Notes under the pieces: model-generated | Seen by the model: the letters and a program-made list of their open reading frames with translations, nothing else | What the model was told of the DNA's origin: nothing | Databases searched by the model: none | Virus record (IMG/VR): IMGVR_UViG_3300032221_000294 | Coordinates: 1-64,000 of that record | From: a virus | Taxonomy: Duplodnaviria; Caudoviricetes | Direction: 5' to 3' (one strand) | DNA: 64,000 bases | In this document: one piece after another, positions 1 to 64,000 of the stretch | Numbering within the stretch: the stretch's first letter is position 1 | Layout of the letters: every line of letters starts with the position of its first letter | Translations under genes and position numbers: made by a program

Positions 1-2325
1 GTAAGAGGTCTTAACCGAGTTCGGTGAAGCAGCAGTTGTTGTTGAAGTCGAGGAGACTGAATCGGTAATTTGCAGAATACCTGCGACCGAAGTTGTGCCA
101 CCCCGAACATCTGCCGAAACAGTGCCCGTTACGCGACCGTATGCATCAATCGTTTGCGATTGAACGAAGTTGATTCCAGCAGTTCCAGACGTGTTAGTCT
201 GAGAGACTGTGGCCAGGTCAACTTGGTCTGAACCGTTGATGACGGTGCGACCCGAAGCAACGTTAACGTCAAGAGTGTTGCCAGTCTTGGTAAGACCGTT
301 TCCAGCGGTGATTTGACCAGCGCCGGAGAACTGGGAGAAGAGAATTGCGTCGCCAGTGAAGGTTGTGAAACCCGCACCCGAAATACCCATCCGAATGGGT
401 GCGGGCTGAGTTTGTACGAAACCATTTCCTCCGTTGATTGTTCCGTAGGTGACATAGATGAAGTCACCAGGTGCGATTTCTCCAGTGGGGGAGTTATCAA
501 AGTCTGTAGCTCGGGTCCAGACACCGTTGGCACCCGTTCCAATGGTCGTTACGGTGTAAACACCGTTGTAAGCGGTAGTTGTGTGGTCTTTAACGAGGAT
601 CCTTTGACCCAAAATCAGAGTTGAACCACTGTCTACAGTATTTGGTGTGCCTCCTAAAGTGGCACCGATACCAGGATCACCATTTACGACAATGCTGAGT
701 CCGGTGCCGTTAGTTAGAACAGCGTTTGGACCGCCGTACGTAGCCGAAACCTTGGCCTGGTTGTTGGCTGGAATCGTAGTGACGTAGTATGTAGTGTTAG
801 CTGTTAGACCTGTGCCTGTTGTTGTATTGCCGGTGCGAATTTGATCGTTTACCTGTAGAGCAGTGGCGGCACTGAACGTGATTGTGTCTGTTCCAGTGAT
901 AGTAGTGATTGTAAGTGCCGTACCTCCCGAAGTGTAAGCGTACGAAACAGCTCCAGTAGTAGCGTAATCTGCCGCAGCGTGAACGTTTAGGCTTTGCGCA
1001 ATGGCGTCAGCGTATTGCTTGGTAACGGCATCGAAGTCAGAAACTGGTGTGCCAACCAGTGTGATTCGCGCACCGTTGACATCAACCACACCTGTTCCAT
1101 TTGGAACGAGGTTGACGTTGGTGTTTGTTCCACCCGCCGTAAACGTTAGGGCGCCAGTGCCGGTAATTGAGCCGGTTGTAGTTCCAGTTCCACCGCGAGC
1201 TACAGCAATCGTACCAGCGTTCCACGTACCTGAAGTAATCGTGCCAACGGTAGCGAGACTGGAAAGTGCTGTTACACCCGTGTCAACCAGAGTGCCGGAA
1301 GTAGGCAGCGTAACGTTTGTGTTCCCTGTAACTGTGAGCGTAGTTGTGAACGCACCTGACGTCGTCAGGTTTCCACCCAGCGTAATCGTTCTTGCGCCAT
1401 TGTTGACGCCGGTTCCACCGTAGGTCGGGTTGATAACCGAACCGTTCCAGGTGCCGGAGGTAATGGTTCCAACGGTTGCCAGGCTGGACAGGGATGTAAC
1501 AGCGGTGTTAACCAGCGTACCGGTGGTAGGCAGAGTTACGTTGGTCGCACCAGTTGTTGTAAGAGTTAAGGCGTTTGCGCCCGACGTAGTGAAATTTCCA
1601 GCGATGTCAATGTTGCCGCCCAGACTCAGAGTTCTGCTGGCGTTTTCGACATCTATGGTCAGAGCGCGAGCTCCAGTCAAAGCAACGGAAGAAGTTGCAC
1701 CGATTGAAACGTCGAACGCTGCGCTGGTGTCGCGAAGCGCCAGAGTGCCAAGACCGGTAATGGTTTGCAAACCAGCGATCGTAGTTGCTGTACCGCCAAG
1801 CGAAACTGATGTCGAACCCAGAGTTACTGCGCTGTTAACAAGTTTGCTGTTGGGAATCGAGTTGTTTGCAATCGACAGGGAAACCGTTACGTTGCTTCCA
1901 GAGGGTTGCGTTGCGGTTGAGGACAGAATCGTCCCGTCGCCCGTGACCGAAAAGGTGCTTCCTGTTGCAAACGTGAAGCTTCCGGTGTTACCCGTTACGG
2001 TAAACGTGGAAGAAACGGCGCCAACGGCAGACCGAACATACGCAGTCGAAGCAGCATTTGTACTGTTATCCGACTGAAGTTGAGTCGGTACAGTAATAGT
2101 TGCGCCGGTAAAGTTCTTTGTTCCGGTAATTGTCGCGTTGGCACTCAGCGAGATGAAAGCACCAGCACCACCGATTGCAATGATTGAGGTCGCGTTACCC
2201 CCTGAGTTACCTGAACCGTAGTACAGGATAGCGTCATTTTCGTTAAACGCTAATTCGGCGTTAGCGAGGGACGAGGGGGCACCCGAAGAGCCTGCTCGCC
2301 GTTTAATTCTAATAGTGTTGGCCAT
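1..2325 (-). CDS. Long tail fibre protein (partial, runs off left edge)
   Basis: ATG at 2325 overlaps the upstream stop (TAATG). Reads MANTIRIKRRAGSSGAPSSLANAELAFN..., is T/G/S-rich and has a duplicated LSSLATVGTITSGTWN unit. It is absent from the ORF track, consistent with no stop before the edge. Confidence 0.8.
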   Translation of the reverse strand, partial: MANTIRIKRRAGSSGAPSSLANAELAFNENDAILYYGSGNSGGNATSIIAIGGAGAFISLSANATITGTKNFTGATITVPTQLQSDNSTNAASTAYVRSAVGAVSSTFTVTGNTGSFTFATGSTFSVTGDGTILSSTATQPSGSNVTVSLSIANNSIPNSKLVNSAVTLGSTSVSLGGTATTIAGLQTITGLGTLALRDTSAAFDVSIGATSSVALTGARALTIDVENASRTLSLGGNIDIAGNFTTSGANALTLTTTGATNVTLPTTGTLVNTAVTSLSSLATVGTITSGTWNGSVINPTYGGTGVNNGARTITLGGNLTTSGAFTTTLTVTGNTNVTLPTSGTLVDTGVTALSSLATVGTITSGTWNAGTIAVARGGTGTTTGSITGTGALTFTAGGTNTNVNLVPNGTGVVDVNGARITLVGTPVSDFDAVTKQYADAIAQSLNVHAAADYATTGAVSYAYTSGGTALTITTITGTDTITFSAATALQVNDQIRTGNTTTGTGLTANTTYYVTTIPANNQAKVSATYGGPNAVLTNGTGLSIVVNGDPGIGATLGGTPNTVDSGSTLILGQRILVKDHTTTAYNGVYTVTTIGTGANGVWTRATDFDNSPTGEIAPGDFIYVTYGTINGGNGFVQTQPAPIRMGISGAGFTTFTGDAILFSQFSGAGQITAGNGLTKTGNTLDVNVASGRTVINGSDQVDLATVSQTNTSGTAGINFVQSQTIDAYGRVTGTVSADVRGGTTSVAGILQITDSVSSTSTTTAASPNSVKTSY

Positions 2326-3611
2326 TAATAGGTTCCCCCATTGGTTATGTCAAGAATGGTGGTGTCGGTTTCCCAGAATGTTGTTGTCTGATTGTACACG
2401 AGAGTACTAAGGTTTGTTAAACCGGTGGTGTCTACATCCGGGAGTTCGTTGATTGGAACGCCACCTCCTCCTGCCGCGATGTAGTCTTGAACCCACTGTA
2501 TTGTAACAAAAGCTAGGGGGTCGTCAGGGATTAAATACCCCGCTAAGATCGGACCTTCGAAAGTCCCCCCTTGTGTTGTAACCATCTCCTGGGGGTATGG
2601 AACAACGGAAATCCATTGACCTCCGTCGGTATCCACATACCACATATTTAGATTACTACTTTCGGCGTCATACCAAAAATCCCCAGGAGAAGGATTCGAA
2701 GGTGGCGACGAACTTATGGTGGTCCTGGTGCAATTCCCGGGATCTGTGATCACCTCTGTCAAGGCAATCCATTCGCCCGAGACGCCACCGTTGTCTCGGA
2801 GGTAGAGAACGTTTTGAATCGTATCGTACCAAAGAGCCCCGTTTACAGGGTTGATTGGTTCAGTAGCGCTAATGAGAACCGGTGGGGGAGCCCTACCGGG
2901 TTCAGGGGTAATCGCAATCCACACACCTCCCTGCGGGCCTAAAGTCCAAACCTTGAGTAGATCGCTTACAGTGTCATACCACAGGTAGCCAACTAAAGGG
3001 TTGACAGGGGGGGTGGCACTTACGAGAACGGGGCTTTCTTCTTCGGGAATTCCTTGGGAGATAAGAATCCAGCTAGAGGTGCCAAACGGGGCTTCTTTCC
3101 AAACTTTTAATTCGTTGGTATTATCATTGAACCACAACGCCCCCTGCTGGGGGTCGGTAGGAGGTGAAACGCTGACTGTGACTACGTCGCAACAAGACGT
3201 TGAGGAAGAAGCAGCGTTTTCCCAGACGCCGCTGCCGGGGGTGTTAACTCTAACTTTGAGAACTCCTTCAAGGGTATTAAACCAAAGGAACCCCGGCTCC
3301 GCATTCAACGGCGCGGAAGAGCTGATGAGGACTGGTGGCTCTGGCTGAGGAATTGAGGAAGTGATGTCAATCCAACGGGGTTCTGTTTCCCCATTCAGAA
3401 AACCCCATATCTTCAAGATTTCGTTAAGTGTATCGTACCACAATGCCCCCTGCAAAGGGTTCTTGGGCGCTGCGGCACTAAAGTATACAGGAGCCGAAGA
3501 AGATGTTGGAACGTTTACGGCAAGCCACTGCACTCCCGTCCATTTCCAAGATCTTCCATTAAACGTGTATACCTGGCCGAGAGTGGGATTTGATGGAAAA
3601 TTGTATGCCAT
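2325..3611 (-). CDS. Virion structural/fibre protein with six ~50-aa repeats
   Basis: N-terminus NFPSNPTLGQVY..W.W.G..W, followed by six repeats of S...P.NP..G.LW(Y/F)D. Confidence 0.75.
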   Translation of the reverse strand: MAYNFPSNPTLGQVYTFNGRSWKWTGVQWLAVNVPTSSSAPVYFSAAAPKNPLQGALWYDTLNEILKIWGFLNGETEPRWIDITSSIPQPEPPVLISSSAPLNAEPGFLWFNTLEGVLKVRVNTPGSGVWENAASSSTSCCDVVTVSVSPPTDPQQGALWFNDNTNELKVWKEAPFGTSSWILISQGIPEEESPVLVSATPPVNPLVGYLWYDTVSDLLKVWTLGPQGGVWIAITPEPGRAPPPVLISATEPINPVNGALWYDTIQNVLYLRDNGGVSGEWIALTEVITDPGNCTRTTISSSPPSNPSPGDFWYDAESSNLNMWYVDTDGGQWISVVPYPQEMVTTQGGTFEGPILAGYLIPDDPLAFVTIQWVQDYIAAGGGGVPINELPDVDTTGLTNLSTLVYNQTTTFWETDTTILDITNGGTY

Positions 3612-3641
3612 TAACCAGTGGGCTCAGCACTCTTTTCAAGG

Positions 3642-3649
3642 TTTTACCC
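3642..3649 (-). promoter_or_regulatory. GGGTAAAA putative late promoter
   Basis: 30 nt upstream of ATG 3611; one of about 20 copies. Confidence 0.7.
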
Positions 3650-3670
3650 CACTTCAAACGGTTTGACATA

Positions 3671-3695
3671 CAAGAAAGGGGAGGTTTCCCTCCCC
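3671..3695 (-). terminator. Intrinsic terminator
   Basis: GGGGAGG-GAAA-CCTCCCC followed by TTTCTTG on the minus strand. Confidence 0.75.
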
Positions 3696-3795
3696 GTGTT
3701 AAAAACTACCTTTTACAGCGACTCACAGTCGTCAAAGTAGTATAAGAAGAAGCGGTATTACCAACATGGCAACCCCGATGAAAAAGCCTCCGATT

Positions 3796-3975
3796 TCAAG
3801 AATCAGAGGCGTTAGACTGTGCTCGGACATTAGCGCGGAGAGAGAGTTCCCGACGGTTGGTATTGCGACTAGCAGTGGCAAGAACAATGAAGACGGAGGT
3901 GATGCCAACGATGCCAACGACAGCGAGGGCGAGGTCGGACGAGGTGAACGAGGTCCAGGTGGAGACGGAAGGCAT
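3796..3975 (-). CDS. Small single-TM protein (59 aa, below ORF-track cutoff)
   Basis: MPSVSTWTSFTSSDLALAVVGIVGITSVFIVLATASRNTNRR...; TATAAT at 4000-4005 upstream. Confidence 0.5.
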   Translation of the reverse strand: MPSVSTWTSFTSSDLALAVVGIVGITSVFIVLATASRNTNRRELSLRANVRAQSNASDS

Positions 3976-4014
3976 GGTGTGGTTTGATTGACTGTATTTA
4001 TTATAGCGCCTTTC

Positions 4015-4650
4015 TCACGAAAGGCAAAGGGGGGTTAACCGGTCGAGGAGGTACGGTAAACCGTCCGGGTGGATGAGTTCGGTGGTTGTGGGTGAGGAAT
4101 AGCGGTGACCGTTTGCTTTGGCCCACTTTAGCAACTCCTGCTCAAGGTCGAAGCATTCGCCGAGGGTGGCTTTGTGGAGATGGATGATGGAGATTAACTT
4201 GGGGCCGAACCGTTGTTGAAGTGTTTTCTTTGTGATTCCAATCTTAAAGTGTGTGCCGGATTCGTCCAGGTAGCGAATCAAGTACAACACCCCCGGTATA
4301 TTGCGTTCCTCGGGCGTGTACCTCCAGGCACCTCTTTCTAGCCTTTGCTGGCGGATCAACTCGCACACTTCCGGCGTGTGCTGTTTACCCTTGAACGGGT
4401 TATTCTCTCTCATTAATCGAGAGTGCTCAGGGCGAGGTGTAGATTTACGTTGACTATCGCACTTTTTGCACGAGTTCTTAGCTGCTCTGTACGAGTGTAT
4501 TTTCTGCTCGTACTCGTTGCCGCAGTGACAGCGAACTCTTATAAGGGGGTGCTTGAGTTCTAACAAGGTGTGATTCCTGCTGGCACACTCTTCCCCCATT
4601 CGCTCTTCGGTTAAGCGATTGTGAGCAGGTTTACCAACGGGGTATGCCAT
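4015..4650 (-). CDS. Free-standing GIY-YIG-like homing endonuclease with Zn-finger and NUMOD3-like motif
   Basis: CHC..CKKC, NPFKGKQHTPEVCELIR, LYLIRY...FKIGIT...RF...LEQEL. Confidence 0.7.
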   Translation of the reverse strand: MAYPVGKPAHNRLTEERMGEECASRNHTLLELKHPLIRVRCHCGNEYEQKIHSYRAAKNSCKKCDSQRKSTPRPEHSRLMRENNPFKGKQHTPEVCELIRQQRLERGAWRYTPEERNIPGVLYLIRYLDESGTHFKIGITKKTLQQRFGPKLISIIHLHKATLGECFDLEQELLKWAKANGHRYSSPTTTELIHPDGLPYLLDRLTPLCLS

Positions 4651-4651
4651 A

Positions 4652-4687
4652 CAAAAAGACCTCCACGGTTATTATACCGCAGAGGTC
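4652..4687 (-). terminator. psbA terminator hairpin containing a TATAAT -10 element
   Basis: GACCTC-TG-CGGT-ATAATA-ACCG-TG-GAGGTC then TTTTT. GTTTAC at 4693-4698 lies 16 nt upstream of TATAAT at 4671-4676. Confidence 0.7.
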
Positions 4688-4704
4688 ATAAAGTAAACTG
4701 TAAC

Positions 4705-5784
4705 TTAACCGATTGCAGGAGCAGTCAGGGCCACAGGGGTTGAAGTGGCAGAAGCCAGGTCTAGAGGGAAGTTGTGGGCATTCCTCTCGTGCATGACTTC
4801 TATTCCGAGGTTGGCACCGTTCAAGATGTCGGCCCAGGTCTTGATAACGTGGCCTTGATTGTCTAGAATTGACTGATTAAAATTCCAGCCGTTAAGATTA
4901 AACGCCATCGTGCTTACGCCCATTGCGGCGAACCAGATTCCTACCACCGGCCAAGCAGCCAGGAAGAAGTGGAGTGAACGCGAGTTATTGAAGCTAGCGT
5001 ACTGGAAAATCAATCGCCCGAAATACCCATGAGCTGCAACAATATTGTATGTCTCTTCTTCTTGACCAAACTTATAACCGTAGTTTTGTGACTCGGTTTC
5101 GGTAGTCTCGCGAACCAGCGAACTGGTTACGAGCGAGCCGTGCATCGCAGAGAAGAGTGAACCACCGAAGACACCAGCCACTGCGATTTGGTGGAATGGG
5201 TGCATCAGAATGTTGTGCTCAGCTTGGAAAACCAACATATAGTTGAACGTTCCTGAAATCCCCAGAGGCATCGCATCGGAGAAAGAACCTTGACCGAAAG
5301 GGTAGACCAAGAATACGGCACTCGCAGCAGCAACAGGTGCGCTGTAAGCAACACAGATCCAGGGGCGCATTCCCAAGCGGTAGGAAAGTTCCCACTCACG
5401 TCCCATATAGGCGTAGATACCGATCAGGAAGTGAAAGACAACGAGTTGAAAGGGGCCTCCGTTGTATAGCCATTCGTCTAGGCTTGCGGCTTCCCAAATA
5501 GGATAGAAATGCAGGCCAATAGCATTAGAGCTGGGAACAACTGCACCAGAGATAATGTTGTTACCGTAAAGGAGTGATCCGGCAACAGGCTCGCGAATTC
5601 CATCGATGTCAACGGGAGGGGCGGCAATAAAGGCAACAATAAAGCAGATTGTTGCGGCAAGCAACGTTGGAATCATGAGGGTACCAAACCAGCCGACATA
5701 AAGGCGGTTGTTGGTGGAGGTTACCCACTCGCAGAAGTCATTCCAGACGTTGTTACTGGAACGGGTTAAAACAGATGAAGACAT
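4705..5784 (-). CDS. psbA: Photosystem II D1 protein
   Basis: [54 protein letters not shown]. Has E130 (MGREW) and no intron. Confidence 0.99.
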
Positions 5785-5856
5785 TAGTCATAGTAAGTAT
5801 GTGTGTGGGATAACTCAGCGGCTGGGAATCCCCGTGGAAACGCCGCTTACACATGT

Positions 5857-5884
5857 ATTTTACCCGAGAGTTACAAAAGTAAAC
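5857..5884 (-). promoter_or_regulatory. Composite psbA promoter (GTTTAC-N16-TAAAAT overlapping GGGTAAAA)
   Basis: GTTTAC 5879-5884, TAAAAT 5857-5862, GGGTAAAA 5858-5865. Confidence 0.6.
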
Positions 5885-6395
5885 TTTCAGGGTCCAGTAA
5901 ACTTTCTTCGACTAGCTGTTTTATCATCGACTCGTACTTTTCACCATCTAAGTTTGCATCGCAACTCCATAAGTTTTTTAAGTGAAACCGTAAACGCAGC
6001 GTTGCCTGTTTCTCGAGTTTTTTCTGAGCTTGTTTTTCACGTTTATTTCTTTTACTCTCCCTATTCTTTTTTCTTTGTTCTCGTAGTTCTGCCTGATCCT
6101 CTTTCGACAAACCCGCTATTTCTTTAGCTCTTTTACGCCTAACAATGGCACTCAGTTTCCCCCCTTCAGAAGCGAGTTTAGGGAAACTTGCACCCTTGTG
6201 CCACCCCCCCTGGTGCATATCCGGAGAGCACACGTAGAGGTGCTCAGGTATGTTACGGCCCCCTAACGCTTTAGGTGGTTCGTGATGCACATGTTTACCT
6301 GACATCTGCTCATCGCTCAATCCCCAGTTTATTTGAGCAATTTTGCGATAATCTGTATTTTCTTTTGACAATACTATGGATACTTCCTTATCCAT
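5871..6395 (-). CDS. HNH endonuclease
   Basis: HVHH..P...GG.N...HL.VCS...H; paralog of 16543..17313. Confidence 0.7.
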   Translation of the reverse strand: MDKEVSIVLSKENTDYRKIAQINWGLSDEQMSGKHVHHEPPKALGGRNIPEHLYVCSPDMHQGGWHKGASFPKLASEGGKLSAIVRRKRAKEIAGLSKEDQAELREQRKKNRESKRNKREKQAQKKLEKQATLRLRFHLKNLWSCDANLDGEKYESMIKQLVEESLLDPESLLL

Positions 6396-6419
6396 TATGT
6401 TGGCTTAACTGCAAACATT

Positions 6420-6689
6420 TTAGTTATTCTCAGGTTTCGTAAACTTAAGGTCTACTTTACCGGTTTCGTTGATAAAATTTACCTTCCCTTCGGTGAAATG
6501 GATCCACTTCTTTAACTCTAGCGTGTATGTTCGTAGAACTTCCGCCTGCGCTAAGTGCCAAGGGTCGTATGTTTTCAGATATAGACGCATGTGCTCATCG
6601 ACTGCCTTCAGGCAGTGCTTAATTACCGGGTTCCAGGGTTCGCGAACTGGTGTATTCCAGGTGCGTCTTTCTTCACTAGTCCTTTCCAT
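6420..6689 (-). CDS. Cyanophage hypothetical protein
   Basis: WNTPVREPWNPVI..CL..D.H pattern typical of small cyanophage proteins. Confidence 0.65.
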   Translation of the reverse strand: MERTSEERRTWNTPVREPWNPVIKHCLKAVDEHMRLYLKTYDPWHLAQAEVLRTYTLELKKWIHFTEGKVNFINETGKVDLKFTKPENN

Positions 6690-6714
6690 CGGCCTCGTCC
6701 AAATATTTGGCTAT

Positions 6715-6867
6715 TTAGTGGGCCATCAATGCGTACACTTCCTCAGTCGTCAGTCCGCCAGACTGAAGAACCGCCTGCAGGATTTCCTCCGCTCTCTCCT
6801 CTGCTTCGTCAGTTCCTTTTCGGACGAGTTCTTTCCGTTGAATCATCCTCTTTAAGTTTTCGCTCAT
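6715..6867 (-). CDS. 50-aa helical protein coupled to kinase (candidate immunity)
   Basis: ATGA overlap with the kinase stop; MSENLKRMIQRKELVRKGTDEAEERAEEILQAVLQSGGLTTEEVYALMAH. Confidence 0.65.
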   Translation of the reverse strand: MSENLKRMIQRKELVRKGTDEAEERAEEILQAVLQSGGLTTEEVYALMAH

Positions 6868-7688
6868 TGTAATCTACCAAGTTCTTGAATGTAATCTTCC
6901 CCCAGACGGGCTCTTTTGTTTTTCGCTGCTTGACTGGTTCCTTGAATTTCCCCGTATTTGTCAAGGTAGCGATTCACCAAACCAACGTAGGGATCATTCG
7001 CAAGTTCAGGGTTTTTCCAGTTAACCAGGCCTCCGATCTTGGCCAGATCTTGCATGACTCGAGCTGGCTGCCGAGAGGTAGGAACACTCAGACCGTAATC
7101 TACGAGCTGAACATTGTTGCCACTCACAATGAACTGGAGGGCGTGAAGATCACCGTGAGCGTAACCCAACTTGTGCAGGTCACGAATCGCCGCCGCCGCT
7201 TTCTTCGCCTGGGAAGCATTCATGACAGGCTCACCTTCCCCTCGAGAGTAACCTGCCCACAGAGTTTTTCCTTTGGCCGTTGCCATCTCGATGTGCTCGG
7301 CGGAACTAGAATAGATCTTCGGACTATGCCCTAGCTGACCCATTCGGGTGGCTAATTCCAGCTCAAACTCCCCAAATTCCCCCTTCTTCCCATCTTTTCC
7401 AACCAGCAATTCTTTAACAACACGCTTGCCGTCTGGACTGATTGAAATTTTTCCGTAGTTACCTTGATTGATTGGTTTCCACTTGTCGTATCCTACTTTA
7501 GTCGAGGAATTTTCGAATGTTCGACGATTTCTATCATACGCCTTCGACATTCTGTCCAGGAGCTCCGCCGTCTTGCTAAGCTGCCCCGAAGACAAAAAAG
7601 CGACCCGACAAGACCGCTGAGAGGCGATACAAGTCGAGCCGCAACTTTTTCCGCGAACGCAACGTTTTTTACTCCCGGCTTTGCGCAT
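6864..7688 (-). CDS. Ser/Thr-type protein kinase with N-terminal 4-Cys tag
   Basis: QGNYGKI, VVKE, HGDLH, VDYG; tag CVRGKSCGSTCIASQRSC. Start placed at ATG 7688, downstream of GGGTAAAA 7710-7717. Confidence 0.8.
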   Translation of the reverse strand: MRKAGSKKRCVRGKSCGSTCIASQRSCRVAFLSSGQLSKTAELLDRMSKAYDRNRRTFENSSTKVGYDKWKPINQGNYGKISISPDGKRVVKELLVGKDGKKGEFGEFELELATRMGQLGHSPKIYSSSAEHIEMATAKGKTLWAGYSRGEGEPVMNASQAKKAAAAIRDLHKLGYAHGDLHALQFIVSGNNVQLVDYGLSVPTSRQPARVMQDLAKIGGLVNWKNPELANDPYVGLVNRYLDKYGEIQGTSQAAKNKRARLGEDYIQELGRLQ

Positions 7689-7711
7689 CAGGTTTGTACA
7701 TCTGAGTGGTT

Positions 7712-8443
7712 TTACCCGTAGCTCGCAATAATACCCCAACCTGTTCCGTCGCCCTCTACCGTCCACCGCGACTTGAGAAGGTCGCGACTGTACTTTACGC
7801 GATTGCCATTTGTTGAAAGGTAGGTGCCGGTGGCATTGTTAATCTCCCCCCATGGATCGTTCACCACATACCAAGAACCACCAGGCGCTTTCGTGTCAAC
7901 TTCCTTACCGATTACAATGATCCAATGCCCTCCACCAGAAGGTGCGGTGCTTGGTCCTTTGTGCAGTATACCAACAGGAACTGGAATTCCACGGGCTAGC
8001 AGAGAGTCTAACGTTGAAAAAGTGAGGCTAGTGGAAAATCGTGAACTGACACCAAAGTGCTTTAGTGTTTGAACTTGAACAGCAGCATCCGTGGTGTCGC
8101 CACGCTTGAATACTTCCCTGATGTAATCATCGTCGCTTTTTATCGAGGTGGGTTTTAGAAACTTGCACAGCATCGCGCATGACGAGCTGAAGCATGTGCG
8201 TGAAGCGTCCCGGTAGTTGTCCCGTTGTGAGTAGTAGGGAACGTTGAGAACGGATGGTACGCCAGGGGCGTTTGTGTAAGGGGCTCGGTGAATTCGCACC
8301 CAATTAGCTTCGTCGGTTAATAACTCAGGCTTGATTGCTAGAATTTCTTTATACAAGTCAGCATAAGCGGCCCGGTGCTTAGGGTTAGCTGGGTCAGCGA
8401 ATTGGGCAAAGTCAAAGAACTTTTTGGAGTCGAAAGTCGCCAT
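7712..8443 (-). CDS. C39-like cysteine peptidase, probable endolysin
   Basis: LNVPYYSQRDN...CFSSSCAM, GGGHWIIVIG, VVNDPWG. Confidence 0.8.
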   Translation of the reverse strand: MATFDSKKFFDFAQFADPANPKHRAAYADLYKEILAIKPELLTDEANWVRIHRAPYTNAPGVPSVLNVPYYSQRDNYRDASRTCFSSSCAMLCKFLKPTSIKSDDDYIREVFKRGDTTDAAVQVQTLKHFGVSSRFSTSLTFSTLDSLLARGIPVPVGILHKGPSTAPSGGGHWIIVIGKEVDTKAPGGSWYVVNDPWGEINNATGTYLSTNGNRVKYSRDLLKSRWTVEGDGTGWGIIASYG

Positions 8444-8446
8444 GAT

Positions 8447-8662
8447 TCACTTTTTGAAGAATGGTAGTTTGTTAATGATTTTCACGAGCGGTTTCAGAGT
8501 CGTAAGAAGAGCTTCAACACGACCAAGCGTGAGCAGAAGGAGGTCTAACTTCTTTTCGATTGAGTCAATCCGTTTCGTAATAGGCTCGAGACCCTGATCT
8601 AGTTCTTTTGCCAGAAAAGCACCAGGATCAGTCGTTGAATTGACGAATTTTTTAAGATCCAT
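8447..8662 (-). CDS. Small coiled-coil protein upstream of lysin
   Basis: Leucine heptads; GGGTAAA at 8703-8709 upstream. Confidence 0.6.
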   Translation of the reverse strand: MDLKKFVNSTTDPGAFLAKELDQGLEPITKRIDSIEKKLDLLLLTLGRVEALLTTLKPLVKIINKLPFFKK

Positions 8663-8703
8663 TTCTATCTGAGTATGCTTAGGATGGTTTTGTCTAGATA
8701 ACT

Positions 8704-8883
8704 TTACCCCTTCGACTGGTAAACTCGGCCCATAAGCTCCTCACCAAATACCCGAAGATCCTGGTTTTTCTCCATGTTGCCAGCCATGATTGCCATGCGG
8801 CCAACTTCCCCAGGACCATCGGTTTTCATTGCTTCCTGAACGAATGGGTCGGCGAGGAAGTCTTTGATCGTCTGTTTGTTCAT
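8704..8883 (-). CDS. 59-aa protein coupled to tagged protein (candidate immunity)
   Basis: ATGA overlap; MNKQTIKDFLADPFVQEAMKTDGPGEVGRMAIMAGNMEKNQDLRVFGEELMGRVYQSKG. Confidence 0.6.
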   Translation of the reverse strand: MNKQTIKDFLADPFVQEAMKTDGPGEVGRMAIMAGNMEKNQDLRVFGEELMGRVYQSKG

Positions 8884-9776
8884 AAGAAAATGTCACCTGC
8901 GTTTACAAATACCGAATGGGATGCGTCAAGGAGTTTGTCAAATCCCGGGGTCGCTTCCATTTCTCTGTATTTAGTTATAAATTTCTTAACATCTGGGGCA
9001 TTCACGCCACTGTCAGTGTCTGCATAGTACAGGTTCTTGACTGGTTTTGGTATGTCCCCACGGCTTAACATAAACCCAATGTCGCGAGAGAAATACATTG
9101 ATAGATCCCTGTCTGTAAGGGTAGAGTTATCCCCCCTCGCTTTTAGGGCTGCCGCCCTATGAACCATGTTCACCAGAGTTTCTTCGGCAACAGTTGGACT
9201 TTTCGGGCCTTCACCAATCCAGTTCCCGATTTTATCGTCCCCCCCTAAGAATTCATGAACGAGGGCATGTACATTGTCGTGACTCCAGCTTAAGGTATGG
9301 GGGGTTGCTTCAAGGCCCGCTTTCTTTCGCCACGATTCTGCTTTTTTCTCTACTTCGTATATGTCAACGTTCTTGCCGGCCATGACGAGGTCTTTTGACT
9401 TCGCCCCCTTGTCTTCAACGGGTTTCGTCTCCTCCGTCCCTTTACGACACTTGCCTCCGGTACCATACGCAGTTCCGTTCGGTCGTACACATCGTGTAAA
9501 GTCAAGCGTTTCACTATAGCTAACTGTTTGCTGTGGCTGCGCCGGTTGCTGAGTGCACTTAGGTTTCTTCAGCTTTTGTTGTTGCTGTTGGAGTTGAGGG
9601 TCCGGCTGCGAAGCCTGTACCACCTTGGGTTGCGGAGGCTGAGGTGGCTGCGGGGGTGGTTTGGGCTGCGGGGGTGGCTTGGGCGGGCATGGCTCTGCTG
9701 CCGCCTGCCCTGGCTCTGCGTAGAGCATGGACGAAACTGCGTCAAGCGCCTCTTGAGAGAATCCAGAGATGTTCAT
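8880..9776 (-). CDS. Tagged modular protein (GFS.EAL leader, P/Q linker, DFTRC..YGTGGKCRKG tag, HDxxH domain)
   Basis: Motifs shared with 10099..10992, 53119..53841 and 54660..55355. Confidence 0.75.
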   Translation of the reverse strand: MNISGFSQEALDAVSSMLYAEPGQAAAEPCPPKPPPQPKPPPQPPQPPQPKVVQASQPDPQLQQQQQKLKKPKCTQQPAQPQQTVSYSETLDFTRCVRPNGTAYGTGGKCRKGTEETKPVEDKGAKSKDLVMAGKNVDIYEVEKKAESWRKKAGLEATPHTLSWSHDNVHALVHEFLGGDDKIGNWIGEGPKSPTVAEETLVNMVHRAAALKARGDNSTLTDRDLSMYFSRDIGFMLSRGDIPKPVKNLYYADTDSGVNAPDVKKFITKYREMEATPGFDKLLDASHSVFVNAGDIFL

Positions 9777-10099
9777 CCTAACATTCTCATCCCTTGAACT
9801 TCTTTGCTACTTCCGCCCTGCGGGTTGCCTGGACCCCGTGGGTATGAAGCTGGTGACAGCATTTCGCTATCCAGGTTTTCCTTGAGCTTACCTTGATCGC
9901 CGGGCTGCTTTCCGCGACGTGAGTCAATATCCGCGTTCAAGTTGGTGTTCCGCTTGAACCACGGGTCAGTTTCATAGTTTTGTTTATTGACAGGACCGCC
10001 TTTTCCCGTCTTAAACTGTTTTTCCCAATTAGGGTCAGAAAACTCTAACATCGCCGTTACTTCTAAGAGTGCCTCAGGCGAGAAACCAGGAATGTCCAT
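9773..10099 (-). CDS. Small protein with GFSPEAL...FSD leader
   Basis: N-terminus aligns with that of 8880..9776. Confidence 0.7.
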   Translation of the reverse strand: MDIPGFSPEALLEVTAMLEFSDPNWEKQFKTGKGGPVNKQNYETDPWFKRNTNLNADIDSRRGKQPGDQGKLKENLDSEMLSPASYPRGPGNPQGGSSKEVQGMRMLG

Positions 10100-10992
10100 C
10101 AGTCGTTTCCGTAATTGTCTCTGATGAACTGCTCTTGAGCCTTTATCCTTTCGTCGTACATTTTCATGACATTGCCGATCATCTCTTCACCTGCCCGGCT
10201 ACCGAACTGCTTCTTATAGTCGCTGGCTTCCCTTTTGAGTTCGGCCAGACCGTCGATAGACATATTACGAGGCGACGTTCCGATCATCTGCCCGTTAGGG
10301 CGTCTCACATCTTCCTCGTCTCTTCTCTTTGGCATCCCCTTAGTAAGACTCCGAATTGTATCGGTAGTTGTTCCACCTAGCTTTTGACGAGCGTCTGCGA
10401 CCAGCGAAATAAAGTCGGTATTTGCAGGAACTCCTTGACGAATCATCTCGGCAATTCTTTTGCGATCTGAGTTAAACCTTTTGTCAGAGAGAACGTCTGC
10501 AGCGATCTTTTCGCTTTTAGACATCTTCGGTGCACCCACCGTGTGGCTCTTTCCTGAACTATCAAGAATCTTTTCGCCTTTCGGTAGCATCCCGGCGAGT
10601 TGCTCCATGACGTCCTTTTCGTCGTCGCTTACTTCAGTACCCTTGCGGCACTTTCCACCCGTGCCGTAGCGAGAGCCATTCGGACGCTCACAAGTGGTGA
10701 AGTCGTAGTTTCCAGTTAGCATTGCGGAAACTTCTTGAGCCACGTCCTCTGAGTAGCCCATTGATGCCAGGCGCTCAGCATGATCCGAGTTTTTTCCTTT
10801 TGATTTTCCAGCCATCGATAGTGCGATCGCAATTGCTTGATCTTGTGATTTTACCACTTTTCCTTCCTTGCCGCCTTTTCCGCGACCGCTATGTAAAGAT
10901 TTGGGGTCGTGATGCTTCCAGCGATGCATCACCTGACCAACCTCGTCCTTGTGGGCAGACATAGGATGGCCTTCGGGCAATTCCTTAGACAT
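10099..10992 (-). CDS. Tagged modular protein (DUF6496-like N-terminus plus DFTTC..YGTGGKCRKG tag)
   Basis: VGQVMH.WK...LHSG...KVVKSQDQAIAIALS; GGGTAAAA at 11015-11022. Confidence 0.75.
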   Translation of the reverse strand: MSKELPEGHPMSAHKDEVGQVMHRWKHHDPKSLHSGRGKGGKEGKVVKSQDQAIAIALSMAGKSKGKNSDHAERLASMGYSEDVAQEVSAMLTGNYDFTTCERPNGSRYGTGGKCRKGTEVSDDEKDVMEQLAGMLPKGEKILDSSGKSHTVGAPKMSKSEKIAADVLSDKRFNSDRKRIAEMIRQGVPANTDFISLVADARQKLGGTTTDTIRSLTKGMPKRRDEEDVRRPNGQMIGTSPRNMSIDGLAELKREASDYKKQFGSRAGEEMIGNVMKMYDERIKAQEQFIRDNYGND

Positions 10993-10994
10993 AA

Positions 10995-11213
10995 CTATTG
11001 ATCTAGATCACCTATTTTACCCTCAATTTCCTTGACATGATCTCGCAACTGAGTTACCTGGTGAGCTAATTTAGCCATGATCGTAAGCGCCTCTGTCAGA
11101 AACTCTTCGACCTCCTCCCTTGAAAGTTCGTGTAACCTTCGTCTAACGGAAAGCACACGAAACTCTGACTCAAGGGGAAACGGTTTAACTTCAAAGTTCG
11201 TCTTGGAGTCCAT
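10995..11213 (-). CDS. nblA: NblA-like phycobilisome degradation adaptor
   Basis: 72 aa; PLESEF.V....L..LSREE..EFL......M matches the NblA helix-loop-helix pattern (LEQQF...MS..QA..FL...M). Confidence 0.6.
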   Translation of the reverse strand: MDSKTNFEVKPFPLESEFRVLSVRRRLHELSREEVEEFLTEALTIMAKLAHQVTQLRDHVKEIEGKIGDLDQ

Positions 11214-11868
11214 GGGCTATTGAGCGAAGGTCAAAGAATTTTTCTGCGGCATACTCTTTCTCCTCCTCACTCATAAAATCCCCGTCCACGTATTTCATTA
11301 GCATCATCATCTCAGCGTCTGACAAAGCACGAATCTGACGTATGAGACTAGGGCTTAGCAGAGTTGCTTTATGCTCCTCGAAGTTGTAAACAAACTCGGG
11401 TGTGGCCCAGTCCTCGGGTGAACTATCGTAAGACACATGATAGTTGTTCTCGGACATCTCGCAGTTGAGAACTTTACTTTCGTCCAGTCCTAGAATCTCG
11501 GCGATTTCCTTGTAAGTCTTACCCTCTTTCACTAGGTCGGCTACCTTGTTCCGGTAGTTGGCAATCCAGCGCGGCGTCCGCACCATGCGGGAGTAATCCC
11601 GAAGGGCGTGTTGAATGTAACCCCGCGCAGTGTTCCACGCGTAAGTGCTATACTTCACGTTCATTTCGGGGCGGTAACGAGTTGCAGCAACGCACAATGC
11701 GAATTTTGCTACGGACTCTAAGTCCTCCCGTGTCAGTGAACCTGTGTGACCCCCGGTTAAACACTTTGCCCCGTAGGCAAGCCTACCTGCGATCCAAGTG
11801 TGATCTGTGACAAGTTTCTGTTGCTCAGGCGTAAGCCTTGGGTACTTTTTGTTGCGACGACGTGTCAT
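11191..11868 (-). CDS. Sigma-70 family factor, SigB/SigF-like
   Basis: EDLESVAKFALCVAATRY.P....KYSTYAW...GYIQHALRD.SRMVRTPR; HTH YKEIAEILG. Start placed at MTRRRNKK. Confidence 0.85.
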   Translation of the reverse strand: MTRRRNKKYPRLTPEQQKLVTDHTWIAGRLAYGAKCLTGGHTGSLTREDLESVAKFALCVAATRYRPEMNVKYSTYAWNTARGYIQHALRDYSRMVRTPRWIANYRNKVADLVKEGKTYKEIAEILGLDESKVLNCEMSENNYHVSYDSSPEDWATPEFVYNFEEHKATLLSPSLIRQIRALSDAEMMMLMKYVDGDFMSEEEKEYAAEKFFDLRSIAHGLQDEL

Positions 11869-11869
11869 C

Positions 11870-13798
11870 TTAGGCTTCACAGGGGATGCATTCAGCATAG
11901 TTTGTTGTCTCAGTTTCTTGGGGGAATTCGGCTTTTTCGGTGTGAGCCATGAAGTCATTATAGCCGCCAATGTGCTTCTTGTATAGCCAAAGTTGAGGAA
12001 CTGTCTTCCAAGCAGGGTTCCAGTATCCTTTCTCTTCGGCTTGCGTTTTTGTAATCTCCTCGTAATGAATTCCGTCAGCTGCTAACGCGGATTTAAGTTT
12101 GTCACACCAGGGGCAATCCTCTTTGGTTACAATAAGAGCAGGTACAACTTTCAAGTTTGTCAACAGGGACGAGGACTTCAGATAGTAGAGTGATTTGAGG
12201 TTCATCTTCCATGCTGACAAGTGCAATCGCATGATATACGCTGCATCCGACTCCGGGTCAACTTTCAGATTAAGGGACTGACCCTGACAAATATAGGGCT
12301 GGCGGTCAGACGCTTGTTTGATTAGTTCAAATTGGTCAATCTCCTGAAAAGTCTTGAAAATTTCCTTCTCAACATCGCTAAGGCAGTCAAGGTCTTGCAC
12401 ACTTCCTTTTGCCTTTAGTACCTGTTCCCAGATGCTGTCGTCTATTCCGCGGTCGCAGAAGAGTTTCTCGAGAACAGGGTTTTTACGTACGTAGGTGCCT
12501 TTCGCTTGTTTGGCTACGAAATAGTTGGAGTCGATTGGTTCAATACCTTGGCTAAAAGCACCTGAAATGACAGAGTTTGTCCGGGTGGGAGCAACAGCAG
12601 TAAGGTGAGTGTGGCGCATGCCGGATCCCACGCACCATTCAGGTTCGCCAAATCGTTGTGCCAGCTCTCGTGAGGCAATCTCGGCTTGCTCTCGCACCCA
12701 TTGATGCGTCTCGATGTTAAGTTGCCGAGCGCCTAAGGAAGCAAAAGGCAATCCACGTTTCTGGTACAGCGTATGCAGACCCATGGATCCAAGACCTAGG
12801 GCACGAGATTTTTCTGCAAAGCGGACTGAGCGACCGAGACCCACTTTGTCTTTTGCCTTACGAACGAATTCGCTAACGACCGCGTCAAGGAGGTGAATCG
12901 CGAGTTGGGGGACTGTACGTCCTGTAATAGGAGATTTCCACCCACTAAACTCGTCATACCGACTAAGGTTGAGGCTGCTAAGGACGCAGACGAACGAATG
13001 ATGCTCATCGGTGTGCAGGAAGATTTCTGAACAAAGGTTGCTTGTTTTGACCGAGAGGCTGCGTTCGGTGTAGCACTCCGGGTTTTGCCGATTTGCGTTG
13101 TCAATGAAAATAAGGTAAGGCGACCCAGAGATCATACGAGTCTTCAGAACTTCTCCAAAGAGCTCTTGTTTTTCCAGATCTCCCCCAATCATTGACTCCA
13201 CCCACTCGTCAGTGATTGTAAGAGCAACGTTCGAATCGATGAACTTTCTGGGATCACCCTTTGTGTGGTCTTTGGTTCGAAGAAGTTCTGGAACGTCGGG
13301 ATGATCGATCGGTAGGTAAATAGCGAAGGAGCCACGGCGGACACCGCCCTGTGACACAACGCGAGCACACAGATCGTATTGCTGCGCCCAAGGAACTATC
13401 CCCGTGGACTTTCCGCCGCCTGTGATTGGGGCACCCGCAGGGCGAACGTCGCCAAAATAAACCCCCACACCGCCACCGTTCTTACTCAGCTGCGCGACTT
13501 CCTTAAGGTGTGAGTATATAGAGCTAACAGAATCGCTAGGGTGTACACTATAGCAAGAAATTGGCAGGGCCCTTGAAGTCCCAAAGTTAGCAGCAACGGG
13601 AGAAGCCAAACCCAGCCACCCATTCCAAAGGCAAGTAAAAAGATCGTCAAAGAGGGTTTCATCTTCGTTAATCACAGAGGCGGCGCGAGAGACTCGCTGA
13701 AACATCGCACGGGGGGTTTCCCCAGGCAGCAGATAGCCTGCGGACAGAGTGTGCATTCCTTCGTTGGAAAGCCACTCGGGGGCAATAGGTTCGGTCAT
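11870..13798 (-). CDS. nrdA: Class I ribonucleotide reductase alpha with internal glutaredoxin domain
   Basis: PISC, GGGVG, QGGVRRG, SNLCSEI, VAPT, KSLYY, then CPWC..TVPQ..IGGY and terminal CIPC. Confidence 0.95.
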   Translation of the reverse strand: MTEPIAPEWLSNEGMHTLSAGYLLPGETPRAMFQRVSRAASVINEDETLFDDLFTCLWNGWLGLASPVAANFGTSRALPISCYSVHPSDSVSSIYSHLKEVAQLSKNGGGVGVYFGDVRPAGAPITGGGKSTGIVPWAQQYDLCARVVSQGGVRRGSFAIYLPIDHPDVPELLRTKDHTKGDPRKFIDSNVALTITDEWVESMIGGDLEKQELFGEVLKTRMISGSPYLIFIDNANRQNPECYTERSLSVKTSNLCSEIFLHTDEHHSFVCVLSSLNLSRYDEFSGWKSPITGRTVPQLAIHLLDAVVSEFVRKAKDKVGLGRSVRFAEKSRALGLGSMGLHTLYQKRGLPFASLGARQLNIETHQWVREQAEIASRELAQRFGEPEWCVGSGMRHTHLTAVAPTRTNSVISGAFSQGIEPIDSNYFVAKQAKGTYVRKNPVLEKLFCDRGIDDSIWEQVLKAKGSVQDLDCLSDVEKEIFKTFQEIDQFELIKQASDRQPYICQGQSLNLKVDPESDAAYIMRLHLSAWKMNLKSLYYLKSSSLLTNLKVVPALIVTKEDCPWCDKLKSALAADGIHYEEITKTQAEEKGYWNPAWKTVPQLWLYKKHIGGYNDFMAHTEKAEFPQETETTNYAECIPCEA

Positions 13799-14775
13799 AC
13801 GAGGTTCAGGTCTAGCGTCTTAAGGTTAACACCCAGGAAGTCTTGAGTTGGTTTAGAAACGTAATTTCCCCCATCTTTTGACTGGGCAAAGAAGTCGGTA
13901 CTTGTTGCTCCCGCCATAATAGGGTGGAACCACGATTTAATGCGGTCTGCCGCGTCGTTGTCGACGTGAAATAAAGGAACGGAAGCCCCGAGTTCCGTCA
14001 ACCGCTCGTTCGCCCTCCAACGAAGGTATTGTTTTGCGTCGTGCAGGGTGATCGTGCCTAGAGTGCGACCTTTGAATATTTGGTCTAGGAAGGCTTCTTC
14101 ATTTCTCAACACGGCTTTAAATCCCTGCGAGATCATTCTGGCTTCGTCAGGTGTAAGCGGATCCTCCTTAACTAGCTGCCGGAAGAGTTCGATTCCCGTG
14201 TTGGAGTGCTGCTGCTCGTCAAGAGCCGACCAAGAAATGATTTGAGCGATTCCCTTGAAACGCCCAGTAAGGTTAAGGGATAGCAGAACAGCAAAAGAAC
14301 TGAATAGAGAAACACCCTCCCCAGCACCGCTGAACACAGCAAGAGACTCTTTAACTCCTCGACTTTCGAGGAAGTAGCCGATCTTTTGTTGGGCGATTGG
14401 GTCACCCAGGAATGCTTCAAATTCATCTAGCCCCAGTGTGTCGGAGAGAAGGTTGTAAGCCTCGGCGTGAACAATCTCAGAGAGGGAGAAAGCACGGGCA
14501 ACCGCAACGATTTCGTGTTTCGGAAACCAGTTCGGAATGTTCGCCCAGTAGTCACTCACATGGGTTTCAAGTTGAGTGAAACCTCTCAGGATTCCGCCAA
14601 TGATTTCTTTCTCGTCTTGTGACGCATTTTGCCAATCACGAATGTCGCTCTCGAGGGAAACCTCCTGAGGGCGCCACTGGGACGATTGAGCCTTGTGATA
14701 GGCTTCGAAAAACTCAGGGAATTCAAACTTCCCGTTCACTTTATACGGTTGTCGGTACTCGAGAATGCTTGTCAT
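13795..14775 (-). CDS. nrdB: Ribonucleotide reductase beta subunit
   Basis: W.PQEV....D..DW, EIVHAEAY, EGVSLFSSF, DEQQH, DFF. Confidence 0.95.
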   Translation of the reverse strand: MTSILEYRQPYKVNGKFEFPEFFEAYHKAQSSQWRPQEVSLESDIRDWQNASQDEKEIIGGILRGFTQLETHVSDYWANIPNWFPKHEIVAVARAFSLSEIVHAEAYNLLSDTLGLDEFEAFLGDPIAQQKIGYFLESRGVKESLAVFSGAGEGVSLFSSFAVLLSLNLTGRFKGIAQIISWSALDEQQHSNTGIELFRQLVKEDPLTPDEARMISQGFKAVLRNEEAFLDQIFKGRTLGTITLHDAKQYLRWRANERLTELGASVPLFHVDNDAADRIKSWFHPIMAGATSTDFFAQSKDGGNYVSKPTQDFLGVNLKTLDLNLV

Positions 14776-15364
14776 GCTGACGCTTTATACGTTTGGCTTC
14801 TTTTTCAAGAAGATATTGTTTACGCACGGGTTCGTGCTTTGTTTCATCCCACCAGTCTGGTTTCTCGCTGTAACGCCACTCGGCGTAACCTTTGTAACCG
14901 TTGATGTAGTTGCGGTACGCTGTAACTGCATCGCCGGGGATCTTGAACTCTTCTGGCATTGCTTGGACGAAGGGTGTGTGGGCGGACCAGCTCAAGTCAG
15001 GTTCGTGCCAATAAAGAAGGTCTGCAATCTGGTCTAGCCCTTGAGTTGTTCCGTGGACTTTTCCGTACCGGCGTGAATACTCTAGATTCATTTCCAAGGC
15101 ATGGCACAATAACCAACCAACATTCGCGGGACTTTCGTAGAGCCACTTTGCACAAGGATGGTGGGCAAATCCTTTGAGGCCGTAGTATTTTTTATCAGCG
15201 TCAAAGAGTTCCTTTTGCCCCGGCTTTTCGATTTTAACCCCATGCGCGTTGAAAGCCCACGGAGTCAGCAGTTGCAGCGACTCTGTAGGCATTTTGACGA
15301 TCAATTTATCGGGCAGATCACGAGCAGCAAGGCGAGGATCATCGTTGACAGCGAAAATGTTCAC
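14741..15364 (-). CDS. Pyrimidine-dimer DNA glycosylase family protein
   Basis: MNIF...DP..AA...DK..VKM..E..QLL, HPC..W, EY..RYGK.H, QAMP. Confidence 0.8.
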   Translation of the reverse strand: MNIFAVNDDPRLAARDLPDKLIVKMPTESLQLLTPWAFNAHGVKIEKPGQKELFDADKKYYGLKGFAHHPCAKWLYESPANVGWLLCHALEMNLEYSRRYGKVHGTTQGLDQIADLLYWHEPDLSWSAHTPFVQAMPEEFKIPGDAVTAYRNYINGYKGYAEWRYSEKPDWWDETKHEPVRKQYLLEKEAKRIKRQHDKHSRVPTTV

Positions 15365-15387
15365 GGTGGTTTGGAACAGGTAAGTTA

Positions 15388-15416
15388 AGTATAACAGAAA
15401 AAAGCACGCAGTAAAG
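15388..15416 (-). promoter_or_regulatory. Early-type promoter CTTTAC-N17-TATACT
   Basis: Precedes the glycosylase-nrdB-nrdA-sigma-nblA run. Confidence 0.6.
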
Positions 15417-15421
15417 GGCGG

Positions 15422-15622
15422 TTAACCCTCCATCTGTGCGTACTTCTCGAGTCGGTCGCGTTCGCGTTGGACCATTTCAAGGTAACCTTGCTGGAGCCTC
15501 TGAACTTCGCGCAGCTTTTCCCTTTCATGGTTCTGGGCGATTCGCCCGATGATCCAGAATAAACTCAGGTTGCCGAGAAGGGTACCGACGAGGGATCCAA
15601 CGGTGATTGCAAGAAGAGTCAT
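15422..15622 (-). CDS. Small membrane protein
   Basis: N-terminal TM segment followed by a charged helix. Confidence 0.6.
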   Translation of the reverse strand: MTLLAITVGSLVGTLLGNLSLFWIIGRIAQNHEREKLREVQRLQQGYLEMVQRERDRLEKYAQMEG

Positions 15623-15762
15623 TTCCCTTGGCCCTTGTACCTACGTTGCTTAGGACGAGAGGGAGTCGCCGCCAGATTGGTGTTACGGCTGCGGCCCTGA
15701 GCACTCATTTTCGGTTTGCTTTGAATTACTTGGGCACCCGCCGATGATTTCTGTTTCGCCAT
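15619..15762 (-). CDS. Small basic protein (47 aa, ends RRYKGQGK)
   Basis: MAKQKSSAGAQVIQSKPKMSAQGRSRNT...; ATGA overlap with the next gene. Confidence 0.6.
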   Translation of the reverse strand: MAKQKSSAGAQVIQSKPKMSAQGRSRNTNLAATPSRPKQRRYKGQGK

Positions 15763-16009
15763 GTTGTTCGTGTGTGTTTAGTACAAAGTTTGCGTGTTCG
15801 GTCAGTGCCCTGACGAAGACTGTTTGAAATAGAGCGTGGTGCTCTTCATCTTGATTCCAGTAGTTCAGCCAGCCAGCCAGTTCGGTGTCGTCCGGGGCTG
15901 ACAACTCCCACCCATCGTCAATGTCTGTAACGGTGAGGTCGTTGAACGCATCCAGGGAGGGCCACCAAAATGAGCTGTCAGAAAGTTTCTGAGAGGTGGT
16001 TGATTGCAT
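15683..16009 (-). CDS. Hypothetical protein
   Basis: Acidic, Trp-rich ORF in a dense gene run. Confidence 0.55.
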   Translation of the reverse strand: MQSTTSQKLSDSSFWWPSLDAFNDLTVTDIDDGWELSAPDDTELAGWLNYWNQDEEHHALFQTVFVRALTEHANFVLNTHEQHGETEIIGGCPSNSKQTENECSGPQP

Positions 16010-16064
16010 GTGCCAGTAAGATGAGGAAAGCTACGAACGTTGTTGTGAAGACAACCTCAGTCAT
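15978..16064 (-). CDS. 28-aa membrane peptide
   Basis: MTEVVFTTTFVAFLILLAHAINHLSETF. Confidence 0.45.
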   Translation of the reverse strand: MTEVVFTTTFVAFLILLAHAINHLSETF

Positions 16065-16149
16065 AAATCAGTATTTTGTAGATGATGTAGACGGTGCCCG
16101 CTAAGAGTACCGCGATTAGGAAATTAACGCCCCAGACTGGGTCGGTCAC
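16057..16149 (-). CDS. 30-aa membrane peptide
   Basis: GTG overlaps the hli stop; (M)TDPVWGVNFLIAVLLAGTVYIIYKILIYD. Confidence 0.45.
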   Translation of the reverse strand: MTDPVWGVNFLIAVLLAGTVYIIYKILIYD

Positions 16150-16346
16150 CAAACGCCAGGAATGATTTGCCCTGTCAATGCGTAGGCGCCAAGAGCTGCA
16201 ATAACGCCAAGCATAGCCAGGCGACCGTTCAGTTTTTCAGCTTTTTCGTTGTGGGTCACAGTGTAGTCCTCGTTGGGATCAATGTACATGGTTGGTTCTT
16301 TGGCAAAGACATTCTGCCTATCGCCGTCTTCGGTCGAAATCGTCAT
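16146..16346 (-). CDS. hli: High-light inducible protein
   Basis: AEKLNGRLAMLG...TGQIIPG; ATTTAC-N16-TATACT at 16368-16395 upstream. Confidence 0.95.
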   Translation of the reverse strand: MTISTEDGDRQNVFAKEPTMYIDPNEDYTVTHNEKAEKLNGRLAMLGVIAALGAYALTGQIIPGVW

Positions 16347-16381
16347 CGTTGTTTGAGTATCAAGGTTAGTATAGGGTTAAG

Positions 16382-16546
16382 TCAGGCGAGTAAATCGCGT
16401 TCTAGTTGCAAGATGGCAAGTTTACGCTTGCGCTCTTTTTTACGCTTCCGCTCTTTCAGCCAGTTCTTGAAGTACGCCAACTCGGCGAAACTAAAGAGGC
16501 TCGGGTTCTCAAGGGCTTCTTTGGCCAACTCATTCTTCTTCTTCAT
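16382..16546 (-). CDS. Small basic hypothetical protein (54 aa)
   Basis: MKKKNELAKEALENPSLFSFAELAYFKNWLK...; ATGA overlap. Confidence 0.55.
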   Translation of the reverse strand: MKKKNELAKEALENPSLFSFAELAYFKNWLKERKRKKERKRKLAILQLERDLLA

Positions 16547-17313
16547 CGGTTTACCTCCTTTTGTTCAAGTTTAATCTTGGCTTTGGGGTCCCAACCGTTT
16601 GCTTTGTTATGGTTGGCAACAGGGCCAGCGGTGCTCACAAAACCGTCTACCGTGGACACCCATAGTTGAGAGTTGGTTACCCTCGAACCTCTTTTGCCTG
16701 CGTTTGAGGAATGTACACTTTTTCCTTGCTCATTTTTCTCCTGGTTCATTGTCTGGGCCCTCTTCTTGCCAGCTTTTACAGCATTCACGCTTTTTCCCTC
16801 GTGATCCTTGATGAAGTGCATTCTCTCAGCATTTTTTACACCCAGAACGCTTTTACCTCCAGGAGTTCTCTCAGAGTGTGCTTTCGCCGCAGTCTCTAAG
16901 GCGTGAATGCTCTTGCCGTCTTTATCTTTTCTGGCGTGTGTTTTCTTTCCCCCTTTACGACCCCCTTTGGCCGCATTTAGACTTTTGCCTTCTTTATTTT
17001 TAGTTTTGTGTAATCTCTTGCCGTTTTCTACCCCTATGACGCTTCTACCGAGACCGTCTTTGTTTTCGTGAGCCTTTTGTGCTCCCCTTTCTGCCCACTC
17101 GATCCATTCCTCCCCATTATGCCACCCCCAGCGATGGAACGAGGGTGAACACACATAAAGGTTAGAAGGATCGTTTGCTCCACCGTCACTCTTTGAGATT
17201 CGATGATGGACATGCTTACCCTTCATTTGTTCATTGGTTAGACCCCAATTTTCTTGGGCGATTTTTCTATAAGGTCGTTTGTCTACACGCACTATTGAAA
17301 CGCTATTATCCAT
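16543..17313 (-). CDS. HNH endonuclease with six ~21-aa GKS repeats
   Basis: HVHHRI...GG.ND.SNL..CS...H followed by H..K...GKS repeats. Confidence 0.75.
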   Translation of the reverse strand: MDNSVSIVRVDKRPYRKIAQENWGLTNEQMKGKHVHHRISKSDGGANDPSNLYVCSPSFHRWGWHNGEEWIEWAERGAQKAHENKDGLGRSVIGVENGKRLHKTKNKEGKSLNAAKGGRKGGKKTHARKDKDGKSIHALETAAKAHSERTPGGKSVLGVKNAERMHFIKDHEGKSVNAVKAGKKRAQTMNQEKNEQGKSVHSSNAGKRGSRVTNSQLWVSTVDGFVSTAGPVANHNKANGWDPKAKIKLEQKEVNR

Positions 17314-17639
17314 TATCTCAACACCTCTCTTTGTGAAACTTCTATAGGGCGAAAGTAATCAATCAGCACATCCACTGCTAACTGAGTTTTTAATTCACCG
17401 CAAGTATAGCAGTCTATAGCTATACTTCCTTTCTCAGGGAAGCTATGGGCGCTCATGTGAGACTCTGAGAGTGCGAGGATAACAGTAACCCCATAAGGTG
17501 TGAACTCGTGATAAAACTTGTGAAGAATAGTGGCTCCACAAGCATCGGCAGCTTTGGTAAAAATTTCTACCATCCCCTTGGAGTCATTGAGTAAGCTGAA
17601 ACTCACTCCGTACAATGATAGAAGAATGTGATGGCCCAA
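17313..17639 (-). CDS. speD: S-adenosylmethionine decarboxylase proenzyme
   Basis: LSESHMSAHSFPE, DCYTCG; TTG start after GGAGA inferred. Confidence 0.9.
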   Translation of the reverse strand: MGHHILLSLYGVSFSLLNDSKGMVEIFTKAADACGATILHKFYHEFTPYGVTVILALSESHMSAHSFPEKGSIAIDCYTCGELKTQLAVDVLIDYFRPIEVSQREVLR

Positions 17640-17655
17640 CTCATAAAGTCTCCGA

Positions 17656-18009
17656 TTATTCAGGGGTGTCTTCAAGGATCTCCTTGATTTTGTCTCGCAG
17701 TTCGACGATTGTCGCTGCGCCTTGTTGGTGGCCCATGTACTGACCTTGCTTAGTGAGAAACAGGTAGATTGGCAAATCAATCTCGTAGGTGGGAGAGAGG
17801 CAGTACCGCTCCAAACACTGGTAGATTCTGACTTTCGTCAAGTTGCCGTTGTGGTTGATAACGTCATCAAGAGCGACTTCTTGGTACGCAAGTTCGTCGA
17901 AGTTTTCGAAAGTTGCTCGATCATGCTTGCTCATATGCTTGCAGATGTCGCAGTTATCATCAAAAATCTTGGTGACAATATAGCTTTTACCCGTTGCTGT
18001 GTCAGTCAT
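17656..18009 (-). CDS. Thioredoxin-fold protein
   Basis: CDIC motif and cis-Pro-like DLPIY. Confidence 0.65.
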   Translation of the reverse strand: MTDTATGKSYIVTKIFDDNCDICKHMSKHDRATFENFDELAYQEVALDDVINHNGNLTKVRIYQCLERYCLSPTYEIDLPIYLFLTKQGQYMGHQQGAATIVELRDKIKEILEDTPE

Positions 18010-18386
18010 TGGTTACCCCACTGGGCAAGGACGGCGCGGGCTGCAACTTTGAAAGCTTCTTCATCCATTTTTTTCTGCCAATCGCATTCCCACCAGAAGA
18101 TGTTTTGTAAATCCTCATCAGTAGGGGCCACCGGCTCGGGCTGGGCCAGGCAAGACCCATACCAAAACTTTTTGAACTCTTCTGGGGATGATCTGTCAAA
18201 AGCTTGCGCCATATCGCACAGACGCCGCACTAGATCATTCCGATCCTGAATAAGTTTTTCAGCGTGTTCCTGGCTCACCGTTGCGACCGTGTCATCTGAA
18301 GTGGTGGCAATATCGACGCGGCCATCAACTCGCTTGCCCCAAACGAAATACACTGGGTATTCCTCCTCTATATACTTATCTTTCAT
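18006..18386 (-). CDS. Hypothetical protein with LAQPEPVAPTDE module
   Basis: Shares DNA repeats with the next gene. Confidence 0.6.
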   Translation of the reverse strand: MKDKYIEEEYPVYFVWGKRVDGRVDIATTSDDTVATVSQEHAEKLIQDRNDLVRRLCDMAQAFDRSSPEEFKKFWYGSCLAQPEPVAPTDEDLQNIFWWECDWQKKMDEEAFKVAARAVLAQWGNQ

Positions 18387-18388
18387 GG

Positions 18389-18739
18389 TTAGTGGGCCTG
18401 GCTTGTGTTGTTGGCGGGTGTGCCCCATTTGGCAAGGACGGCGCGGGCGTATTCCACGGCGGCAGTATTAAGTACCACGCGGAAGAGGCCAGGCTTGACT
18501 TGGGCTCCAGTGGCGTCGCTACAAACCTTGGCTGAAAAGCCAAACTCGGCCCGCATGGTTTCGGGCATCAGCTCCAGTAGCTCCTCATCCGTAGGCGCCA
18601 CCGGCTCGGGCTGGGCCAGGGCAGCGCGGGCGCGGGTCACAATGTCAGCGGCTGCATGGCCGAAGTCGTTGAAGTCAAAGTCTGCCGTGGCATCCCAGGT
18701 TTCAACCAGCTCAACGCACAGGGCGCGGTAGTCAGTCAT
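18389..18739 (-). CDS. Hypothetical protein with LAQPEPVAPTDE module
   Basis: MTDYRALC.EL...RARAALAQPEP...ARAVLAKWG. Confidence 0.65.
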   Translation of the reverse strand: MTDYRALCVELVETWDATADFDFNDFGHAAADIVTRARAALAQPEPVAPTDEELLELMPETMRAEFGFSAKVCSDATGAQVKPGLFRVVLNTAAVEYARAVLAKWGTPANNTSQAH

Positions 18740-19088
18740 TAGGTAATGCCTCCAGGGCGCGGCGGACGATGTTGTAAGTGCGCTCTTTATCTTTGGGATC
18801 AGGCTCGCCGTAGATGTAGGTGTCTAGTGCGTCATACGCCTGCTCCTTCAAGCTCGGCGGCTTGGGGCGGCGAGCGGCACGGAGTTGTTCTTCAATCCCT
18901 ATGAAATGCGGGAAATCTTTCAACCACTCACAACACGCCTCCAGCTCCTGGTCGGCACCCCATTGGGCGGCGCGGGTGGCGATGAACTCTGAATACCCGT
19001 AAGGCTTAAAGTGAGCACCTGTCGCTTCTTGATTCCACTCACGCACTAACTCAGGTGGTGGGGTGATAGTAACCTCAGTAGCACTCAC
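18732..19088 (-). CDS. Hypothetical protein
   Basis: ITPPPELV..W...AAQWGADQELEACCEWL...RPKPPSLKEQA. Confidence 0.65.
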   Translation of the reverse strand: MSATEVTITPPPELVREWNQEATGAHFKPYGYSEFIATRAAQWGADQELEACCEWLKDFPHFIGIEEQLRAARRPKPPSLKEQAYDALDTYIYGEPDPKDKERTYNIVRRALEALPND

Positions 19089-19687
19089 TTAATCAATGCC
19101 TCCAACTCAGGGTGCTTTTCACGCACGATCTTCGTGAATCGCGCAATGTGTGAGTTAATCGCCTGCTTTGACATTCCGAACTTCTTGGCAACCTCGCCTT
19201 GACGAAGTTCTGTTTCCCCGAGAAGTCCGTAGCGGGAACACACAATTTGTGCCCGCTTGCTGTCCAGAGAATCGCAACCGGCTAGAACAATCTCGCGAAC
19301 TTTCGCAGAAACCACCTCGTCGCGAACTTCGAACTGATTTGGGTCCTCTAGATTCTTACACCAGTCGGATTGCTCAAGGGAGCGCGGGTATTTCGGATTT
19401 CGGTTTTCTTTGCGGGCTAGACCTTGAACTGCGCCGCGAACCTGCGGGTAAATCCAGGTCATTGGTTTGCAACCGTAGTCGGCGTCAAAAGTCTTGATAG
19501 CTTTTACGATTCCGAGCAAACCCTCTTGCACAAGATCATCCCGGCTGTGCTTCGGAGCCATCCAGGAATACTTGTTAACCAGTTTGTGGACTAGAGGGGT
19601 GTATTGCCGAATCACCTGGGTCACAGCCCGTGCGTCACCTTTTACGGCGTTATAGAAAATTTGGTCGTTAGACATGACATTCATCAA
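19085..19687 (-). CDS. Second sigma-70 family factor
   Basis: DDLVQEGLLGIVKAIKTFD (region 2) and RYGL...EVAKKFGMSKQAI (region 4). Confidence 0.85.
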   Translation of the reverse strand: MMNVMSNDQIFYNAVKGDARAVTQVIRQYTPLVHKLVNKYSWMAPKHSRDDLVQEGLLGIVKAIKTFDADYGCKPMTWIYPQVRGAVQGLARKENRNPKYPRSLEQSDWCKNLEDPNQFEVRDEVVSAKVREIVLAGCDSLDSKRAQIVCSRYGLLGETELRQGEVAKKFGMSKQAINSHIARFTKIVREKHPELEALIK

Positions 19688-19740
19688 CTGTAATCAGTAT
19701 ACCGCGTTTTGGCCATTTTGCAAAGGGGTAAACCGCCCAG

Positions 19741-19761
19741 AAAAGGGGCGGGTATCCGCCC
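19741..19761 (-). terminator. Intrinsic terminator
   Basis: GGGCGG-ATAC-CCGCCC then CTTTT. Confidence 0.6.
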
Positions 19762-19991
19762 TAAAGGTCAAATTCAGAAAGAGCAGCTTCGACCATGCCC
19801 ATCCGCTCTTCCCACCCGACGCCCCCGTCCTTCCCTCGGGAAGGATTTACGCATCTGTCAACCTTCTCGGCAGGAAGTCGGCGGCAGACAAGGGCGTTGA
19901 GGTCTTCGTCTTTTCCGGGTTTGCCGGTTGCCCAGTAGAGTTGGTCTGAGATCCAAGTTGCGCCGCAAATTGGGCAGTTTCGGTTTGACAT
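19761..19991 (-). CDS. Cys-containing hypothetical protein
   Basis: CPICGA.W....LYWATG...DL..LVC...C.NP. Confidence 0.6.
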   Translation of the reverse strand: MSNRNCPICGATWISDQLYWATGKPGKDEDLNALVCRRLPAEKVDRCVNPSRGKDGGVGWEERMGMVEAALSEFDL

Positions 19992-20446
19992 AGGTCTGAG
20001 TCCGTGTAATAAAGAACTTTCACTCTCGCTTCGTATAACAACTCATTCGCAAGAAGAAAGTTCGACACCCACCGATCTGGACCGTCTTTTGGGTCAGGGC
20101 AAACAACTTTCTCGACCCCGGCTTGAATCAACGCAGAGGCGCATTGAGAACAAGGAGGCCATGTAATGTAGGCAGTGGCGTCTTCGCTTGAGGATCCGTT
20201 TTTTGCAGCGTTGAAAATCGCATTTTTCTCTGCGTGAATTGTGGTGGCTAACTTAAAATCACGGTCGCTGTAACGTTCGAGAGAGTCGGAGAGACTAGCC
20301 GGAAAGCCATTGTATCCCGTGCTAATAATTCGACGATCTTTAACTAACACGCAGCCGCATTTTGTACTCGGGTCTTTCGACCAAGATTGCACTTCTTGGG
20401 CAATCCTAAGGAATCGGTGATCCCAGTGGTTCAGATAGGTATTCAA
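19847..20446 (-). CDS. dCMP deaminase
   Basis: SKDPSTK.G, TGYNG, HAE.NA, PCSQC. Confidence 0.9.
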   Translation of the reverse strand: MNTYLNHWDHRFLRIAQEVQSWSKDPSTKCGCVLVKDRRIISTGYNGFPASLSDSLERYSDRDFKLATTIHAEKNAIFNAAKNGSSSEDATAYITWPPCSQCASALIQAGVEKVVCPDPKDGPDRWVSNFLLANELLYEARVKVLYYTDSDLCQTETAQFAAQLGSQTNSTGQPANPEKTKTSTPLSAADFLPRRLTDA

Positions 20447-20684
20447 TGTAGTCGGTTAGCGCAGCGGCGAAATGAGAGCAGACGTCGGACAGGTCTTTGA
20501 AGGTTAGGCCGGCATCGTCAGAAGTGTGAACGAAACCGTCCCAGCATGCTAAAACTTCTGAGACGCCGTATTCCACTTGCATGAAACTCGTAGCGTCCGA
20601 CAACAGACGATCCACCTTGCGGTAAATCATCATGCGATCGAAAGAGACTTGAGATGCGTTCATCATAAGATTAACGGTTGTCAC
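20406..20684 (-). CDS. Hypothetical protein
   Basis: Fills the gap in the operon with short overlaps. Confidence 0.5.
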   Translation of the reverse strand: MTTVNLMMNASQVSFDRMMIYRKVDRLLSDATSFMQVEYGVSEVLACWDGFVHTSDDAGLTFKDLSDVCSHFAAALTDYIEYLSEPLGSPIP

Positions 20685-21000
20685 CAGAACCAGCGATCAC
20701 TCCTCGCTCAGCGCGAGAAGCAAGTTTGTCAAGGTTCATTTGGGCGATATCCTCCAGAGGGTAATCCATCTCGTAGGATAGCACTGCGAGGTACCACATT
20801 ACGTCCCCGAGTTCTTTCGCAACTTTGTCACGAACTTCATCGGTCAGGATTCCGTCGTTGTCGCGAATAACCTTTTTCAGTTTGTCTGCAACTTCCCCGG
20901 CTTCACCAACGAGACCCAACGCAGGGTAGACGAAATTTGCACCCTGGTTGGGGTAAACCGCAGTGCTAAGGGCCGAGGTTTGGTAGCTGTTTAGGTCCAT
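20671..21000 (-). CDS. MazG-like NTP pyrophosphohydrolase
   Basis: LGLVGEAGEV..K.KK..RD, KELGDVMWY, N..KL..R; GTTTAC-N17-TATACT at 21022-21050. Confidence 0.9.
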   Translation of the reverse strand: MDLNSYQTSALSTAVYPNQGANFVYPALGLVGEAGEVADKLKKVIRDNDGILTDEVRDKVAKELGDVMWYLAVLSYEMDYPLEDIAQMNLDKLASRAERGVIAGSGDNR

Positions 21001-21050
21001 TTAGTTTGTGTATCCGAGGGGAGTATAGGCGGGCAGGCGGTCAGGTAAAC

Positions 21051-21563
21051 CTAGAACCCGACGTCCACCTCACGGGCGCACCCTTGCTCAACAAGGTCGT
21101 CCCAGTCCATCAGAGCAGCTCCCAACGTAAATTTGACGCTGGTGGTGGTTTTACCCGCGAAGTTTGCCACCTCAGCCAGGAGTTGACTGTAAAAGGCAAT
21201 TTCCGATACGAATTCTGTCACTAAAAGCGTTGGAATGAAAACCATCGCTGACATCTCGTTCCCCTCTACGATGAAGTACATCGTGATAGGTTCACCCACC
21301 CGGCTGAAAGTAAAAGTGTGAACGATGTCGTCGTTTTTCTTGCGAATCTCAACAAGCAATTTATTCCAGCTGGCTTCTTCTTTTTTCTGAAGAGTCTCAA
21401 CGTTCTTTGCCACCCACTCAGGATTGAAATCGTAACCGTAATCGTTCGCAGCGTCGGCTACAACGGTAACGCCAGTCAGGTATACGCCCAGGAGGTCACT
21501 CTTACCTTTCTTAACGACTAGATTCTTTAGGAATGTTTGCGGGTCAGTGTACTTTTGAGTCAT
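21051..21563 (-). CDS. Hypothetical protein
   Basis: Start placed at MTQKYTDP. Confidence 0.55.
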   Translation of the reverse strand: MTQKYTDPQTFLKNLVVKKGKSDLLGVYLTGVTVVADAANDYGYDFNPEWVAKNVETLQKKEEASWNKLLVEIRKKNDDIVHTFTFSRVGEPITMYFIVEGNEMSAMVFIPTLLVTEFVSEIAFYSQLLAEVANFAGKTTTSVKFTLGAALMDWDDLVEQGCAREVDVGF

Positions 21564-21963
21564 TGTTGTACTTCTTTTGGGAGGTTTGCGGTAGATCCTG
21601 GTAGATGATGTGTCCACCGTTTTCCACGGTCTTAGTGGGATCATGAGGCAGAACTTCGCGAGTGTTGTTCCCCACTCGGTTCATTCGCATTTTTCCTTCT
21701 TTTCCGAACTCGGGGTGAGTACGAAGGAGATCTCTGGCATTTCGCTTTGACTCGATCGAGAAGTCTCCGAAATAACGCTTAGTAGCATCGTCTTCGGAGA
21801 AAGCCTGCATGTCCTGGTCTTTTCTCGATTTGATTTTGCGCTCTAAAGATCTCTTCAGTTCGAAATCTCCAGCAGCGTTACGATACTTTTGCGTTGGCGT
21901 ACCAGCACTGTTAATAGGTGTTGGTGCGTCCGGTGTATTGCTGCTGAAGAACTCGCTACTCAT
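21544..21963 (-). CDS. Hypothetical protein
   Basis: ORF in a coupled run. Confidence 0.55.
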   Translation of the reverse strand: MSSEFFSSNTPDAPTPINSAGTPTQKYRNAAGDFELKRSLERKIKSRKDQDMQAFSEDDATKRYFGDFSIESKRNARDLLRTHPEFGKEGKMRMNRVGNNTREVLPHDPTKTVENGGHIIYQDLPQTSQKKYNNDSKVH

Positions 21964-22343
21964 GTCAAAGGAAGACGTAAGGATGGTACGAAAACGTTTT
22001 CGCCAACGCGGCGAATTCCAACCACGTATTTTGAAGAGAAGTATTCCCCTGGCTGGGGGATCACATAGTTAAACTTGATAATCTGCCAAAGGGGGCAGAG
22101 GAAGAAAGAATGCTCGAGACTTTCAGTGCCTTTCGCGTACAGCTTGGCAAGCAGACGCGGAGTGTACTGTTCACAAAGGCATTCAATCTCTTGAACAGTG
22201 CCAATCTTGTCATAAAGGTTCGCAGGGTCATCACAACAGGTGAAGCCTTCCGACTCCAGCTGAGTTTTCAACCGTGCTTGCTTTTGACATTCATAAGAAA
22301 ATGCGTCCACCGTGGTAGTCTCGAGAGAGTTAGTTACAGTCAT
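21960..22343 (-). CDS. Hypothetical protein
   Basis: Start placed at MTVTNSLE after the helicase stop. Confidence 0.55.
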   Translation of the reverse strand: MTVTNSLETTTVDAFSYECQKQARLKTQLESEGFTCCDDPANLYDKIGTVQEIECLCEQYTPRLLAKLYAKGTESLEHSFFLCPLWQIIKFNYVIPQPGEYFSSKYVVGIRRVGENVFVPSLRLPLT

Positions 22344-22353
22344 ATTATACCCC

Positions 22354-24339
22354 TCAAGAGATGGTTTCAAGGCGAAGCAGCTTTTCCCGAGCGACAGATC
22401 GGAACTTCTCAGCGCGATCGGGTGAGTAGTGCTTGTTTTCCAACCACTTATCATAACAACGCTCTTCCGGGTTACTCAGACGTATTCGATCGAATCCTTC
22501 GATTTCCTCGATAAGTTCTTGACCCTCCATCTGCAATTCTTCGCTCGCGTGACGCATGTTTTCCCAGTTCTCGATCACGTAGTTCGCAGAACCACCGATC
22601 TTGAAGCCGTCTCGCATCACCAGCTTTTCCATGATATCTTTGATCACTTCCGCAGTGGTCGTGTTCCCAGTGGAGTTTCGCCCAAACTGCTCGTAATAAG
22701 ACACAGCTTTCTTGATCGACTCCCAACGAATCTCACGAAAACCTTGATAGTAGTGCGTAGACGGCCTACCGGCGAGTTCCCAGTGTTTCTTCATCCTGGT
22801 CATCATCTGAAGTCCCGACGGGTCGACTCCGAGGAAGTAGAAGTGGTCTAGGCATTCCTGAAGCATTTCCGGCGTGAGTTCAGGGATTTCCGTGTTTCCT
22901 GTCCTGAGCATCCACGCGAATGCCATGCCATTGACGAGCGCCTGTGTAACATCCGCCTTGAAACGGATCCTCTGCCGAGTCGTCCAGTACCGGACCTCGA
23001 CTTGGAGCCGGTTAATTGACGGGTCACGAGTGTCGTTAATAACTTCCCAGAATCGATCAGTTGCCAGTCGCAAGCACCACAGATAAAGAGCCTCTTGGCT
23101 GACCCCGAGTTTGTCCGCAAGGTACGGGATATGTGCCCGTGGGCGGAGATCCGGCGAGCCCTCCGATAAGGTTCCCTCAAGATTCTCCCGATTCTTGGCA
23201 ACCTCGTATTCGCGGTAGGTCGATATGATTTTGATCCGGTCAATAATGCCAGGGTCGAGGTCATAAGCGAACTTGCTGTTCCAGTCGTTGGAGTTAACCA
23301 GGATAACAGTCTTCGGCCATATCTGCTCAGAGTTTTGGAACTTTTCTTCGACTTGGAACAGGCCATTGGTAATCAGGATTTTAGTTTCTTCGGCTGCGAG
23401 GAACTTCTTGAGCGAGGTGAGACTCGTGTCGTCTTTGTAGGCAACGTCGCTGAGAGCTGCGGCTTTGAGTCCGAATCGGTCTTCAGTTGATTTGAAGGTG
23501 TGGGTGACGAATCCACAGCGTTGGAGAGCTGCGGTGAGACCATTGAACAGGGTTGACTTTCCGAGACCAGCGTCTTTCCCCACGATGACACCAGCCATTC
23601 GGGCAGTATGGTCAACTGGTTCTGATCGACCTGGTGGTAAGTGATTTGCACGTCCGACGCCCACCCGACCGAGAATAAGCCTGAGCATTTCCTGCTCGGC
23701 TTCGGGGAAGATTGTGAAAACATCAGAAAAAGTAACTGCGTTAAGCGCAGGGTCAAACCAATCCCGGTCAGGAACCCAGATACGAGGGTTAAGAACAGGT
23801 TGGCCACCCCAACGACCAACCGGGTCAAAGGTGTGTCCATAATCAAGCGTTTGGTGGATATTTTTCGTTTGATTCACCCGCTTCATCTTGAGCAGGCGCT
23901 CAGTAAACGAGGAGAGATCGTTATCGCCCGCTTTCGGGCGAAAAAGCGGTTCCCAAAAGGTTCGCACCTCGGGTTCACATGTGTCAGGGTGAAATGCAGC
24001 CTCGATCAACTCGAAGTGAGCGTCGGTGCAAATGTCCTGCAAAGGCTCAAAAGAGTTGGGATATTTGATTCCCTTAATTTGCTCAGGCGGTTGCGGACGA
24101 AGAATGCGGTGGTTGACGTGGTCGCCGATTTCATTGAGTTCCACTCGGAAACCCCGAGCCTCAAGAAGCGCGATTCCAGCCTTGTAAAGCTCCGACACTT
24201 TCACGGGAGCTTTCTTGTCTTCCTCCTCTTTCTTAGCTGAAGAACCAAAAGAGCGAGCTTTTTTCCTCTCTTTAACCTTCCCAAGAATTTCAATTTCTTG
24301 TTTCGTGGTGCCTGCGGCCCCTGAAAAAGGGTCAGCCAT
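22354..24339 (-). CDS. SF3/D5-like DNA helicase
   Basis: Walker A GKDAGLGKST, Walker B YKDD, motif C ILVNSN, Arg finger IIDRI. Confidence 0.75.
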   Translation of the reverse strand: MADPFSGAAGTTKQEIEILGKVKERKKARSFGSSAKKEEEDKKAPVKVSELYKAGIALLEARGFRVELNEIGDHVNHRILRPQPPEQIKGIKYPNSFEPLQDICTDAHFELIEAAFHPDTCEPEVRTFWEPLFRPKAGDNDLSSFTERLLKMKRVNQTKNIHQTLDYGHTFDPVGRWGGQPVLNPRIWVPDRDWFDPALNAVTFSDVFTIFPEAEQEMLRLILGRVGVGRANHLPPGRSEPVDHTARMAGVIVGKDAGLGKSTLFNGLTAALQRCGFVTHTFKSTEDRFGLKAAALSDVAYKDDTSLTSLKKFLAAEETKILITNGLFQVEEKFQNSEQIWPKTVILVNSNDWNSKFAYDLDPGIIDRIKIISTYREYEVAKNRENLEGTLSEGSPDLRPRAHIPYLADKLGVSQEALYLWCLRLATDRFWEVINDTRDPSINRLQVEVRYWTTRQRIRFKADVTQALVNGMAFAWMLRTGNTEIPELTPEMLQECLDHFYFLGVDPSGLQMMTRMKKHWELAGRPSTHYYQGFREIRWESIKKAVSYYEQFGRNSTGNTTTAEVIKDIMEKLVMRDGFKIGGSANYVIENWENMRHASEELQMEGQELIEEIEGFDRIRLSNPEERCYDKWLENKHYSPDRAEKFRSVAREKLLRLETIS

Positions 24340-24368
24340 ATTTTAGTTTGGATAGTTGTTTCCGTTCG

Positions 24369-24404
24369 AGTATAGCAAAAAGCCCCAGCCGGTAAGGCCA
24401 GGGC
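24369..24404 (-). terminator. Terminator overlapping an early-type promoter
   Basis: GCCCTGGCC-TTACC-GGCTGGGGC-TTTTT; CCTTAC-N17-TATACT spans it. Confidence 0.65.
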
Positions 24405-24419
24405 AGACTGTCAAAAGAT

Positions 24420-25388
24420 TCAGAAGTCTAGATCAAAGGAGTCGGGATCTTCAGCAAAGGCAATCACTTTCAGAATGCACTTCGCAGTCGGGAATCCATT
24501 ATACTCACCATGTTCAAGAACACGCAGAGTAGCCGGGGAATCCAGAGTGATCAAAGGCTCGGCAGCGAGAACCTTCTTGAGAGCAGAGTTCGGGCGAACA
24601 ATGCACCAATCGGTAACTTCGGTTTCTACGTCCATCCACTCCCCGTCAACTTCCGCGCGAACGGGAGCGGTGAAGGGCTCAGTTACCTGAGCTTGAAGGA
24701 AGTAGTCGGTGCCGTATTGACCACCTTCTTTAGCACGATACGTTGTGATCTTGTAATCACCGATCGGCAGGTGTGCCACCTTCAGGAAGGGGCCAACCAT
24801 CCGCTCGCCACCACCTTCTCCGCGCTTGGAGAGATCCGAGGCAAGCTGAACTTTCTCAGCGATTGCTTCAGGGTTTTCGTCCAGAAGCAGGTCGAGAAGA
24901 TCGGCGCTGATTTTGTCTTCGTAGTCGACAGACCGGATAGGAATCGGCAGAGTGTACAGAGTGCCGTCAAACGTTGTGGAAACGCTGAGGACGGGTTCTG
25001 TGAACTTGCCAATCTGCTCTTCCTTGAAGGCAAATTTGGTTCCTTTCGGGGCGGAAGAGGTAGAGATCTTGCCGGGTTGAACGTCCAGGATGATATCCTG
25101 GTCACCCCAGCGAATCACAAGACCCTTTTCTGCAGTCGAGAAAACGGTTGGAGAGTAAAGACGCTTGAACACACCGTTAGCGTCCGCCCGGACGGTAAAA
25201 GTGCTTCCAGATTCTTCCAGATCTTCACCGGTTAGGGCATTGAAGATCGCATTGAGAGCAACTCGCAGACTCTCGGGAAGAGCGGAGTTCGGGATGTCAG
25301 TGTATGCCCTGCTGTAGCTTTTGCTTTCGAGCCGAGCGCGATTACGCTCGTCGAGGTTGGGGCTGATTTTGAAAGTTTGAGTAGCCAT
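24420..25388 (-). CDS. Probable replication protein (SSB-like acidic tail)
   Basis: Beta-rich, ends EDPDSFDLDF, upstream of the helicase; GTTTAC-N16-TATAGT at 25445-25472. Confidence 0.45.
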   Translation of the reverse strand: MATQTFKISPNLDERNRARLESKSYSRAYTDIPNSALPESLRVALNAIFNALTGEDLEESGSTFTVRADANGVFKRLYSPTVFSTAEKGLVIRWGDQDIILDVQPGKISTSSAPKGTKFAFKEEQIGKFTEPVLSVSTTFDGTLYTLPIPIRSVDYEDKISADLLDLLLDENPEAIAEKVQLASDLSKRGEGGGERMVGPFLKVAHLPIGDYKITTYRAKEGGQYGTDYFLQAQVTEPFTAPVRAEVDGEWMDVETEVTDWCIVRPNSALKKVLAAEPLITLDSPATLRVLEHGEYNGFPTAKCILKVIAFAEDPDSFDLDF

Positions 25389-25473
25389 TTTGAGTATCAG
25401 TAAGAATGCGGGTATCTGACCTTATTGCCAGCGCATTCAACCTTACTATAGCGGCACCGTGAGCGGGTAAACT

Positions 25474-26889
25474 CTACCCTCGGAACGGGCTCACCGGTAT
25501 GCTGACTGGCCCCGTTGGTACCGCTGCCGTCGGTGCTGCCGAGCTCGGTGTAATAATCCAGGCGTACTCTTCCCACTTTTCTAATGTTGATAGAGTTTTG
25601 GCTTTCTCAAGGAACTTTTGGCCGCTAGCTTGGCTCATTAGCGTGGAGGGAATTCCGTAGGTTCTGCTTGCTGTTACACTAATGTCGACGCCGCCATCAG
25701 TTTGATTGTAGTCGACTGTGTTAACAATCCAGTCCTCAATGTCGTCCACCCCTTGAGGATTTAGCTTAGGAATATAAACAATGTCATAAGGTTTAATACC
25801 AACCAGTGCAGGAACCAGAAATGTGCTAAAACTTAGCTGAGCTGCCGCTTCCTGCTGCTGGTATATTTGTTTGTTTGGGCCAACAGAATCTTCTGCAACG
25901 CTAATCCCGGGGTTGGGTGAAGCAAGAGCGGTGTTTCTCACAGCCCCGACCCCTTCCGTCCTGCTTACCTGAGTTTCAACTGGTGTGTTCTTTCCGCTCT
26001 TGTTTTTCGATTTGCTTGGCGTGGCCGTTTTTTTCGGTGTTGGCGCCTGCATCTGCTGAGGGGGAGACCACCGAAACGTCCTCTCCATCGTGCTAATTAC
26101 ACTGGGTCCAGTCAAGTACCCGTATCGTACCGCAGGGTCAAAGAATTGGTTGTACCCTACGCTCTGCCCGTCCAACACAACGTCCTCTTTGCCGTCGTAT
26201 TGAAAAGGAGTGAATACAACCAGTTTCGAAGCGGTTTCAGTTCGTCCGGTAATTGGGCCGGTGTCAGAAGTTACTTTGTCAGAAACTATATTAGCGGAGA
26301 ATACGTAGTTTCCATTTTCTTTGACAATGTTATTGATCGCTGAGACAAAAGTAGTGTCGCGAGTGTATTGGTTAAAGATTTTATTGTCCTGTAGGTCTTT
26401 CTGAGCGGCGGCAGTATATCGAATCAGTTTGAATTTTTCAACGGCAAATGATTTCTCAGTCTTCGTAATTGCACTTTGCATCGACATCGCATCGTCAGCG
26501 TTATTTGCCACGCTTCGAACGGTTGCGTTGATCAGACCACTAAGCTCGGACAGTAGGGTAACGCGCAGAGCCATGGAGTTTCCGTAGGTGTACTGGTTTC
26601 CACCCCAAATCCAAACCATCGAAATCTTTTTCTTCCCCAAGTACCCGAAAGTTGTTACAATTTGGTCGTCGGCGTTGTTTTTAAGCAACTCTTCGTACAC
26701 TTCGTACGCACCCGCCGTTGGCGCCCACATCATTGAGCCGCTTGGGTTATCCGCTTCCCTTGGCAGTGTGCATTCAACTTTGTAAACTAGCGGTTCACCT
26801 TTTGGGTAGTTTCCGGATCCATCGTAAGATGTTAAGTTTACTTTCCCCCAGTACACTTCAACGCGGGGGATGATTAGATTTCCTGCCAT
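25474..26889 (-). CDS. Probable baseplate hub/tail protein
   Basis: Directly after the tape measure; C-terminal P...GIKP.D.V...W.V..V.Y pattern of hub proteins. Confidence 0.55.
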   Translation of the reverse strand: MAGNLIIPRVEVYWGKVNLTSYDGSGNYPKGEPLVYKVECTLPREADNPSGSMMWAPTAGAYEVYEELLKNNADDQIVTTFGYLGKKKISMVWIWGGNQYTYGNSMALRVTLLSELSGLINATVRSVANNADDAMSMQSAITKTEKSFAVEKFKLIRYTAAAQKDLQDNKIFNQYTRDTTFVSAINNIVKENGNYVFSANIVSDKVTSDTGPITGRTETASKLVVFTPFQYDGKEDVVLDGQSVGYNQFFDPAVRYGYLTGPSVISTMERTFRWSPPQQMQAPTPKKTATPSKSKNKSGKNTPVETQVSRTEGVGAVRNTALASPNPGISVAEDSVGPNKQIYQQQEAAAQLSFSTFLVPALVGIKPYDIVYIPKLNPQGVDDIEDWIVNTVDYNQTDGGVDISVTASRTYGIPSTLMSQASGQKFLEKAKTLSTLEKWEEYAWIITPSSAAPTAAVPTGPVSIPVSPFRG

Positions 26890-26892
26890 AGT

Positions 26893-29800
26893 TTACACGT
26901 ACATTGATGATGAGCGGGCTTGTCTGATGGCGCCGGCAAGTTCCATTGCCACGAGGGCAGCTAGTTGTTCTGAATTTTGACCAGGCTGCTGGTGAATTGT
27001 AATCGGCGCGTTCACCGTCACTCCAGCTCCCATTCCTTCGGAGGAATTCGAAGTTATCGAGGAAACTTTTACGTTGCCAAGCGTCGCTTTGTTCTCCCAA
27101 GCCATCGCTTCACGCTGAGACGAGAAGAACGCCGGGGTTCCTGCGCCCATGGCGTAAGCGACGTGAACGTGATTATAGTGCCCTGCACGAGCGTAAGGCG
27201 GAACTCTCTGACCGTTCTTGATCGAGAAGCCCAGGGGAGTGTAGATAAGCTCCTTCAGATTGCTTCCGTAACTTGAGGCAAGGAAGCGAGCAAAAGCCAT
27301 CATTTGTGGAGTGGGACCTGTACCGTTGGAGTAATCGCGAGCGCGATTGACTCCGTGCCACCCCCTATCTCCAGGTCGGTTACCACTTGTCATTGTGAGG
27401 CCATGGCCTCTTGCCATGGGTGTGAAAGAGTCAACACCGCCAACACTTCCCATACCGGGAACTGAGAATTTGGTTTCGAGTTTGGCCAAACGAGTGTTTG
27501 TTTGCTGTTGATTAACAACTAGAGTTTGATTGATTTGGCCTAGATTCTTTTCCTGAGCTTGCTGAACTTTGCTTAAAGCAGCAACAACAGAAGTAAACCC
27601 GGAGTACATTGTTCTCACGAAGTCTACCATTCCTCCACCATTTCCTCCGGCGGCTGGAATGATCGTCTCGCTGCTGTTAGCAACAACAAGTTTGGACCCA
27701 GACGGTTTGTTTGACATTTCGTAGTTGATAGCCTGACCCAGATTGCCCATGAAAGGATTGGCTGAGCCTTTGGCAAAGGCCGAACCGGGAGTGTTCTGCA
27801 TTTGCGTGAAAATTGAGCTCATTGGAATTCTAACTTTACCGTCTTTACCTTTTACTATCGCCGTGGCTGGTGGTGCGGCTCTATTTAAAAGATTAGCTAT
27901 AGTCGTAAATATATTGCGAATTGCCCCAACAACAACGCCGCCCATTCCGCCAATAAGACGCACAATACCTACAAGTGTGTCAACAATACCGTTAAATAAC
28001 TTTTTAATTCCCGCAATAACACGATCTGTGTCGCCCATAATCAGGCCTGACACGATCTCCCAAAGTCCGTTAAAGAATTTGGTAATACCGCCAAACAATT
28101 GTCCTATACCTTGAACTACCTGGCCAAACGAAGATGTCAGCCAGTTACTGGACTCCTGCATTTTCTTGCCGATATCTTGAAGCGTGTTGGTGAGAGCCAT
28201 AATAGGCCCTTCAAAAATAACAACCGTCGCGGCTAGGGCAGCAACCCAACCTACAACTGGAATAGAAGCCAGTCCGCCAGCGGCAGCAGCGCCACCACCA
28301 CCGGCAGCCCCGGCGGCAGCAACTGGAGCCGCTCCTAATGCCATACCACCAAAGCTGGCAGTTCTTGCCGCAGCAGCTGCTTTCTGAGCCGTTGCTAGTT
28401 TGGCGGCTTCTTTAGCTGCGTTGGCCTTACCTATTTTAGGCCCCAAACCCGTTAGTGTGCCTAACATCATACCGCCCATGCCCTGAATGGCCATGGGGAC
28501 CAAACCCGCAATCAAAGCACTAACAAAAGCCGGAGCGGAAAGGAGCAAGAAAATCTTCCCTAGACCATCGCCTAGCGGTGTTAGACCCTTTGTCATGTCT
28601 CCTTCTGTGAAGAGGAGTTTCATGATCATTGTTTGGATTCCCTTTATCACCATGTCGAGATACTTGGACCCATTAAGTTTATCGGAGTTGAATCCCCTCA
28701 TAAAGTCAGCAAACATCTTGTCGATGGCTGTGCCAGCTTCGCCCCCTAAACCTGATGGGTCAAACAAAGTGGCAATTGATTTTACTATCTCTGCGAACAA
28801 ACGACCAATACCTTCCGCGCCAGTGTACTTCCCAGCCCTCAACTTGGACGCGATATTATCAAGGTTAATTTGAAGTTGTGCGAACACGATATCCAAAGAC
28901 TTCATGGCTGCGTTCACTGGCCCCATGAACACACTTCCCACCGCGTTTAGAAGGCCAGAGATAGACTGCAGAACAGGCGATAAAGATACTGCTATCCTCT
29001 CCAAAGGCGAGTTAGCATTCCTTAGTATGTCGTCGAGCTTCTCAATGTACTCCGTACGTTGTTTCTGTTGCTGAAGCTCAATGCTTTGAAGAGATGCACC
29101 TTTCTTGAGCATCTCGGCTTTTCTTTCTTCTTGTTTTCTGTCATAGTCGGCCAGCTTGAGTGCATACGCGGAATTTTTTACTACTTTTCCTTTGACTTTC
29201 CCAAAGTCCGCGAGTGTTTTCTCTCCCTGACCTTGGACTTCCATGGCCATAGAAAGAATTCCCACGCTGGGGTTGGTCAAAGTGTCTTGAATAGCCTGCA
29301 TTCCGCCAGCTACAGACATTCTCATCTCGTCCAACATCATAGTTGGAGAAGCGATTTCAAGAGCTTTCTTGATGATTTGAACACGTTTCCCGATGTCGCT
29401 AGTCGCTGCAATACCCCCGTCGATCGTCTTCAACGCTTCTACGAGAACAGGGTTACCCTCGAATATGGCAAGTTGTCGGTTAATTGTGCCGGAAGTAATC
29501 GCCTGTGTGAACCCCATCGCCCCCATTCTTGCATACTGCGGGGACGGCATAAGCGTGGCCATCTGCTCGTACAGCTTGGCTAGCTCAACGCCTACCCCCG
29601 GCTGCTCTTTTGTACCTTTGAAGGTTTTTTCGAGGTCTGCTTCAGACTGCGTACCAAGATTGTTGATACCTCGGCTCTTAAGCATGAGCGGGAGCAAGTT
29701 ATCAGTCAATTGACGGTTAAGAGTGGACACCGTCGCGGTACTAACAGGCGACTCTCGAACAATATTTCCGATAACTTCTTCGTTGATCCTTGATATTCTC

Positions 29801-30417
29801 TTGGTTTGTCTGTAGTCTCGGGTATCCTCCTCTGCCGTAGTTCCTTTGAAAACACCTTGCTTCTTCAGTGACCCAAACAAGGACCCGCGAGCTTGCATGT
29901 CCTCAAGCTCATCTTTGACGGCAGCACTAAATTGTTTTCCTACGAATCCCATCCCCTTCGACAGGATTCCAATCGTGCTTCTTGCACCGACACTCATAGC
30001 ATTACCAACACCTTCCCCAACTTTAATTAGCGCATTCGCTTTGAGAATTTCCCCTAAAACTTTTGCCTCACCTTGCGCTGCACGGATGCCATCTTTCATC
30101 CCTGCGCCAAAGTTATCCCCCACTTGTGAAGCATCGCCTAGATTCTTCCCAAGTACGCGAGCATCTTCACTAGCTGCTTTGATTCCGTCTCGGAATTTGT
30201 TTAACCCCCTTGACGCTTTCCGGTCAAAGATATCCCCGATTGAATCAAGATCTTTGGCAAAACTTCTGAGATCTTTGTTGAGCTCACGAAAACTTCGCCC
30301 CATCCCCCTGTTTATAACCTTTTCAAACGCTGCGAAGGTCCGATTCAGTTTCTTTAACGAAGGGGTAATTTGATCGTCAAATTTACCGACTAGCGTAAAT
30401 GTCTTGTTCTCGGCCAT
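26893..30417 (-). CDS. Tail tape measure protein with C-terminal HxxHVH domain
   Basis: 1174 aa, helical, A/G-rich, amphipathic repeats; GGGTAAAA at 30441-30448. Confidence 0.85.
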   Translation of the reverse strand: MAENKTFTLVGKFDDQITPSLKKLNRTFAAFEKVINRGMGRSFRELNKDLRSFAKDLDSIGDIFDRKASRGLNKFRDGIKAASEDARVLGKNLGDASQVGDNFGAGMKDGIRAAQGEAKVLGEILKANALIKVGEGVGNAMSVGARSTIGILSKGMGFVGKQFSAAVKDELEDMQARGSLFGSLKKQGVFKGTTAEEDTRDYRQTKRISRINEEVIGNIVRESPVSTATVSTLNRQLTDNLLPLMLKSRGINNLGTQSEADLEKTFKGTKEQPGVGVELAKLYEQMATLMPSPQYARMGAMGFTQAITSGTINRQLAIFEGNPVLVEALKTIDGGIAATSDIGKRVQIIKKALEIASPTMMLDEMRMSVAGGMQAIQDTLTNPSVGILSMAMEVQGQGEKTLADFGKVKGKVVKNSAYALKLADYDRKQEERKAEMLKKGASLQSIELQQQKQRTEYIEKLDDILRNANSPLERIAVSLSPVLQSISGLLNAVGSVFMGPVNAAMKSLDIVFAQLQINLDNIASKLRAGKYTGAEGIGRLFAEIVKSIATLFDPSGLGGEAGTAIDKMFADFMRGFNSDKLNGSKYLDMVIKGIQTMIMKLLFTEGDMTKGLTPLGDGLGKIFLLLSAPAFVSALIAGLVPMAIQGMGGMMLGTLTGLGPKIGKANAAKEAAKLATAQKAAAAARTASFGGMALGAAPVAAAGAAGGGGAAAAGGLASIPVVGWVAALAATVVIFEGPIMALTNTLQDIGKKMQESSNWLTSSFGQVVQGIGQLFGGITKFFNGLWEIVSGLIMGDTDRVIAGIKKLFNGIVDTLVGIVRLIGGMGGVVVGAIRNIFTTIANLLNRAAPPATAIVKGKDGKVRIPMSSIFTQMQNTPGSAFAKGSANPFMGNLGQAINYEMSNKPSGSKLVVANSSETIIPAAGGNGGGMVDFVRTMYSGFTSVVAALSKVQQAQEKNLGQINQTLVVNQQQTNTRLAKLETKFSVPGMGSVGGVDSFTPMARGHGLTMTSGNRPGDRGWHGVNRARDYSNGTGPTPQMMAFARFLASSYGSNLKELIYTPLGFSIKNGQRVPPYARAGHYNHVHVAYAMGAGTPAFFSSQREAMAWENKATLGNVKVSSITSNSSEGMGAGVTVNAPITIHQQPGQNSEQLAALVAMELAGAIRQARSSSMYV

Positions 30418-30450
30418 TCTACGAGGTTATTCTTTCTTACTTTTACCCGG

Positions 30451-31173
30451 CTATGGCTTAGGTATAACGGGCTTCGGCGGCGTCTTTGCCTTAGTCTGCG
30501 CGGCGACTTGTGCGGTAAACTTGTTCGCTTCTGCGGTTTCCGCACTTACTTTTGCAAGAGAACTGTTTGTGGCTTTCTGTGAAAAGGGGGCTTGGTCGAT
30601 ACCCGAGTCAACTTGAAACGCAGGGACTTCGATAAAGGAAACGTCAACGTAAGCGCGAGTTGTATCACCCGCAAGATCGCGCATCTTTTCTTTCACCTGA
30701 ACACTCTTGATCAGGAAATACGCTTGCCCACCGTACCCCTTCTGATTGGCCCAAACCTGATAAACAGGCACGTTAACAAATCCACCAGCTAGCGAAGATT
30801 TGTACTTCAGAAGGTCCTCTAGAGCTGAGACTTTGGCTTCGACTTTCTTATTACGTGTAAACCCTTCGACTAGCGCATTGTTCAAGCTAAACTCACGCAA
30901 TCCCCTGGTTCCAGAAACCGCTGGGGGATTATTCGTCCCGAACATCTCGACACGGTTAACTGCGTTAGAGTTTGTCCAGGAGATTTCTTCGGGGGCACAA
31001 ATGAAGGTCCACGACTCCGGACCCAAATCAACGCCTGGATCAAAAGCAACTGGGTTAAAAGTCAAAGACTTTGCTGCGTTTAAGTCTATATTTGTTAAGT
31101 TAATATTTGTCTTCGGGTCGTATATCAGCGAATCCGTCTTGAACGAATTTGAAAAATTAGAGGAATAATCCAC
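30451..31173 (-). CDS. Tail tube/baseplate initiator-like protein
   Basis: F...PEEISW...G.R..SL...FLIKSV.V.E...G...RA.VDVSF.E pattern. Confidence 0.55.
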   Translation of the reverse strand: MDYSSNFSNSFKTDSLIYDPKTNINLTNIDLNAAKSLTFNPVAFDPGVDLGPESWTFICAPEEISWTNSNAVNRVEMFGTNNPPAVSGTRGLREFSLNNALVEGFTRNKKVEAKVSALEDLLKYKSSLAGGFVNVPVYQVWANQKGYGGQAYFLIKSVQVKEKMRDLAGDTTRAYVDVSFIEVPAFQVDSGIDQAPFSQKATNSSLAKVSAETAEANKFTAQVAAQTKAKTPPKPVIPKP

Positions 31174-31176
31174 GAG

Positions 31177-31905
31177 TCATAGCCCCCCTGTAACATACAT
31201 TGAACTTCTCTTAATTGCGTTTATTGCTGTATTCTGGATATTTCCGGGATTCGTCACACTTGTTAGCGGCAGCGTGGTTGGAGTTGTAGGGTTAAAGACA
31301 GAAGAGAAGTTCTCAAAAGTCTGCGGACCAGAGTTAGCTGGGCGAATCGCAATCACAACGTCAGGGCCATTTGAGCCCAATGTATAAGCGTTGCCGCCGT
31401 TATACTGAGCTGGTGGTTCATTCCCCGCCCCTGGAAAGAATTTCGAGGCTTGGCTACCACCCGAACCTGAACCCGGTGTGATACCTCCCCCTATCAAATT
31501 CGTAAGACCGTTGAGTCCCTGGTTCACTAAGCCGGCACCAATCTGCGAAAGAACTGGACCAAGTGGTCCTGCACCTTTCAAACTGTTTTGAATCGACTGG
31601 TTAATTCCTTGCGCGAGGGACCCTGTAACGTAGGGAGTAATTGTGGAGGCAAGAACGTTCGCCCCAGTATTTAGGTTGAGGCCAGAGGCTCCGGCGACCT
31701 GAGTGCCGAGAAGGGAGTTAATTCCAACGTTGACCACACTGCTCGCAACATTTCCAACTACGGCGGAACCAGCTTGAGCAAGGCTCTGGTTAGCAACTCC
31801 GCGAAAGAGTTGATTGGTGCTGGTTCCTACACTCGTCGTTACGACGTTTGACACAAACTGTGGTGTAATGCCGACCAGGCTGAGAGGTCCGCCAGGATTG
31901 GCCAT
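31177..31905 (-). CDS. Gly/Asn-rich structural protein
   Basis: Composition and position. Confidence 0.55.
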   Translation of the reverse strand: MANPGGPLSLVGITPQFVSNVVTTSVGTSTNQLFRGVANQSLAQAGSAVVGNVASSVVNVGINSLLGTQVAGASGLNLNTGANVLASTITPYVTGSLAQGINQSIQNSLKGAGPLGPVLSQIGAGLVNQGLNGLTNLIGGGITPGSGSGGSQASKFFPGAGNEPPAQYNGGNAYTLGSNGPDVVIAIRPANSGPQTFENFSSVFNPTTPTTLPLTSVTNPGNIQNTAINAIKRSSMYVTGGL

Positions 31906-32588
31906 TATTTCCACCCCCGAGTTCGAACTCTGCGCTTATAGTCTTGCTTTGTTTCGTCGTCTTCGTCTTTGTGCTCGTTCGGAATCGGCGGCAGCTTATC
32001 AAGCGAGTCTGCCTTCATCCGATACGTGCATAACCAACCGCTTTCGGTTGGGGCAATTTCAAAGGTGAATTTATGGTCACCGTGCATAAACGTTCCGGCG
32101 AACGTCCCGTCCCCTTTCTGGAGAAACTGATTTTCCTCTTTCGGGTAGTCGCCGGAGTTGCTACGAATCTTTTCTACAGGTGAGCCGAACACGGACTCAA
32201 TCACTTTCTGCAAAACTTGCTCGCATTTCTCACCACACCCTAGACTATCCTCGATGAAGTCTTGAGTGTTGATTCCGGGTGTTGCGTCTTCGTCGTAAAC
32301 TCGTAGAAGCTCTTCAGCGTTGACCGAAATAATGTCGTCAACAAAAGGCCAATCGGCGGGATTGACCTTGCCAAGTATCTCGACGGCCTCGTCCCACTCC
32401 TCGGGCTCAAGACCATCGGCAAAGTCAAACTTGTTGATCAGCTGCGCTAGAGAAACGGAACCGTCAACATAATCATGCCGAAGATGACTAGAGTAATCGT
32501 TAGGAATTCTTTCAGCCAGGCCCTCTGCCGCCTCCCACAAGAAACGCGCCACCGATAGGTATTTCGCCTGGTAGGCGACATCTGACAT
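31905..32588 (-). CDS. Acidic hypothetical late protein
   Basis: GGGTAAAA at 32612-32619. Confidence 0.6.
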   Translation of the reverse strand: MSDVAYQAKYLSVARFLWEAAEGLAERIPNDYSSHLRHDYVDGSVSLAQLINKFDFADGLEPEEWDEAVEILGKVNPADWPFVDDIISVNAEELLRVYDEDATPGINTQDFIEDSLGCGEKCEQVLQKVIESVFGSPVEKIRSNSGDYPKEENQFLQKGDGTFAGTFMHGDHKFTFEIAPTESGWLCTYRMKADSLDKLPPIPNEHKDEDDETKQDYKRRVRTRGWK

Positions 32589-32623
32589 CTGACACCGATT
32601 GAGTTGCTAACTTTTACCCTGGC

Positions 32624-33595
32624 TCAGAGCCTCACGGGAGGCTCAAGGCAGATCTTCGCAAATTGCCGAATCGTAGTTTCAAAGTGATCAGTGCGATCAT
32701 TTGGCTCAGGGTCGTTCAAACACTCTACAAACTGGCTATACCACGGTGCCGTTTCCTCAACAGAGTAATAAGGGTTCGGTTCACAAAGATCAAAGAGGCA
32801 TTTAGGACTACCTGGAGGCAAATTGTCACCCATATCGCCATGCTTAACTTTCCAGTCAGCAAGATTGCGAGGATGATCGAGTTCGTAACCCATGCGATGC
32901 AGAGTATGATCGATAACGCCTTGGTTACCGACAAGGCGCTCTTGTATCTTCTCCTTTGGGAACGGTACTCGGGAGTTTGCGAAATAGACATGGTGTTCCT
33001 CGTCAACAAGCTGACTCCAATCGCGATCTAACGTTGAGAGGAAGATTTGCCGCTGAGTAACAACGCTGTCAGCGCCGCTATCCCGACTGAGGCGATAGAC
33101 AGCACCCGCAATGTCGTCTGCTTCGAAACCTTCTTGAGCGAATGTTGGGAAGTGTTCATTACAATACGCCCATCCGACGTTAAAAACACGCCAGAAGTTG
33201 TCAGTTTTTTCGCCTCGCGTCCCCTTGTAATGTGTAGGGATTTCAGAAAGTTCTTTATTCTGTGCCTCAGCATACTGCTCCCAAGCTGTTTTAACGATGG
33301 TTGACTCCCGCATGAAACGGTCCCGCCAGTAGTTTCCCGTGTCAGAAAATCTGCTGTCGGCTACGACTACGATGCGGTACGAGTGACGGGGAAGCATATC
33401 CGGGCCACGATTGATTTTGAGCGCCCACGCACCTTTGAGAAGTTTATCTTCAACTTCAGGCTTGAACGAGTTTTCAATCTTTTCTTCAAACCAGCGCAAA
33501 ATATCGTGAAGGTAAACATGGAAGTCTACCACCACGAGGGGAGCTGGATTGTTCCGAAATTGAAAGTTAGTTTCTAGTTTCGGTCTGTCAATCAT
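32624..33595 (-). CDS. 5'-3' exonuclease/flap endonuclease
   Basis: VVVD, YKGTR, FEADD, DRD..QL, GDMGDNLP. Confidence 0.85.
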   Translation of the reverse strand: MIDRPKLETNFQFRNNPAPLVVVDFHVYLHDILRWFEEKIENSFKPEVEDKLLKGAWALKINRGPDMLPRHSYRIVVVADSRFSDTGNYWRDRFMRESTIVKTAWEQYAEAQNKELSEIPTHYKGTRGEKTDNFWRVFNVGWAYCNEHFPTFAQEGFEADDIAGAVYRLSRDSGADSVVTQRQIFLSTLDRDWSQLVDEEHHVYFANSRVPFPKEKIQERLVGNQGVIDHTLHRMGYELDHPRNLADWKVKHGDMGDNLPPGSPKCLFDLCEPNPYYSVEETAPWYSQFVECLNDPEPNDRTDHFETTIRQFAKICLEPPVRL

Positions 33596-33813
33596 CTGGG
33601 CATTGGTAGGTCACACCAGTGTGTGGGTTGTTCCGCGTGGTCTTGACCGAATACTGGTTCCCATCCGTTCCTTTGAGTGTACAACCATACGTCAGGATAC
33701 CCATAATTGCCCTCTTCGGTAAGGAAGCAAACTACGTACTCACTGTCGCGAGTAGGATAGTCTTCCAGAATTCGCCAAGTCGCTTTGACTTGTTCTTTGG
33801 TCAGGGTGGTCAT
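33592..33813 (-). CDS. DUF551-like small protein
   Basis: W.....P ... PTHW..LP.P. Confidence 0.6.
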   Translation of the reverse strand: MTTLTKEQVKATWRILEDYPTRDSEYVVCFLTEEGNYGYPDVWLYTQRNGWEPVFGQDHAEQPTHWCDLPMPR

Positions 33814-33815
33814 GA

Positions 33816-34595
33816 TCAGAGTCTGCCTCGGAGGGTTGCTTTCAGAGTTTCGATTTCAGCCCGTAGCTCTAGGTTCTCGACTTCCAAGGGAGTTGGCTCC
33901 GGGGTGAAGTAGGCTCTAGACACGGCAGGGGTTTGTGTAGAGAAGATGGGGCGGATAGCGCGGGCGAGTTCGACGTGCTCCCACTGAACCACGCCTTTGT
34001 CATCGCGAACCCCAAGGTAATGCATCCAGCTACGAACAGAACCTGTGACGTACATGCGAGTGAAACCGCCTTGCGGAAGTACGAAACGGGCGACTTCTTT
34101 GGCGATGTCGTTTTTAAGGAGATCATTGTAGGCGAGATCAGCAATTTTGTACGCGGATTGCATCGTGTTCATCATCGCGTCAGTCAAGTTTGCGTCGTTC
34201 GCGAAGATGCTGTTTTGACGATTCTTGTGGTCCTGAACTCTTGCCTCTTCCGGAATGTAGTACAGGTCACCGAAGGGACCTAGCAACTCTTTCAGTTCCT
34301 CGTTGGTGGAGTATCGTAGCGAAAATTGCTGGAAGCAGAACGACCGGTGGCGAAGCATCTGCGTGGCGATTGCTAGCGGCGTAATCACCTCGATGCACAT
34401 GTATGCTTGTTCAAACACCGAAACGTGACCGTGCTTGATGCAATACTTCAGAAGACCTTCGATCTTCTCGTTTTCTTGGTTTTTTGGATTGCTGACGCGG
34501 GCAATGTAAGCGATGTGCTCTTCGGCATCAGGAGTTACCCACACAAGACGGGCTCGGGACGACCCTTCGATGAACCAGGGATTGCTGTTTTTCAT
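33816..34595 (-). CDS. thyX: Flavin-dependent thymidylate synthase
   Basis: ARVS, H.SVFE, RHRSFCFQQFSLRY, EVARFVLP. Confidence 0.95.
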   Translation of the reverse strand: MKNSNPWFIEGSSRARLVWVTPDAEEHIAYIARVSNPKNQENEKIEGLLKYCIKHGHVSVFEQAYMCIEVITPLAIATQMLRHRSFCFQQFSLRYSTNEELKELLGPFGDLYYIPEEARVQDHKNRQNSIFANDANLTDAMMNTMQSAYKIADLAYNDLLKNDIAKEVARFVLPQGGFTRMYVTGSVRSWMHYLGVRDDKGVVQWEHVELARAIRPIFSTQTPAVSRAYFTPEPTPLEVENLELRAEIETLKATLRGRL

Positions 34596-34909
34596 CAGAA
34601 GTCCAGAGCGACGTTTTCCATGCCGAAGTGACCCGTTAGTGGGTCAAATGAGGGCGTTGCTGAGTCCGTAACTTGAAGAGTTTCACCTGAAGTCAAGTGT
34701 CCAGTTGCCCGAAGAAAATCTCCGAATAATTCCACTAACTGGGGAAGATTGGCTTCTGATGTGATTGACATCGCGATGTCAGCTTCGATCGCGTCAGAAG
34801 GGGGCTCGTAGGCTAGGCGGTAACGCCCAAATTCGTACATTGTTCCAGTGAGGTGGTCGGTAGTAGTATAGTGAGAGTCTGCCAAGTGTAAATCAGAAGT
34901 CCAGGGCAA
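34595..34909 (-). CDS. Hypothetical protein
   Basis: L..LVE.F.DFLRA.G; ends VALDF. Confidence 0.55.
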   Translation of the reverse strand: MPWTSDLHLADSHYTTTDHLTGTMYEFGRYRLAYEPPSDAIEADIAMSITSEANLPQLVELFGDFLRATGHLTSGETLQVTDSATPSFDPLTGHFGMENVALDF

Positions 34910-35513
34910 TGTCTTCAGCGTTGAGTTCTTCCTTGTTGACGGACCCGGCCATCATCTCCATCGCTTTGATGGTGGAAAGGCAGTCCGCGAAAGCGTCGTG
35001 GGCGGGCATTCCAGAAAGGGCGGGAAGGCGTTGCCACTTGAAACCGTCTTTCTTCGTGTTCCACTCCCCAACCCACTCAGAGTACTTGTCCATCGCACAA
35101 GAAGCACCTGCGATCTTCGGTAGATCTTGATCGTACTTCTTGAAAAGAGACCACAGGAGCTTCACATCAAAGTCCGAGTTCCAGCAAACCACTTGCTTGT
35201 TTTCGAGCACGAACGCAACCATCTTGGCAACTTGAGAGAAGATGGGTTGATTCTGCACCTGCTCGTTGGTGATACCGTGAATCGCAATCACCTCGTCACT
35301 CATCGGCTTGTTCGGTTTCACAAGCATTGAAAACAGGGGGCGACCTTTGACGTCGGTAATCGCCAGTTGGCAAACTTCGGTGTCAGGGTCTTTGCTCGGC
35401 AGTCCCGTAGTTTCTGTGTCAATTATGACAGTGGAGGCGTCAGCGAGGCGCTCTTTTGCCCACTCAGCTGCGCTCTCTCTGAAACGAGCCAGTTCCTCAG
35501 TAGTCGGTTTCAT
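34893..35513 (-). CDS. DEDDh 3'-5' exonuclease
   Basis: IIDTETTGL, IHGIT, WNSDFD, HDAFADC. Confidence 0.9.
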   Translation of the reverse strand: MKPTTEELARFRESAAEWAKERLADASTVIIDTETTGLPSKDPDTEVCQLAITDVKGRPLFSMLVKPNKPMSDEVIAIHGITNEQVQNQPIFSQVAKMVAFVLENKQVVCWNSDFDVKLLWSLFKKYDQDLPKIAGASCAMDKYSEWVGEWNTKKDGFKWQRLPALSGMPAHDAFADCLSTIKAMEMMAGSVNKEELNAEDIALDF

Positions 35514-35697
35514 CGTTAATTTCGTTGTAGTAATCTTGGCCGATTCGCTCTCTCCACTCAATAATCTTACTGAAAGCTTCAACCAGGTCAGAAGCGAAAC
35601 CGCTTACGTGTTCGATTCCGTCTGGTCCGTCATAGAGTTCAAATCGAAAGAACTCTTTTCCGGTATTGGTGAAGTGGTTAACAATCTCAATTTGCAT
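35497..35697 (-). CDS. Hypothetical protein
   Basis: Coupled ORF. Confidence 0.5.
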   Translation of the reverse strand: MQIEIVNHFTNTGKEFFRFELYDGPDGIEHVSGFASDLVEAFSKIIEWRERIGQDYYNEINDETDY

Positions 35698-36058
35698 CGT
35701 AAGTCAGTGGCTTGATCCCGTAGTCGGTAGACCCGAACAGGTCTCTGTCGATAGATCTTCCCCCAAGGCGGGTGTAACAGTAAATTTCTCCGAGGAACTT
35801 AATGCGCTCATTTTGTTCTGGAACGTGACCAATCTTCTTGAATTGGCGACGAAGAAACCACAGATGGTTAACTAGAATCGACTCACCGATGGGAAGGGGA
35901 GTTACGATCAAGTTGACGAGGAGAATGGTGTCGAGGTCCCGCCGTTTTTCATGGCGGCGAAACTCTTTAATTCGACCGGAGCATTCAACTTTCGTTCCTT
36001 CCAACAGCCTTAAATCGTCGCGTTGACGAATAACGGTGTTCACATCGACGGGTACCAC
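35687..36058 (-). CDS. Hypothetical protein
   Basis: First gene after CTTTAC-N16-TATAGT at 36069-36096. Confidence 0.55.
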   Translation of the reverse strand: MVPVDVNTVIRQRDDLRLLEGTKVECSGRIKEFRRHEKRRDLDTILLVNLIVTPLPIGESILVNHLWFLRRQFKKIGHVPEQNERIKFLGEIYCYTRLGGRSIDRDLFGSTDYGIKPLTYDAN

Positions 36059-36135
36059 TCACCCTTTCACTATAGCGGAAGCAGTGGTGGGTAAAGTTAT
36101 CGAGGGAAACTGCGGGATATTCCGCGAAATATATC

Positions 36136-36888
36136 ATGACACTCGGACAAACCACTTTTGATTTGAATAAAGGTCAGTATAACGAAAAGTTGGGGCGAAT
36201 CATTAGTAACCACCGGGCAGGAAGCCGCCTTTGTGGTGAGCCAGCCGAGTTCATTCTCCGAAGCTGCCGTTTGACGGAGCAGTGGGGAAAACTTGGGCAA
36301 GATTCGGACACGGTTGTTTACCTTCGCAACGTTGATATTGCAGGAGGCAGAAAAGTGAAGATGCTCTCGCTTGAGCGAGGGGGGACTCGCCAGCCGATAT
36401 CAAAGAGCAAGTTGGTTGAGGCACTGTATCCGACTAAGAAGATTGCCACCACGGCAACGGCGGAGGAAAAGCATTACAACACAGTCAAGTCTGCGATGCG
36501 TGGCGCTGTCAAAGACCAGTTGAAAAGGTTTCGGGACCAAATCGAGTTGCCGTGCGTTTGCTGCTTGACAGGGAAGCAGATTCGTCGAGGAATGCGCACA
36601 GATGTCGATCATACTGGGACGTCGTTTAGCGAGATTGCCGATTGTTTTCTTACCGAAAATAAATTGAAGTACACGGATATTGCGCTGGTTGGGCCTCCAA
36701 CTGCGAAGAAGTTTCGACTCGAGACGCTCTGGGAGTCGTGGAAAAAATTCCATAATGAAAAGGCGAGGTACGCAATCGTCCTCGCCAGTGCCAACCGAAG
36801 TAAGGGTTGCGGTGAATATGAAACACCCGAGTGCCTTTACGGGTCATTCTCGAGTGCAAACCCCGAAGAGTTGTCCCTTGAGTTTTAA
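36136..36888 (+). CDS. HNH-like nuclease on the opposite strand
   Basis: C.CCLTG...DVDH...FH...N..KG; ends ELSLEF. Confidence 0.6.
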   Translation: MTLGQTTFDLNKGQYNEKLGRIISNHRAGSRLCGEPAEFILRSCRLTEQWGKLGQDSDTVVYLRNVDIAGGRKVKMLSLERGGTRQPISKSKLVEALYPTKKIATTATAEEKHYNTVKSAMRGAVKDQLKRFRDQIELPCVCCLTGKQIRRGMRTDVDHTGTSFSEIADCFLTENKLKYTDIALVGPPTAKKFRLETLWESWKKFHNEKARYAIVLASANRSKGCGEYETPECLYGSFSSANPEELSLEF

Positions 36889-36924
36889 GGATTCCGGCTT
36901 TATCTACTTAGACGAGCACGAGGA

Positions 36925-37101
36925 TCAACCTAGGGAGGGACCGCCACCTCCGCCACCTCCGCCACCTCCGCCACCTCCACCTCCTACCAGCTCCCAAGTG
37001 TTCGCTTGAGCGTTGTATCGATATTGCCGGGTAGTAGGAATCGGCTGCTCAGGGTAAACCTGTCCATTAAACGGCGACGATGGGAAAATAAGAGTTGACA
37101 T
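36925..37101 (-). CDS. 58-aa mini protein: fibre-type N-terminal module plus Gly15
   Basis: MSTLIFPSSPFNGQVYPEQPIPTTRQYRYNAQANTWELV-G15-PSLG; GGGTAAAA at 37139-37146. Confidence 0.6.
   Translation of the reverse strand: MSTLIFPSSPFNGQVYPEQPIPTTRQYRYNAQANTWELVGGGGGGGGGGGGGGGPSLG
36941..36984. repeat. CCGCCACCT tandem repeat (poly-Gly)
   Basis: About four perfect 9-nt units plus a partial unit. Confidence 0.85.
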
Positions 37102-37182
37102 TACGGCACCCTTTTAGTCTGCTGGCTATCTTCCCTTATTTTACCCTCCGGGTTTGGTAGTATAAATTGTAAATTTATAAGC

Positions 37183-37557
37183 CTAGGCAATACGTTGCCA
37201 CAGACCACCCCAGCTAGGCTGAACACCATTATTTGGAGCGGCACCGTGTATGCATTGCCATGTGCCAGTAAAGTATGGGTTTGTATATTGAGTATCAAAT
37301 GAGCCAGTTGAGGTGTTTCCGAACCACCCCATTGGTTGTAAATTATTCGCGGCTGTAGTTCCCCCGGGAACCACAGTAACACTGAAGGATCTGGCGAGCA
37401 TATAGCAACCAACTCCCCCCGCCACCACTACAAGGGAAACCGAACCTGAAGAAATACTCGCGATTCGACCATCGATTCTCACCGTTATGTCCGGGTTGGT
37501 GTAAGCACCCGGTACAACTCCTGTCCAGTCTAAGAGTTCAACTTTATCTAAGGGCAT
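37183..37557 (-). CDS. Short fibre-tip-like protein
   Basis: G.YTN..ITV..DGRI..IS.G then GTW...LWQRIA, like the C-terminus of 39452..40480. Confidence 0.6.
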   Translation of the reverse strand: MPLDKVELLDWTGVVPGAYTNPDITVRIDGRIASISSGSVSLVVVAGGVGCYMLARSFSVTVVPGGTTAANNLQPMGWFGNTSTGSFDTQYTNPYFTGTWQCIHGAAPNNGVQPSWGGLWQRIA

Positions 37558-37616
37558 GGTAGTTAAAGGTTATTCAGGGGTCACGCTATCTTACTGTATT
37601 TTACCCCCCTAGGGGT

Positions 37617-37952
37617 TTAGGCAGGTTGGTCAGGCCAGAGCAAGTATTCTTCGCTCTGGGCGTAGGTGTTCAGTTCGTCTTTTGTCTCACAAACTTCAAC
37701 CTGCTCTGCCTTCTGTTCGGCAGAGTCTCGAATTGCCTGTCGCCAGGCAGTGATGTTCGCTGGAACCGAAAGCCCTGTCTCTACTTCACGAGTGACATAC
37801 CAGTCGGTTGGAGAGAGAATCTCGTGGGCAAAAGAGTTTGTCTGAGAAATCATATACGTCTGCGAATCTCCCAGGGAGTCTTCCCACTCGAAGGGGGACT
37901 GGCGCCAGTCTGTTCCGCCCCAGCTAACAAATAGTTCTTGAGGTTGTAACAT
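37617..37952 (-). CDS. Tail fibre assembly chaperone-like
   Basis: L..TDWYV.R..E.G..VP.....WRQAIR...WP. Confidence 0.6.
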   Translation of the reverse strand: MLQPQELFVSWGGTDWRQSPFEWEDSLGDSQTYMISQTNSFAHEILSPTDWYVTREVETGLSVPANITAWRQAIRDSAEQKAEQVEVCETKDELNTYAQSEEYLLWPDQPA

Positions 37953-37958
37953 TTTGAA

Positions 37959-38276
37959 TCAAGATTGTGGAGGTGGTGTTTGCGTAGAGTTGGGCGGTTG
38001 CTCCCCAGTAGGGGAAATCATTAGAGCCCCGAGCCCATAGGTGTTCCCTTGCCACACATTCCCGTCTACAGTGGAATACCAGTGGGAGTCAGCGTATGAA
38101 ACTACCGGGCCGAACTCGCCCGCCATAGCCAGGTCGTAGATTTCAACACCGTAAGGCTCAACATCCGTGGGAATCGCAGTGAAGGGAATGGGGCCGAAAG
38201 TAGGGTTGTCCCAAATTAAGGAGACGCCCGGTTGAGTTTCACTGAAGAGGTAAGGTTGAGAGCACGAGTACGTCAT
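37959..38276 (-). CDS. Tail fibre assembly-like protein
   Basis: P.FG.IPFTA.P.D....G.EIY.....GEFG.V. Confidence 0.6.
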   Translation of the reverse strand: MTYSCSQPYLFSETQPGVSLIWDNPTFGPIPFTAIPTDVEPYGVEIYDLAMAGEFGPVVSYADSHWYSTVDGNVWQGNTYGLGALMISPTGEQPPNSTQTPPPQS

Positions 38277-38312
38277 TGTTTTGAGTTTCTAAAGTGTGTG
38301 TGTGCAAAACTT

Positions 38313-38927
38313 TTACCCCCGTAGGTGCGCAGGGTACACATAGTACCAAGTCACTGCGACACGTTTTAACCCAGAAGTTACCAGTTGCCCTGAATGCGGG
38401 AAACACCAGCTCGAAGGAAAGACTAAGGCCTCGCCCGGCTGAGGTTTATACACCGCGTCCGCGAACTCAGTTCCTCCACCTTCGAAGTTCGACGTAAGGT
38501 ACAGAACTACGGAGATGGTTCGATAGAATTCGTTACTATTGTGATCCCAGTTTTGGTCGTAGTGAAATTTATACTCTTGCCCGGGGATGTATTCTAGGAT
38601 CTGAATACCTTCACGATGAGACTTCGTCCCCGTCGCCCCTGGCGCAAGTGTGTAGTGGGTTAGTGAAGGATGAACCGCTTGAAGACGATCGCGATATTCA
38701 AGCAACGCCTTGTTTATCGAGTTCCCGATCAGATCAGTAACAGAATTTCCCTCAGTTAAAGTAAAACCTTCACTAGAACGAACTGAGGTGTCCTCTCTGA
38801 AATTTCCATCCCCTGAGAAAACGGTGCATTTTTCTTTTCTCTGACTGTTGTTTTCGCAAAAGAGGTTGACTGAGCGCAGTTCCTCTTTGCTTAAAGTTGG
38901 TACAATTTGAACGAGTGGGTTTGGCAT
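38313..38927 (-). CDS. 2OG-Fe(II) oxygenase (prolyl-4-hydroxylase-like)
   Basis: Y..HYD, RTISVVLYL, EGGGT.F, FPS...PH...V.SG.K..VTW. Confidence 0.85.
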   Translation of the reverse strand: MPNPLVQIVPTLSKEELRSVNLFCENNSQRKEKCTVFSGDGNFREDTSVRSSEGFTLTEGNSVTDLIGNSINKALLEYRDRLQAVHPSLTHYTLAPGATGTKSHREGIQILEYIPGQEYKFHYDQNWDHNSNEFYRTISVVLYLTSNFEGGGTEFADAVYKPQPGEALVFPSSWCFPHSGQLVTSGLKRVAVTWYYVYPAHLRG

Positions 38928-39010
38928 TTAGAAAACGTTGTCGATGTTTGTGGAGTGTGACCGAGGACTTTTCGACTTTTGTATTTTAGCTCTGGCTGCA
39001 GATAATAAAC

Positions 39011-39406
39011 TTAGGCGGGCTTAATAGGCCACTCGATATCGTGGGGCCACCCTTCTTGTTCCGGTAGATCTAGCAAACTCCGTCGATAATCTGCCCACTC
39101 TTGTTGCTTTTCAGGACTTAAGTCGGCCCAACGGAGGGGGTTGGTTACCTGGGGGTCGACTTCGTCCTCTAGTTTTGTGTTCCGGATTATTCTGCCTATG
39201 ACTGAGGCTTCCTCGTCGATTTCTTCTTTAGTTGGAAGGGAAATTTGTCCATCCTTTACAATTTTGTCGTAAAGTTTACGAACATCAAATGAAGCTTCAG
39301 TGTCGCTTGGATTGCAAGTAAATGGGATCCACCCGTAGGCGGGATGATCTATTTCGCAGTCGACGCGAACTAGATCCAAACAGTATTTAGCGTTACGGTA
39401 GTTCAT
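39011..39406 (-). CDS. Tail fibre assembly chaperone
   Basis: HP.YGWIPFT, R..RN..L...D, W.DYR..L.DLPEQ.GWP..I.WP.KP. Confidence 0.8.
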   Translation of the reverse strand: MNYRNAKYCLDLVRVDCEIDHPAYGWIPFTCNPSDTEASFDVRKLYDKIVKDGQISLPTKEEIDEEASVIGRIIRNTKLEDEVDPQVTNPLRWADLSPEKQQEWADYRRSLLDLPEQEGWPHDIEWPIKPA

Positions 39407-39451
39407 TCTAAGGTGCGGTTGAGAAACTGGTTTAGTTAGTGACTACGGGAG

Positions 39452-40480
39452 TTACGATATCCTGGCCCAAAGTGAAGAAGACCCGCAGCCACCGCCGTCC
39501 AGTTCCCCCATAAGCCTCCAGGTTCCATTAAATTGTCCTGGTCCAGGGGTAACTGGCAGACCGCAAGCATTGCTGGGTATCAACCGTGACCCCGACGTAG
39601 TTTCCCCAGGGTTGATTCCACTTGGGTTTGCGGTGAAATGTGCAAAAACATACGACCGGTTACTACCGTAATTCGTGCTAGCGCCGGGACCCTCTGGTCC
39701 GACTGGCCCCGGACCGCCCGTTGGTCCCGGCGGTCCCGGCGGTCCCCCCGGTCCCGTCGGTCCTCTTGCCCCAGTGGCGCCAGAAGGCCCAGGAGGTCCA
39801 GGAGGCCCGGCTGCCCCTGTTGATCCAGCTGGCCCCGTAGGTCCAGGAGGCCCATTTCCCCCTACTGGCCCTGTTGGCCCTGCTGGAACTTGGGCTGCAA
39901 CCCAACCTACGAAATAGTACCCGCTAGGGGGAGCACTTGCAAAGGTAACTTGGCTTGTTGCTGCGTTCCAGGTAAACCCTATTCCCGCATCCTGAATTGC
40001 CCCTCCAACGAATAAAACGAGGTCTTGAATTGTGACAGTGGAGGATAAATTAACACCACCGGATTGAAGGGTGAAAACTGTGGTTGACCCGTTAAACGTG
40101 ATATTGTCTAGATACAGGACATTTAACCCACCACCACCTCCTCCACTTGGTCCAGGAGGTCCCGGAGGTCCGGGTGCTCCACCACCCGGTCCCGGAGGTC
40201 CCGGAGGCCCCGGAGTTCCAGCGCCTCCAGTTGGTCCCGGAGGCCCATCTCCCCCTGTTGGCCCAGTTGGCCCCGCTGGTCCAACAGGACCAGTAGGCCC
40301 TTCAGGAGGCACGAGTGCCCAGCTTCTTACGCCGGCAGCTGTGCTAACTAACCCATAACCGTCAACTGCCGGAACACTTAAGTTAGGCTCTGTGTCAGCC
40401 AAACCTAGAATTTGGTAGCGAAGGGGATTCGCTGTAGTAGGGGGGACAGGGATTACCTTCCCATCAAAAAATCCTGCCAT
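39452..40480 (-). CDS. Collagen-like fibre protein
   Basis: Two Gly-Pro-X tracts rich in GPP/GPT; C-terminal GTWRLMG...LWARIS tip. Confidence 0.85.
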
Positions 40481-40483
40481 GGC

Positions 40484-40819
40484 TTAGACTAGCGTTTCAA
40501 GGACACTTAAAGTAAATTTGATATTCGGAGTTGATCCGACAATTGATAAACTATCCCCCGTCTGGAGAACAAGTTTTCCGGCCGTTCCGCCGGAGGCAAT
40601 TAAAACTTCCGAAGAAGGGATAGGGTAGTTATAGACTACGAAATGGGAGGTAGCACCCCTAACAACTTTCATTGAAAAGGTTTCGGTGTCGGGGTCGGTA
40701 TTAACCGCTTGTGCAGTCAAGACGATCGAATTGTAACCTGTTGGCGCGGTGTAAACACTCGTAAGTGTGGTGGGCACATCGAGGGGAATAGTTTTAAAGA
40801 CTGTTAATGGAAGAGCCAT
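40484..40819 (-). CDS. Small beta-rich structural protein
   Basis: YTAP.G...IV....N...KLVL.TGD.L pattern. Confidence 0.65.
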   Translation of the reverse strand: MALPLTVFKTIPLDVPTTLTSVYTAPTGYNSIVLTAQAVNTDPDTETFSMKVVRGATSHFVVYNYPIPSSEVLIASGGTAGKLVLQTGDSLSIVGSTPNIKFTLSVLETLV

Positions 40820-40822
40820 GTT

Positions 40823-43039
40823 TCAAGAGAGGGCGAGGATGTAAGGAATTACGATGGCCAGGATCGACTTTCTAAACGCTTGGCCAGAGATCGTTCCGGT
40901 ATTTTGATTGATAACTAGGTCTTCACCAACACGGAAGTCACCCAGTTGGTCAGTGCTGGTAACAGCAACTCGGCCCCCGTTAATCTGGATAACCTCGTTA
41001 GCTTGGATGGCAGTTCCGCCTGAGAATGGGATCGCAGTATTTATGTCGATTCCGCTCCCCACGTACTCCATACAGTGGGAGTTGGCGATGATTCGGCTAA
41101 CACGCCAAAAATTGACTGTGTCCCCAGGTGAGGGGTTGTAAGGTAGATTCTCCAAGATGGCGATAGAAACAGTTCCACCTACACCTGTGAAAGTCTCGGT
41201 AACTCCCGCCACTGTGTAATAAACTGGGTTCTTGACAGCAATTGCCGCTGCAGAAGCACCACCACCACCAGTAATTGAAACTGTGATTACATCCGTGTCT
41301 GTATAGTTTTGTCCCGAAGAGGCAACCTCAATACCAATCAACTGCCCGCCGTCAATAATTGCAATCCCTTGCGCGGCGATGGCGTTCGGCCCGGTGCCAA
41401 TCGAAACGCTTACGGTAGGGAGGCTTGTATAACCACTACCGGGGTTAGTGATTTCGAATGAGCTAACATTATAGTACAAGTCACCAACCGTAATCACTTG
41501 TCCCACGTAAGGGACTTGTCCGGTTGTTAATGTATTGAGGGCGAAAACGCTGTTGTTGACGGTGGAACTCACCAGAAGTCCCGATTGTTCTAAAGGCCCG
41601 GTGCCATCTGCATACATTCCAAAGTTACCGAAGTCAGAGTTACTGTTTGTAACGCTAACGAGTCCCCCTGTCTCAGCTAAAACGGACTTATCCGCGCAGA
41701 TTGTGAACATACTCACAACCTGACAGTAACCTCTGTTGTAAACTTTTACGCCCACTCCGTCAGGGTTGTATTGCGTAAAGCTGTCAAGAACCATACTCTT
41801 CAGTCCACCTGCCTTACTGCCGTCGACGTTCAACCCGATGCTGTTCTCTACGAAGTTTGTGCAGTTTTGAACGTAAGGACTCTGAGTGATTACCCCTGAC
41901 CCGGTGGGCCAGTACGACATAATTCCCTTCGTCTGAATGAGTTCCGTAGGATTTAAAGGGTTCGGTGTCTTAGTTACGGAGCCCAGGAAAGAGAAGTTTT
42001 GAACGTAGCAGCCGTTTAGAACCTGGAAAAGGTCGTCGTCATTCAACAGGGTGATGGTTGTAGAGCGTAAATCCGCTCCAACAATCGAAATGTCCGGGAA
42101 AGGGAAGATTAGAGGGTTTTGCTCGTTGTAGTTACCCGAAGCAACTCGAATTTGAGTCCCAGCTGTGGCTAGTGCCAACGCTGCTTTAATCGTTTGTTTT
42201 GCCGTCTGAGGGCTGGTGCCGTCATTACTATTATCACCGTTTACATCCACCCACAAAGTGTTGGAAATCGGCGTGATTCCCCTCCAACGAGTTCCGTCGT
42301 AAACAAGAAGACCGGGGGCATTGGGGTTCGAAGTGTCTAACCACTGCTCACCAACCGAATTTCCGTTAGACCCTCCGCTCCCTTCAACAGTGATTACGGG
42401 GGATACGGGGAATATACTGTAGTTCCCTGGCGACAAAACCGAAACTGAAGTAATCGACGCCCCTGAAGCTGCCGTAACTTCCAATGTTGCGGGAACCCCT
42501 GAACCACCGCTAACAATTAAAAAATCGCCAACAGTGTAACCCGAACCACCGAAAGAAATGGTAGCGGAGATTACACCGCCGGTCAGGTTAAAGGTTGCTC
42601 CTGAGCCGCTACCACCAGTCACGTTTACGGGAGAAACCGGGAACGTAGTGTAGCTGCCCGCGTTAGTTACGTTTACGGAAGTGATCACCCCCGACGACAC
42701 TGTGGCAACGGTGAGGATCGAGGAAGTCCCGGAACCGCCCGTGACAGTTAGAACGTCGTTAACTGCGTACCCTGTACCACCAGAACTAACTGAGGCACAC
42801 GAAACGCTGCCCACCAGGTTTAATGCTGCACCAGAACCACCGGTGTTACCGTTAGGAGGCGTCGGACCAACTGCGGTTGGACCTACTTTAAACAGGTTAT
42901 CAGCAGCATCCGCGAAAAAGAGTCCGGGTTCAAACTCGTTGATGTTTACTGCGGGTTGGCCTGAGAGCAGAAGAGCAGGGTTAGGTCTCTGTTGAAATGC
43001 TTGCGAACGTAGTAATTGTATGGGGGTCGAATTAGTCAT
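40823..43039 (-). CDS. Tail fibre/spike-like structural protein
   Basis: LRS...RP...L..G...N.N..EPGLFF N-terminus, GSGY repeats, beta-helix-like SPYVQNCT. Confidence 0.75.
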   Translation of the reverse strand: MTNSTPIQLLRSQAFQQRPNPALLLSGQPAVNINEFEPGLFFADAADNLFKVGPTAVGPTPPNGNTGGSGAALNLVGSVSCASVSSGGTGYAVNDVLTVTGGSGTSSILTVATVSSGVITSVNVTNAGSYTTFPVSPVNVTGGSGSGATFNLTGGVISATISFGGSGYTVGDFLIVSGGSGVPATLEVTAASGASITSVSVLSPGNYSIFPVSPVITVEGSGGSNGNSVGEQWLDTSNPNAPGLLVYDGTRWRGITPISNTLWVDVNGDNSNDGTSPQTAKQTIKAALALATAGTQIRVASGNYNEQNPLIFPFPDISIVGADLRSTTITLLNDDDLFQVLNGCYVQNFSFLGSVTKTPNPLNPTELIQTKGIMSYWPTGSGVITQSPYVQNCTNFVENSIGLNVDGSKAGGLKSMVLDSFTQYNPDGVGVKVYNRGYCQVVSMFTICADKSVLAETGGLVSVTNSNSDFGNFGMYADGTGPLEQSGLLVSSTVNNSVFALNTLTTGQVPYVGQVITVGDLYYNVSSFEITNPGSGYTSLPTVSVSIGTGPNAIAAQGIAIIDGGQLIGIEVASSGQNYTDTDVITVSITGGGGASAAAIAVKNPVYYTVAGVTETFTGVGGTVSIAILENLPYNPSPGDTVNFWRVSRIIANSHCMEYVGSGIDINTAIPFSGGTAIQANEVIQINGGRVAVTSTDQLGDFRVGEDLVINQNTGTISGQAFRKSILAIVIPYILALS

Positions 43040-43098
43040 TACTTATTTTGACGAGATTTCGAGGGGATGTGTTTTCAGTTATAGAAAGTTTTACCCTG

Positions 43099-43482
43099 TT
43101 AGTCCAACGTAAGTTCGCCGGTAGTCGAATTCACGGCGAAACCGTCGCCTAGAAGAAGTAGACCCTGAGAAGTCTCAACGTAGTAGTCAAGCGTTCCTGC
43201 ACCTGTGCCGACTTGGAAGCTGTTGCCGTTTACAACGCTAAGCCCATTTCCAATGTTGAAGTGACCCGTCGAGCTCGTAATTTGAGCAGTTGAAGCAGTT
43301 GGGTAAGAAGTTCCGGAACCTGTACGAAGAATTTGCCCGTCAGCACTAACGGAGATTCCTGCATCAGCGATTTTCATGCTCCAGTAAGGACCCTTAACGA
43401 GATACTCCTGTGGTCCGTTAGGAATTGTTGGGGAAGGGTTTGGAATAGGGTTGTTAAACGGGGGGGGAGTTGGTAAAGTCAT
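43099..43482 (-). CDS. Small structural protein
   Basis: G.G..V..G repeats; GGGTAAAA at 43509-43516. Confidence 0.6.
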   Translation of the reverse strand: MTLPTPPPFNNPIPNPSPTIPNGPQEYLVKGPYWSMKIADAGISVSADGQILRTGSGTSYPTASTAQITSSTGHFNIGNGLSVVNGNSFQVGTGAGTLDYYVETSQGLLLLGDGFAVNSTTGELTLD

Positions 43483-43590
43483 GAGGACTCAAAGCAGCCT
43501 ATAGGAGCTTTTACCCTTCAGTTTCCCGTAAGATATTTCCTCCTAGGGGACTTCCTTGTAATTCTGATCAAATTTATCTCTGGTCACAAG

Positions 43591-46500
43591 TCAGGGGTTA
43601 GAAAGCTGCTGATTTCCGACGTTAATTTCCGGGTTCGGGTCAGTATAGAATCGACCTGTCAAAGCTTGGCGTTGAGGACCAAACAGGACAATCTCTCCAC
43701 GGCTATTTACGCCAGTAACCGTCACTCTCCCACCCCAGAGAACTGTTGACTGGAAGTCTGCGGATAGTTTTCTAGAAAGATCGTTGTTTTGGTATTTTGG
43801 AAGTCCCCGAGAATAGTCGAGGTAGCCTGTAAATGCCCAGGTATGGGTATTCGCAATGATTGTGGACGGAGTGTTAAACTCAAGTGGCCACCTTTCTGTC
43901 ACTAACGCGTAACCTTGCGAAGGGGCGAAGGGAAGGGAAGTGACGGAAAGAGCTCTTTCACCCCAGTACTTAGGCCCCAAGTAAGGGAGAATCTCTTCGT
44001 TAGAATAACCCATCACCTCAAAGAACCTGAGAACTGCTTGTTTCGTGTTCCCCCAAAGCGGGTCGTAGGCATCTGCGTTAGGGACTCGGTTAGTTTCACA
44101 AACCGTGAGAAGAGTTGCTGACGGCCAGTTTTTAACTTCGGTAGAAGGGTCAGGATAATAACTGTTTAGCCTGTTCAGTCTGATAGCGCGCACGACGGAG
44201 CCCGTGATTTCAACAACTTGCAAGTACTCATAGTTGAACTCGTCAGACAGCAAGATAATCGAGACTTCCTCCGTAGGGTCGTTAATAACTGAAACATTCG
44301 CAACCGAGAACTCTATAATTGCTGGGCGGTATCTTCTTAGATCGTCTGCATCCAGGGGTGTCTGAACAATAGAAATTCCGCCTAATGTTGTGGTTGTTGC
44401 GGTAGTTGGGACATTCGTTAGGCAAATTCCCATACTGTCGGAGCCGTCATCCCCGTTAAAGTACGATTGAATGCTATAAGAAGTGTACGGATATGTCGAC
44501 CCCCGGAAATAAGTATCACCTTCGGAGTAGATCTCTCCTTCCAGGTACACATCGTTGGCGAAGGTACCCTGGTAAGTGTTGCTAACAAGATCCTGGCGCT
44601 CAAGAACACTGGTGTCAACAAACGGCGAGCAGGACTCTACCGGTGCAACTTTATAGGGCCCAGCGCTCGGGCGGAAGGAAGTTGCTTCCCCGTAGTACAG
44701 ATTCCCCCAGAAGTTATTTTCTGCTGCGTACCAGTTTCTTTGCTGGTAAGTTACATAAGACCCCGTGGAATTGTTAAATTCTTGAGTCCATGGTCTAGAA
44801 TAGTCAGAAACAGTTGCCGTAAAGTAGTAATTAACGTTTTCGTTGCTGTCCCCGATAACGTAGTTGTATTGCGGCGATTCTGCGAGCCCAGCAGTAAAAA
44901 CGCGGTCAACTGTGAAAATTCTTCCCCAGCCACCCAAGACGCCGGGGTCAAATTGAACGTTAGGCCGAAGTGTTCCGGGGTTAATCGCCTGGTTAATCTG
45001 GTTGAGCCGTAGAACCGAGCCGAGTTGTGGAGGAATAACAGTTGGGTAAGTGTTAGAAACTTTGAAGCTGTATACCCGATCAAATTCTTGACGGGGATCG
45101 TAGAATCTTCGCAGGTAGGGAACCTCGAGCTCTTCCGTCAATGCTGATAGCGGAATTGTGCTATCCGACGACCGAATTCGCAAAGTTGAGGTCAAACCAC
45201 AAGACCCTGGCGTTGAAATAACTGTGGGTCCACCGTCTGTTGCAAAGAAACCTCGATAAGTCAATCCTGTAGAAGGATTAGCAACCCACACTGCACTTCC
45301 TGGTTCCAGCGAGTAAGGAAGGATGTAACAAGGGGAAAACTCCGAGCTTAACTCAATTAGCTGAATACCGGGATCCAGAGGGTCTAACTCCACTGCAGTG
45401 ATCCTGGCGCCGAGTGAAAGAATCTGCTTGTTTTCATTGGAGGTTGCCTGGGACTGTGTGAGTGCCAACGGGCGTTGAATCCCTTCGAACAGAAATCCTG
45501 TTTGGTTGGCGTCTGCACCGCCAACTCTGTTGATTCCCGTGAATCCTTCAGATTTAATTGCCACTGACCCGAAATTACTCGTGCTGTTTGTCAGCGATAC
45601 GTAACCGCCGTTCAGAGCCCACACACCTACAGCACATCCGATAGTGTAAATAGACTGAAGCTGAGCGTACGCACCGTCACGAACCCGGAACCCGAAGTGC
45701 CTGAAATCTTCCTCAATGTTTACAATTCCGATATTCTCATTGCTGTCGGTGACTAAGTTCTGATAGTAGAAACGGATGTTTTTAATCTTTGTTTTGTTGA
45801 GAAGGTCTAATTGAGCTTCAACTGGTACGGAGTCGATTGACCCAGGGCGCTCATCAAGGGGGAGAGACAGCAATGTTGCCCTAGCCAATGACCACCATTT
45901 CTGCTCCGAAACGTTTGTTACGGGGTTTAGGATCGTGGTGTAGATTTCATAGGCGGCTGGGTCGGTCTGCAAAGATACAGACGTGCATTCATTAGCGATT
46001 AACGACCTAAACCCTTCAAGCTGACTCCCAATAATCTCACCCCAACACATTCCGAAGTTTGAGCGAAGGTTGACACTATTGGCGTAGGCCGAGGAGTTCT
46101 TTGTTGTGTTGACCCCCAAGTTGTTGGGGTAGGGTGTATCTGTGGGAGCAACAATAACGTACTCAGCTTGGCTGACCAGCGCAGCTCCGTTGGTCACTTG
46201 GCCGCCAAAGAAATCAGGAAACGCCCTTTGAACTTTGGTGTAGTAGTCTGATAGTTCCCCCACAGTTGCGTTCAAGCTGCCGCGTAATCTGTGGGCGGAT
46301 CTTAGCTGGTTTTCAACGGTTAGTATAGTTGAAACGGTGCTCGTGACTATGGGGATTGCCGAATACTCAATGAAGATTGAACCCGGTGCAGTCTGAAGGT
46401 AGAAAGAGAACGTGTCGATTGGGTACGCGTAATAATTCCCGTCCCGGAAAGTTCCGGTCGTCTGATTAACTCTGGAAGAAAAAGTAACCGTTACTCGATC

Positions 46501-47403
46501 CTCAACTTCAAGACCGTGGGGCCTACTCGAATAGAAAATAGCTTCTCCCGTGGGAGTGGACTCGATTCTCGTAATGTCTCGAGAATCAACTTTATCCAAT
46601 ATGGAAAAATTGTTCAGGTATGTGTTTCCGGTCCACTTGAGAATCGAAGTGATCGGCTGATTAAAGTCCTGATCAACGCCTGACGGATAGGCAGGGTTCT
46701 TGTAGTTGGGGACGTATGTCGGGCTTATAATGCACTTCTTCAGGTCGAGACCAACGATCGAAATTCCACGGGGGACGATAATCCCGCCAGTGGGGCTATT
46801 GAACTGAGTCAGCTGCGTGGTCGTTACTTGATCGTAGGGAGACGTAGAGAAGTTGACGTTAAAATCGGCAACAGTTTTACCGGGGCCATTGTTCGCGGTA
46901 ACACGGGAAGGGGCGAAGTAAATTGTATATTTGCTGTTCTCGCTCGCAGGGTTTGACCCTGCCAGAATCGCATTGATGGTAATCTTACTTAGCTCCAGAA
47001 TCGCCCGTGTCAAGGTTTGAAACGGTAGGGCCTGACCATCATTTAGAGTAGAGTCAGTGGACCCGGGAAATTCAGGTGCCACGAACACCACGTAACCGCC
47101 GCCGCCAAGATATGGGGCCGCAATTGTTTGCCACTGAGATGCCGAATTTTTGAATACACCTGCGTTAAGAGTTCCATCTTGAGTGTTCAGCCAGAGTTCA
47201 CCTTTAGCCGGCGTGTTCGTTGGAGGACTTGGCAAGACTGATGTCGGGCCTACTTTTACAACTGTATCATTATTAACTTCGAAGAAAAGGCCCGGATCGT
47301 TCGAGTTCGTATTCAGGCCAATCTCACCAACCTCAAGGTTCGAGCTCGTCGGGCGTTTTCCCGGAATGCTCGAACGCTTGAAAATAATTTTTACAGCAGA
47401 CAT
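43591..47403 (-). CDS. Large tail/baseplate structural protein
   Basis: N-terminal module like 40823..43039; beta-rich; GGGTAAAA at 47445-47452. Confidence 0.75.
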   Translation of the reverse strand: MSAVKIIFKRSSIPGKRPTSSNLEVGEIGLNTNSNDPGLFFEVNNDTVVKVGPTSVLPSPPTNTPAKGELWLNTQDGTLNAGVFKNSASQWQTIAAPYLGGGGYVVFVAPEFPGSTDSTLNDGQALPFQTLTRAILELSKITINAILAGSNPASENSKYTIYFAPSRVTANNGPGKTVADFNVNFSTSPYDQVTTTQLTQFNSPTGGIIVPRGISIVGLDLKKCIISPTYVPNYKNPAYPSGVDQDFNQPITSILKWTGNTYLNNFSILDKVDSRDITRIESTPTGEAIFYSSRPHGLEVEDRVTVTFSSRVNQTTGTFRDGNYYAYPIDTFSFYLQTAPGSIFIEYSAIPIVTSTVSTILTVENQLRSAHRLRGSLNATVGELSDYYTKVQRAFPDFFGGQVTNGAALVSQAEYVIVAPTDTPYPNNLGVNTTKNSSAYANSVNLRSNFGMCWGEIIGSQLEGFRSLIANECTSVSLQTDPAAYEIYTTILNPVTNVSEQKWWSLARATLLSLPLDERPGSIDSVPVEAQLDLLNKTKIKNIRFYYQNLVTDSNENIGIVNIEEDFRHFGFRVRDGAYAQLQSIYTIGCAVGVWALNGGYVSLTNSTSNFGSVAIKSEGFTGINRVGGADANQTGFLFEGIQRPLALTQSQATSNENKQILSLGARITAVELDPLDPGIQLIELSSEFSPCYILPYSLEPGSAVWVANPSTGLTYRGFFATDGGPTVISTPGSCGLTSTLRIRSSDSTIPLSALTEELEVPYLRRFYDPRQEFDRVYSFKVSNTYPTVIPPQLGSVLRLNQINQAINPGTLRPNVQFDPGVLGGWGRIFTVDRVFTAGLAESPQYNYVIGDSNENVNYYFTATVSDYSRPWTQEFNNSTGSYVTYQQRNWYAAENNFWGNLYYGEATSFRPSAGPYKVAPVESCSPFVDTSVLERQDLVSNTYQGTFANDVYLEGEIYSEGDTYFRGSTYPYTSYSIQSYFNGDDGSDSMGICLTNVPTTATTTTLGGISIVQTPLDADDLRRYRPAIIEFSVANVSVINDPTEEVSIILLSDEFNYEYLQVVEITGSVVRAIRLNRLNSYYPDPSTEVKNWPSATLLTVCETNRVPNADAYDPLWGNTKQAVLRFFEVMGYSNEEILPYLGPKYWGERALSVTSLPFAPSQGYALVTERWPLEFNTPSTIIANTHTWAFTGYLDYSRGLPKYQNNDLSRKLSADFQSTVLWGGRVTVTGVNSRGEIVLFGPQRQALTGRFYTDPNPEINVGNQQLSNP

Positions 47404-47451
47404 TTGCTAAGGAGCGAGTTGTGACGCGTAACGACGCTTCTACCTTTTACC

Positions 47452-47613
47452 CTAAAGGTAGGCTCCGCCGATAATCGCGTCTTCGCTCACTTCACCCTTC
47501 TCTCGCAGCTTCATGGCCGCTTCAAGATACAGGTCTGCCTTTTCGCCCAGCTCCTGCCTGCGCTCCTTGTAACGTGACATCAGAGCGATGTACTTCTCGT
47601 CGTGTTTACTCAT
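47452..47613 (-). CDS. 53-aa helical protein coupled to kinase (candidate immunity)
   Basis: TGATG overlap; MSKHDEKYIALMSRYKERRQELGEKADLYLEAAMKLREKGEVSEDAIIGGAYL. Confidence 0.65.
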   Translation of the reverse strand: MSKHDEKYIALMSRYKERRQELGEKADLYLEAAMKLREKGEVSEDAIIGGAYL

Positions 47614-49502
47614 CAAACCCCCTCGTAAAGAATCGAGATGTACTTTTGAGCCTGTTCATTAGTTAGTTTAGTCCAGACCCCCTGCTCGTAAGTCTCCATT
47701 GGCGAACGAATTCCGTGATCCATCACCGTGGCAATGTCGTCTTTGGAGAAACCATCCCGAAGCATCGCGAATTGAACGTCAGCTTTGTTTTGTTGAACTC
47801 TGGCGAGAACGGGAGCTTTTTCTTCGAGGTCTTTTCGTGCCCTTTCTGTTGACACGGGTAGAGCACCAGATTTCAATCTTGACTCGTAAATTTCGAGGAG
47901 TCGGCCAGCCGTCCCATCCCATCGACGAAGTTGCCAGTCTCCTTGTCCCGCAGCACCCATACCTCTTGTTGCCGAACCACCTTGTGGAGGCATAAACACA
48001 CCCATCGCTTCGGCCAAAGCGGCTTTTGGCGAGTCTTGAGCAAGACCCATGTCAACGAAACGGGCTTTACCTTTGCGGTCTACAAGAACGTTGTCGATGT
48101 GCATATCATTGTGAGCGATGCCCATCCGGTGAAGTTTTGCCCTAGCAACCCAATATGCGTCGGCAACTTTGACTCCGCCGATTTCTTTGTCGGGTGCTTT
48201 TGAACCGATAGGGCTTCCTGCAACCACGCTCATCGCCACGCGACCAATTTTCGTACCGGCGTTATACTGCGAGTCACCGTCAAGTTGAGCAGCAAGAAGT
48301 TTTGGCCCAAGGTCAACTTTTCCAAGACGGTCAATCAAGTCGGCTTCAATTTTACCGACTTCGCCCCTCTTGATGGCGTTTCCTTTGTTTGGCTCACGAA
48401 GAACGGTCCCGTAAGCACCTCTTCCGAGAAGTTTTGACCCCGACCCATAGGAATCTTCCCAGCGGTAAGACTTGCTTCCGAGCTCACGGGAAATCCCTTT
48501 GTTTATCATGTCACCGTCATGATCGCGAGCGTCTTCACGAGCGTAACGAACGTTTCCAGTTGCTTTTGTTTGTGGGCCTTTAATCGCCTCTTCCACAACT
48601 TTGAGCCGATCAACCAGCTTGTTGCGAAGCGCACCCGGTTTTACCTTTTGAACTTGCGATTTTAAGTTATTCCGCAAATTCCAGGCTTCTCCGAGAAGTC
48701 CCTCTAAGTCACGTCCAACTTCCCTACGAGTTAGAGCACCAAGTCCGAGAACGGATTGAAGCTGTGCGACTTGTGATTTGATTTTGACTCGCCCACTATT
48801 GTCGTCAATCATCGAGATATATCTCGGCGATTCGCCCTTCAAGAGGCGTGAAATATCATCCATTAAATCCTCGTCGGCCACTGTTCTCTTTACGGGGAGA
48901 ACCGTCCTTGTTCTTGCGCCTGGTGACTTATCAAGTTGCCGTGGTGGCAGAACTAACAAAGGCTTCTCGCTCGGGGTTTCTTTTCTGCGAGCTAACTCTC
49001 GGTCAATTCTATCTTTGGTATCCTGTAACACCTCCTTTTTCCCTGCCGGTGCTACTGAGAGACCTTTTCGGAATTTAACAAGAGCACTCGTATCCCATGC
49101 TCCGTACAGCTCGTCGGGTTGATTTTTTGCGTCGACAGTGGGTTTTTCAAAGGCTCGTTTAAATACATCCCCTAAGTTTGTTTCCGCCTTCGGTGCAGCG
49201 GCACCCCTTGCCGGTATAACACCAGCAGCAACTAAACGTCGTTTCAGTTCCCGTGCATCCTCGCCTGCGCGAATGTTCCTGCCAAGTTCCTGACGAAATT
49301 CCTTCTTGATTTTTTCAAATTGGGCGGCGCCACCGCGCTTTCCGCCCGCAGCAGCGGCTCGGTAGAGTTCAACAACCCCCACCTCATCTGAGGCTTTATT
49401 GAGAATGTTATTTACAGCTGTAGGGAAGTTAAGTCGGCAAGATTTTGCATTGCTGATGCAACCAGCCCCACACGCTTTACTGCGGCTGCACCTTTTTCTC
49501 AC
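47613..49502 (-). CDS. 4-Cys-tagged protein with C-terminal Ser/Thr-type kinase
   Basis: CSRSKACGAGCISNAKSC; LGRGAYGTV, AIKR, HNDMHIDN, VDMG. Confidence 0.85.
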   Translation of the reverse strand: MRKRCSRSKACGAGCISNAKSCRLNFPTAVNNILNKASDEVGVVELYRAAAAGGKRGGAAQFEKIKKEFRQELGRNIRAGEDARELKRRLVAAGVIPARGAAAPKAETNLGDVFKRAFEKPTVDAKNQPDELYGAWDTSALVKFRKGLSVAPAGKKEVLQDTKDRIDRELARRKETPSEKPLLVLPPRQLDKSPGARTRTVLPVKRTVADEDLMDDISRLLKGESPRYISMIDDNSGRVKIKSQVAQLQSVLGLGALTRREVGRDLEGLLGEAWNLRNNLKSQVQKVKPGALRNKLVDRLKVVEEAIKGPQTKATGNVRYAREDARDHDGDMINKGISRELGSKSYRWEDSYGSGSKLLGRGAYGTVLREPNKGNAIKRGEVGKIEADLIDRLGKVDLGPKLLAAQLDGDSQYNAGTKIGRVAMSVVAGSPIGSKAPDKEIGGVKVADAYWVARAKLHRMGIAHNDMHIDNVLVDRKGKARFVDMGLAQDSPKAALAEAMGVFMPPQGGSATRGMGAAGQGDWQLRRWDGTAGRLLEIYESRLKSGALPVSTERARKDLEEKAPVLARVQQNKADVQFAMLRDGFSKDDIATVMDHGIRSPMETYEQGVWTKLTNEQAQKYISILYEGV

Positions 49503-50011
49503 TTTGCGCTCTCCCGGTACTCTTGAAGTTTGGCTTCGAGCTCAGCGATACGGGATCCGACGGACTGAATATGCTCGGAATAGGAATCATCCTGGTTCAT
49601 AGTCCGATTGTAATCATCCATTTGCTTACGGCCAAGATCAAGAGTGGAAAGCTTCGCGTCGAGAGCTTCTTTCGCTTTAATCAGGTCGTGCATTTGCTTC
49701 ATCTGGGCTTGCAGACCTTTGAAATTTCCACGCATACGGGAGGTGCGCATCTCGTCTTGAAGCGAGTCAATGCGCATATCAAGCGATTTCTCTTGCTCAG
49801 CAAGGCTATCGTATTCCCCACCGTCACGAACGTTTTCGGGGAGAATCTCGCCAAAGCGAGAGTTGATCACAGACGTGTTCTCGGGCTCCATAACGGTTCC
49901 CCGAGCGTAATCTGTCGGTGTGTGGGAGTAATCAAGGATCTGATGCCCCCGCTCCGAATAAATTAAATAGGCTTGTTCGATAGCCTTTTCTGAAATGGAG
50001 TCTTTCCGCAT
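49499..50011 (-). CDS. Coiled-coil late protein (YSE motifs)
   Basis: GGGTAAAA at 50036-50043. Confidence 0.65.
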   Translation of the reverse strand: MRKDSISEKAIEQAYLIYSERGHQILDYSHTPTDYARGTVMEPENTSVINSRFGEILPENVRDGGEYDSLAEQEKSLDMRIDSLQDEMRTSRMRGNFKGLQAQMKQMHDLIKAKEALDAKLSTLDLGRKQMDDYNRTMNQDDSYSEHIQSVGSRIAELEAKLQEYRESAK

Positions 50012-50042
50012 GTCGAAAAGGAGACTTATACGTGATTTTACC

Positions 50043-50561
50043 CTATCTTGTGCCCTCTAGGGTCTTGCGGCCGATCTCGTTGATGGCCTGTTGCCGAGCC
50101 GAGCCGCTGGCATTTGGATTCGCTAAGGCCGCTGCTGATTGAGCAGGGGCTGCTGGTTGAACGTTTTTCGGTCGTGGCGATTGACTTGGTTTTACGGGTT
50201 TTGGACCCACTTTCTTTTCACCGGCGACTGAACCCCATTCAACAAGAACGGGTTTGCCACCTTTTACGGCCCAACCCATCCGCTTGCCGTTCACCATTAC
50301 GGGTTTGTTGCTCTTAACGTCCGAGCCCTGCTTCTTGGCTTCAGCTTCACCCGCTTCCTCTTGTTTGGTTTTCTTGCTGGAGTCGAAGTCCTTTTCACCG
50401 GTGCCGCCGCCAACTTTGCGGCAGACGCCGAATACCATCTTCTCGCCTTCTCCACAGCCTTGGCCGTCAGCGAAGTTCCAGTCGATAATTGTGTAGTGAA
50501 CACCTTCAATGAGGTGGTCAACTGAGGGAAAATTGAAATTGCTTTGCATGGGGATCACCAC
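50043..50561 (-). CDS. Basic late protein (FAD...C...GVCRK)
   Basis: Two-Cys module reminiscent of the YGTGGKCRK tag. Confidence 0.65.
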   Translation of the reverse strand: MVIPMQSNFNFPSVDHLIEGVHYTIIDWNFADGQGCGEGEKMVFGVCRKVGGGTGEKDFDSSKKTKQEEAGEAEAKKQGSDVKSNKPVMVNGKRMGWAVKGGKPVLVEWGSVAGEKKVGPKPVKPSQSPRPKNVQPAAPAQSAAALANPNASGSARQQAINEIGRKTLEGTR

Positions 50562-50866
50562 TTAACTTTGTTGGCCCAGTAGGAACCAGAGGAAGGACCT
50601 TTCGCGATGTTTTTTGCGTGCCGCGCTTTGAAAGCTTCGCGTCGCGCCTTGTAAGACTCCGACTCACCTTCTTTTTTCGGGGACCCTTTGACGCCAGCTT
50701 GACCGAAACGAATCAATTTTTCCTGACCGTCGTAACACGCTTTGACAACGTGGCTGTGTCCGCCTTGTGTGTCCGCCTGAGGCTTGTTACAAGCCAAGTC
50801 TGCCTTTTCGGCGTAGTCTCTACGAAACCGCTCAAGAACTCCCTCAAAGAAAGACCCCCACATCAA
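50555..50866 (-). CDS. DUF6321-like small basic protein
   Basis: KLIRFG..G...RR.AFKARH...S..YWA...W, after a WGSFFE...YAE leader. Confidence 0.65.
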   Translation of the reverse strand: MMWGSFFEGVLERFRRDYAEKADLACNKPQADTQGGHSHVVKACYDGQEKLIRFGQAGVKGSPKKEGESESYKARREAFKARHAKNIAKGPSSGSYWANKVKW

Positions 50867-51420
50867 CCTTCCTCCCCGAAGCGAATGAAATCACCGACGC
50901 TTGCCAGGGCGACTCCAGCGTTTGCAATCTTTGTAGCAGCCCACGGAGGCAGATTGTCTTCTTCGTCGAGCATATCGAGCATTATTTCGATCTTTTCTTG
51001 CGCAACACGAAGTTGGGTGATGATCATCCCGCCATTATTTTCACTGGACTGAAAAATTTCTGAGTAGGAGTTGTCGTTCGCTGAAGCATGCATCGCAAGT
51101 TGACCGTTTTTGTTAGCTGCCCTTTTAATGACTTCCATGCGGGGCATCCGAATCGGAACTCCTTCGTTCATCTGTGGGTTCTTTTCGTCACCTTCGCCTG
51201 GCTCTTCGGGCAGAAAGTTCGGTGTCATTTCTGCTGTGGCGATGTCACCTTCCCCATGTTTTGACTCGAGAGGAACGCAGTTTGGAACTGTTCGTCCGCC
51301 TTTCTTCTTCACGCCGACGGCGTGGTAGCCCTTCCAGCAGGCTTTCTTCAAGCACTCACGAGAATCTTCGGAGAACCCGAAACCTTCGAGTCTCTCCCAA
51401 TCGTAGTTGTTAGGGTTCAT
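50863..51420 (-). CDS. Modular cyanophage protein (CWKGY...VPNCVP and NLPPW..TKI modules)
   Basis: Each module is preceded by FSE or YSE. Confidence 0.65.
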   Translation of the reverse strand: MNPNNYDWERLEGFGFSEDSRECLKKACWKGYHAVGVKKKGGRTVPNCVPLESKHGEGDIATAEMTPNFLPEEPGEGDEKNPQMNEGVPIRMPRMEVIKRAANKNGQLAMHASANDNSYSEIFQSSENNGGMIITQLRVAQEKIEIMLDMLDEEDNLPPWAATKIANAGVALASVGDFIRFGEEG

Positions 51421-51682
51421 GATCTGTGATCCTCCGGTGTAGTAGATCTTTCTGAATGTCTTCGACCTTTTCCGACAACCGAATATGATCTTCCCGAAGA
51501 GTGTACTTGATTGGCAGGTCCGTTCTCAGGTTATCGAGAACCGACTCCATCTTCTCCATATGGCGGATAATAGTTCCAAAACGGTCGTCGATTCGCTTTC
51601 CATTTCGTTCAAGAACCCAGCCAATTCCGCTAACGGAGGTGACAATAGACGCTAGAATACTTAAGATAGCTACGGGTTCCAT
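51410..51682 (-). CDS. TM plus coiled-coil protein
   Basis: Start placed at MEPVAILS. Confidence 0.6.
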   Translation of the reverse strand: MEPVAILSILASIVTSVSGIGWVLERNGKRIDDRFGTIIRHMEKMESVLDNLRTDLPIKYTLREDHIRLSEKVEDIQKDLLHRRITDHEP

Positions 51683-51683
51683 A

Positions 51684-52391
51684 CTACTCCGGCAAACCTG
51701 ATTGACCTGAAGCAAGCCGATCTTTCACGGATTGCGGTAAGCCCGACTCCCAGCCGTTCTTCTTCGCGATGCGAATGATGCTAGCCATAATTTTGCGAGG
51801 ATTTTTTCCTCGCCCTACCGAAGACCAGGCGGCAGCAACGTCTTCCGGGCTCGAGATTGGAAAAGACATATCAGGGCCGGCAAATTCACCCTTGACTGCC
51901 CCGGCTTTGAGCTCTTCGCGCTTTCCGGTGCTCCACTCGCGGTACTCGGCTGCTTTGCGTTTCTTGTCACGGCAAACTGGGCAAGATCCTCCGCATTCGC
52001 ATTCGGCCATTGCGAAAGGTTGCGCAATTGCGAGAAGCTCGGTGTCCTGAGAATCGCCCTCGGCGAACCCGTACTCGGCCCTTTTCATTTCCTTAAACGA
52101 AGCCATCCGAGATTTCTTGCGGTCGAAAATCTCTTTCATGGCCTTATTGCCATCGCAATTTTCGTTGTAATTTCGGTTGACGAGACTAGTACGCTTTTCG
52201 CGATTTGCAGCGTTCAACTTTAGAACACTTTCGTTGTGGTGAGACATTCCACCGGTAATGTCGGGAGACCATTTCTTACCGGAGGCGTTCATTTCTTTCA
52301 ACCTGTCTACGCTAATTGCGTTCGAGGCGTTGATGTTACCGCCTACACCAGGAAGCGAAACGTCGGAGAAATCTAGACGGGATCCGTACAT
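51684..52391 (-). CDS. Late protein with Cys cluster and C-terminal FPI...DV.AA...GR domain
   Basis: CECGGSCPVC; GGGTAAAA at 52417-52424. Confidence 0.65.
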   Translation of the reverse strand: MYGSRLDFSDVSLPGVGGNINASNAISVDRLKEMNASGKKWSPDITGGMSHHNESVLKLNAANREKRTSLVNRNYNENCDGNKAMKEIFDRKKSRMASFKEMKRAEYGFAEGDSQDTELLAIAQPFAMAECECGGSCPVCRDKKRKAAEYREWSTGKREELKAGAVKGEFAGPDMSFPISSPEDVAAAWSSVGRGKNPRKIMASIIRIAKKNGWESGLPQSVKDRLASGQSGLPE

Positions 52392-52428
52392 ATAGGAGGC
52401 AGTGGCAATACTTTCCTTTTACCCTTTA

Positions 52429-52746
52429 TTAGGGACTCTCCGATTCGTTGGTGGTTTTGCGACGACGAGTTACTTGCTCGACCTCTGCACCGGCAGCAGG
52501 TTCTGCGGGAACTAAAAGGGCCAGCAGGGTAGTTAATGCCAGTTTGCCAGTTTCGGCGAAGCTTGAGTTCGCCTGAGCGCAAACTAAGTTTGTTTTCTCC
52601 AGTTCGGCTGGGCTGCTTGAAAGTTTGAAACAGGTGGCAAACTGTGCGCCAGTGGACGCGAATTGAACTATGAAGATAGCAACGAGGCTTCGAATCAGAA
52701 AGCGGCGCTCGTTGAAGCTACTCGTAGTCTTCGTCAGCAGGCTCAT
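52429..52746 (-). CDS. Two-TM small membrane protein
   Basis: Two hydrophobic segments. Confidence 0.55.
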   Translation of the reverse strand: MSLLTKTTSSFNERRFLIRSLVAIFIVQFASTGAQFATCFKLSSSPAELEKTNLVCAQANSSFAETGKLALTTLLALLVPAEPAAGAEVEQVTRRRKTTNESESP

Positions 52747-53080
52747 TGTCCTCTTCCATTGAGAGTTCGCTTAGAATTTCATTGACAAGGGCGTCAACCT
52801 CGTCTTCAGTTAGTTCCTCTTCCTCGTCGGACTCTTCCTCCTCGTAGTAGGATTCCGGTTGGAAGGGTTGCTTCAGATCGTCATCGGGACCTTTTCCGCT
52901 CGGATAGCGCCAAAGGCCAGTATGCTCGATCCAAGGGGAAGTGTTTGAGATTTCGCCAGCAGGGAGACCGGTTCGGGTGTCCATATCCTGGTCTTCCGGA
53001 GTCATCAGTTGAGCGGCATACGCAGCGCGGAATGCTTCAACGGCGTCCATGTCGAAATCGCCACCAATTCTGTTGGTCAT
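52718..53080 (-). CDS. Acidic late protein
   Basis: GDFD.DAVEAFR leader; GGGTAAAA at 53109-53116. Confidence 0.6.
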   Translation of the reverse strand: MTNRIGGDFDMDAVEAFRAAYAAQLMTPEDQDMDTRTGLPAGEISNTSPWIEHTGLWRYPSGKGPDDDLKQPFQPESYYEEEESDEEEELTEDEVDALVNEILSELSMEEDNEPADEDYE

Positions 53081-53118
53081 TTGTTAGTTGTAATGGAACT
53101 TGAAGAAATTTTACCCGC

Positions 53119-53841
53119 TCAGGCCGCCCCGAAAAACCGGTAATTCCCCTCGTCGTCCTCGTAAATAGATCCCTCGTAAGCGTCTGTCCCCCTAGTAATT
53201 GCCTCGACGTCTTTGTCGGTCCACCCCAACACTTTCTTCAGAACTTTTTTTGGTACCGTAGCTGCAAGATCATCGTAGGAGGCGTTTTTGTCAACGTATT
53301 TCTGTAATTTCGGGTGCTCCATAACCCTTTCGATGGCCTCGTCAACTCTTGATGGTAATCCAGCCTTGGCGAATTCGCCGAGTGCTTCTTGCTTTCTCTT
53401 CTTTCCCGTATCCTTGGTCACACCCCCTGGCCCGTAAGTGTTATTTTTATGCCCGTATAGACTTGACTTGTACGCGTCAGCTTCTCTGCGTCTTTCCCTT
53501 TCACCGGGCGTCATATTCCCCCTGGTATCGCCCTTCTTATAAGGTTCACGCGCACGACCAGCAGCGTTCGCTGCGAGTTGGTCATACATGGCTTTTCTTT
53601 CAGGTGTTTGATTCTTTTTCTGACGTGCCAGTTTCGCTGCTCTTTCCGCTACTTTGGCTGCTGCGCCTTTGGTGGATTCTACACCTTTGCGGCATTGCCC
53701 TCCCGTGCCGTAGATAGACCCGTCGGGTCGCATACATCGGGTGAAGTCGTAGCTCTCTCCCTCGGAGAAATCCGCAGATTGTGTTTGTGAAACCATCTCC
53801 GAATACTGGAGGAGAGCCTTTTCTGAGAAAGAACCTAGCAT
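53119..53841 (-). CDS. Tagged modular protein (GSFSEKAL...DFSE..YDFTRC..YGTGGQCRKG)
   Basis: First ~55 aa homologous to 54660..55355; own GGGTAAAA at 53865-53872. Confidence 0.8.
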   Translation of the reverse strand: MLGSFSEKALLQYSEMVSQTQSADFSEGESYDFTRCMRPDGSIYGTGGQCRKGVESTKGAAAKVAERAAKLARQKKNQTPERKAMYDQLAANAAGRAREPYKKGDTRGNMTPGERERRREADAYKSSLYGHKNNTYGPGGVTKDTGKKRKQEALGEFAKAGLPSRVDEAIERVMEHPKLQKYVDKNASYDDLAATVPKKVLKKVLGWTDKDVEAITRGTDAYEGSIYEDDEGNYRFFGAA

Positions 53842-53872
53842 GATACTAAAGTAATCTGCTCAAGTTTTACCC

Positions 53873-54319
53873 TTAGCGTTTCTTGATCTTGCCCGAGATA
53901 TCTTGCCCCATCTTGCTATTGCCCATGAGCTTTTCTTCGTACTCTTTAACTTCCTTTTTGACATCTGCCTTGAGTTTACCTTCCTGAAGCATTTTTTCCT
54001 TCTTAGACTCAAGGATTTCAGGGTCGTAGGGGGCATTCTTCTCTCGCTCTTTCTTCGCCTTTTCCTTGCCCTTCTGCATTGTTTTCGCAGTTTGCTCACG
54101 CTTGGCAAGTTCTTCTTTGTGAACGAGTTTCCCTTCTTCGTCAAACTTGTGGTCTTTTGGAAGCTCGGGGGGAGTGTACTCTTGGTGAATTTCCTGCGCC
54201 AGGCGATCAAGAAGTTGGTCGTACGAGTCACGCAGGCGCCGTCTGCAAACGCCGGCAGCAGCCACAGTCATCGGGCCACAGGGAATCCTGTGCTGAGTAA
54301 TTTCTTCGAGTGCGTTCAT
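53873..54319 (-). CDS. Lys/Glu-rich protein (C...GVCRRR)
   Basis: Start placed at MNALEEIT. Confidence 0.6.
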   Translation of the reverse strand: MNALEEITQHRIPCGPMTVAAAGVCRRRLRDSYDQLLDRLAQEIHQEYTPPELPKDHKFDEEGKLVHKEELAKREQTAKTMQKGKEKAKKEREKNAPYDPEILESKKEKMLQEGKLKADVKKEVKEYEEKLMGNSKMGQDISGKIKKR

Positions 54320-54320
54320 G

Positions 54321-54656
54321 TTAGGCTCCTTTTCTTTGGCGAATGCGACCGTCGTTGTGCTCGTCGTAGTGAACTCCCTTCCTCTTTTCCTTGCGGGGGT
54401 TTGAGTCCTGACGATTTGTTTCCCGCATCGACTGAACCATTGTGTCGCGCATGTTGCGAAGTTGCTCACGCGGCAGAGTGCAATGATCGCTGTCACGATA
54501 GGAACGATACCAGCGGCAAACTTCCGACGGGTCGTCAGCCTGGAGCATCATATTCCACACCCCGAGTGCTTGCGCATCGGCTAGGGTGCCAGGCTTGAGT
54601 TTGGCCTCAATTTCGTGCCGCTCGGGGCGATTGAATCGGGTGTCTTTGCGCATCAC
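54321..54656 (-). CDS. Hypothetical protein
   Basis: Tightly spaced ORF. Confidence 0.6.
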   Translation of the reverse strand: MMRKDTRFNRPERHEIEAKLKPGTLADAQALGVWNMMLQADDPSEVCRWYRSYRDSDHCTLPREQLRNMRDTMVQSMRETNRQDSNPRKEKRKGVHYDEHNDGRIRQRKGA

Positions 54657-54659
54657 TGA

Positions 54660-55355
54660 TCAGAGTTTTCCTATTTGCCATTTAATACCGACGTCACTAG
54701 TCCACGGATGCACGACTGTATATCCGTCTTTGGTTTTCTTTACTTGAAAATTATCGCCTCCTTGCTTCTTATTAAGAGCGTTAGCAAGCTCTTGAGCTTT
54801 GTTTTTGGGGAAAATTAAAGAATCGGACGAACGCTCTGACGAAGTTCCTTTTGAACTCTTCTGTCCCTTACCCGCAAGCTGAGCCAGAGCATTTTTAGCA
54901 TAGCGGGAAAAGGAACCTTTGGCCCCATCTTCTTGATAACGATCTGAAGCATTATCGAGAGCACTAACGAGTTTTTGTTTTTGTTCGGGGTTTAATTTTA
55001 GGCCCAGTGCTTTTTCTAACTTGGGTGCGAGTGTCTCCCCGGCATACCCAGGGGTGGAATCTGACTCTCCGTCCTCAAAGGCCATAAACGCTTTGTCCCA
55101 AGCCTTATACAAACCATCTACGATTTTGGCAGCATCTTTCTTTGGTCCACCCGACGCTCTCTTCGCTTTTTCTTCAATTTCTTTAGCGCCTTCCGTGCCC
55201 TTTCGGCATTTACCCCCAGTGCCATACGCCGACCCGTCGGGTCTCACGCAACGGGTGAAGTCGTAGGTATATCCTTCAGAGAAATCCGCAGCTTGAGTCT
55301 GAGCCGCAAGTTCTGCGAAGTGACGCAAAGCGTCTTCAGAAAAATGACCGTTCAT
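54660..55355 (-). CDS. Tagged modular protein (GHFSEDAL...DFSE..YDFTRC..YGTGGKCRKG)
   Basis: Start placed at MNGHFSED, 21 nt after GGGTAAAA 55377-55384. Confidence 0.8.
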   Translation of the reverse strand: MNGHFSEDALRHFAELAAQTQAADFSEGYTYDFTRCVRPDGSAYGTGGKCRKGTEGAKEIEEKAKRASGGPKKDAAKIVDGLYKAWDKAFMAFEDGESDSTPGYAGETLAPKLEKALGLKLNPEQKQKLVSALDNASDRYQEDGAKGSFSRYAKNALAQLAGKGQKSSKGTSSERSSDSLIFPKNKAQELANALNKKQGGDNFQVKKTKDGYTVVHPWTSDVGIKWQIGKL

Positions 55356-55392
55356 GGCTGTAAAATAATATACAAGTTTTACCCCCTTGGTG

Positions 55393-57240
55393 TTACAAAT
55401 CTGCGATTTGTTGAAGTACCTCGTCTTGAATGTCTTTGATCTTCGGCGCAAGGAAATCAATTAACCCTGTCCTCGTTGAATACTGCGTTTCTCGAACTCT
55501 ATTTCCTTTGTATTTTTCTTCGTTTAAGTCGAGAAGTTTCCTCTGAGCCCCGCTCAAAATTGAGCCCATCTTCATCAAACCCCCGTTATCTCCCTTTTCC
55601 TGGAGCTCAGCGACTTTATCCGCTAGAGCTTTACCGACGGACGCGCCTCCTACATCTTTTCCGTACCAGTACAGAGGTTTGGGCACAGAACGTAAACTCC
55701 CCTCCTTGGCTGACTGGATTCCAATAGCAACGGTTCGTGACGAATCTGTCCACGCGGAGACAACTTTACCCATTAGATTTGCCCGGTCTCCCGCGTTAAG
55801 CTCATTAGTGGGGATAAGGGCAATAGACGCTAACGCTTTTTGAGGATCTAGAATCTTGTCTAAGATGTCATCCCCGATTGTTTTCTTTGCTGAGTTTATT
55901 TCTTCCCGTTTTTCGTGGAAAAGTTTACCGTCTTCCGTGAGTTTTCCGTTTCCGTCAAAAGTTATCATCCGTGGCTTACCCGAGGTCTTTGAGGTGTTGG
56001 TGTTGAACCAACCTGCGGTGTTAGTTGTTAGCAGGTAATCCGGACTGCCTTCCCCTTTCCCTCGGTTTATTCGAGAGTTTGTTAACGACCAGTTGTTCCC
56101 GATATTGGCATTTGCACCTGCGACCCCCGCTGGTATCAAGTGCTCTAAGTCCACGCTCAACAAATTCAGTTTCTCCCCCGTGTATACGTCCTTGAATCCT
56201 GACTCCATAGCGATCTTCATAATTAAGAAAGATTTTGCCTTATCCTCCTCTGCTTTTGACATCTTCTTCCCCGAGGGAATTACGTCTCCCTTCGGAGTTA
56301 CAGATCTGTAGGATCCAGGAATTTCTGAACTTCCCGCACTCTTCAGATAGGTGAAAACTTGGGGGGGCATCAGACCCATCATAAAATGGACCTCTGAGTC
56401 TTTGACGTCCTGATTTCTGTACCATTTTGCGAAAGGTTCTAGTGCCTTGGAAAATTCTTCAGGGTTCTTATATTTACCTGTCTTATAGTTGTCATAGACA
56501 CTCGTAAGTTCTTTAAATTTGTCTTGACGCTCTTTCGAGGCCATTCGTTCTATGCCCTCGTTAGAAACAACTGGGGCTACATCTTTCCTCCCGTATAAGA
56601 CGTCAAAAGCCTGACTCACCATGTCCCGCATTTTTTGCCTGCGCTCTTTAGGGTCGGGGTAATCTTTGGTTAAGCCGTTGATCCCCTCCCGAAGAAAAGA
56701 AGTCCTTTCTTTCAACTCAGTTTGAACTTTCCCCGTTCTAAATTCTTTTGGCAGGGTGTCTTCCGCCAGTTTTCCTTTCACAAGCGAGTTAGAGAAACCT
56801 GTGTATTGTTTAAATCGTTTTGCGGCTTCAGCGGTGGTCAAGTTTCCTTGAGCAATTTCTGATTTCAAGTAATTTCGTACTTTAGTGACTTCTCCTGAAA
56901 TTTCTGCAGGTAACTGCAGGATGCAGTCGTTGCGGTAGAAAATGCAGGAAGCCCCACAAGATTTACCTTTCTTACACCGGTCACGTTTTGCGGAGAAGCT
57001 TTTTCTTTGAGCTGCCGCATTCATTGCGCTCTCTTTCTTCGCTTCTGTGATCACTTTCTTTCCCCCGTCAGACGTCTTTTTAGGGGACCCACCTGTTTGA
57101 GGGGAAGCCGCTGGTTTACCGGGCAGAGGTGAAGATTCACCTACAATCCCTTGTCTTTGCCCAAGGCGCTCTACTTTTGCATCATCCCCTTGCATATTGC
57201 GGGAGTCTGCAAAATCAAACCAGCGATACTTACTTCCCAT
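55393..57240 (-). CDS. 4-Cys-tagged protein with HNH nuclease domain
   Basis: CKKGKSCGASCIFYRNDC; DVYTGE.L....DLEHLIP.......N...N....N..IN..KG. Confidence 0.75.
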   Translation of the reverse strand: MGSKYRWFDFADSRNMQGDDAKVERLGQRQGIVGESSPLPGKPAASPQTGGSPKKTSDGGKKVITEAKKESAMNAAAQRKSFSAKRDRCKKGKSCGASCIFYRNDCILQLPAEISGEVTKVRNYLKSEIAQGNLTTAEAAKRFKQYTGFSNSLVKGKLAEDTLPKEFRTGKVQTELKERTSFLREGINGLTKDYPDPKERRQKMRDMVSQAFDVLYGRKDVAPVVSNEGIERMASKERQDKFKELTSVYDNYKTGKYKNPEEFSKALEPFAKWYRNQDVKDSEVHFMMGLMPPQVFTYLKSAGSSEIPGSYRSVTPKGDVIPSGKKMSKAEEDKAKSFLIMKIAMESGFKDVYTGEKLNLLSVDLEHLIPAGVAGANANIGNNWSLTNSRINRGKGEGSPDYLLTTNTAGWFNTNTSKTSGKPRMITFDGNGKLTEDGKLFHEKREEINSAKKTIGDDILDKILDPQKALASIALIPTNELNAGDRANLMGKVVSAWTDSSRTVAIGIQSAKEGSLRSVPKPLYWYGKDVGGASVGKALADKVAELQEKGDNGGLMKMGSILSGAQRKLLDLNEEKYKGNRVRETQYSTRTGLIDFLAPKIKDIQDEVLQQIADL

Positions 57241-57245
57241 TGCAG

Positions 57246-58067
57246 TTAATCTTCGTAGCGGTCGAGTATGTGAGCGATGACGGAGTTGCGAACGATGTCC
57301 TCTTTCGAGAACTCTACGATACCAACTTCCGTCAGGTGACGCAGCCGATGAATAGCATCAACCAGGCCATTCTCCCTCCGGAAAACTTCCATATCGGTCT
57401 GTTTCGTGTCTCCAATCAGAAGGATCTTCGAATCTTTGCCGACACGGGTTAGAACCGTTTTGATTTGTGAAGGGAGGAAGTTTTGAGACTCATCCACAAT
57501 GATGAAAGCCTCGTTAAGCGACCGTCCTCGAATATCTTCCAGGAGGACAGGCTCGATAATTTTCTTGTTCAGTAGGTACTCACTTGCGCCATGGGACTTC
57601 ATGATGCAGGGCAAGTTGTCAAGAACAGGCGCAATCAGGGGTGCGATCTTCTCGGAAAGGTCTCCAGGCAGCGCTCCGCGCCCGCGCTGGAATTCAACAC
57701 CTACGTCACTTCGAACGTAGTACACCTTATCAAAATCACCAGAGGCGACACCAAACAATCCGTAGTGCAACGCAATCAGCGTCTTTCCGGTCCCGGCACA
57801 CCCATGTGCGAGAGTAACAGTGTTTTTCTTAAGGGTGTTCCACAGGTCTTCTTGCCGCCAAGTCAGAAACTTGGGAGGCATGACATCCATACCTTTCGAG
57901 TAGGAATGCTCTAACATCTGGGCATTTTCGGAACGGCGAGCCTTGCGCTTTGTCTTTGAGTCTAACATGTTTAAGGGAGTGGGACAGTCGGTGGGTAGTT
58001 CATACACTTTGCTGCTTAATAGGATTACATCCTTATCACCCCCTTCAGAACTAGTGGGACGAGTCAT
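57246..58067 (-). CDS. phoH: PhoH-family ATPase
   Basis: GCAGTGKT, G.LPGDL.EK, RGRSL, DESQN, LTRVG, GD..Q.D, DIVR. Confidence 0.95.
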   Translation of the reverse strand: MTRPTSSEGGDKDVILLSSKVYELPTDCPTPLNMLDSKTKRKARRSENAQMLEHSYSKGMDVMPPKFLTWRQEDLWNTLKKNTVTLAHGCAGTGKTLIALHYGLFGVASGDFDKVYYVRSDVGVEFQRGRGALPGDLSEKIAPLIAPVLDNLPCIMKSHGASEYLLNKKIIEPVLLEDIRGRSLNEAFIIVDESQNFLPSQIKTVLTRVGKDSKILLIGDTKQTDMEVFRRENGLVDAIHRLRHLTEVGIVEFSKEDIVRNSVIAHILDRYED

Positions 58068-58094
58068 GGTTGGAAGGGAAACTCGTACAGTAGG

Positions 58095-58136
58095 TTTTAC
58101 CCTACTAATCTGGCGAGCACCGTTCGGCGGGTAAAA
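58095..58136. promoter_or_regulatory. Divergent pair of GGGTAAAA motifs
   Basis: Minus-strand copy 58095-58102 (to phoH) and plus-strand copy 58129-58136 (to the desaturase pair). Confidence 0.65.
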
Positions 58137-58189
58137 TTGAAATAAATTAGTGAACGCAACTTCACACGAAATGATAACAACCATTTGTT

Positions 58190-58654
58190 TTGGTCAGAGT
58201 TGTGGCTGAAAATCAAAATAGCGAGTACAGTTTACTTTTTGGCGACGACCTGAGTACAGCGTCCGTCCAAGCTCAAGTTGTAGAGCTACTAGTGAACACC
58301 AAAATCTACAGCCTCGACCTTGCAAGAGGTAGACTCAATAAAGTCGTGATGGTGATTTTACACAAACCCACAAGCGCGGTGGTAGGGGTGGTAACAGGTT
58401 CTGAACGGTATTCCCATTGCCTGAATGGCAGATACTGCCATCTCGGGGTGGTCATTTTACCTCACCACTCCAACAGACCAAAAATCCTTGAAAGGGTGTT
58501 CAATTTTCTTCGTGACTCTAAGCATCCTCACCTAAAAGGGGTCGCCATTTTTCGAAAAAATCGCAAGATCTCAGACAACCTTCTGAGGCGGTATAAATTC
58601 AAACCCTCCATCAAACCTGATTTGTATTTCAGAGATTTTAACACAACGGGTTAA
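58190..58654 (+). CDS. Hypothetical protein, possibly GNAT-like
   Basis: VVGVV...CHLGVVILPHH...N...L...Y.F spacing; start uncertain. Confidence 0.45.
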   Translation: MVRVVAENQNSEYSLLFGDDLSTASVQAQVVELLVNTKIYSLDLARGRLNKVVMVILHKPTSAVVGVVTGSERYSHCLNGRYCHLGVVILPHHSNRPKILERVFNFLRDSKHPHLKGVAIFRKNRKISDNLLRRYKFKPSIKPDLYFRDFNTTG

Positions 58655-58655
58655 G

Positions 58656-59339
58656 ATGAAATTACACAGAAACGCGAGACTGTACACAACTCTTTACATA
58701 CTAAGTCACTTCGTCCTGGGGGTGTATTTTTACGTTTTCGGCTACACCTACGCGATAACCTCTTTATTCCTGGGACTACTCATTTTCAATACCGCTACCT
58801 ATGCGTTTATGCATAGGGCAGTCGCACACAATCAGTTTCACTTTTCTCCCCGAATCAAGAGGTTTCTGTGCAATCTCTTTTCAATGTGCGGGTTCGGTAG
58901 CCTTGCCGTGAATTGCGCAGTTCATACTCAACACCACAAGTACAGCGACACTCAACTCGACCCGCACGATTTTCGTCGGGTAGGCCTGGTAAAAACAGTT
59001 TTCAAACAATGGGACGAAAAGTACTACCCGCCGGTGAAATCTTACGCAAGATATTTAAGGGACCACGAGATTCTTTTGCAGCATCGAAATAACGCTAAAT
59101 TCTTTCTCTTTTCATCCCTTGTGTTTCCCTTTATACCGGTGGTGTCCTTTTGGATGCTGAACCTAATCTTTATTGTGAATCACCTGGGGGAGGGTGATAG
59201 CTCCCTGAATGTTCCCGTCCTGTACCCGCTGATGTGGGGGGAGGAATTTCACTCTGATCACCACTCCCACCCCGAAAGAAGAAAAATGCACAAACTAGAC
59301 CTTATCTTCCTGATAGCTTCCTTTCTGGAGCGAGTTTAA
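58656..59339 (+). CDS. Membrane fatty-acid desaturase (DesC-like)
   Basis: His boxes HRAVAH, HTQHH..SD...DPH, GEEFHSDHH; TM segments. Confidence 0.85.
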   Translation: MKLHRNARLYTTLYILSHFVLGVYFYVFGYTYAITSLFLGLLIFNTATYAFMHRAVAHNQFHFSPRIKRFLCNLFSMCGFGSLAVNCAVHTQHHKYSDTQLDPHDFRRVGLVKTVFKQWDEKYYPPVKSYARYLRDHEILLQHRNNAKFFLFSSLVFPFIPVVSFWMLNLIFIVNHLGEGDSSLNVPVLYPLMWGEEFHSDHHSHPERRKMHKLDLIFLIASFLERV

Positions 59340-59343
59340 CCCT

Positions 59344-59541
59344 TTAGTGAAGCCGCTCGGCGAAGTCATCAAATCCGTCTTTTCCGCCGCACCATCGGGA
59401 GTACCGGTCGTCCGGCACGTTGTATTGTTTGACTTTTGCTTTTGTCAAATACTTGTCAGCTATTGGCGAAGTTGCCAATACCACAGTGCCATACTCGGCA
59501 CGCATAATCTCACTGTTAAAGTCAGTTGGATGAATAGCCAT
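59344..59541 (-). CDS. Small hypothetical protein
   Basis: Start placed at MAIHPTDF. Confidence 0.5.
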   Translation of the reverse strand: MAIHPTDFNSEIMRAEYGTVVLATSPIADKYLTKAKVKQYNVPDDRYSRWCGGKDGFDDFAERLH

Positions 59542-59601
59542 GGTAATCTGTCTTGAGGACAGCAACTTTTATTTTATACCGTGGTGGTTACCAATCACCA
59601 C

Positions 59602-61335
59602 TCAGTCGTAACCAATGCGACCCCTGCCGCCCCTTCTGCTGCTAACGAAAGGTGAACGAGCGTCGACACCCATTGTTGAGGCATCGTAATCCGGATCGTT
59701 AATCGCGGTGTCACCTGTGAACAACTTCTGCCGCCCTGTGCGAATTTCCCCAAAGACGGACTTATCACCGAGTCCTTCACGAAGAAGGTCTCCTTTGAAT
59801 CGTTTGTTCTGAATAATCGTTTCCTGAAGTCCACGATCAACAACGTCCATTTTCATCGCATAGTAAGTGAGCGCCCAAGTAAAAGCATCCGTGCTGTCGT
59901 CGTGACGAACAAACGGAAATGCGGTTAGTTCTTTGATGAAGGCGTCGGTCCAGTATCCCTGAACCAGTTTAACCCGGCTGTTCTCCAGTAAAGGACAAAT
60001 CGCCTGCAATCTTGTAGTCTTTGACTTCAAGGGTCGCATCTCTTCGATCGGAACTTTTGCTTCTTTTCGAAGAACTTGAATGAGCGAGTGGCCCGACGCG
60101 GCCTTTTCGATGCATAGAACTTTTGCCTGGTAATGAGCGTAGTTTTGTTTTACAGCTTCGACTAAGTCAGGGAATCCCCAGCGACCTTTCACGATCTCTC
60201 GAATGTAAATCACAGTCGGGTCTCGCATACTAATTCCGGCCACACAAATTGCCGTTTCGTCCGCCATCTGCTTCTCCGAGAAAGCGCAGTCGGCGGCCAG
60301 CCATACAACGTCAAGTGGGGGACAATCCTCCTCCTCTACAACTTCGATCCAGCTGTTCTTGACAATCTGACCTTCTGAGGCAACAGGAACACCTTGGTAA
60401 AGTGCCGCGAATTTGAAGCTGCCCATGATCTTCTTCTGCGACTCAAGCATCGGCACAGAAAAAGTTGGGTTATCGGCCCAGTGTGACTCCCCCATCGAAC
60501 GTTGGAGGGGGTCAGTAGACGGATCTTCGCAAAGTCCTGCGACATTGATCCAGCGCCAACCGAACTCGTTGTCAATTTCATCGTAAAGGCCATCACCATC
60601 CATCAGAACGCCATGCAGATCTTTCTCGTGAAAACGAGTTGCGATGATCATTTGGCAGTAATGGTTAGTTCTTCGCGTCGACGCCTGCTCCTGCCACCAT
60701 GATTCGAGGTTGTCAAGTGCTTGTTTCGAATCCGATGATTTCAACGGGTCGTCAATTACCATGGCGCCAACGCCAGGGCTGTCCATATCCGTGGTTCCGG
60801 CGGTGAAGCCAGTTAGCACCCCCCCAACAGATGTAGAAAGGATGAAACCGCCACCAACCATGTCATACTTTGAGTCCGGGCAGAATCCAAGCCATTCGGG
60901 AAAAACCCGCTTGAACTCCTTCGACTTCATCATATGAACTACTTCACGGTGAAATTTGAAGGAGAGGGAAGCACCGTAGGAGGCAATGACGTGCTGTGTT
61001 CTTTGGTCCCTTCCGAGCAGCCACGCCAGGAACATAGTTGCAAGCATTGACTTTCCCGAACGCGGCGGGCAGGAAACAATCAATCGCTTGTACCTTCTCG
61101 TAGCAAGGTCTTCAAATGCCGAGCCGATCAATTCGTGAAATGGGGCAACCTGAAGGTCGCCATGCTTCATGATATCGCAGAAGGCAAGGAAGCAATCTCG
61201 GGCAGCTTTGTGCCGAAACTCTTGAATTACCATGCGCGGAGCTTCCATGAGCGTTAGTTCACGTATGCCCCGCTGGTATTTTCTCCATGAGCTATGTTCT
61301 TCCAGCTGGCTGGCTTTCGTGATTATGGGGCGCAT
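59602..61335 (-). CDS. terL: Terminase large subunit
   Basis: PPRSGKS, VIDDP, TRFHEKDL.G, ALYQG.P, IEKAASG, HDD..DA. Confidence 0.95.
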   Translation of the reverse strand: MRPIITKASQLEEHSSWRKYQRGIRELTLMEAPRMVIQEFRHKAARDCFLAFCDIMKHGDLQVAPFHELIGSAFEDLATRRYKRLIVSCPPRSGKSMLATMFLAWLLGRDQRTQHVIASYGASLSFKFHREVVHMMKSKEFKRVFPEWLGFCPDSKYDMVGGGFILSTSVGGVLTGFTAGTTDMDSPGVGAMVIDDPLKSSDSKQALDNLESWWQEQASTRRTNHYCQMIIATRFHEKDLHGVLMDGDGLYDEIDNEFGWRWINVAGLCEDPSTDPLQRSMGESHWADNPTFSVPMLESQKKIMGSFKFAALYQGVPVASEGQIVKNSWIEVVEEEDCPPLDVVWLAADCAFSEKQMADETAICVAGISMRDPTVIYIREIVKGRWGFPDLVEAVKQNYAHYQAKVLCIEKAASGHSLIQVLRKEAKVPIEEMRPLKSKTTRLQAICPLLENSRVKLVQGYWTDAFIKELTAFPFVRHDDSTDAFTWALTYYAMKMDVVDRGLQETIIQNKRFKGDLLREGLGDKSVFGEIRTGRQKLFTGDTAINDPDYDASTMGVDARSPFVSSRRGGRGRIGYD

Positions 61336-61336
61336 T

Positions 61337-61615
61337 TCAATCTCCCGTCAGTTTCTTCAGGAGCTCCCCAACTTTCCCGTCGTACGCAACCGCAAGCTCT
61401 TGCTCGCTCTTGGAATCAATCTGTGTGAGGGAAACGATGTCCGAGGTGATTTCTCTGTGCGCTTTGATCGCGCTGTTAAAGATGGAAACGAGGTCTCGAG
61501 TGGAGCACTCTTCCATCTGGTTGGCAAGCTGGTCTAGAGCATCTTTCGCCACAAGAAGGGTGTCTTGCGCAAGGATCTCTTTCTGCTTGATAATGTCTTC
61601 GCGTGATTTAGCCAT
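61337..61615 (-). CDS. Helical protein upstream of terL (candidate small terminase)
   Basis: Position; start placed at MAKSRED. Confidence 0.45.
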   Translation of the reverse strand: MAKSREDIIKQKEILAQDTLLVAKDALDQLANQMEECSTRDLVSIFNSAIKAHREITSDIVSLTQIDSKSEQELAVAYDGKVGELLKKLTGD

Positions 61616-61773
61616 TAGTAAAGCCTCTTTCTGCATTTGGAGCAACCGCCTCTCGGCGGCGGGGGATTCCCCTTGTAAGCCATGATCTTTTGCAAGATCT
61701 TTTTCGCTTCTTCCATTTCATTCCGCTGTACGGCGGTGTGGTAGCTATGCCAAAGTTCTTGAGATGAGTTCAT
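61615..61773 (-). CDS. 52-aa protein with C-terminal CSKC
   Basis: MNSSQELWHSYHTAVQRNEMEEAKKILQK...GGCSKCRKRLY; TAATG overlaps at both ends. Confidence 0.55.
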   Translation of the reverse strand: MNSSQELWHSYHTAVQRNEMEEAKKILQKIMAYKGNPPPPRGGCSKCRKRLY

Positions 61774-62990
61774 TAACAAGGGGCAACGGGGCCAGGGTTA
61801 CCTACGCATGGAACGCAACCTAGCTTCCATAGCGAGTTGATGGAGGCGAGTTGGAAGGTATCTTCCAAAATCCACCCTTTGCCTTGGGGTGATTTCGCCA
61901 CGAAATAAAACCTTCCCTTCGGAGTCTGAATGAAAGTCTCCGGAACGATACCAACCAGGGAGCCCCCTTCGAGGTACAGTTGTTTTGCTTCGGGGTTCAG
62001 AGGGTCGATGTTTAGGAAGGTGTACGCCCCTAGAACAACGGCAAATTCACCGGCATTGATTCCAGTAAACCACTCTGCATATTTTGACGCACGGTCAGAA
62101 ATCGGGTCGGCTTTGCCAGCGACGTCATTCCACAGCTCGATCGCATATCGTGCTAGGAACTTTCCAGTTGGAGAGTAGAAAACTTCTTCAAGCGGCTCCG
62201 CAGTTTCAGCGTCCCAAACAGTTACAACTAATCTACCATCCTCAGTATAGCTGTTATTACTCAAAAGATAAATCGGTTGGTTGAGGGGATCAGGAAGGAA
62301 TACCGTCTCGGTGTCACACACAAATACCCAGTTTCCTGACTGAGTTGCAGGATTGCTCCAGGTAACACCGTACGGCGCAGAGTAATCTTCGAGTGGCAAT
62401 TTATCTCCGGTATACCACGGAACGTAGATCTCTCCGCTAGCAGAGTCAACGACGCCAGCCAAAGGTAGGCTAGTTTCGACGTTGGGCCCAGGGAAGATCT
62501 GGCGGCAATCCCCCCTTTGCACGCAAGGATCAAGGGCAATGTAAGGAAGCGTTTCTTCCGCCACAAGAACGTAAGTCTGGGTGTAGGTGTACTGAGATTC
62601 GGGGCTCAATCCGGTGAACGATTCGACCGAACAAGTGAAAGGTTCAATAACCTGAATCGAGGCGCCAGAAGGGACACTGCCGTTAATTGTATTGAAAGCG
62701 CCTGTAATAAGCTGTGTGGCGAAATCGTGACCAGAGGATGTAAGGTAGTTCTGACAAGAGAAATTTAACTCGAAACTCATACTTCTCTCGAAAACCATCG
62801 GGATTCGGTTCTTAACTGTGTTTGAAGAGCCTACGTAACGAATTACGATGTTGTTAGTTTGCTGAACTACGCCCTCGTTTTCGATCGCATCGGCGAGGCG
62901 AAGAACATTGACGCTGATTGGAATCAGGGGGGAGGCTATAAGGGCATCAACAATGAATTGCTCGATACGATTGATGGTGTTAAGTTCCAT
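61773..62990 (-). CDS. Probable neck/tail-completion protein
   Basis: Follows the head-tail adaptor; I..IE..I...L start and alpha/beta pattern. Confidence 0.5.
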   Translation of the reverse strand: MELNTINRIEQFIVDALIASPLIPISVNVLRLADAIENEGVVQQTNNIVIRYVGSSNTVKNRIPMVFERSMSFELNFSCQNYLTSSGHDFATQLITGAFNTINGSVPSGASIQVIEPFTCSVESFTGLSPESQYTYTQTYVLVAEETLPYIALDPCVQRGDCRQIFPGPNVETSLPLAGVVDSASGEIYVPWYTGDKLPLEDYSAPYGVTWSNPATQSGNWVFVCDTETVFLPDPLNQPIYLLSNNSYTEDGRLVVTVWDAETAEPLEEVFYSPTGKFLARYAIELWNDVAGKADPISDRASKYAEWFTGINAGEFAVVLGAYTFLNIDPLNPEAKQLYLEGGSLVGIVPETFIQTPKGRFYFVAKSPQGKGWILEDTFQLASINSLWKLGCVPCVGNPGPVAPC

Positions 62991-62993
62991 AGT

Positions 62994-64000
62994 TTATGGG
63001 AAGTTAGTGTTTGAGCCGTTGATGTACCACCCACCAGCATCGTTTGGCGAAGTAGTTTGAAGGGTTGAGGCCAGCTCCAGAAAATTATTCGATGTGATCC
63101 AGTTCGGAAAATCGTTATTCTGGCCGACTGCACCCCAGCCAATTCGGTAGTCAGGGGCCTGATTCCCAGCTGTGTCGGTTGTCCACCCTGAGAGACCTTT
63201 TCCGGATACAGAGTTGTAACGTTGTGGAACGCGCCACGACCGCATAATACCTTGCGGTGTATCAATCGCCGAGTCTCCATTACCTGCGCGAATCGCAGTC
63301 ATTTTCATCTCGGCCTGCATCTGCTTCAGAGCGGCGTCGTAATCTTTGTAGACGTCCTCTCTGCGGCGAACCGTATCAAGATAGTAACGGGCGATAGTCA
63401 GCGCCGTGCGGCGCCGATTGCTCGTAATTAAAACCATTCCGGCTTTTCCGGATTGTTCAATGTACGAGTCGATCAAAGAGTTGGCATCTTGAATCGCCAT
63501 CTGCAACTTTGCCACATTCACCGTGGTGGCTGCTGCATCGTCGATGTTTGTAAGTTGTATGGCTTCTTTTAGTCCGAACGCGACGGTAAAGTCGTCGGGT
63601 GACGCACTTCGGGGATCGGATTTGTGGTTAGTTAAAACTCCTGAGCGATTCTGGTATGGGAAACCGTAACCACCGATCGTTTGACCCAGGTTAGACTGAA
63701 TGCGGGAGCCATCAGTTGATTCGTCCGGGGCGAGTGTGTTTCTCGCTGCAACACGGTAAAAGGCGCGAGTCGCGTTGCGCTTCTTAACAACGTCGTTTGC
63801 AGTAGGTGGAATCGGACCACGCAGACAAAGGTTGAGGTCGAGTGGCGGCTCGTAGGAAACGAACGCTTGATCCCAAGGCGTCAGAGTGCTGTCTATCCCG
63901 ATGGATACCATCGTGTCCGAGGAATAGATTAGGGTTTCCACCCCATACTGGCCATAGTTGACGGTGAATGACGTTAACGGCACCGGAACATTTGTGTCCA
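62994..64000 (-). CDS. Head-tail adaptor, Mu gp36/DUF1320-like (may start beyond right edge)
   Basis: AI.DA...IDSY....IARYYL.....V..DY..A...; frame open to the window edge. Confidence 0.7.
   Translation of the reverse strand, partial: DTNVPVPLTSFTVNYGQYGVETLIYSSDTMVSIGIDSTLTPWDQAFVSYEPPLDLNLCLRGPIPPTANDVVKKRNATRAFYRVAARNTLAPDESTDGSRIQSNLGQTIGGYGFPYQNRSGVLTNHKSDPRSASPDDFTVAFGLKEAIQLTNIDDAAATTVNVAKLQMAIQDANSLIDSYIEQSGKAGMVLITSNRRRTALTIARYYLDTVRRREDVYKDYDAALKQMQAEMKMTAIRAGNGDSAIDTPQGIMRSWRVPQRYNSVSGKGLSGWTTDTAGNQAPDYRIGWGAVGQNNDFPNWITSNNFLELASTLQTTSPNDAGGWYINGSNTNFP

Follow-up and report, generated by a model that had tools for sequence, protein, structure and literature searches.

A four-cysteine module common to two kinases and a predicted HNH nuclease of a cyanomyovirus: a candidate mark of virion-carried enzymes

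To our knowledge, it has been established in just a handful of model phages which proteins are injected and how these are chosen. T4 fills its head with the internal proteins IPI-III and Alt and later injects them; they carry a short N-terminal element, the capsid targeting sequence, of some 10 residues and lacking cysteines, which is recognised by the prohead core and cleaved off by the prohead protease. Virion-carried kinase, ADP-ribosyltransferase (ART), nuclease and peptidase domains have been described in MuF-fused polymorphic toxins and phage polyvalent proteins (Iyer et al. 2017, PMC5512222). Cyanophage virion kinases include the APH-, ChoK- and Rio2-like proteins of S-CBWM1 and kinases of S-CRM01, S-TIM5 and S-CREM2 (PMC10665884); the part of that article available to us, which cites Xu 2018, reports the three S-CBWM1 kinases in purified virions and contains no mention of a common four-Cys module. 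We have analysed a 64,000-nt stretch of viral DNA (the window), which is part of a ~100-kb cyanomyovirus and of which 20 kb gave no megablast match to isolated phages. A preliminary description of this DNA had proposed that one cysteine-rich tag, for capsid loading or DNA binding, is fused to two kinases and an HNH nuclease and delivers these as effectors into the next host.

Three proteins in the window carry the same cysteine module and all copies are present as first described, on the minus strand. When the 99,520-bp genome is scanned in six frames, exactly three matches to C-x2-[GS]-K-[SA]-C-G-x2-C-I-x5-C are obtained, and 100 shuffles of the sequence give no match. Copy 1, CVRGKSCGSTCIASQRSC, occupies positions 7608-7661, corresponding to residues 10-27 of a 274-aa ORF (6864-7688); copy 2, CSRSKACGAGCISNAKSC, positions 49437-49490, residues 5-22 of a 629-aa ORF (47613-49502); and copy 3, CKKGKSCGASCIFYRNDC, positions 56923-56976, residues 89-106 of a 615-aa ORF (55393-57240). 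The motif is part of a module of ~50 residues in which a Lys/Arg-rich stretch is followed by the four-Cys beta-hairpin, a hydrophobic [ILV][VI]x[FL]P turn and an amphipathic helix. The four Cys (C-x5-C-x3-C-x6-C) and the Lys are invariant, the Gly and Ile nearly so. In the first protein the basic stretch, four Cys and helix extend over 7530..7688, in the second the module extends over 49359..49502, with the four Cys at 49437-49490, and in the third it covers 56845..57000, preceded by a leader of ~88 residues with an F-D-F-A motif. A flexible linker and then the enzyme follow the module in each case, and beyond the tag the only feature in common is a kinase fold, present in the first two proteins. 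The motif is kept in orthologues.

The identification of the cargo as two kinases and an HNH nuclease is borne out. The short tagged kinase (274 aa, 6864..7688, minus strand, ATG at 7688) is Rio/Bud32-like and lies directly after the endolysin gene. It contains the motifs GNYG, VVKE, HGDLHALQ and DYG, in which Q replaces the catalytic-loop Asn, matches NCBIfam Bud32 at 8.9e-8, and is similar over its full length to S-CBWM1 gp113 (6e-16); Foldseek matches of its AlphaFold model are exclusively kinases (6e-8). Position 6715, from which the range given in the preliminary description begins, falls in a separate 50-aa ORF. The long tagged kinase (629 aa, 47613..49502, minus strand) starts at a GTG overlapping the stop of an upstream 170-aa gene and has its kinase domain at about residues 355-500. 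The full kinase motif set is present (GRGAYG, AIK, HNDMHIDN and DMG, the catalytic loop and DMG at 48045..48113, minus strand), with sub-threshold scores of 3.5e-5 against Pkinase and 2.7e-5 against a PHROG kinase family, and orthologues occur on five viral contigs at 34-79% identity. Both proteins belong to the eukaryotic-like protein kinase superfamily, with Pfam scores below the gathering cut-offs, and are homologues of S-CBWM1 gp113 and gp162.

The third tagged protein (615 aa, 55393..57240, minus strand) has a central Cas9-type HNH domain, its catalytic core, DVYT ... DLEHLIP ... NNWSLTNSRINRGKG, being located at 56053..56190 on the minus strand. A profile of its family matches Cas9 HNH domains at 1.4e-7, the single sequence reaching only 0.014 in Pfam, and all 22 sequences of the family retain both the catalytic His, H367, and N383. 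The protein is predicted to be an HNH (beta-beta-alpha-Me) nuclease of the Cas9-type HNH_4 class, which is defined by a D-x-[DE]-H ... N ... N-x-x-K core with a catalytic His. S-CBWM1 encodes two similar proteins, gp106 (2e-37) and gp174 (3e-17).

The proximity to the terminase that had been remarked upon is also observed. The HNH gene is immediately preceded by a PhoH-like gene (57246..58184) and the terminase large subunit gene, TerL (59602..61335), both likewise on the minus strand. The order TerL-PhoH-tagged gene ... tagged kinase-tail fibre is kept in about 30 related viral loci, and tagged genes of other phages adjoin genes for MuF-like minor head, portal and Neck1 proteins. The tagged genes had further been assigned to late units led by GGGTAAAA. 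This sequence occurs 21 times, compared with 2.7 expected, and 20/21 copies are on the coding strand; one copy (7710..7717, minus strand) precedes the ATG of the short kinase by 22 nt, and the long kinase and HNH genes are the second genes of units led by it. These units are putatively late.

Conserved ORFs of 50 aa and 54 aa are found directly 3' of the two kinase genes. Together with the conserved N-terminus and variable C-terminus of the tagged proteins, such ORFs are what would be expected of a true polymorphic toxin-immunity system, in which tagged toxins act against competing phages or bacteria and are neutralised in the producer by small downstream genes. We regard this explanation as highly improbable. 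The two small ORFs have no mutual similarity by BLAST, the HNH gene is followed by neither a coupled small gene nor an immunity gene, and known trafficking or secretion domains, MuF included, are lacking, as are cassette arrays of orphan C-termini. In addition, paralogous tags within one genome agree at roughly one residue in three, a divergence too great to support recent cassette swapping. Of the polymorphic-toxin architecture put forward in the preliminary description, a conserved N-terminus with variable enzymatic C-termini is retained; a toxin-immunity system in the strict sense is not supported.

The tag is not confined to these three partners. A profile search with the tag, as had been suggested, detected at least 411 protein clusters (50% identity), with lengths of 60-2215 aa, 1-10 copies per protein and many unrelated partner domains. 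In the best 150 of the 411 clusters, an N-terminal tag followed by cargo is present in 96/150 and several tags in 35/150, and proteins with unrelated C-termini show 40-70% identity over their first 60-75 residues. Partners comprise kinases, HNH domains, ADP-ribosyltransferases (ADPrib_exo_Tox), alpha/beta-hydrolase lipases, an LRAT-type domain, DnaJ and many unknowns. In phages the tag is N-terminal to kinases, HNH proteins, ADP-ribosyltransferases and unknown domains, and giant lipase-bearing phage proteins have one tag ahead of each enzyme module. Kinases account for 22/150 of the best clusters as determined with a kinase HMM; a value of 81/150 obtained by single-linkage clustering was overstated, as the links run through the common N-terminal region. 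The C-terminus of one protein, P0105, was considered ART-like on motifs seen by eye only, and Pfam and PDB searches gave no support for this. Tags also occur in bacteria of many phyla where, among the matches listed for a degenerate DNA pattern, they are C-terminal in small signal-peptide proteins, which contain five further Cys residues, and in secreted proteins of the SNase and MBL-fold types; Excalibur-containing proteins are additional carriers among these matches.

The module is undescribed so far. No catalogued family in Pfam, NCBIfam or PDB covers the tag, even in proteins with 3-10 copies, and PHROG scans left the tag itself unmatched. A PDB sequence profile, Foldseek and a wide VIA-align search (best Z 2.5) revealed no fold relative, the ESM Atlas returned unnamed clusters only, below 0.8, a text search for tag peptide words returned histone peptides only, and no structural or sequence match to characterised targeting signals was obtained. 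The AlphaFold model of the module (pLDDT 89.5) consists of hairpin plus helix, with Cys2 and Cys3 on opposite strands of a tight hairpin, and in the model of the full-length kinase the module is set apart from the kinase by a helix and a linker of low confidence. The four Cys are predicted to be stapled by a metal or by two disulfides. Such a structure could serve purely as a stability or oligomerisation element of extracytoplasmic proteins, a stapled hairpin and helix for which the virion link is a consequence and not a cause. Consistent with this are the modelled position of Cys2 and Cys3, the C-terminal tags of the listed bacterial signal-peptide proteins, and one kinase orthologue (L004) in which the kinase is kept and Cys1 and Cys3 are lost together, Cys2 and Cys4 being retained, a pattern that fits two disulfide pairs. 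However, this leaves unexplained both the tag ahead of every enzyme module of the giant virion proteins and the conservation of the N-terminal 60-75 residues under changing cargo, and we consider it unlikely as the full explanation.

About 50 residues of module and flank contain 9-13 K+R compared with 3-5 D+E and are thus strongly basic. The module could therefore be a small nucleic-acid-binding knuckle which tethers enzymes to phage DNA, resulting in passive co-packaging, or to host DNA or RNA, resulting in target choice, without being an assembly signal. Nuclease-type partners in both settings, HNH in phage and, in bacteria, the SNase, MBL-fold and Excalibur carriers named above, point in the same direction. 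Against it, most bacterial carriers among the matches listed are tiny, secreted and without a nuclease, lipase modules with membrane-like segments are tagged as well, the module bears no likeness to known DNA-binding folds and its Cys spacing does not provide a CxxC knuckle. This possibility is likewise improbable.

Tag-bearing proteins have been placed in virions by published proteomics. S-CBWM1 encodes five tagged proteins, gp106, gp113, gp161, gp162 and gp174, although gp113 and gp161 as annotated in GenBank start beyond the tag; we find tags on all three kinases whose presence in the virion is reported in PMC10665884, citing Xu 2018. vB_AphaS-CL131, a cyanophage unrelated to S-CBWM1, carries tags on ORF044, ORF047 and ORF048, all of which are in its virion LC-MS/MS list, ORF048 with 54.6% coverage and 105 peptides (PMC6293099 SI Table 5). 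Two cyanophages that are unrelated to each other thus have tag-bearing homologues reported from purified virions, and the view of a common module with variable enzymatic cargo in the particle stands. By homology, the three proteins of the present phage are probably packaged in its virion.

As the module heads many different enzymes that mass spectrometry has found in the particles of related viruses, the tag most likely marks particle-carried enzymes. We favour, with a probability of roughly one half, a portable adaptor that marks virion-carried enzymes released into the host with the DNA. Tagged enzymes would ride in the particle and enter the host together with phage DNA, and the expected targets there of the kinases, nuclease and ADP-ribosyltransferases are host or competing ones; incorporation could occur, for instance, through binding of the module to a scaffold, core or tail component, or to DNA. 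That the module itself mediates incorporation can be advanced only tentatively, at lower confidence than the adaptor as a whole. Homologous virion kinases of T4-like cyanophages are untagged, indicating that the tag is dispensable for packaging in general; among them, S-CREM2 gp14 is a virion protein and homologous kinase without a tag, and no tag was found anywhere in the S-CREM2 and S-B68 genomes. Neither is the tag a phage-specific address, since the same motif ends secreted bacterial proteins. Of the initial proposal, the many cargos and the virion association are upheld, and a role of the tag as loading signal is unproven. It is doubtful that the module is a self-sufficient, transferable address label, enough to load any fused protein across a broad aquatic group of myoviruses and siphoviruses; if it were, tag presence would give the full set of enzymes injected by these phages and the fold would have originated from its bacterial relatives.

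A handle recognisable in sequence would allow the enzymes that many uncultured cyanophages inject, including kinases, ADP-ribosyltransferases, nucleases and lipases, to be read from genomes. Existing annotations would be corrected, as the annotated starts of two S-CBWM1 kinase genes remove the tag, and domain catalogues would gain a widespread small domain. The tag would also be a candidate for loading foreign proteins into cyanophage particles.

Comparison with known systems places the module as follows. The tag resembles zinc knuckles and ribbons or small disulfide-stapled hairpins in its four invariant Cys, which lie within 18 residues on a beta-hairpin, but is without CxxC pairs and without a sequence or fold match to solved structures. 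MuF toxins and polyvalent proteins likewise include giant multi-domain relatives, and some tagged genes adjoin MuF-like minor head genes; neither a MuF nor a zincin peptidase domain was detected by Pfam and PHROG scans of the three window proteins, and the tag is not among the polyvalent-protein domains described in PMC5512222, from which the word 'cysteine' is absent. The T4 capsid targeting sequence is likewise a short N-terminal element on unrelated proteins, with a cargo that includes an ADP-ribosyltransferase; it has no sequence likeness to the tag, which in contrast is a folded Cys4 module of ~50 residues that is present in tail-region proteins and bacteria as well. Among the cyanophage virion kinases, those of S-CBWM1 are homologous to the window kinases and the gene order is the same in both phages; the S-CBWM1 kinases are reported from purified virions (PMC10665884), and those of the present phage are predicted to be packaged.

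The four-Cys motif C-x2-[GS]-K-[SA]-C-G-x2-C-I-x5-C (the tag), core of a module of ∼50 residues, is found in three proteins, with all three Cys strings occurring exactly as claimed in the preliminary description. The tag starts at residue 10 of a 274 aa protein (short kinase, 6864-7688, minus strand), residue 5 of a 629 aa protein (long kinase, 47613-49502, minus strand) and residue 89 of a 615 aa protein (HNH protein, 55393-57240, minus strand). No other match exists in any of the six frames of the complete genome, and 100 shuffled sequences gave none; the bare spacing C-x5-C-x3-C-x6-C was observed five times versus a mean of 0.18 per shuffle. The tag is retained in orthologues from 13 viral contigs.

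The genome, assembled as a single virus record of 99,520 bp with a G+C content of 49.8%, carries 107 of its 119 called ORFs on the minus strand and is that of a cyanomyovirus; among isolated phages, Synechococcus phage S-CBWM1 is nearest to it in gene order and protein similarity. PHROG scans detected psbA, ribonucleotide reductase, primase, tape measure, tail fibres, endolysin, PhoH and TerL in the window and head-tail adaptor, baseplate wedge, major head protein, head maturation protease, portal, tail sheath and DNA polymerase outside it. The sequence GGGTAAAA occurs 21 times in the whole window (2.7 expected), 20 of the copies on the coding strand and typically 22-25 nt upstream of a start codon (e.g. 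7710-7717 and 50036-50043). Of these copies, that at 58095-58102 falls within the PhoH ORF as listed (57246-58184, minus strand), so PhoH probably begins downstream of the listed start.

Assignment of the cargo as two kinases and an HNH nuclease was borne out by motifs, family profiles and a fold model. The long kinase contains the full kinase motif set, with Pfam and PHROG kinase matches that are both below threshold, and its kinase domain has matches in 14 Synechococcus phage records. The short kinase, bearing the motifs HGDLHALQ and DYG, matches Bud32 at 8.9e-8 and aligns over its full length with S-CBWM1 gp113. Its AlphaFold model (pLDDT 69.6) returned only kinases in Foldseek, namely the RNase L kinase domain, Rio2 and Bud32/PRPK, from 6e-8. 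The HNH protein aligns with S-CBWM1 gp106 and gp174; His367 and Asn383 are invariant in 22 aligned sequences of its family, the profile of which matches Cas9 HNH domains at 1.4e-7.

Near their N-termini, members of the HNH family have a common F-[DN]-F-[AS] motif (57208-57219 and the family alignment), followed by a variable Gly/Pro-rich leader and then the tag. Small minus-strand ORFs directly follow the kinases, 6715-6867 (50 aa) and 47452-47616 (54 aa); they are conserved in relatives at 78-96% identity and in distant contigs at 36-52%, with no mutual similarity by BLAST. Another motif, DFTRCVRP[DN]G[ST]AYGTGGKCRKGTE, is common to two otherwise unlike minus-strand proteins, at 9444-9491 (ORF 8880-9776) and 55203-55250 (ORF 54660-55460), one of which directly follows the tagged HNH gene. 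The DFTRCVRP[DN]G[ST] motif is also found in related viral loci.

When 1.84 billion representatives were searched with a profile built from seven tags, 411 proteins were retrieved at E <= 0.001. The expectation that such a profile would reveal varied C-terminal domains held, the cargos comprising kinases, HNH, ADPrib_exo_Tox, hydrolases and others. Among the best 150 of the 411, 96 possess a single N-terminal tag followed by a cargo of 100 residues or more, 35 contain 2-10 tags and 18 are short. This set includes 22 kinases by kinase HMM, 18-19 HNH-family members and ADPrib_exo_Tox matches in 5 of 108, the remainder being mostly without a Pfam assignment. Identity over the first 60-75 residues is 40-70% between proteins whose C-termini are unrelated (e.g. 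ART, HNH-family protein and kinases). In giant proteins of 1,100-2,200 aa, 2-4 tags accompany lipase-type hydrolases, LRAT, DnaJ and a HipA-like kinase, each module being preceded by a tag. IMG/VR contains 55 distinct tagged ORFs, which are spread over 45 loci and frequently form tandem arrays of three or four tagged genes. Most of the loci have the order TerL-PhoH-tagged gene; in two unrelated contigs tagged genes adjoin MuF-like minor head, portal and Neck1 genes. The polymorphic-toxin comparison made at the outset is unlikely to extend to a strict toxin-immunity system.

Alignment of 50 viral copies defines the module as a stretch rich in Lys/Arg, the four invariant Cys together with a Lys that is also invariant and a Gly and an Ile that are nearly so, a hydrophobic element [ILV][VI]x[FL]P and an amphipathic helix. 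AlphaFold predicts a hairpin at residues 12-21 and a helix at 32-51 (mean pLDDT 89.5), and in the whole short-kinase model tag and kinase are set apart by a long helix plus a linker of low confidence. Neither sequence nor fold had a match in Pfam, NCBIfam or PDB. A degenerate DNA pattern applied to bacterial genomes detected at least 120 stretches in many phyla. Among the matches listed, the motif is C-terminal in signal-peptide proteins within a longer nine-Cys pattern, either alone or after SNase, MBL-fold, Ig-like or Excalibur domains. This ending, CC-x2-C-x2-GK-x-CG-x-SCI-x5-C-x4-GCAC[DN]G, is present in small secreted proteins of many phyla (bacterial loci L063-L142) and corresponds to no Pfam family. 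In L004, a viral locus encoding a long-kinase orthologue with 48% identity (L004:5974-7857), Cys1 is replaced by Lys and Cys3 by Phe, with Cys2, Cys4, the remaining module and the kinase retained. This paired loss, together with the geometry of the hairpin and the fact that the bacterial relatives are secreted, leads us to lean toward two disulfides over one Zn site, on the basis of one lineage and secondary structure only. Alternatively, the tag might be a nucleic-acid-binding knuckle or a mere stability staple.

Published virion data exist for two other cyanophages. Of the five tagged S-CBWM1 proteins (gp106, gp113, gp161, gp162 and gp174), gp162, gp161 and gp113 correspond, as matched by GenBank names, to the three kinases that one account reports in purified virions (PMC10665884, citing Xu 2018). 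gp174, annotated as a virion structural protein, adjoins the major capsid gene. The GenBank start codons of gp113 (L062:8581-9531) and gp161 (L061:4077-4949) fall within the tag or immediately behind it, and in-frame ATGs upstream restore it, giving the N-termini MSKRC... and MGKNC..., respectively. In the cyanosiphovirus vB_AphaS-CL131, each of the four tags of ORF048 has a hydrophobic segment and a lipase module behind it, ORF047 contains a tag and a lipase, and ORF044 contains a variant tag; all three appear in the LC-MS/MS virion table (PMC6293099). A portable adaptor on virion-carried enzymes is the best-supported account of the tag, and from carriage in virions we infer that the tag may load these enzymes.

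The T4-like cluster C cyanophages S-CREM2 and S-B68 encode untagged homologues (L183:4205-9347 for S-CREM2 gp12 and gp14; L001:1535-3475 for S-B68), the tag being absent from both genomes. In S-CREM2, the tag is lacking both from gp14, a homologous kinase that carries a virion-protein annotation, and from the Cas9-like HNH protein gp12, indicating that this particular tag is not required for packaging. The untagged virion kinase and Cas9-like HNH protein share a different N-terminal motif, GL-x3-G-x-G-x-[YW]-x-D-x2-T-[GN]-K-[IV], which hints that a common head on co-packaged enzymes is a recurring solution.

Follow-up and report, generated by a model that had tools for sequence, protein, structure and literature searches.

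The tagged genes and their common module

Four minus-strand genes of this large, cyanophage-like virus, A to D, encode proteins with a 24-residue C-x13-C module, DFTxCxRPxGxxYGTGGxCRKGxE, and lie in the window, the whole 64,000-nucleotide stretch of viral DNA that was analysed (Table 1). A degenerate DNA pattern matched exactly these four sites in the 99.5-kb contig and none when reversed as a control, and the family profile recovered all four at E 1.7e-21 to 2.8e-19, confirming the near-identical copies listed by a first-pass annotation of this DNA. As that annotation had also noticed, [FY]SE stands ahead of every copy, at differing distances (6, 18, 8 and 8 residues to the first cysteine). 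Genes B and A and the 108-aa gene between them abut or overlap, which suggests a single transcription unit.

Table 1 Tagged genes, module copies and promoter-like motifs in the window
Feature	Position	Strand	Description
Promoter-like motif GGGTAAAA	55377..55384	-	21 nt upstream of gene D start
Gene D	54660..55355	-	Leader helix, DFSEG, module, basic 176-aa cargo without assigned fold
Leader of D	55263..55355	-	Residues 1-31; predicted helix 7-20, then DFSEG
Module copy D	55191..55262	-	Residues 32-55 of 231-aa protein; profile E 2.5e-21
Promoter-like motif GGGTAAAA	53865..53872	-	23 nt upstream of gene C start
Gene C	53119..53841	-	Leader helix, DFSEGES, module, basic 185-aa cargo without assigned fold
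Leader of C	53749..53841	-	Residues 1-31
Module copy C	53677..53748	-	Residues 32-55 of 240-aa protein; profile E 1.7e-21
Promoter-like motif GGGTAAAA	11015..11022	-	22 nt upstream of gene B; heads the run B / 108-aa gene / A
Gene B	10099..10992	-	DUF6496, YSE helix, module, LPKGEKILDSSGKSHT block, C-terminal domain
Module copy B	10633..10704	-	Residues 97-120 of 297-aa protein; after DUF6496 and YSE helix
108-aa gene between B and A	9773..10099	-	GFSxEAL leader helix present, module absent
Gene A	8880..9776	-	Leader helix, linker, YSE, module, 183-aa cargo
Module copy A	9432..9503	-	Residues 92-115 of 298-aa protein; after leader helix and Pro/Gln-rich linker

The C-termini of the four proteins gave no match to each other (best BLASTP E 0.05) and have pI values of 5.9, 8.7, 9.6 and 9.4; the earlier description of a different basic or variable domain after each module thus holds for their unrelatedness, but for basic character in three of the four only. 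The cargo of gene A recurs as the second cargo of another protein, P0141, behind a tagged NMNAT, and gene D has about 10 full-length relatives.

Pairwise identity among the four modules was 75-92% in protein and 65-74% in DNA. Each pair has 18-22 identical residues, with different codons at 6-18 of them, and because identical residues so often use different codons, selection acts on the module as protein; purifying selection, not recent duplication, had been proposed from the outset. The window copies conform to a family signature, [DE][FY]xxC-x13-C[RK][KQ]G, in which the places of G, YG and G are also fixed. Invariant throughout the family are two Cys at a fixed 13-residue spacing, a Gly and a Tyr, with no invariant His; the net charge of the module is +2, and paralogous tags inside one genome have lineage-specific residues in common. 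The weaker variants noticed previously did not hold up: C-x11-C strings exist in 50043-50561 and 53873-54496, but the family profile detects neither even at E<=10, and on that ground, together with their spacing, we do not count them as members.

Pfam and PHROG scans of the four proteins, and Pfam scans of 84 relatives, gave no match covering the module, a PDB sequence profile search returned nothing real (best E 0.07, over 11 residues) and an ESM Atlas search gave no usable matches. The module therefore coincides with no characterised domain of other function in Pfam, PHROG or PDB; such a match would have counted against the first-pass annotation. AlphaFold2 (AF2) modelling of leader plus module from 84 sequences reached a mean pLDDT of 65.6, with the leader helix alone confident; the module obtained no confident fold (pLDDT 57-68). 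For a tagged NMNAT, the enzyme was modelled at about 90 pLDDT and the tag at 36-51, with the module not docked on the NMNAT domain. With only two invariant Cys, the module falls short of four metal ligands in one chain. Because AF2 yields no confident module fold, the chemistry of the cysteines is a guess: they probably form a disulfide that closes a loop of 15 residues, or else hold a metal in common with a partner.

A family of variable cargos in one phage clade

A profile search of 1.84 billion representatives found 957 clusters at E<=1e-3, nearly all of them viral and from one clade of large phages with Mu-like heads. Genomes carry up to 15 tagged copies, and five related contigs gave 6-15 profile matches each. 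A Mu-like portal 56-95% identical to that of the window virus was present in 11 of 12 tag-bearing contigs longer than 85 kb. The portal, protease and sheath of our contig match those of Synechococcus phage S-CBWM1, which was also the sole match to the tag among 50,697 phage records and is the only cultured member of the clade; among 185,579 genomes searched, only two MAG contigs matched.

In 217 relatives, leader and module are held in common while the C-termini differ, and in most collected matches the module starts no later than about residue 45; two modules are present in some proteins. The C-termini were sorted into at least 61 groups, a figure that is approximate because a mixed group of 77 persists under stricter clustering (a first clustering had merged 140 proteins through low-complexity K/A/E-rich linkers). 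Cargo types include ADP-ribosyltransferases (PF03496/PF01129), kinase-like domains (APH/ABC1/Pkinase) and a cytidylyltransferase/NMNAT fold, and many tagged cargos are non-enzymatic, being short, basic, Lys-rich tails. The annotation had pointed to a profile search as the way to reveal cargo diversity, and the search did so; its picture of a portable module on unrelated cargo also stands, with the module nearly always near the N-terminus and the C-termini variable. Tagged genes form co-directional arrays, the largest with eight genes in 12.9 kb, fusion and fission fall exactly on the F[SA]E/module boundary, and identical cargo is found behind different partners.

Links to head genes and virions

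With 2.7 occurrences expected, the window contains 21 copies of the promoter-like motif GGGTAAAA. The portal, protease, tail-fibre and tape-measure-like genes each have it 21-50 nt upstream, as do the tagged genes D, C and B, and its placement is the same in S-CBWM1 and in a 277-kb relative (G001). Since it is also found ahead of a PhoH-like gene and, in S-CBWM1, of an endolysin gene, it marks a regulon and not strictly virion proteins.

A second link is the F[SA]E flank that the module usually follows (missing in 75 of 318 distinct modules). The motif occurs six times in the head protease/scaffold protein against 0.54 expected, three times in D and twice in C, so that these proteins hold 11 of the 23 occurrences in the contig; it is absent from the C-terminus of the S-CBWM1 NMNAT. 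Coding-strand F[SA]EG is confined to the protease, to C and D and to one neighbouring gene of the cluster, with YSEG once, in a tail fibre, and the segment FGTL[EDN]F[SA]EGET is kept in all six related protease/scaffold proteins examined. Leaderless natural variants start 9-11 residues before the first Cys, approximately at the end that cleavage behind F[SA]E would create. The sequences are thus consistent with a maturation cleavage that would expose the module at a new N-terminus, as had been suggested.

The protease adjoining the portal is Mu-like (PF10123), not T4- or phiKZ-like; PF03420 (gp21-type, Peptidase_S77) had no match in the contig, although the control genomes were equally without a match. 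We also considered whether the G-x-E after the module could be a cleavage site of the phiKZ type (S/A/G-x-E), and decided against it because the protease is Mu-like, because no more than 274 of 318 modules have the Glu (Gln, Pro or Arg replacing it in others) and because the motif enriched in the protease/scaffold protein is F[SA]E.

The tie to virus particles comes through S-CBWM1. Its NMNAT starts MLGHIDPAVLDYVLTLDFTRCERPDGTAYGTAGTCRKGVE and so carries the module, in a tag-NMNAT layout conserved in seven relatives, and two papers citing the original study (Xu et al. 2018, Environ Microbiol 20:2974) list this NMNAT in the virion proteome. On the word of those papers, a tagged orthologue is virion-associated, and to that extent the prospect that these are non-virion proteins, which the annotation had itself raised, is not borne out. 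Because swappable enzymes follow the module and one of them is reported from S-CBWM1 particles by the citing papers, the module most likely labels cargo carried by the virus into its host. The APH and ChoK kinases of S-CBWM1 have a sister 4-Cys tag. The second tagged protein of S-CBWM1, gp165, has no annotation beyond 'hypothetical', in contrast to a neighbouring gene called 'virion structural protein', and may have gone undetected in virions. The 'Rio2' of the citing papers, which we assume to be the S-CBWM1 gene annotated as PknB-like, has neither Cys tag within its first 110 residues. The 'second addressing module' first proposed is thus supported in part, as a portable, N-terminal element with indirect virion ties (the S-CBWM1 NMNAT as reported by the citing papers, GGGTAAAA and the protease motif) and a putative role in packaging.

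Proposed capsid targeting, rival readings and known systems

A phage that injects enzymes alongside its DNA can reprogram the host ahead of all phage gene expression. To our knowledge, very few signals for loading such cargo are known: the T4 capsid-targeting sequence (CTS), MuF domains and giant-phage propeptides. We favour, at a rough probability of 0.55, the reading that the module forms the constant portion of a tag at the N-terminus that addresses polymorphic phage proteins to the virion, probably to the capsid interior, from which they would enter the host with the DNA. Tagged and structural genes would be transcribed together from a phage sigma-factor promoter. The flexible tag ([DE]F[SA]EG, then xxYDFTRC-x13-CRKGxE) would dock on a prohead-internal partner, possibly the one that the protease/scaffold protein binds through its conserved FGTLEFSEGET segment, or the protease itself, and cleavage of the leader after F[SA]E might place the Cys loop at the new N-terminus. 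The cargo ejected with the DNA would include ADP-ribosyltransferases, protein-kinase-like enzymes, NMNAT-like nucleotidyltransferases and many small basic proteins.

A more specific form of this proposal is one that we put forward tentatively. Loop and F[SA]E together could be a portable and sufficient capsid-loading signal of mostly uncultured 140-280 kb cyanophages, mimicking the protease/scaffold segment (as a capsid-binding or cleavage segment) and loading up to about 15 interchangeable effectors per genome. The Cys pair would serve as a redox or metal latch, holding cargo in the oxidised virion and freeing it in the reducing host cytoplasm, and the arsenal would pair NAD-making NMNAT with NAD-using ADP-ribosyltransferases.

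It is unlikely, in our judgement, that the module acts instead in the host cell, as a docking or localisation peptide that draws different enzymes to one host hub (such as the incoming DNA, RNA polymerase, the ribosome or a membrane site), with virion association otherwise determined. The cargo domains (ADP-ribosyltransferase, kinase and NMNAT) do modify host molecules, and a module of charge +2 followed by Lys-rich tails could, judging from composition, bind nucleic acid. A kinase reported from virions by the citing papers also lacks a Cys tag over residues 1-110, provided that its gene is rightly identified. These points have to be set against a promoter-like motif common to tagged and structural genes, a flanking motif common to the head protease/scaffold protein and to no host-like protein, and a family limited to one phage clade that is defined by head genes; the lineage-specific residues of paralogous tags would fit any common partner, host or phage.

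That the module is a metal- or disulfide-stabilised element for oligomerisation or regulation, for example keeping toxic enzymes inactive or paired, with no addressing role, seems to us quite improbable. Such an element would leave unexplained the N-terminal position bias and the link to the protease motif, AF2 leaves the module undocked on the NMNAT domain, and many cargos are short basic tails that need no inhibition. In its favour are the invariant Gly, Tyr and Cys pair at 13-residue spacing, the occurrence of two modules in some proteins, and a hint that chains may share a Zn site, two Cys being too few for the usual four ligands. We give very little credence to a module that is mainly a recombination handle, with little function of its own, for swapping cargo cassettes among tandem genes. 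The co-directional arrays (up to eight genes in 12.9 kb), the breakpoints exactly at the F[SA]E/module boundary and the same cargo behind different partners are all what it would predict, but a DNA identity of 65-74% is too low for homologous recombination and most synonymous sites have changed. Recombination or gene conversion as the cause of module conservation is largely refuted, since synonymous sites have diverged.

If capsid targeting is correct, the tag would be a compact, easily recognised loading signal from which virion-borne effectors could be read in metagenomes (about 1,000 clusters being visible), and it would account for the presence of kinases and NMNAT in cyanophage virions. 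With only 30 residues needed to bring foreign proteins into a cyanophage capsid, the tag would also be a useful tool, and S-CBWM1 with its Synechococcus host offers a culturable test system.

We class the tagged proteins with a known kind, the capsid-targeted polymorphic effectors. In T4, the CTS is found on IPI-III and the ADP-ribosyltransferase Alt, late-made cargo that is loaded into the prohead and co-ejected with DNA (PMC7411985, PMC5512222). Like it, the present tag is short, lies at the N-terminus and heads unrelated cargos, ADP-ribosyltransferase among them. The T4 CTS, however, has ~10-20 residues and no cysteines, attaches to the gp22 core and is cleaved off by gp21 after (L/I)-x-E, whereas the tag here is a 24-31 residue C-x13-C loop in a phage with a Mu-like protease, and its sequence offers F[SA]E instead.

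The MuF (SPP1 gp7/Mu gpF) polymorphic toxins of temperate phages likewise join a conserved head-associated N-terminus to C-terminal domains, toxins or effectors, that vary greatly (PMC5576092, PMC5512222). Our phage shares with them a constant N-terminus, variable C-termini (at least 61 groups) and a Mu-like portal and protease. Phage_Mu_F (PF04233) had no match in the four proteins, 84 relatives or the contig, although control genomes did give matches; the tag is five to ten times smaller, up to ~15 tagged genes occur per genome against one for MuF, and no immunity genes were established.

In SPN3US and phiKZ, many head-internal proteins have N-terminal targeting propeptides that the prohead protease cuts, and the protease has its own C-terminal targeting segment (PMC7411985), to which FGTLEFSEGET is comparable here. 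Those propeptides are family-specific, 100-130 residues long and cleaved by a gp21-type protease at a T4-like motif, in contrast to the one short common module and other protease family described here. Polyvalent proteins of phages and conjugative elements, in an account that makes no mention of cyanophages or conserved cysteines, are predicted to accompany DNA and act early through their effector domains (Iyer et al. 2017). They too have ADP-ribosyltransferase, kinase and nucleotidyltransferase domains, but with many effector domains per long chain, whereas the proteins described here mostly combine one tag with one cargo and are spread over many genes.

Module copies in the window

The first-pass annotation had described a 24-residue two-cysteine unit, DFTxCxRPxGxxYGTGGxCRKGxE, in four proteins, and this module is present in four genes at exactly the coordinates it gave. 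The minus strand carries nearly all window genes, and a degenerate DNA pattern placed GTGGxCRKG at only these four sites in the 99.5-kb IMG/VR contig containing the window (46% complete by CheckV estimate).

Genes A–D and their two-cysteine modules (window coordinates)
Feature	Gene	Strand	Module	Basis or remark
Tagged gene A	8880–9776	minus	9432–9503	module sequence match
Tagged gene B	10099–10992	minus	10633–10704	module sequence match
Tagged gene C	53119–53841	minus	53677–53748	module sequence match
Tagged gene D	54660–55355	minus	55191–55262	start is the ATG at 55355, not the upstream TTG

Pairwise identity of the copies was 75–92% in protein and 65–74% in DNA, with codons differing at 6–18 of the 18–22 identical residues per pair, which agrees with the earlier description of near-identical protein and differing synonymous codons. 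Because identical residues use different codons and the DNA is only 65–74% identical, the peptide is under selection and the copies are old. The C-termini were likewise found to be unrelated (best BLASTP E value among post-module regions, 0.05); the pI values of these regions are 5.9, 8.7, 9.6 and 9.4. No named domain was found in the four cargos; Pfam matched only the N-terminal part of gene B, as DUF6496. The proposed ‘weaker variants’ did not hold up: they are C-x11-C strings that the family profile misses even at E ≤ 10.

Genes C and D share a palindrome-like 13-nt string over the R-P-D-G-S codons, GACCCGTCGGGTC (plus strand; 53717–53729 and 55231–55243). The corresponding codons in A and B differ from these, and the string is probably a codon coincidence.

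Module family and cargo

Searching with residues 1–70 of gene D retrieved 217 relatives, nearly all laid out as a leader (M-x-G-x-F-S-E-E-A-L ... D-F-[SA]-E-G-x-x-Y-D), the module from residue 36 and then unrelated sequence. From 72 modules we built a profile of 37 columns; against 1.84 billion representatives it matched 957 clusters at E ≤ 1e-3 and, at the stricter E ≤ 1e-10, 638. Both cysteines, three glycines and a Tyr-Gly pair are invariant, and the Cys-x13-Cys spacing is ungapped in all aligned modules. Of 318 distinct modules, 316 have G directly after C[RK][KQ] and 274 have G-x-E there. The module starts within the first ~45 residues in most collected cases; some 20 proteins carry a second one internally, and a quarter of modules lack F[SA]E. 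Natural leaderless variants start 9–11 residues ahead of the first cysteine, and the earlier idea of a loop at or near the N-terminus therefore fits. Searches of Pfam, PHROGs and the PDB gave no family that covers the module.

In AF2 models only the leader helix was confident, the module having a pLDDT of 57–68. The model of a tagged NMNAT, whose enzyme part matches NMNAT/NaMNAT/PPAT structures, reached ~90 pLDDT in the enzyme but only 36–51 in the tag, so the tag is predicted to be a flexible appendage. Any role for the two cysteines is a guess.

The C-termini of the 217 relatives fall into roughly 61 groups. Identifiable cargos are ADP-ribosyltransferases, APH/ABC1/Pkinase-like kinases and cytidylyltransferase/NMNAT, and many of the remainder are short K/A/E-rich basic tails. 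Tagged NMNAT orthologues (alignment A4; P0006, P0141 and L016:8149–9714) end in NEF[SNA]E, followed by either a stop or a second module and second cargo, that of P0141 being homologous to the cargo of gene A; genes thus fuse and split at the module boundary.

Distribution and promoter-like motif

The module occurs at 118 places on 71 IMG/VR loci, most densely as eight co-directional tagged genes in 12.9 kb. Among five relatives searched, a 277-kb contig (98% complete) had 15 profile matches and the others 6–10. Synechococcus phage S-CBWM1 (Aokuangvirus) is the sole carrier among 50,697 phage records, with two such genes, and across 185,579 prokaryote genomes the module was found only on two short MAG contigs. 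Eleven of the 12 tag-bearing contigs >85 kb encode a Mu-like portal 56–95% identical to that of our contig, and the family is restricted to one phage clade. The head genes of the contig are of the Mu-like kind, with Portal_Mu, Mu-like_Pro and a capsid protein of the lambda E type. What the contig shares with S-CBWM1 is a sigma factor, the sheath, the portal, the protease and two head genes further downstream. In both genomes the sigma-factor gene, whose products are 56% identical, adjoins the ribonucleotide reductase large-subunit gene (window 11191–13798).

A promoter-like motif, GGGTAAAA, was seen 21 times in the window (2.7 expected) and 28 times on the coding strand of the whole contig (1.3 expected). 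Genes with the motif 21–50 nt ahead of their starts encode the portal, the protease, and tail-fibre and tape-measure-like proteins; tagged genes D, C and B have it at this distance too, and B is the first of a run with a 108-aa gene (9773–10099) and A. A PhoH-like gene and, in S-CBWM1, an endolysin gene are also preceded by it; none was found just upstream of the contig's RNR, sigma-factor and terminase genes. S-CBWM1 has the motif ahead of the tagged NMNAT, gp165, portal and protease genes, and the 277-kb relative shows the same association with tagged and structural genes. The shared motif suggests that these two kinds of gene are regulated together. In the PhoH-like gene (window 57246–58184) the motif falls at 58095–58102, internal to the longest ORF; an ATG at 58067, 27 nt further on, may be the true start, giving 273 aa.

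Reported virion link and proposed reading as an address tag

The S-CBWM1 NMNAT (HOU61_gp158) has the module at its start, an arrangement kept in seven relatives, and two citing papers report, at second hand, an NMNAT in the virion proteome of this phage together with APH, ChoK and Rio2 kinases (PMC10665884, PMC9602691). The APH kinase bears a sister 4-Cys tag, and 19 in-frame codons upstream of the ChoK gene encode the same tag. If the Rio2 kinase is the product of the gene annotated as PknB-like, its first 110 residues contain neither of the Cys tags; the tagged gp165 is annotated only as hypothetical. For the ChoK-like gene (HOU61_gp036) the annotated start seems too late: the upstream codons, directly after a stop, encode MGKNCSKGKSCGSACVNRT (S-CBWM1 locus L005:8926–8982; NC_048106 about 117830–117886). 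The 4-Cys tag is also found on window genes 6864–7688, 47613–49502 and 55393–57240.

The most economical account is that the module is a putative address tag by which a polymorphic set of effectors would be loaded into virions. Such a system would resemble the CTS carried by T4 IPI–III and Alt, giant-phage ejection-protein propeptides and MuF-fused toxins. Capsid-targeted, injected effectors that are polymorphic behind a constant N-terminus are known already; the C-x13-C tag itself has no name in Pfam, PHROGs or the PDB, and our literature search found no paper dealing with such a tag.

How such a tag might act is suggested by the contig's 799-aa Mu-like protease/scaffold protein (contig 79376–81775, outside the window; L006:15376–17775). 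This protein has F[SA]E six times against 0.54 expected, each time in the C-terminal half; with three in D and two in C, these make 11 of the contig's 23. Near its C-terminus, FGTL[EDN]F[SA]EGET, here FGTLEFSEGET, is kept in six of six related proteases examined and resembles the tag's DFSEGE[ST]. Judged from sequence, the common [DE]F[SA]EGE segment may be where the Mu-like protease cuts; equally, tag and protease/scaffold protein may share it for docking. Tags within one genome have lineage-specific residues in common, yet differ in codon at ~60% of identical residues; this hints at a common partner, and shared ancestry could also account for it.

A DUF6496 head together with a YSE helix is common to gene B and S-CBWM1 gp153 (L005:1111–1734). 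Because gp153 carries two different Cys loops (about C-x10/11-C) where B has the module, different loops seem interchangeable there. The small neighbouring genes 50863–51420, 51684–52391 and 50555–50866, for which no Pfam match was found, carry further short Cys motifs (CWKGY...VPNC, CECGGSCPVC) as well as a basic tail, ...YWANKVKW; 51684–52391 also contains GFAEGD.

Follow-up and report, generated by a model that had tools for sequence, protein, structure and literature searches.

Small proteins that inhibit a kinase by binding in its cleft are exemplified by p27Kip1, which acts on Cdk2–cyclin A and places a tyrosine in the ATP pocket, and by PKI, which acts on PKA. In the epsilon/zeta (PezA/PezT) systems, a kinase toxin is encoded beside a small helical antitoxin, which obstructs its ATP site sterically. 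For the virion-associated kinases of cyanophages, we know of no published partner protein. The MuF polymorphic toxins of temperate phages are head-associated proteins in which a common N-terminal module precedes a variable C-terminal enzyme, and a small protective gene lies downstream (PMC5576092). In the virion proteome of S-CREM2, the kinase ORF14 was represented by 21 peptides (PMC10665884), and the same paper cites earlier detections of virion kinases in S-CRM01, S-TIM5, and S-CBWM1.

We analyzed a stretch of 64,000 nucleotides (the window), which corresponds to positions 1 to 64,000 of the IMG/VR virus record IMGVR_UViG_3300032221_000294; the record is 99.5 kb long and is estimated to be 46% complete. 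The window derives from a cyanophage: it carries psbA at 4705-5784 and tail-fibre genes, and nearly all of its genes lie on the minus strand. It encodes two kinases (kinases A and B), each followed by an overlapping short gene (small A and small B).

The best-supported reading of kinase B and small B (pair B) is that of a particle-borne kinase with a co-translated plug for its active site. Such a plug would work in a manner resembling p27Kip1, PKI, and epsilon on zeta, and it belongs to none of these systems. Tyr52 of small B enters the ATP pocket in the model as the p27Kip1 tyrosine does, but p27Kip1 and PKI are eukaryotic, are not co-translated neighbors of their kinases, and have no sequence relation to small B. 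Zeta is a P-loop kinase, whereas the model of kinase B shows a protein-kinase-like fold nearest to RIO, APH, WaaP, and Bud32; kinase B carries K/HxD/DxG motifs and no Walker A, and no zeta was present among the fold matches listed. The gene order and the biology of epsilon/zeta (plasmid or chromosome stability) also differ from those of pair B. The MuF toxins carry a MuF module where the proteins described here carry a 4-Cys or a DFTRCV module, and the cargo of pair B is a kinase; the MuF partner is hypervariable, whereas small B is conserved and occurs in a lytic-type cyanophage. The small partner departs from toxin–immunity pairs at large, being conserved instead of co-diversifying, optional across kinase lineages, and probably packaged.

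The two kinases and their surroundings

The features of the two units, in window coordinates, are as follows.

50036..50043, minus strand: GGGTAAAA just upstream of the gene for the 170-aa protein, at the start of the unit 170-aa protein–kinase B–small B
49499..50011, minus strand: gene for a 170-aa coiled-coil protein, first of the three-gene unit; its stop overlaps the start of kinase B (GTGA)
47613..49502, minus strand: kinase B, 629 aa: 4-Cys module at the N-terminus, then a variable linker, then an atypical protein-kinase-like domain (~300-629) at the C-terminus
49437..49490, minus strand: 4-Cys module of kinase B (C-x6-C-x3-C-x7-C)
47452..47613, minus strand: small B, 53-aa gene, stop included, read from 47613 to 47452 (53 codons and TAG)
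47445..47452, minus strand: GGGTAAAA overlapping the stop codon of small B, ~40 nt before a tail-fibre gene, marking the end of the unit
7710..7717, minus strand: GGGTAAAA ~22 nt ahead of the start codon (ATG, 7688) of kinase A
6864..7688, minus strand: kinase A, 274 aa when read from the ATG at 7688 (its frame is open upstream as far as a GTG at 7766), with a 4-Cys module and an atypical kinase domain
7608..7661, minus strand: 4-Cys module of kinase A
6715..6867, minus strand: small A, 50-aa gene, stop included, read from 6867 to 6715 (50 codons and a stop)

The catalytic residues of kinase B are intact (K378, E386, H464-N-D466, N471, and D484), and the K, E, HxD, N, and DxG positions are invariant in 73 homologues. 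The model of the domain reached a pLDDT of 95.2, and its closest solved folds were near-tied: RIO2 (Z 10.6, rmsd 3.7 Å, 180 aligned), RIO1 (Z 10.3, rmsd 3.9 Å, 188 aligned), and APH(2'') (Z 10.1, rmsd 4.2 Å, 190 aligned), with WaaP, Bud32, and OspG as further matches. Pfam matches stayed below threshold and covered the catalytic loop only, and Foldseek matches to eukaryotic kinases covered the core only. Judged by motifs and model, kinase B is of an atypical protein-kinase-like fold and looks active. Its domain occurs in 470 representative clusters, always C-terminal behind variable N-termini. Kinase A shows the motifs HGDLHALQ and DYG, in which Gln replaces the loop Asn. Relatives of both kinases were found only in Synechococcus and cyanophage genomes. 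The virion-associated kinases of cyanophages (S-CRM01 g130, S-CREM2 ORF14, and those of S-TIM5 and S-CBWM1) are homologues of kinases A and B; these kinases have a CTS-like leader instead of the 4-Cys N-terminal module of the window kinases.

The 4-Cys module has the consensus R-C-x2-[GS]-K-[SA]-C-G-x2-C-I-x5-C in kinase A, kinase B, and an HNH-like protein of 615 aa (55393-57240), which holds the third copy at its residues 88-111 (56923-56976, minus strand). The module was also seen in many metagenomic kinase homologues and in S-CBWM1 gp162. A second N-terminal module, F-S-x2-A-L ... Y-D-F-T-R-C-V-[RK]-x-D-G-x2-Y-G-x2-G-x-C-[RK]-x-G (the DFTRCV module), heads several unrelated proteins; it lies within 8880-9776 and 54660-55460 (minus strand) in the window and occurs in four other loci (L013, L017, L019, and L022). 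In L013 and L022, the kinase domain follows the DFTRCV module in place of the 4-Cys module. Since one module replaces the other ahead of one kinase domain in related phages, the cargo proteins swap modules. At 8704-8883 (minus strand), a 59-aa ORF begins on the stop of the gene for the 298-aa DFTRCV-module protein (8880-9776), with 4 nt in common, and in L013 a 469-aa DFTRCV-module protein is followed by an overlapping 54-aa ORF (7215-7379). Further cargo proteins may also have small coupled partners.

GGGTAAAA occurs in 21 copies in the window (3642-58136; e.g. 5858-5865) against 2.7 expected, and 20 of the 21 copies are on the gene strand, in intergenic positions that directly precede gene starts. 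The motif probably serves as a phage promoter or as some other signal for the start of a unit. The kinase B unit adjoins tail-fibre genes. Homologues of the 170-aa protein precede kinases in two related loci (L061 and L093), but the protein is unrelated to the ~150-aa proteins upstream of the kinases of T4-like cyanophages; therefore, the conserved core consists of the kinase and the small gene only. The ~150-aa proteins share a conserved C-P-x-G-x2-W-[DN]-K ... C knuckle.

The two small genes

The ATG of small B starts at the A of the kinase B stop codon, so that the two genes have one base in common (TGATG). The 3' end of kinase B reads ...GAG GGG GTT TGA, and a GAGG is located 7 nt upstream of the small B start, within the last codons of the kinase. 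In related loci the junction is TGATG, TAATG, or TAGTG; the overlap and the GAGG are conserved, and TAC-GAG-GG forms at once the Y-E-G codons of the kinase and the ribosome-binding site. Small B has 22 close protein clusters of 69-94% identity and conserved length. Its dN/dS against diverged loci is 0.014-0.09. Small B is thus a real gene under strong purifying selection, and its placement with the TGATG overlap in the first-pass annotation is borne out by the 53 codons and TAG, the GAGG, the selection, and the homologues. The dN of small B was 0.14-0.16 and that of kinase B 0.68-0.77, that is, the kinase evolves about five times faster; small B holds 77% identity where the kinase drops to 34-43%.

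Small A starts on the stop codon of kinase A through an ATGA overlap (kinase A ends ...CAA TGA). It has 11 close protein clusters of 70-92% identity and conserved length, and its pN of 0.13-0.23 against a pS of 0.76-0.95, with synonymous sites saturated, is indicative of strong purifying selection. The homologues overlap the kinase A homologue by 4 nt in 7 of 7 loci. Small A accompanies only the seven closest kinase A homologues (at least 53% identity), and none of 30 S-TIM5-like kinase A relatives has an adjacent partner. From these comparisons small A is a real, lineage-restricted gene, and the coordinates, the 11 clusters, and the selection uphold its earlier placement at 6715..6867 with the ATGA overlap. 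Modeled alone, it forms a compact, closed three-helix mini-domain (pLDDT 96.8) with no free tail. A Foldseek search with this model returned nothing meaningful, and only a sub-threshold weak likeness to the start of a DeoR-type HTH was found (E 0.035).

Neither small gene could be assigned to a family by Pfam and PHROGs searches, blastn of both kinase/small-gene regions against a phage collection gave no match, and the ESM Atlas held no look-alikes above 0.9 for the small proteins. The first-pass annotation had described the two peptides as mutually similar, which the comparisons do not support. hhalign of the small A family against the small B family gave a probability of 0.1-0.15% with narrow and wide profiles, BLASTP of one peptide against the other gave no alignment, and the wide small B family HMM scored 0-4 bits on small A, a level that shuffled sequences reach 4-18% of the time. 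The two peptides are thus without detectable homology, and small A was not placed in the small B family. Their common traits, namely size, helical character, a G-x-[VL]-[ST] turn, and a basic pair on helix 1, are no more than chance would give between short, charged proteins of helical build.

Downstream of small A lies a gene for an 89-aa protein (6420-6689, minus strand), a homologue of which is located directly upstream of a small-B/kinase pair in another locus (L090, 413-616). This protein tends to travel with these kinases.

The small B family and its linkage to kinase genes

A profile search extended the small B family to at least 264 clusters of cyanophage proteins, 52-80 aa in length. 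All of the 264 clusters are labelled hypothetical, none has a name or a Pfam domain, and a sequence search of the PDB found no relative. The core motif, D-x2-[YF]-x2-L-M-x2-Y-K-x2-R followed by a G-x-V-S turn and a C-terminal A-Y-L, is present in full in small B. Among cultured phages, five T4-like cyanophages (S-CRM01 with g129, S-CREM2 with ORF13, S-N03, S-B68, and MA01) encode after the large kinase a 74-80-aa 'hypothetical protein' that is a small B homologue with 38-42% identity. In S-CBWM1, the 64-aa gp114, which follows the RIO-like kinase gp113, is a member with 28% identity and the C-terminus RYI instead of AYL. These relatives agree with small B in the invariant motifs, in the aromatic-aliphatic C-terminus, and in the position beside the kinase. 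The T4-like relatives differ in an extra N-terminal leader (MKDLSKFLxE...), which the 53-aa small B lacks, and in a gap of 15-38 nt after the kinase, where small B overlaps the kinase instead. On these grounds small B is a member of an unnamed but widespread family of small cyanophage proteins.

Every small B family gene examined adjoins a kinase-B-type gene (15 of 15 IMG/VR loci, 5 of 5 distant loci, and 6 cultured phages). In all 15 IMG/VR loci the kinase B homologue is immediately upstream of the small B homologue, and the pairing persists in loci that lack the downstream tail-fibre gene and in which kinase identity is down to 34-43%. The 5 distant loci are arranged in the same way. Conversely, an adjacent family member was found at 41 of 57 kinase-B-type loci, counted from stop to stop so that ORFs overlapping the kinase end were included. 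In 32 of the 41 it follows the kinase on the same strand, in 7 it precedes the kinase on that strand at a distance of 10 nt, and in 2 the two genes converge. Since the pairing is kept through three gene orders, it points to function and not merely to a shared operon. The conservation of gene neighborhood, proposed as a check in the first-pass annotation, is therefore seen for both genes, in 7 of 7 loci for small A and in all loci found via the small gene for small B. In two distant phages, the small B family gene is on the strand opposite the kinase, tail-to-tail with a 700-aa-class kinase and with a 4-nt 3' overlap (L098, 2256-2522; L100, 2190-2351; minus strand of the loci).

When the kinases were grouped into lineages at 70% identity, 17 of 25 had an adjacent small B family member and 8 had none. 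The S-CBWM1 kinases gp161 and gp162 also lack an adjacent small partner. Because of these cases and of the 30 S-TIM5-like kinase A relatives mentioned above, a plug on the kinase is no general requirement. In records with a partner-less kinase, the family member is usually located beside another kinase paralogue. The IMG/VR records behind L078/L086/L087, L079/L088/L099, and L056/L072/L092 hold up to three diverged kinase B paralogues but only one or two small B family genes per contig. In one partner-less lineage (L085, L086, and L099), Phe replaces the catalytic Asp and Ala the loop Asn; this paralogue is probably a pseudokinase.

The predicted complex and the role of small B

The kinase B domain was modeled together with small B by a single predictor with our own alignments of 73 and 59 rows. 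The ipSAE values were 0.90, 0.89, and 0.89, compared with 0.00 for the highest-scoring of three controls. Among solved complexes, 58 of 80 attain this ipSAE mark, as do 2 of 110 mismatched pairs; the calibration is rough for runs with our own alignments. Contacts agreed to at least 80% between the runs, with a partner pLDDT of 86-88. In the model, small B forms a helical hairpin across the cleft of kinase B, and its invariant tail I-I-G-G-A-Y-L-COOH is predicted to enter the ATP pocket. Residues I47-L53 would lie between the glycine loop, A376/K378, the gatekeeper M424, the hinge, and V483/D484, with Tyr52 among V367, A376, K378, M424, V483, and D484. The invariant K16 is placed on the DFG aspartate D484 and the invariant R19 on the catalytic D466. 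The tightest predicted contacts, in domain numbering, are R19-D167, K16-D185, and Y52-K79/A77/V68/M125. The confident interface holds 7 of 15 conserved positions of the small B family (K16, R19, L30, A33, A51, Y52, and L53). The invariant Ser43 is positioned away from the active site and is absent from the confident contacts. When partnered and partner-less kinases were compared at the interface, most contacts were catalytic residues conserved in both groups. If the model is correct, small B evolves about five times more slowly than the kinase because its invariant residues contact invariant catalytic residues.

The complex model supports, without demonstrating, the binding of small B to kinase B. 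The first-pass annotation had regarded the small proteins as cognate kinase inhibitors. For pair B only, and in silico, this agrees with the linkage, the detection of the family member ORF13 in virions, the ipSAE of 0.89 against 0.00 for the best control, and the filling of the cleft. We lean, with some reserve, towards the reading that small B is the dedicated, co-translated partner of kinase B that holds it off; small A probably does likewise with kinase A, as judged from its position and selection. Small B would be made from the kinase B message by translational coupling, its start overlapping the stop and its ribosome-binding site residing in the last codons of the kinase. Kinase B would be held off by the hairpin over its cleft, by the tail occupying the ATP pocket, and by the pairing of K16 and R19 with the two aspartates. 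As one of the virion-associated kinases of cyanophages, kinase B would be a late product that is taken up into particles for use in the following infection, and the plug would most likely silence it in the producing cell and during assembly. The activity would return once ejection parts the two proteins, either through dilution or because the plug is lost.

The fate of the partner bears on this reading. In the S-CREM2 virion proteome, the small B homologue ORF13 was detected by 1 peptide (11.5% coverage), and ORF12 and ORF15, which flank the pair, were likewise found (PMC10665884); a member of the small B family is thus translated and present in virions. The T4 prohead protease cuts after L/I-x-E, and in the 10-residue capsid-targeting sequence of T4, residues 8 and 10 determine processing (PMC9026906). 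The T4-like relatives of small B begin with MK-x-L-x-x-F-L-x-E, which places L-x-E at residues 8-10, and their kinases begin similarly. Considering the T4 cleavage rule, the relatives therefore look co-packaged with the kinase, and they are probably carried along with it instead of staying in the cell as protection. Small B of the window has no such leader and starts directly at the conserved core. In the T4-like cyanophages (L004, L006-L009, L032, and L035), the kinase, the small partner, and a large downstream protein, annotated as Cas9-like in S-CREM2, all have an N-proximal F-[LI]-x-E like the T4 prohead-protease sites.

Virion presence and a leader may fit a chaperone or a subunit as well as an off-switch. 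Small B could accordingly be a chaperone for packaging or folding, or else a small, stable subunit. It would bind the kinase to maintain its solubility or to bring it into the capsid, and would travel with it, the blocking of the cleft being incidental or absent. The binding in the complex model, the presence of ORF13 in virions with the kinase, the CTS-like leaders on the T4-like relatives of both proteins, and the fact that the neighbors ORF12 and ORF15 are virion proteins as well are all in line with this alternative. However, the predicted contacts center on the ATP pocket and two catalytic aspartates rather than on a surface for packaging, small B of the window is leaderless, and the virion presence of ORF13 rests on one peptide. 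We consider a chaperone or subunit unlikely, though worth keeping in mind.

The first-pass annotation had likened the two genes to toxin–immunity pairs. In an effector–immunity pair of the polymorphic-toxin sense, or in superinfection immunity, the small protein would shield infected or kin cells from kinases that other phage particles inject. The layout resembles that of polymorphic toxins in that one N-terminal module is common to different C-terminal enzymes: the 4-Cys module heads two kinases and the HNH protein, and the kinase domain stands behind the other module in related loci. The small gene directly follows the kinase gene, and MuF phage toxins with immunity genes provide a precedent (PMC5576092). 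Moreover, a protein aimed at invariant catalytic residues, as in the model, could neutralise diverged kinases. Immunity proteins, however, normally co-diversify fast, whereas no such co-diversification is seen here (dN 0.14-0.16 for small B vs 0.68-0.77 for the kinase), and many kinase paralogues are partner-less. With a partner so much more conserved than its kinase, not adjacent to it in about a third of the lineages, and in T4-like phages virion-borne with a leader, the toxin–immunity comparison fits poorly, and we regard this explanation as improbable.

Many kinases need small partner subunits, such as cyclins or Cgi121 for Bud32, and small B might be an activator, a regulatory subunit, or a substrate of kinase B. 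Binding is predicted and Ser43 is invariant; however, the modeled ATP pocket is filled, the catalytic Asp is capped by Arg19, and Ser43 is outside the active site and the confident contacts, which argues against a substrate role. An activating or substrate role therefore has little to recommend it. That the small genes are unrelated in function to the kinases and adjoin them through operon conservation only, for which the weak sub-threshold DeoR-type HTH likeness of small A (E 0.035) could be cited, is very improbable given an adjacency kept through three gene orders and across phage groups with differing other neighbors, and a complex model that passes against zero-scoring controls.

The preferred reading, that small B holds kinase B off, can be extended to the family, albeit speculatively. 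The small B family may, though we rate this as doubtful, be an unrecognised, broadly cross-reactive 'safety catch', in which one highly conserved ATP-site plug silences diverged kinase paralogues in the producing cell, is loaded into the capsid with the kinases, and may neutralise the kinases of superinfecting relatives. If so, it would represent a general timing lock for ejected phage effectors.

Kinases have repeatedly been found in cyanophage particles, and a plug would explain how an active, host-directed enzyme can be made late without harm to the phage's own production. The pair would also illustrate that an ORF too short for customary length cut-offs can supply the regulatory part of a two-gene module. 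The small B family would offer a compact (~50 aa) natural candidate kinase inhibitor with K16, R19, and Y52-L53 as the key residues proposed from the model. If the plug role is true, several hundred 'hypothetical' small proteins of marine and freshwater cyanophages would gain a name and a testable role.
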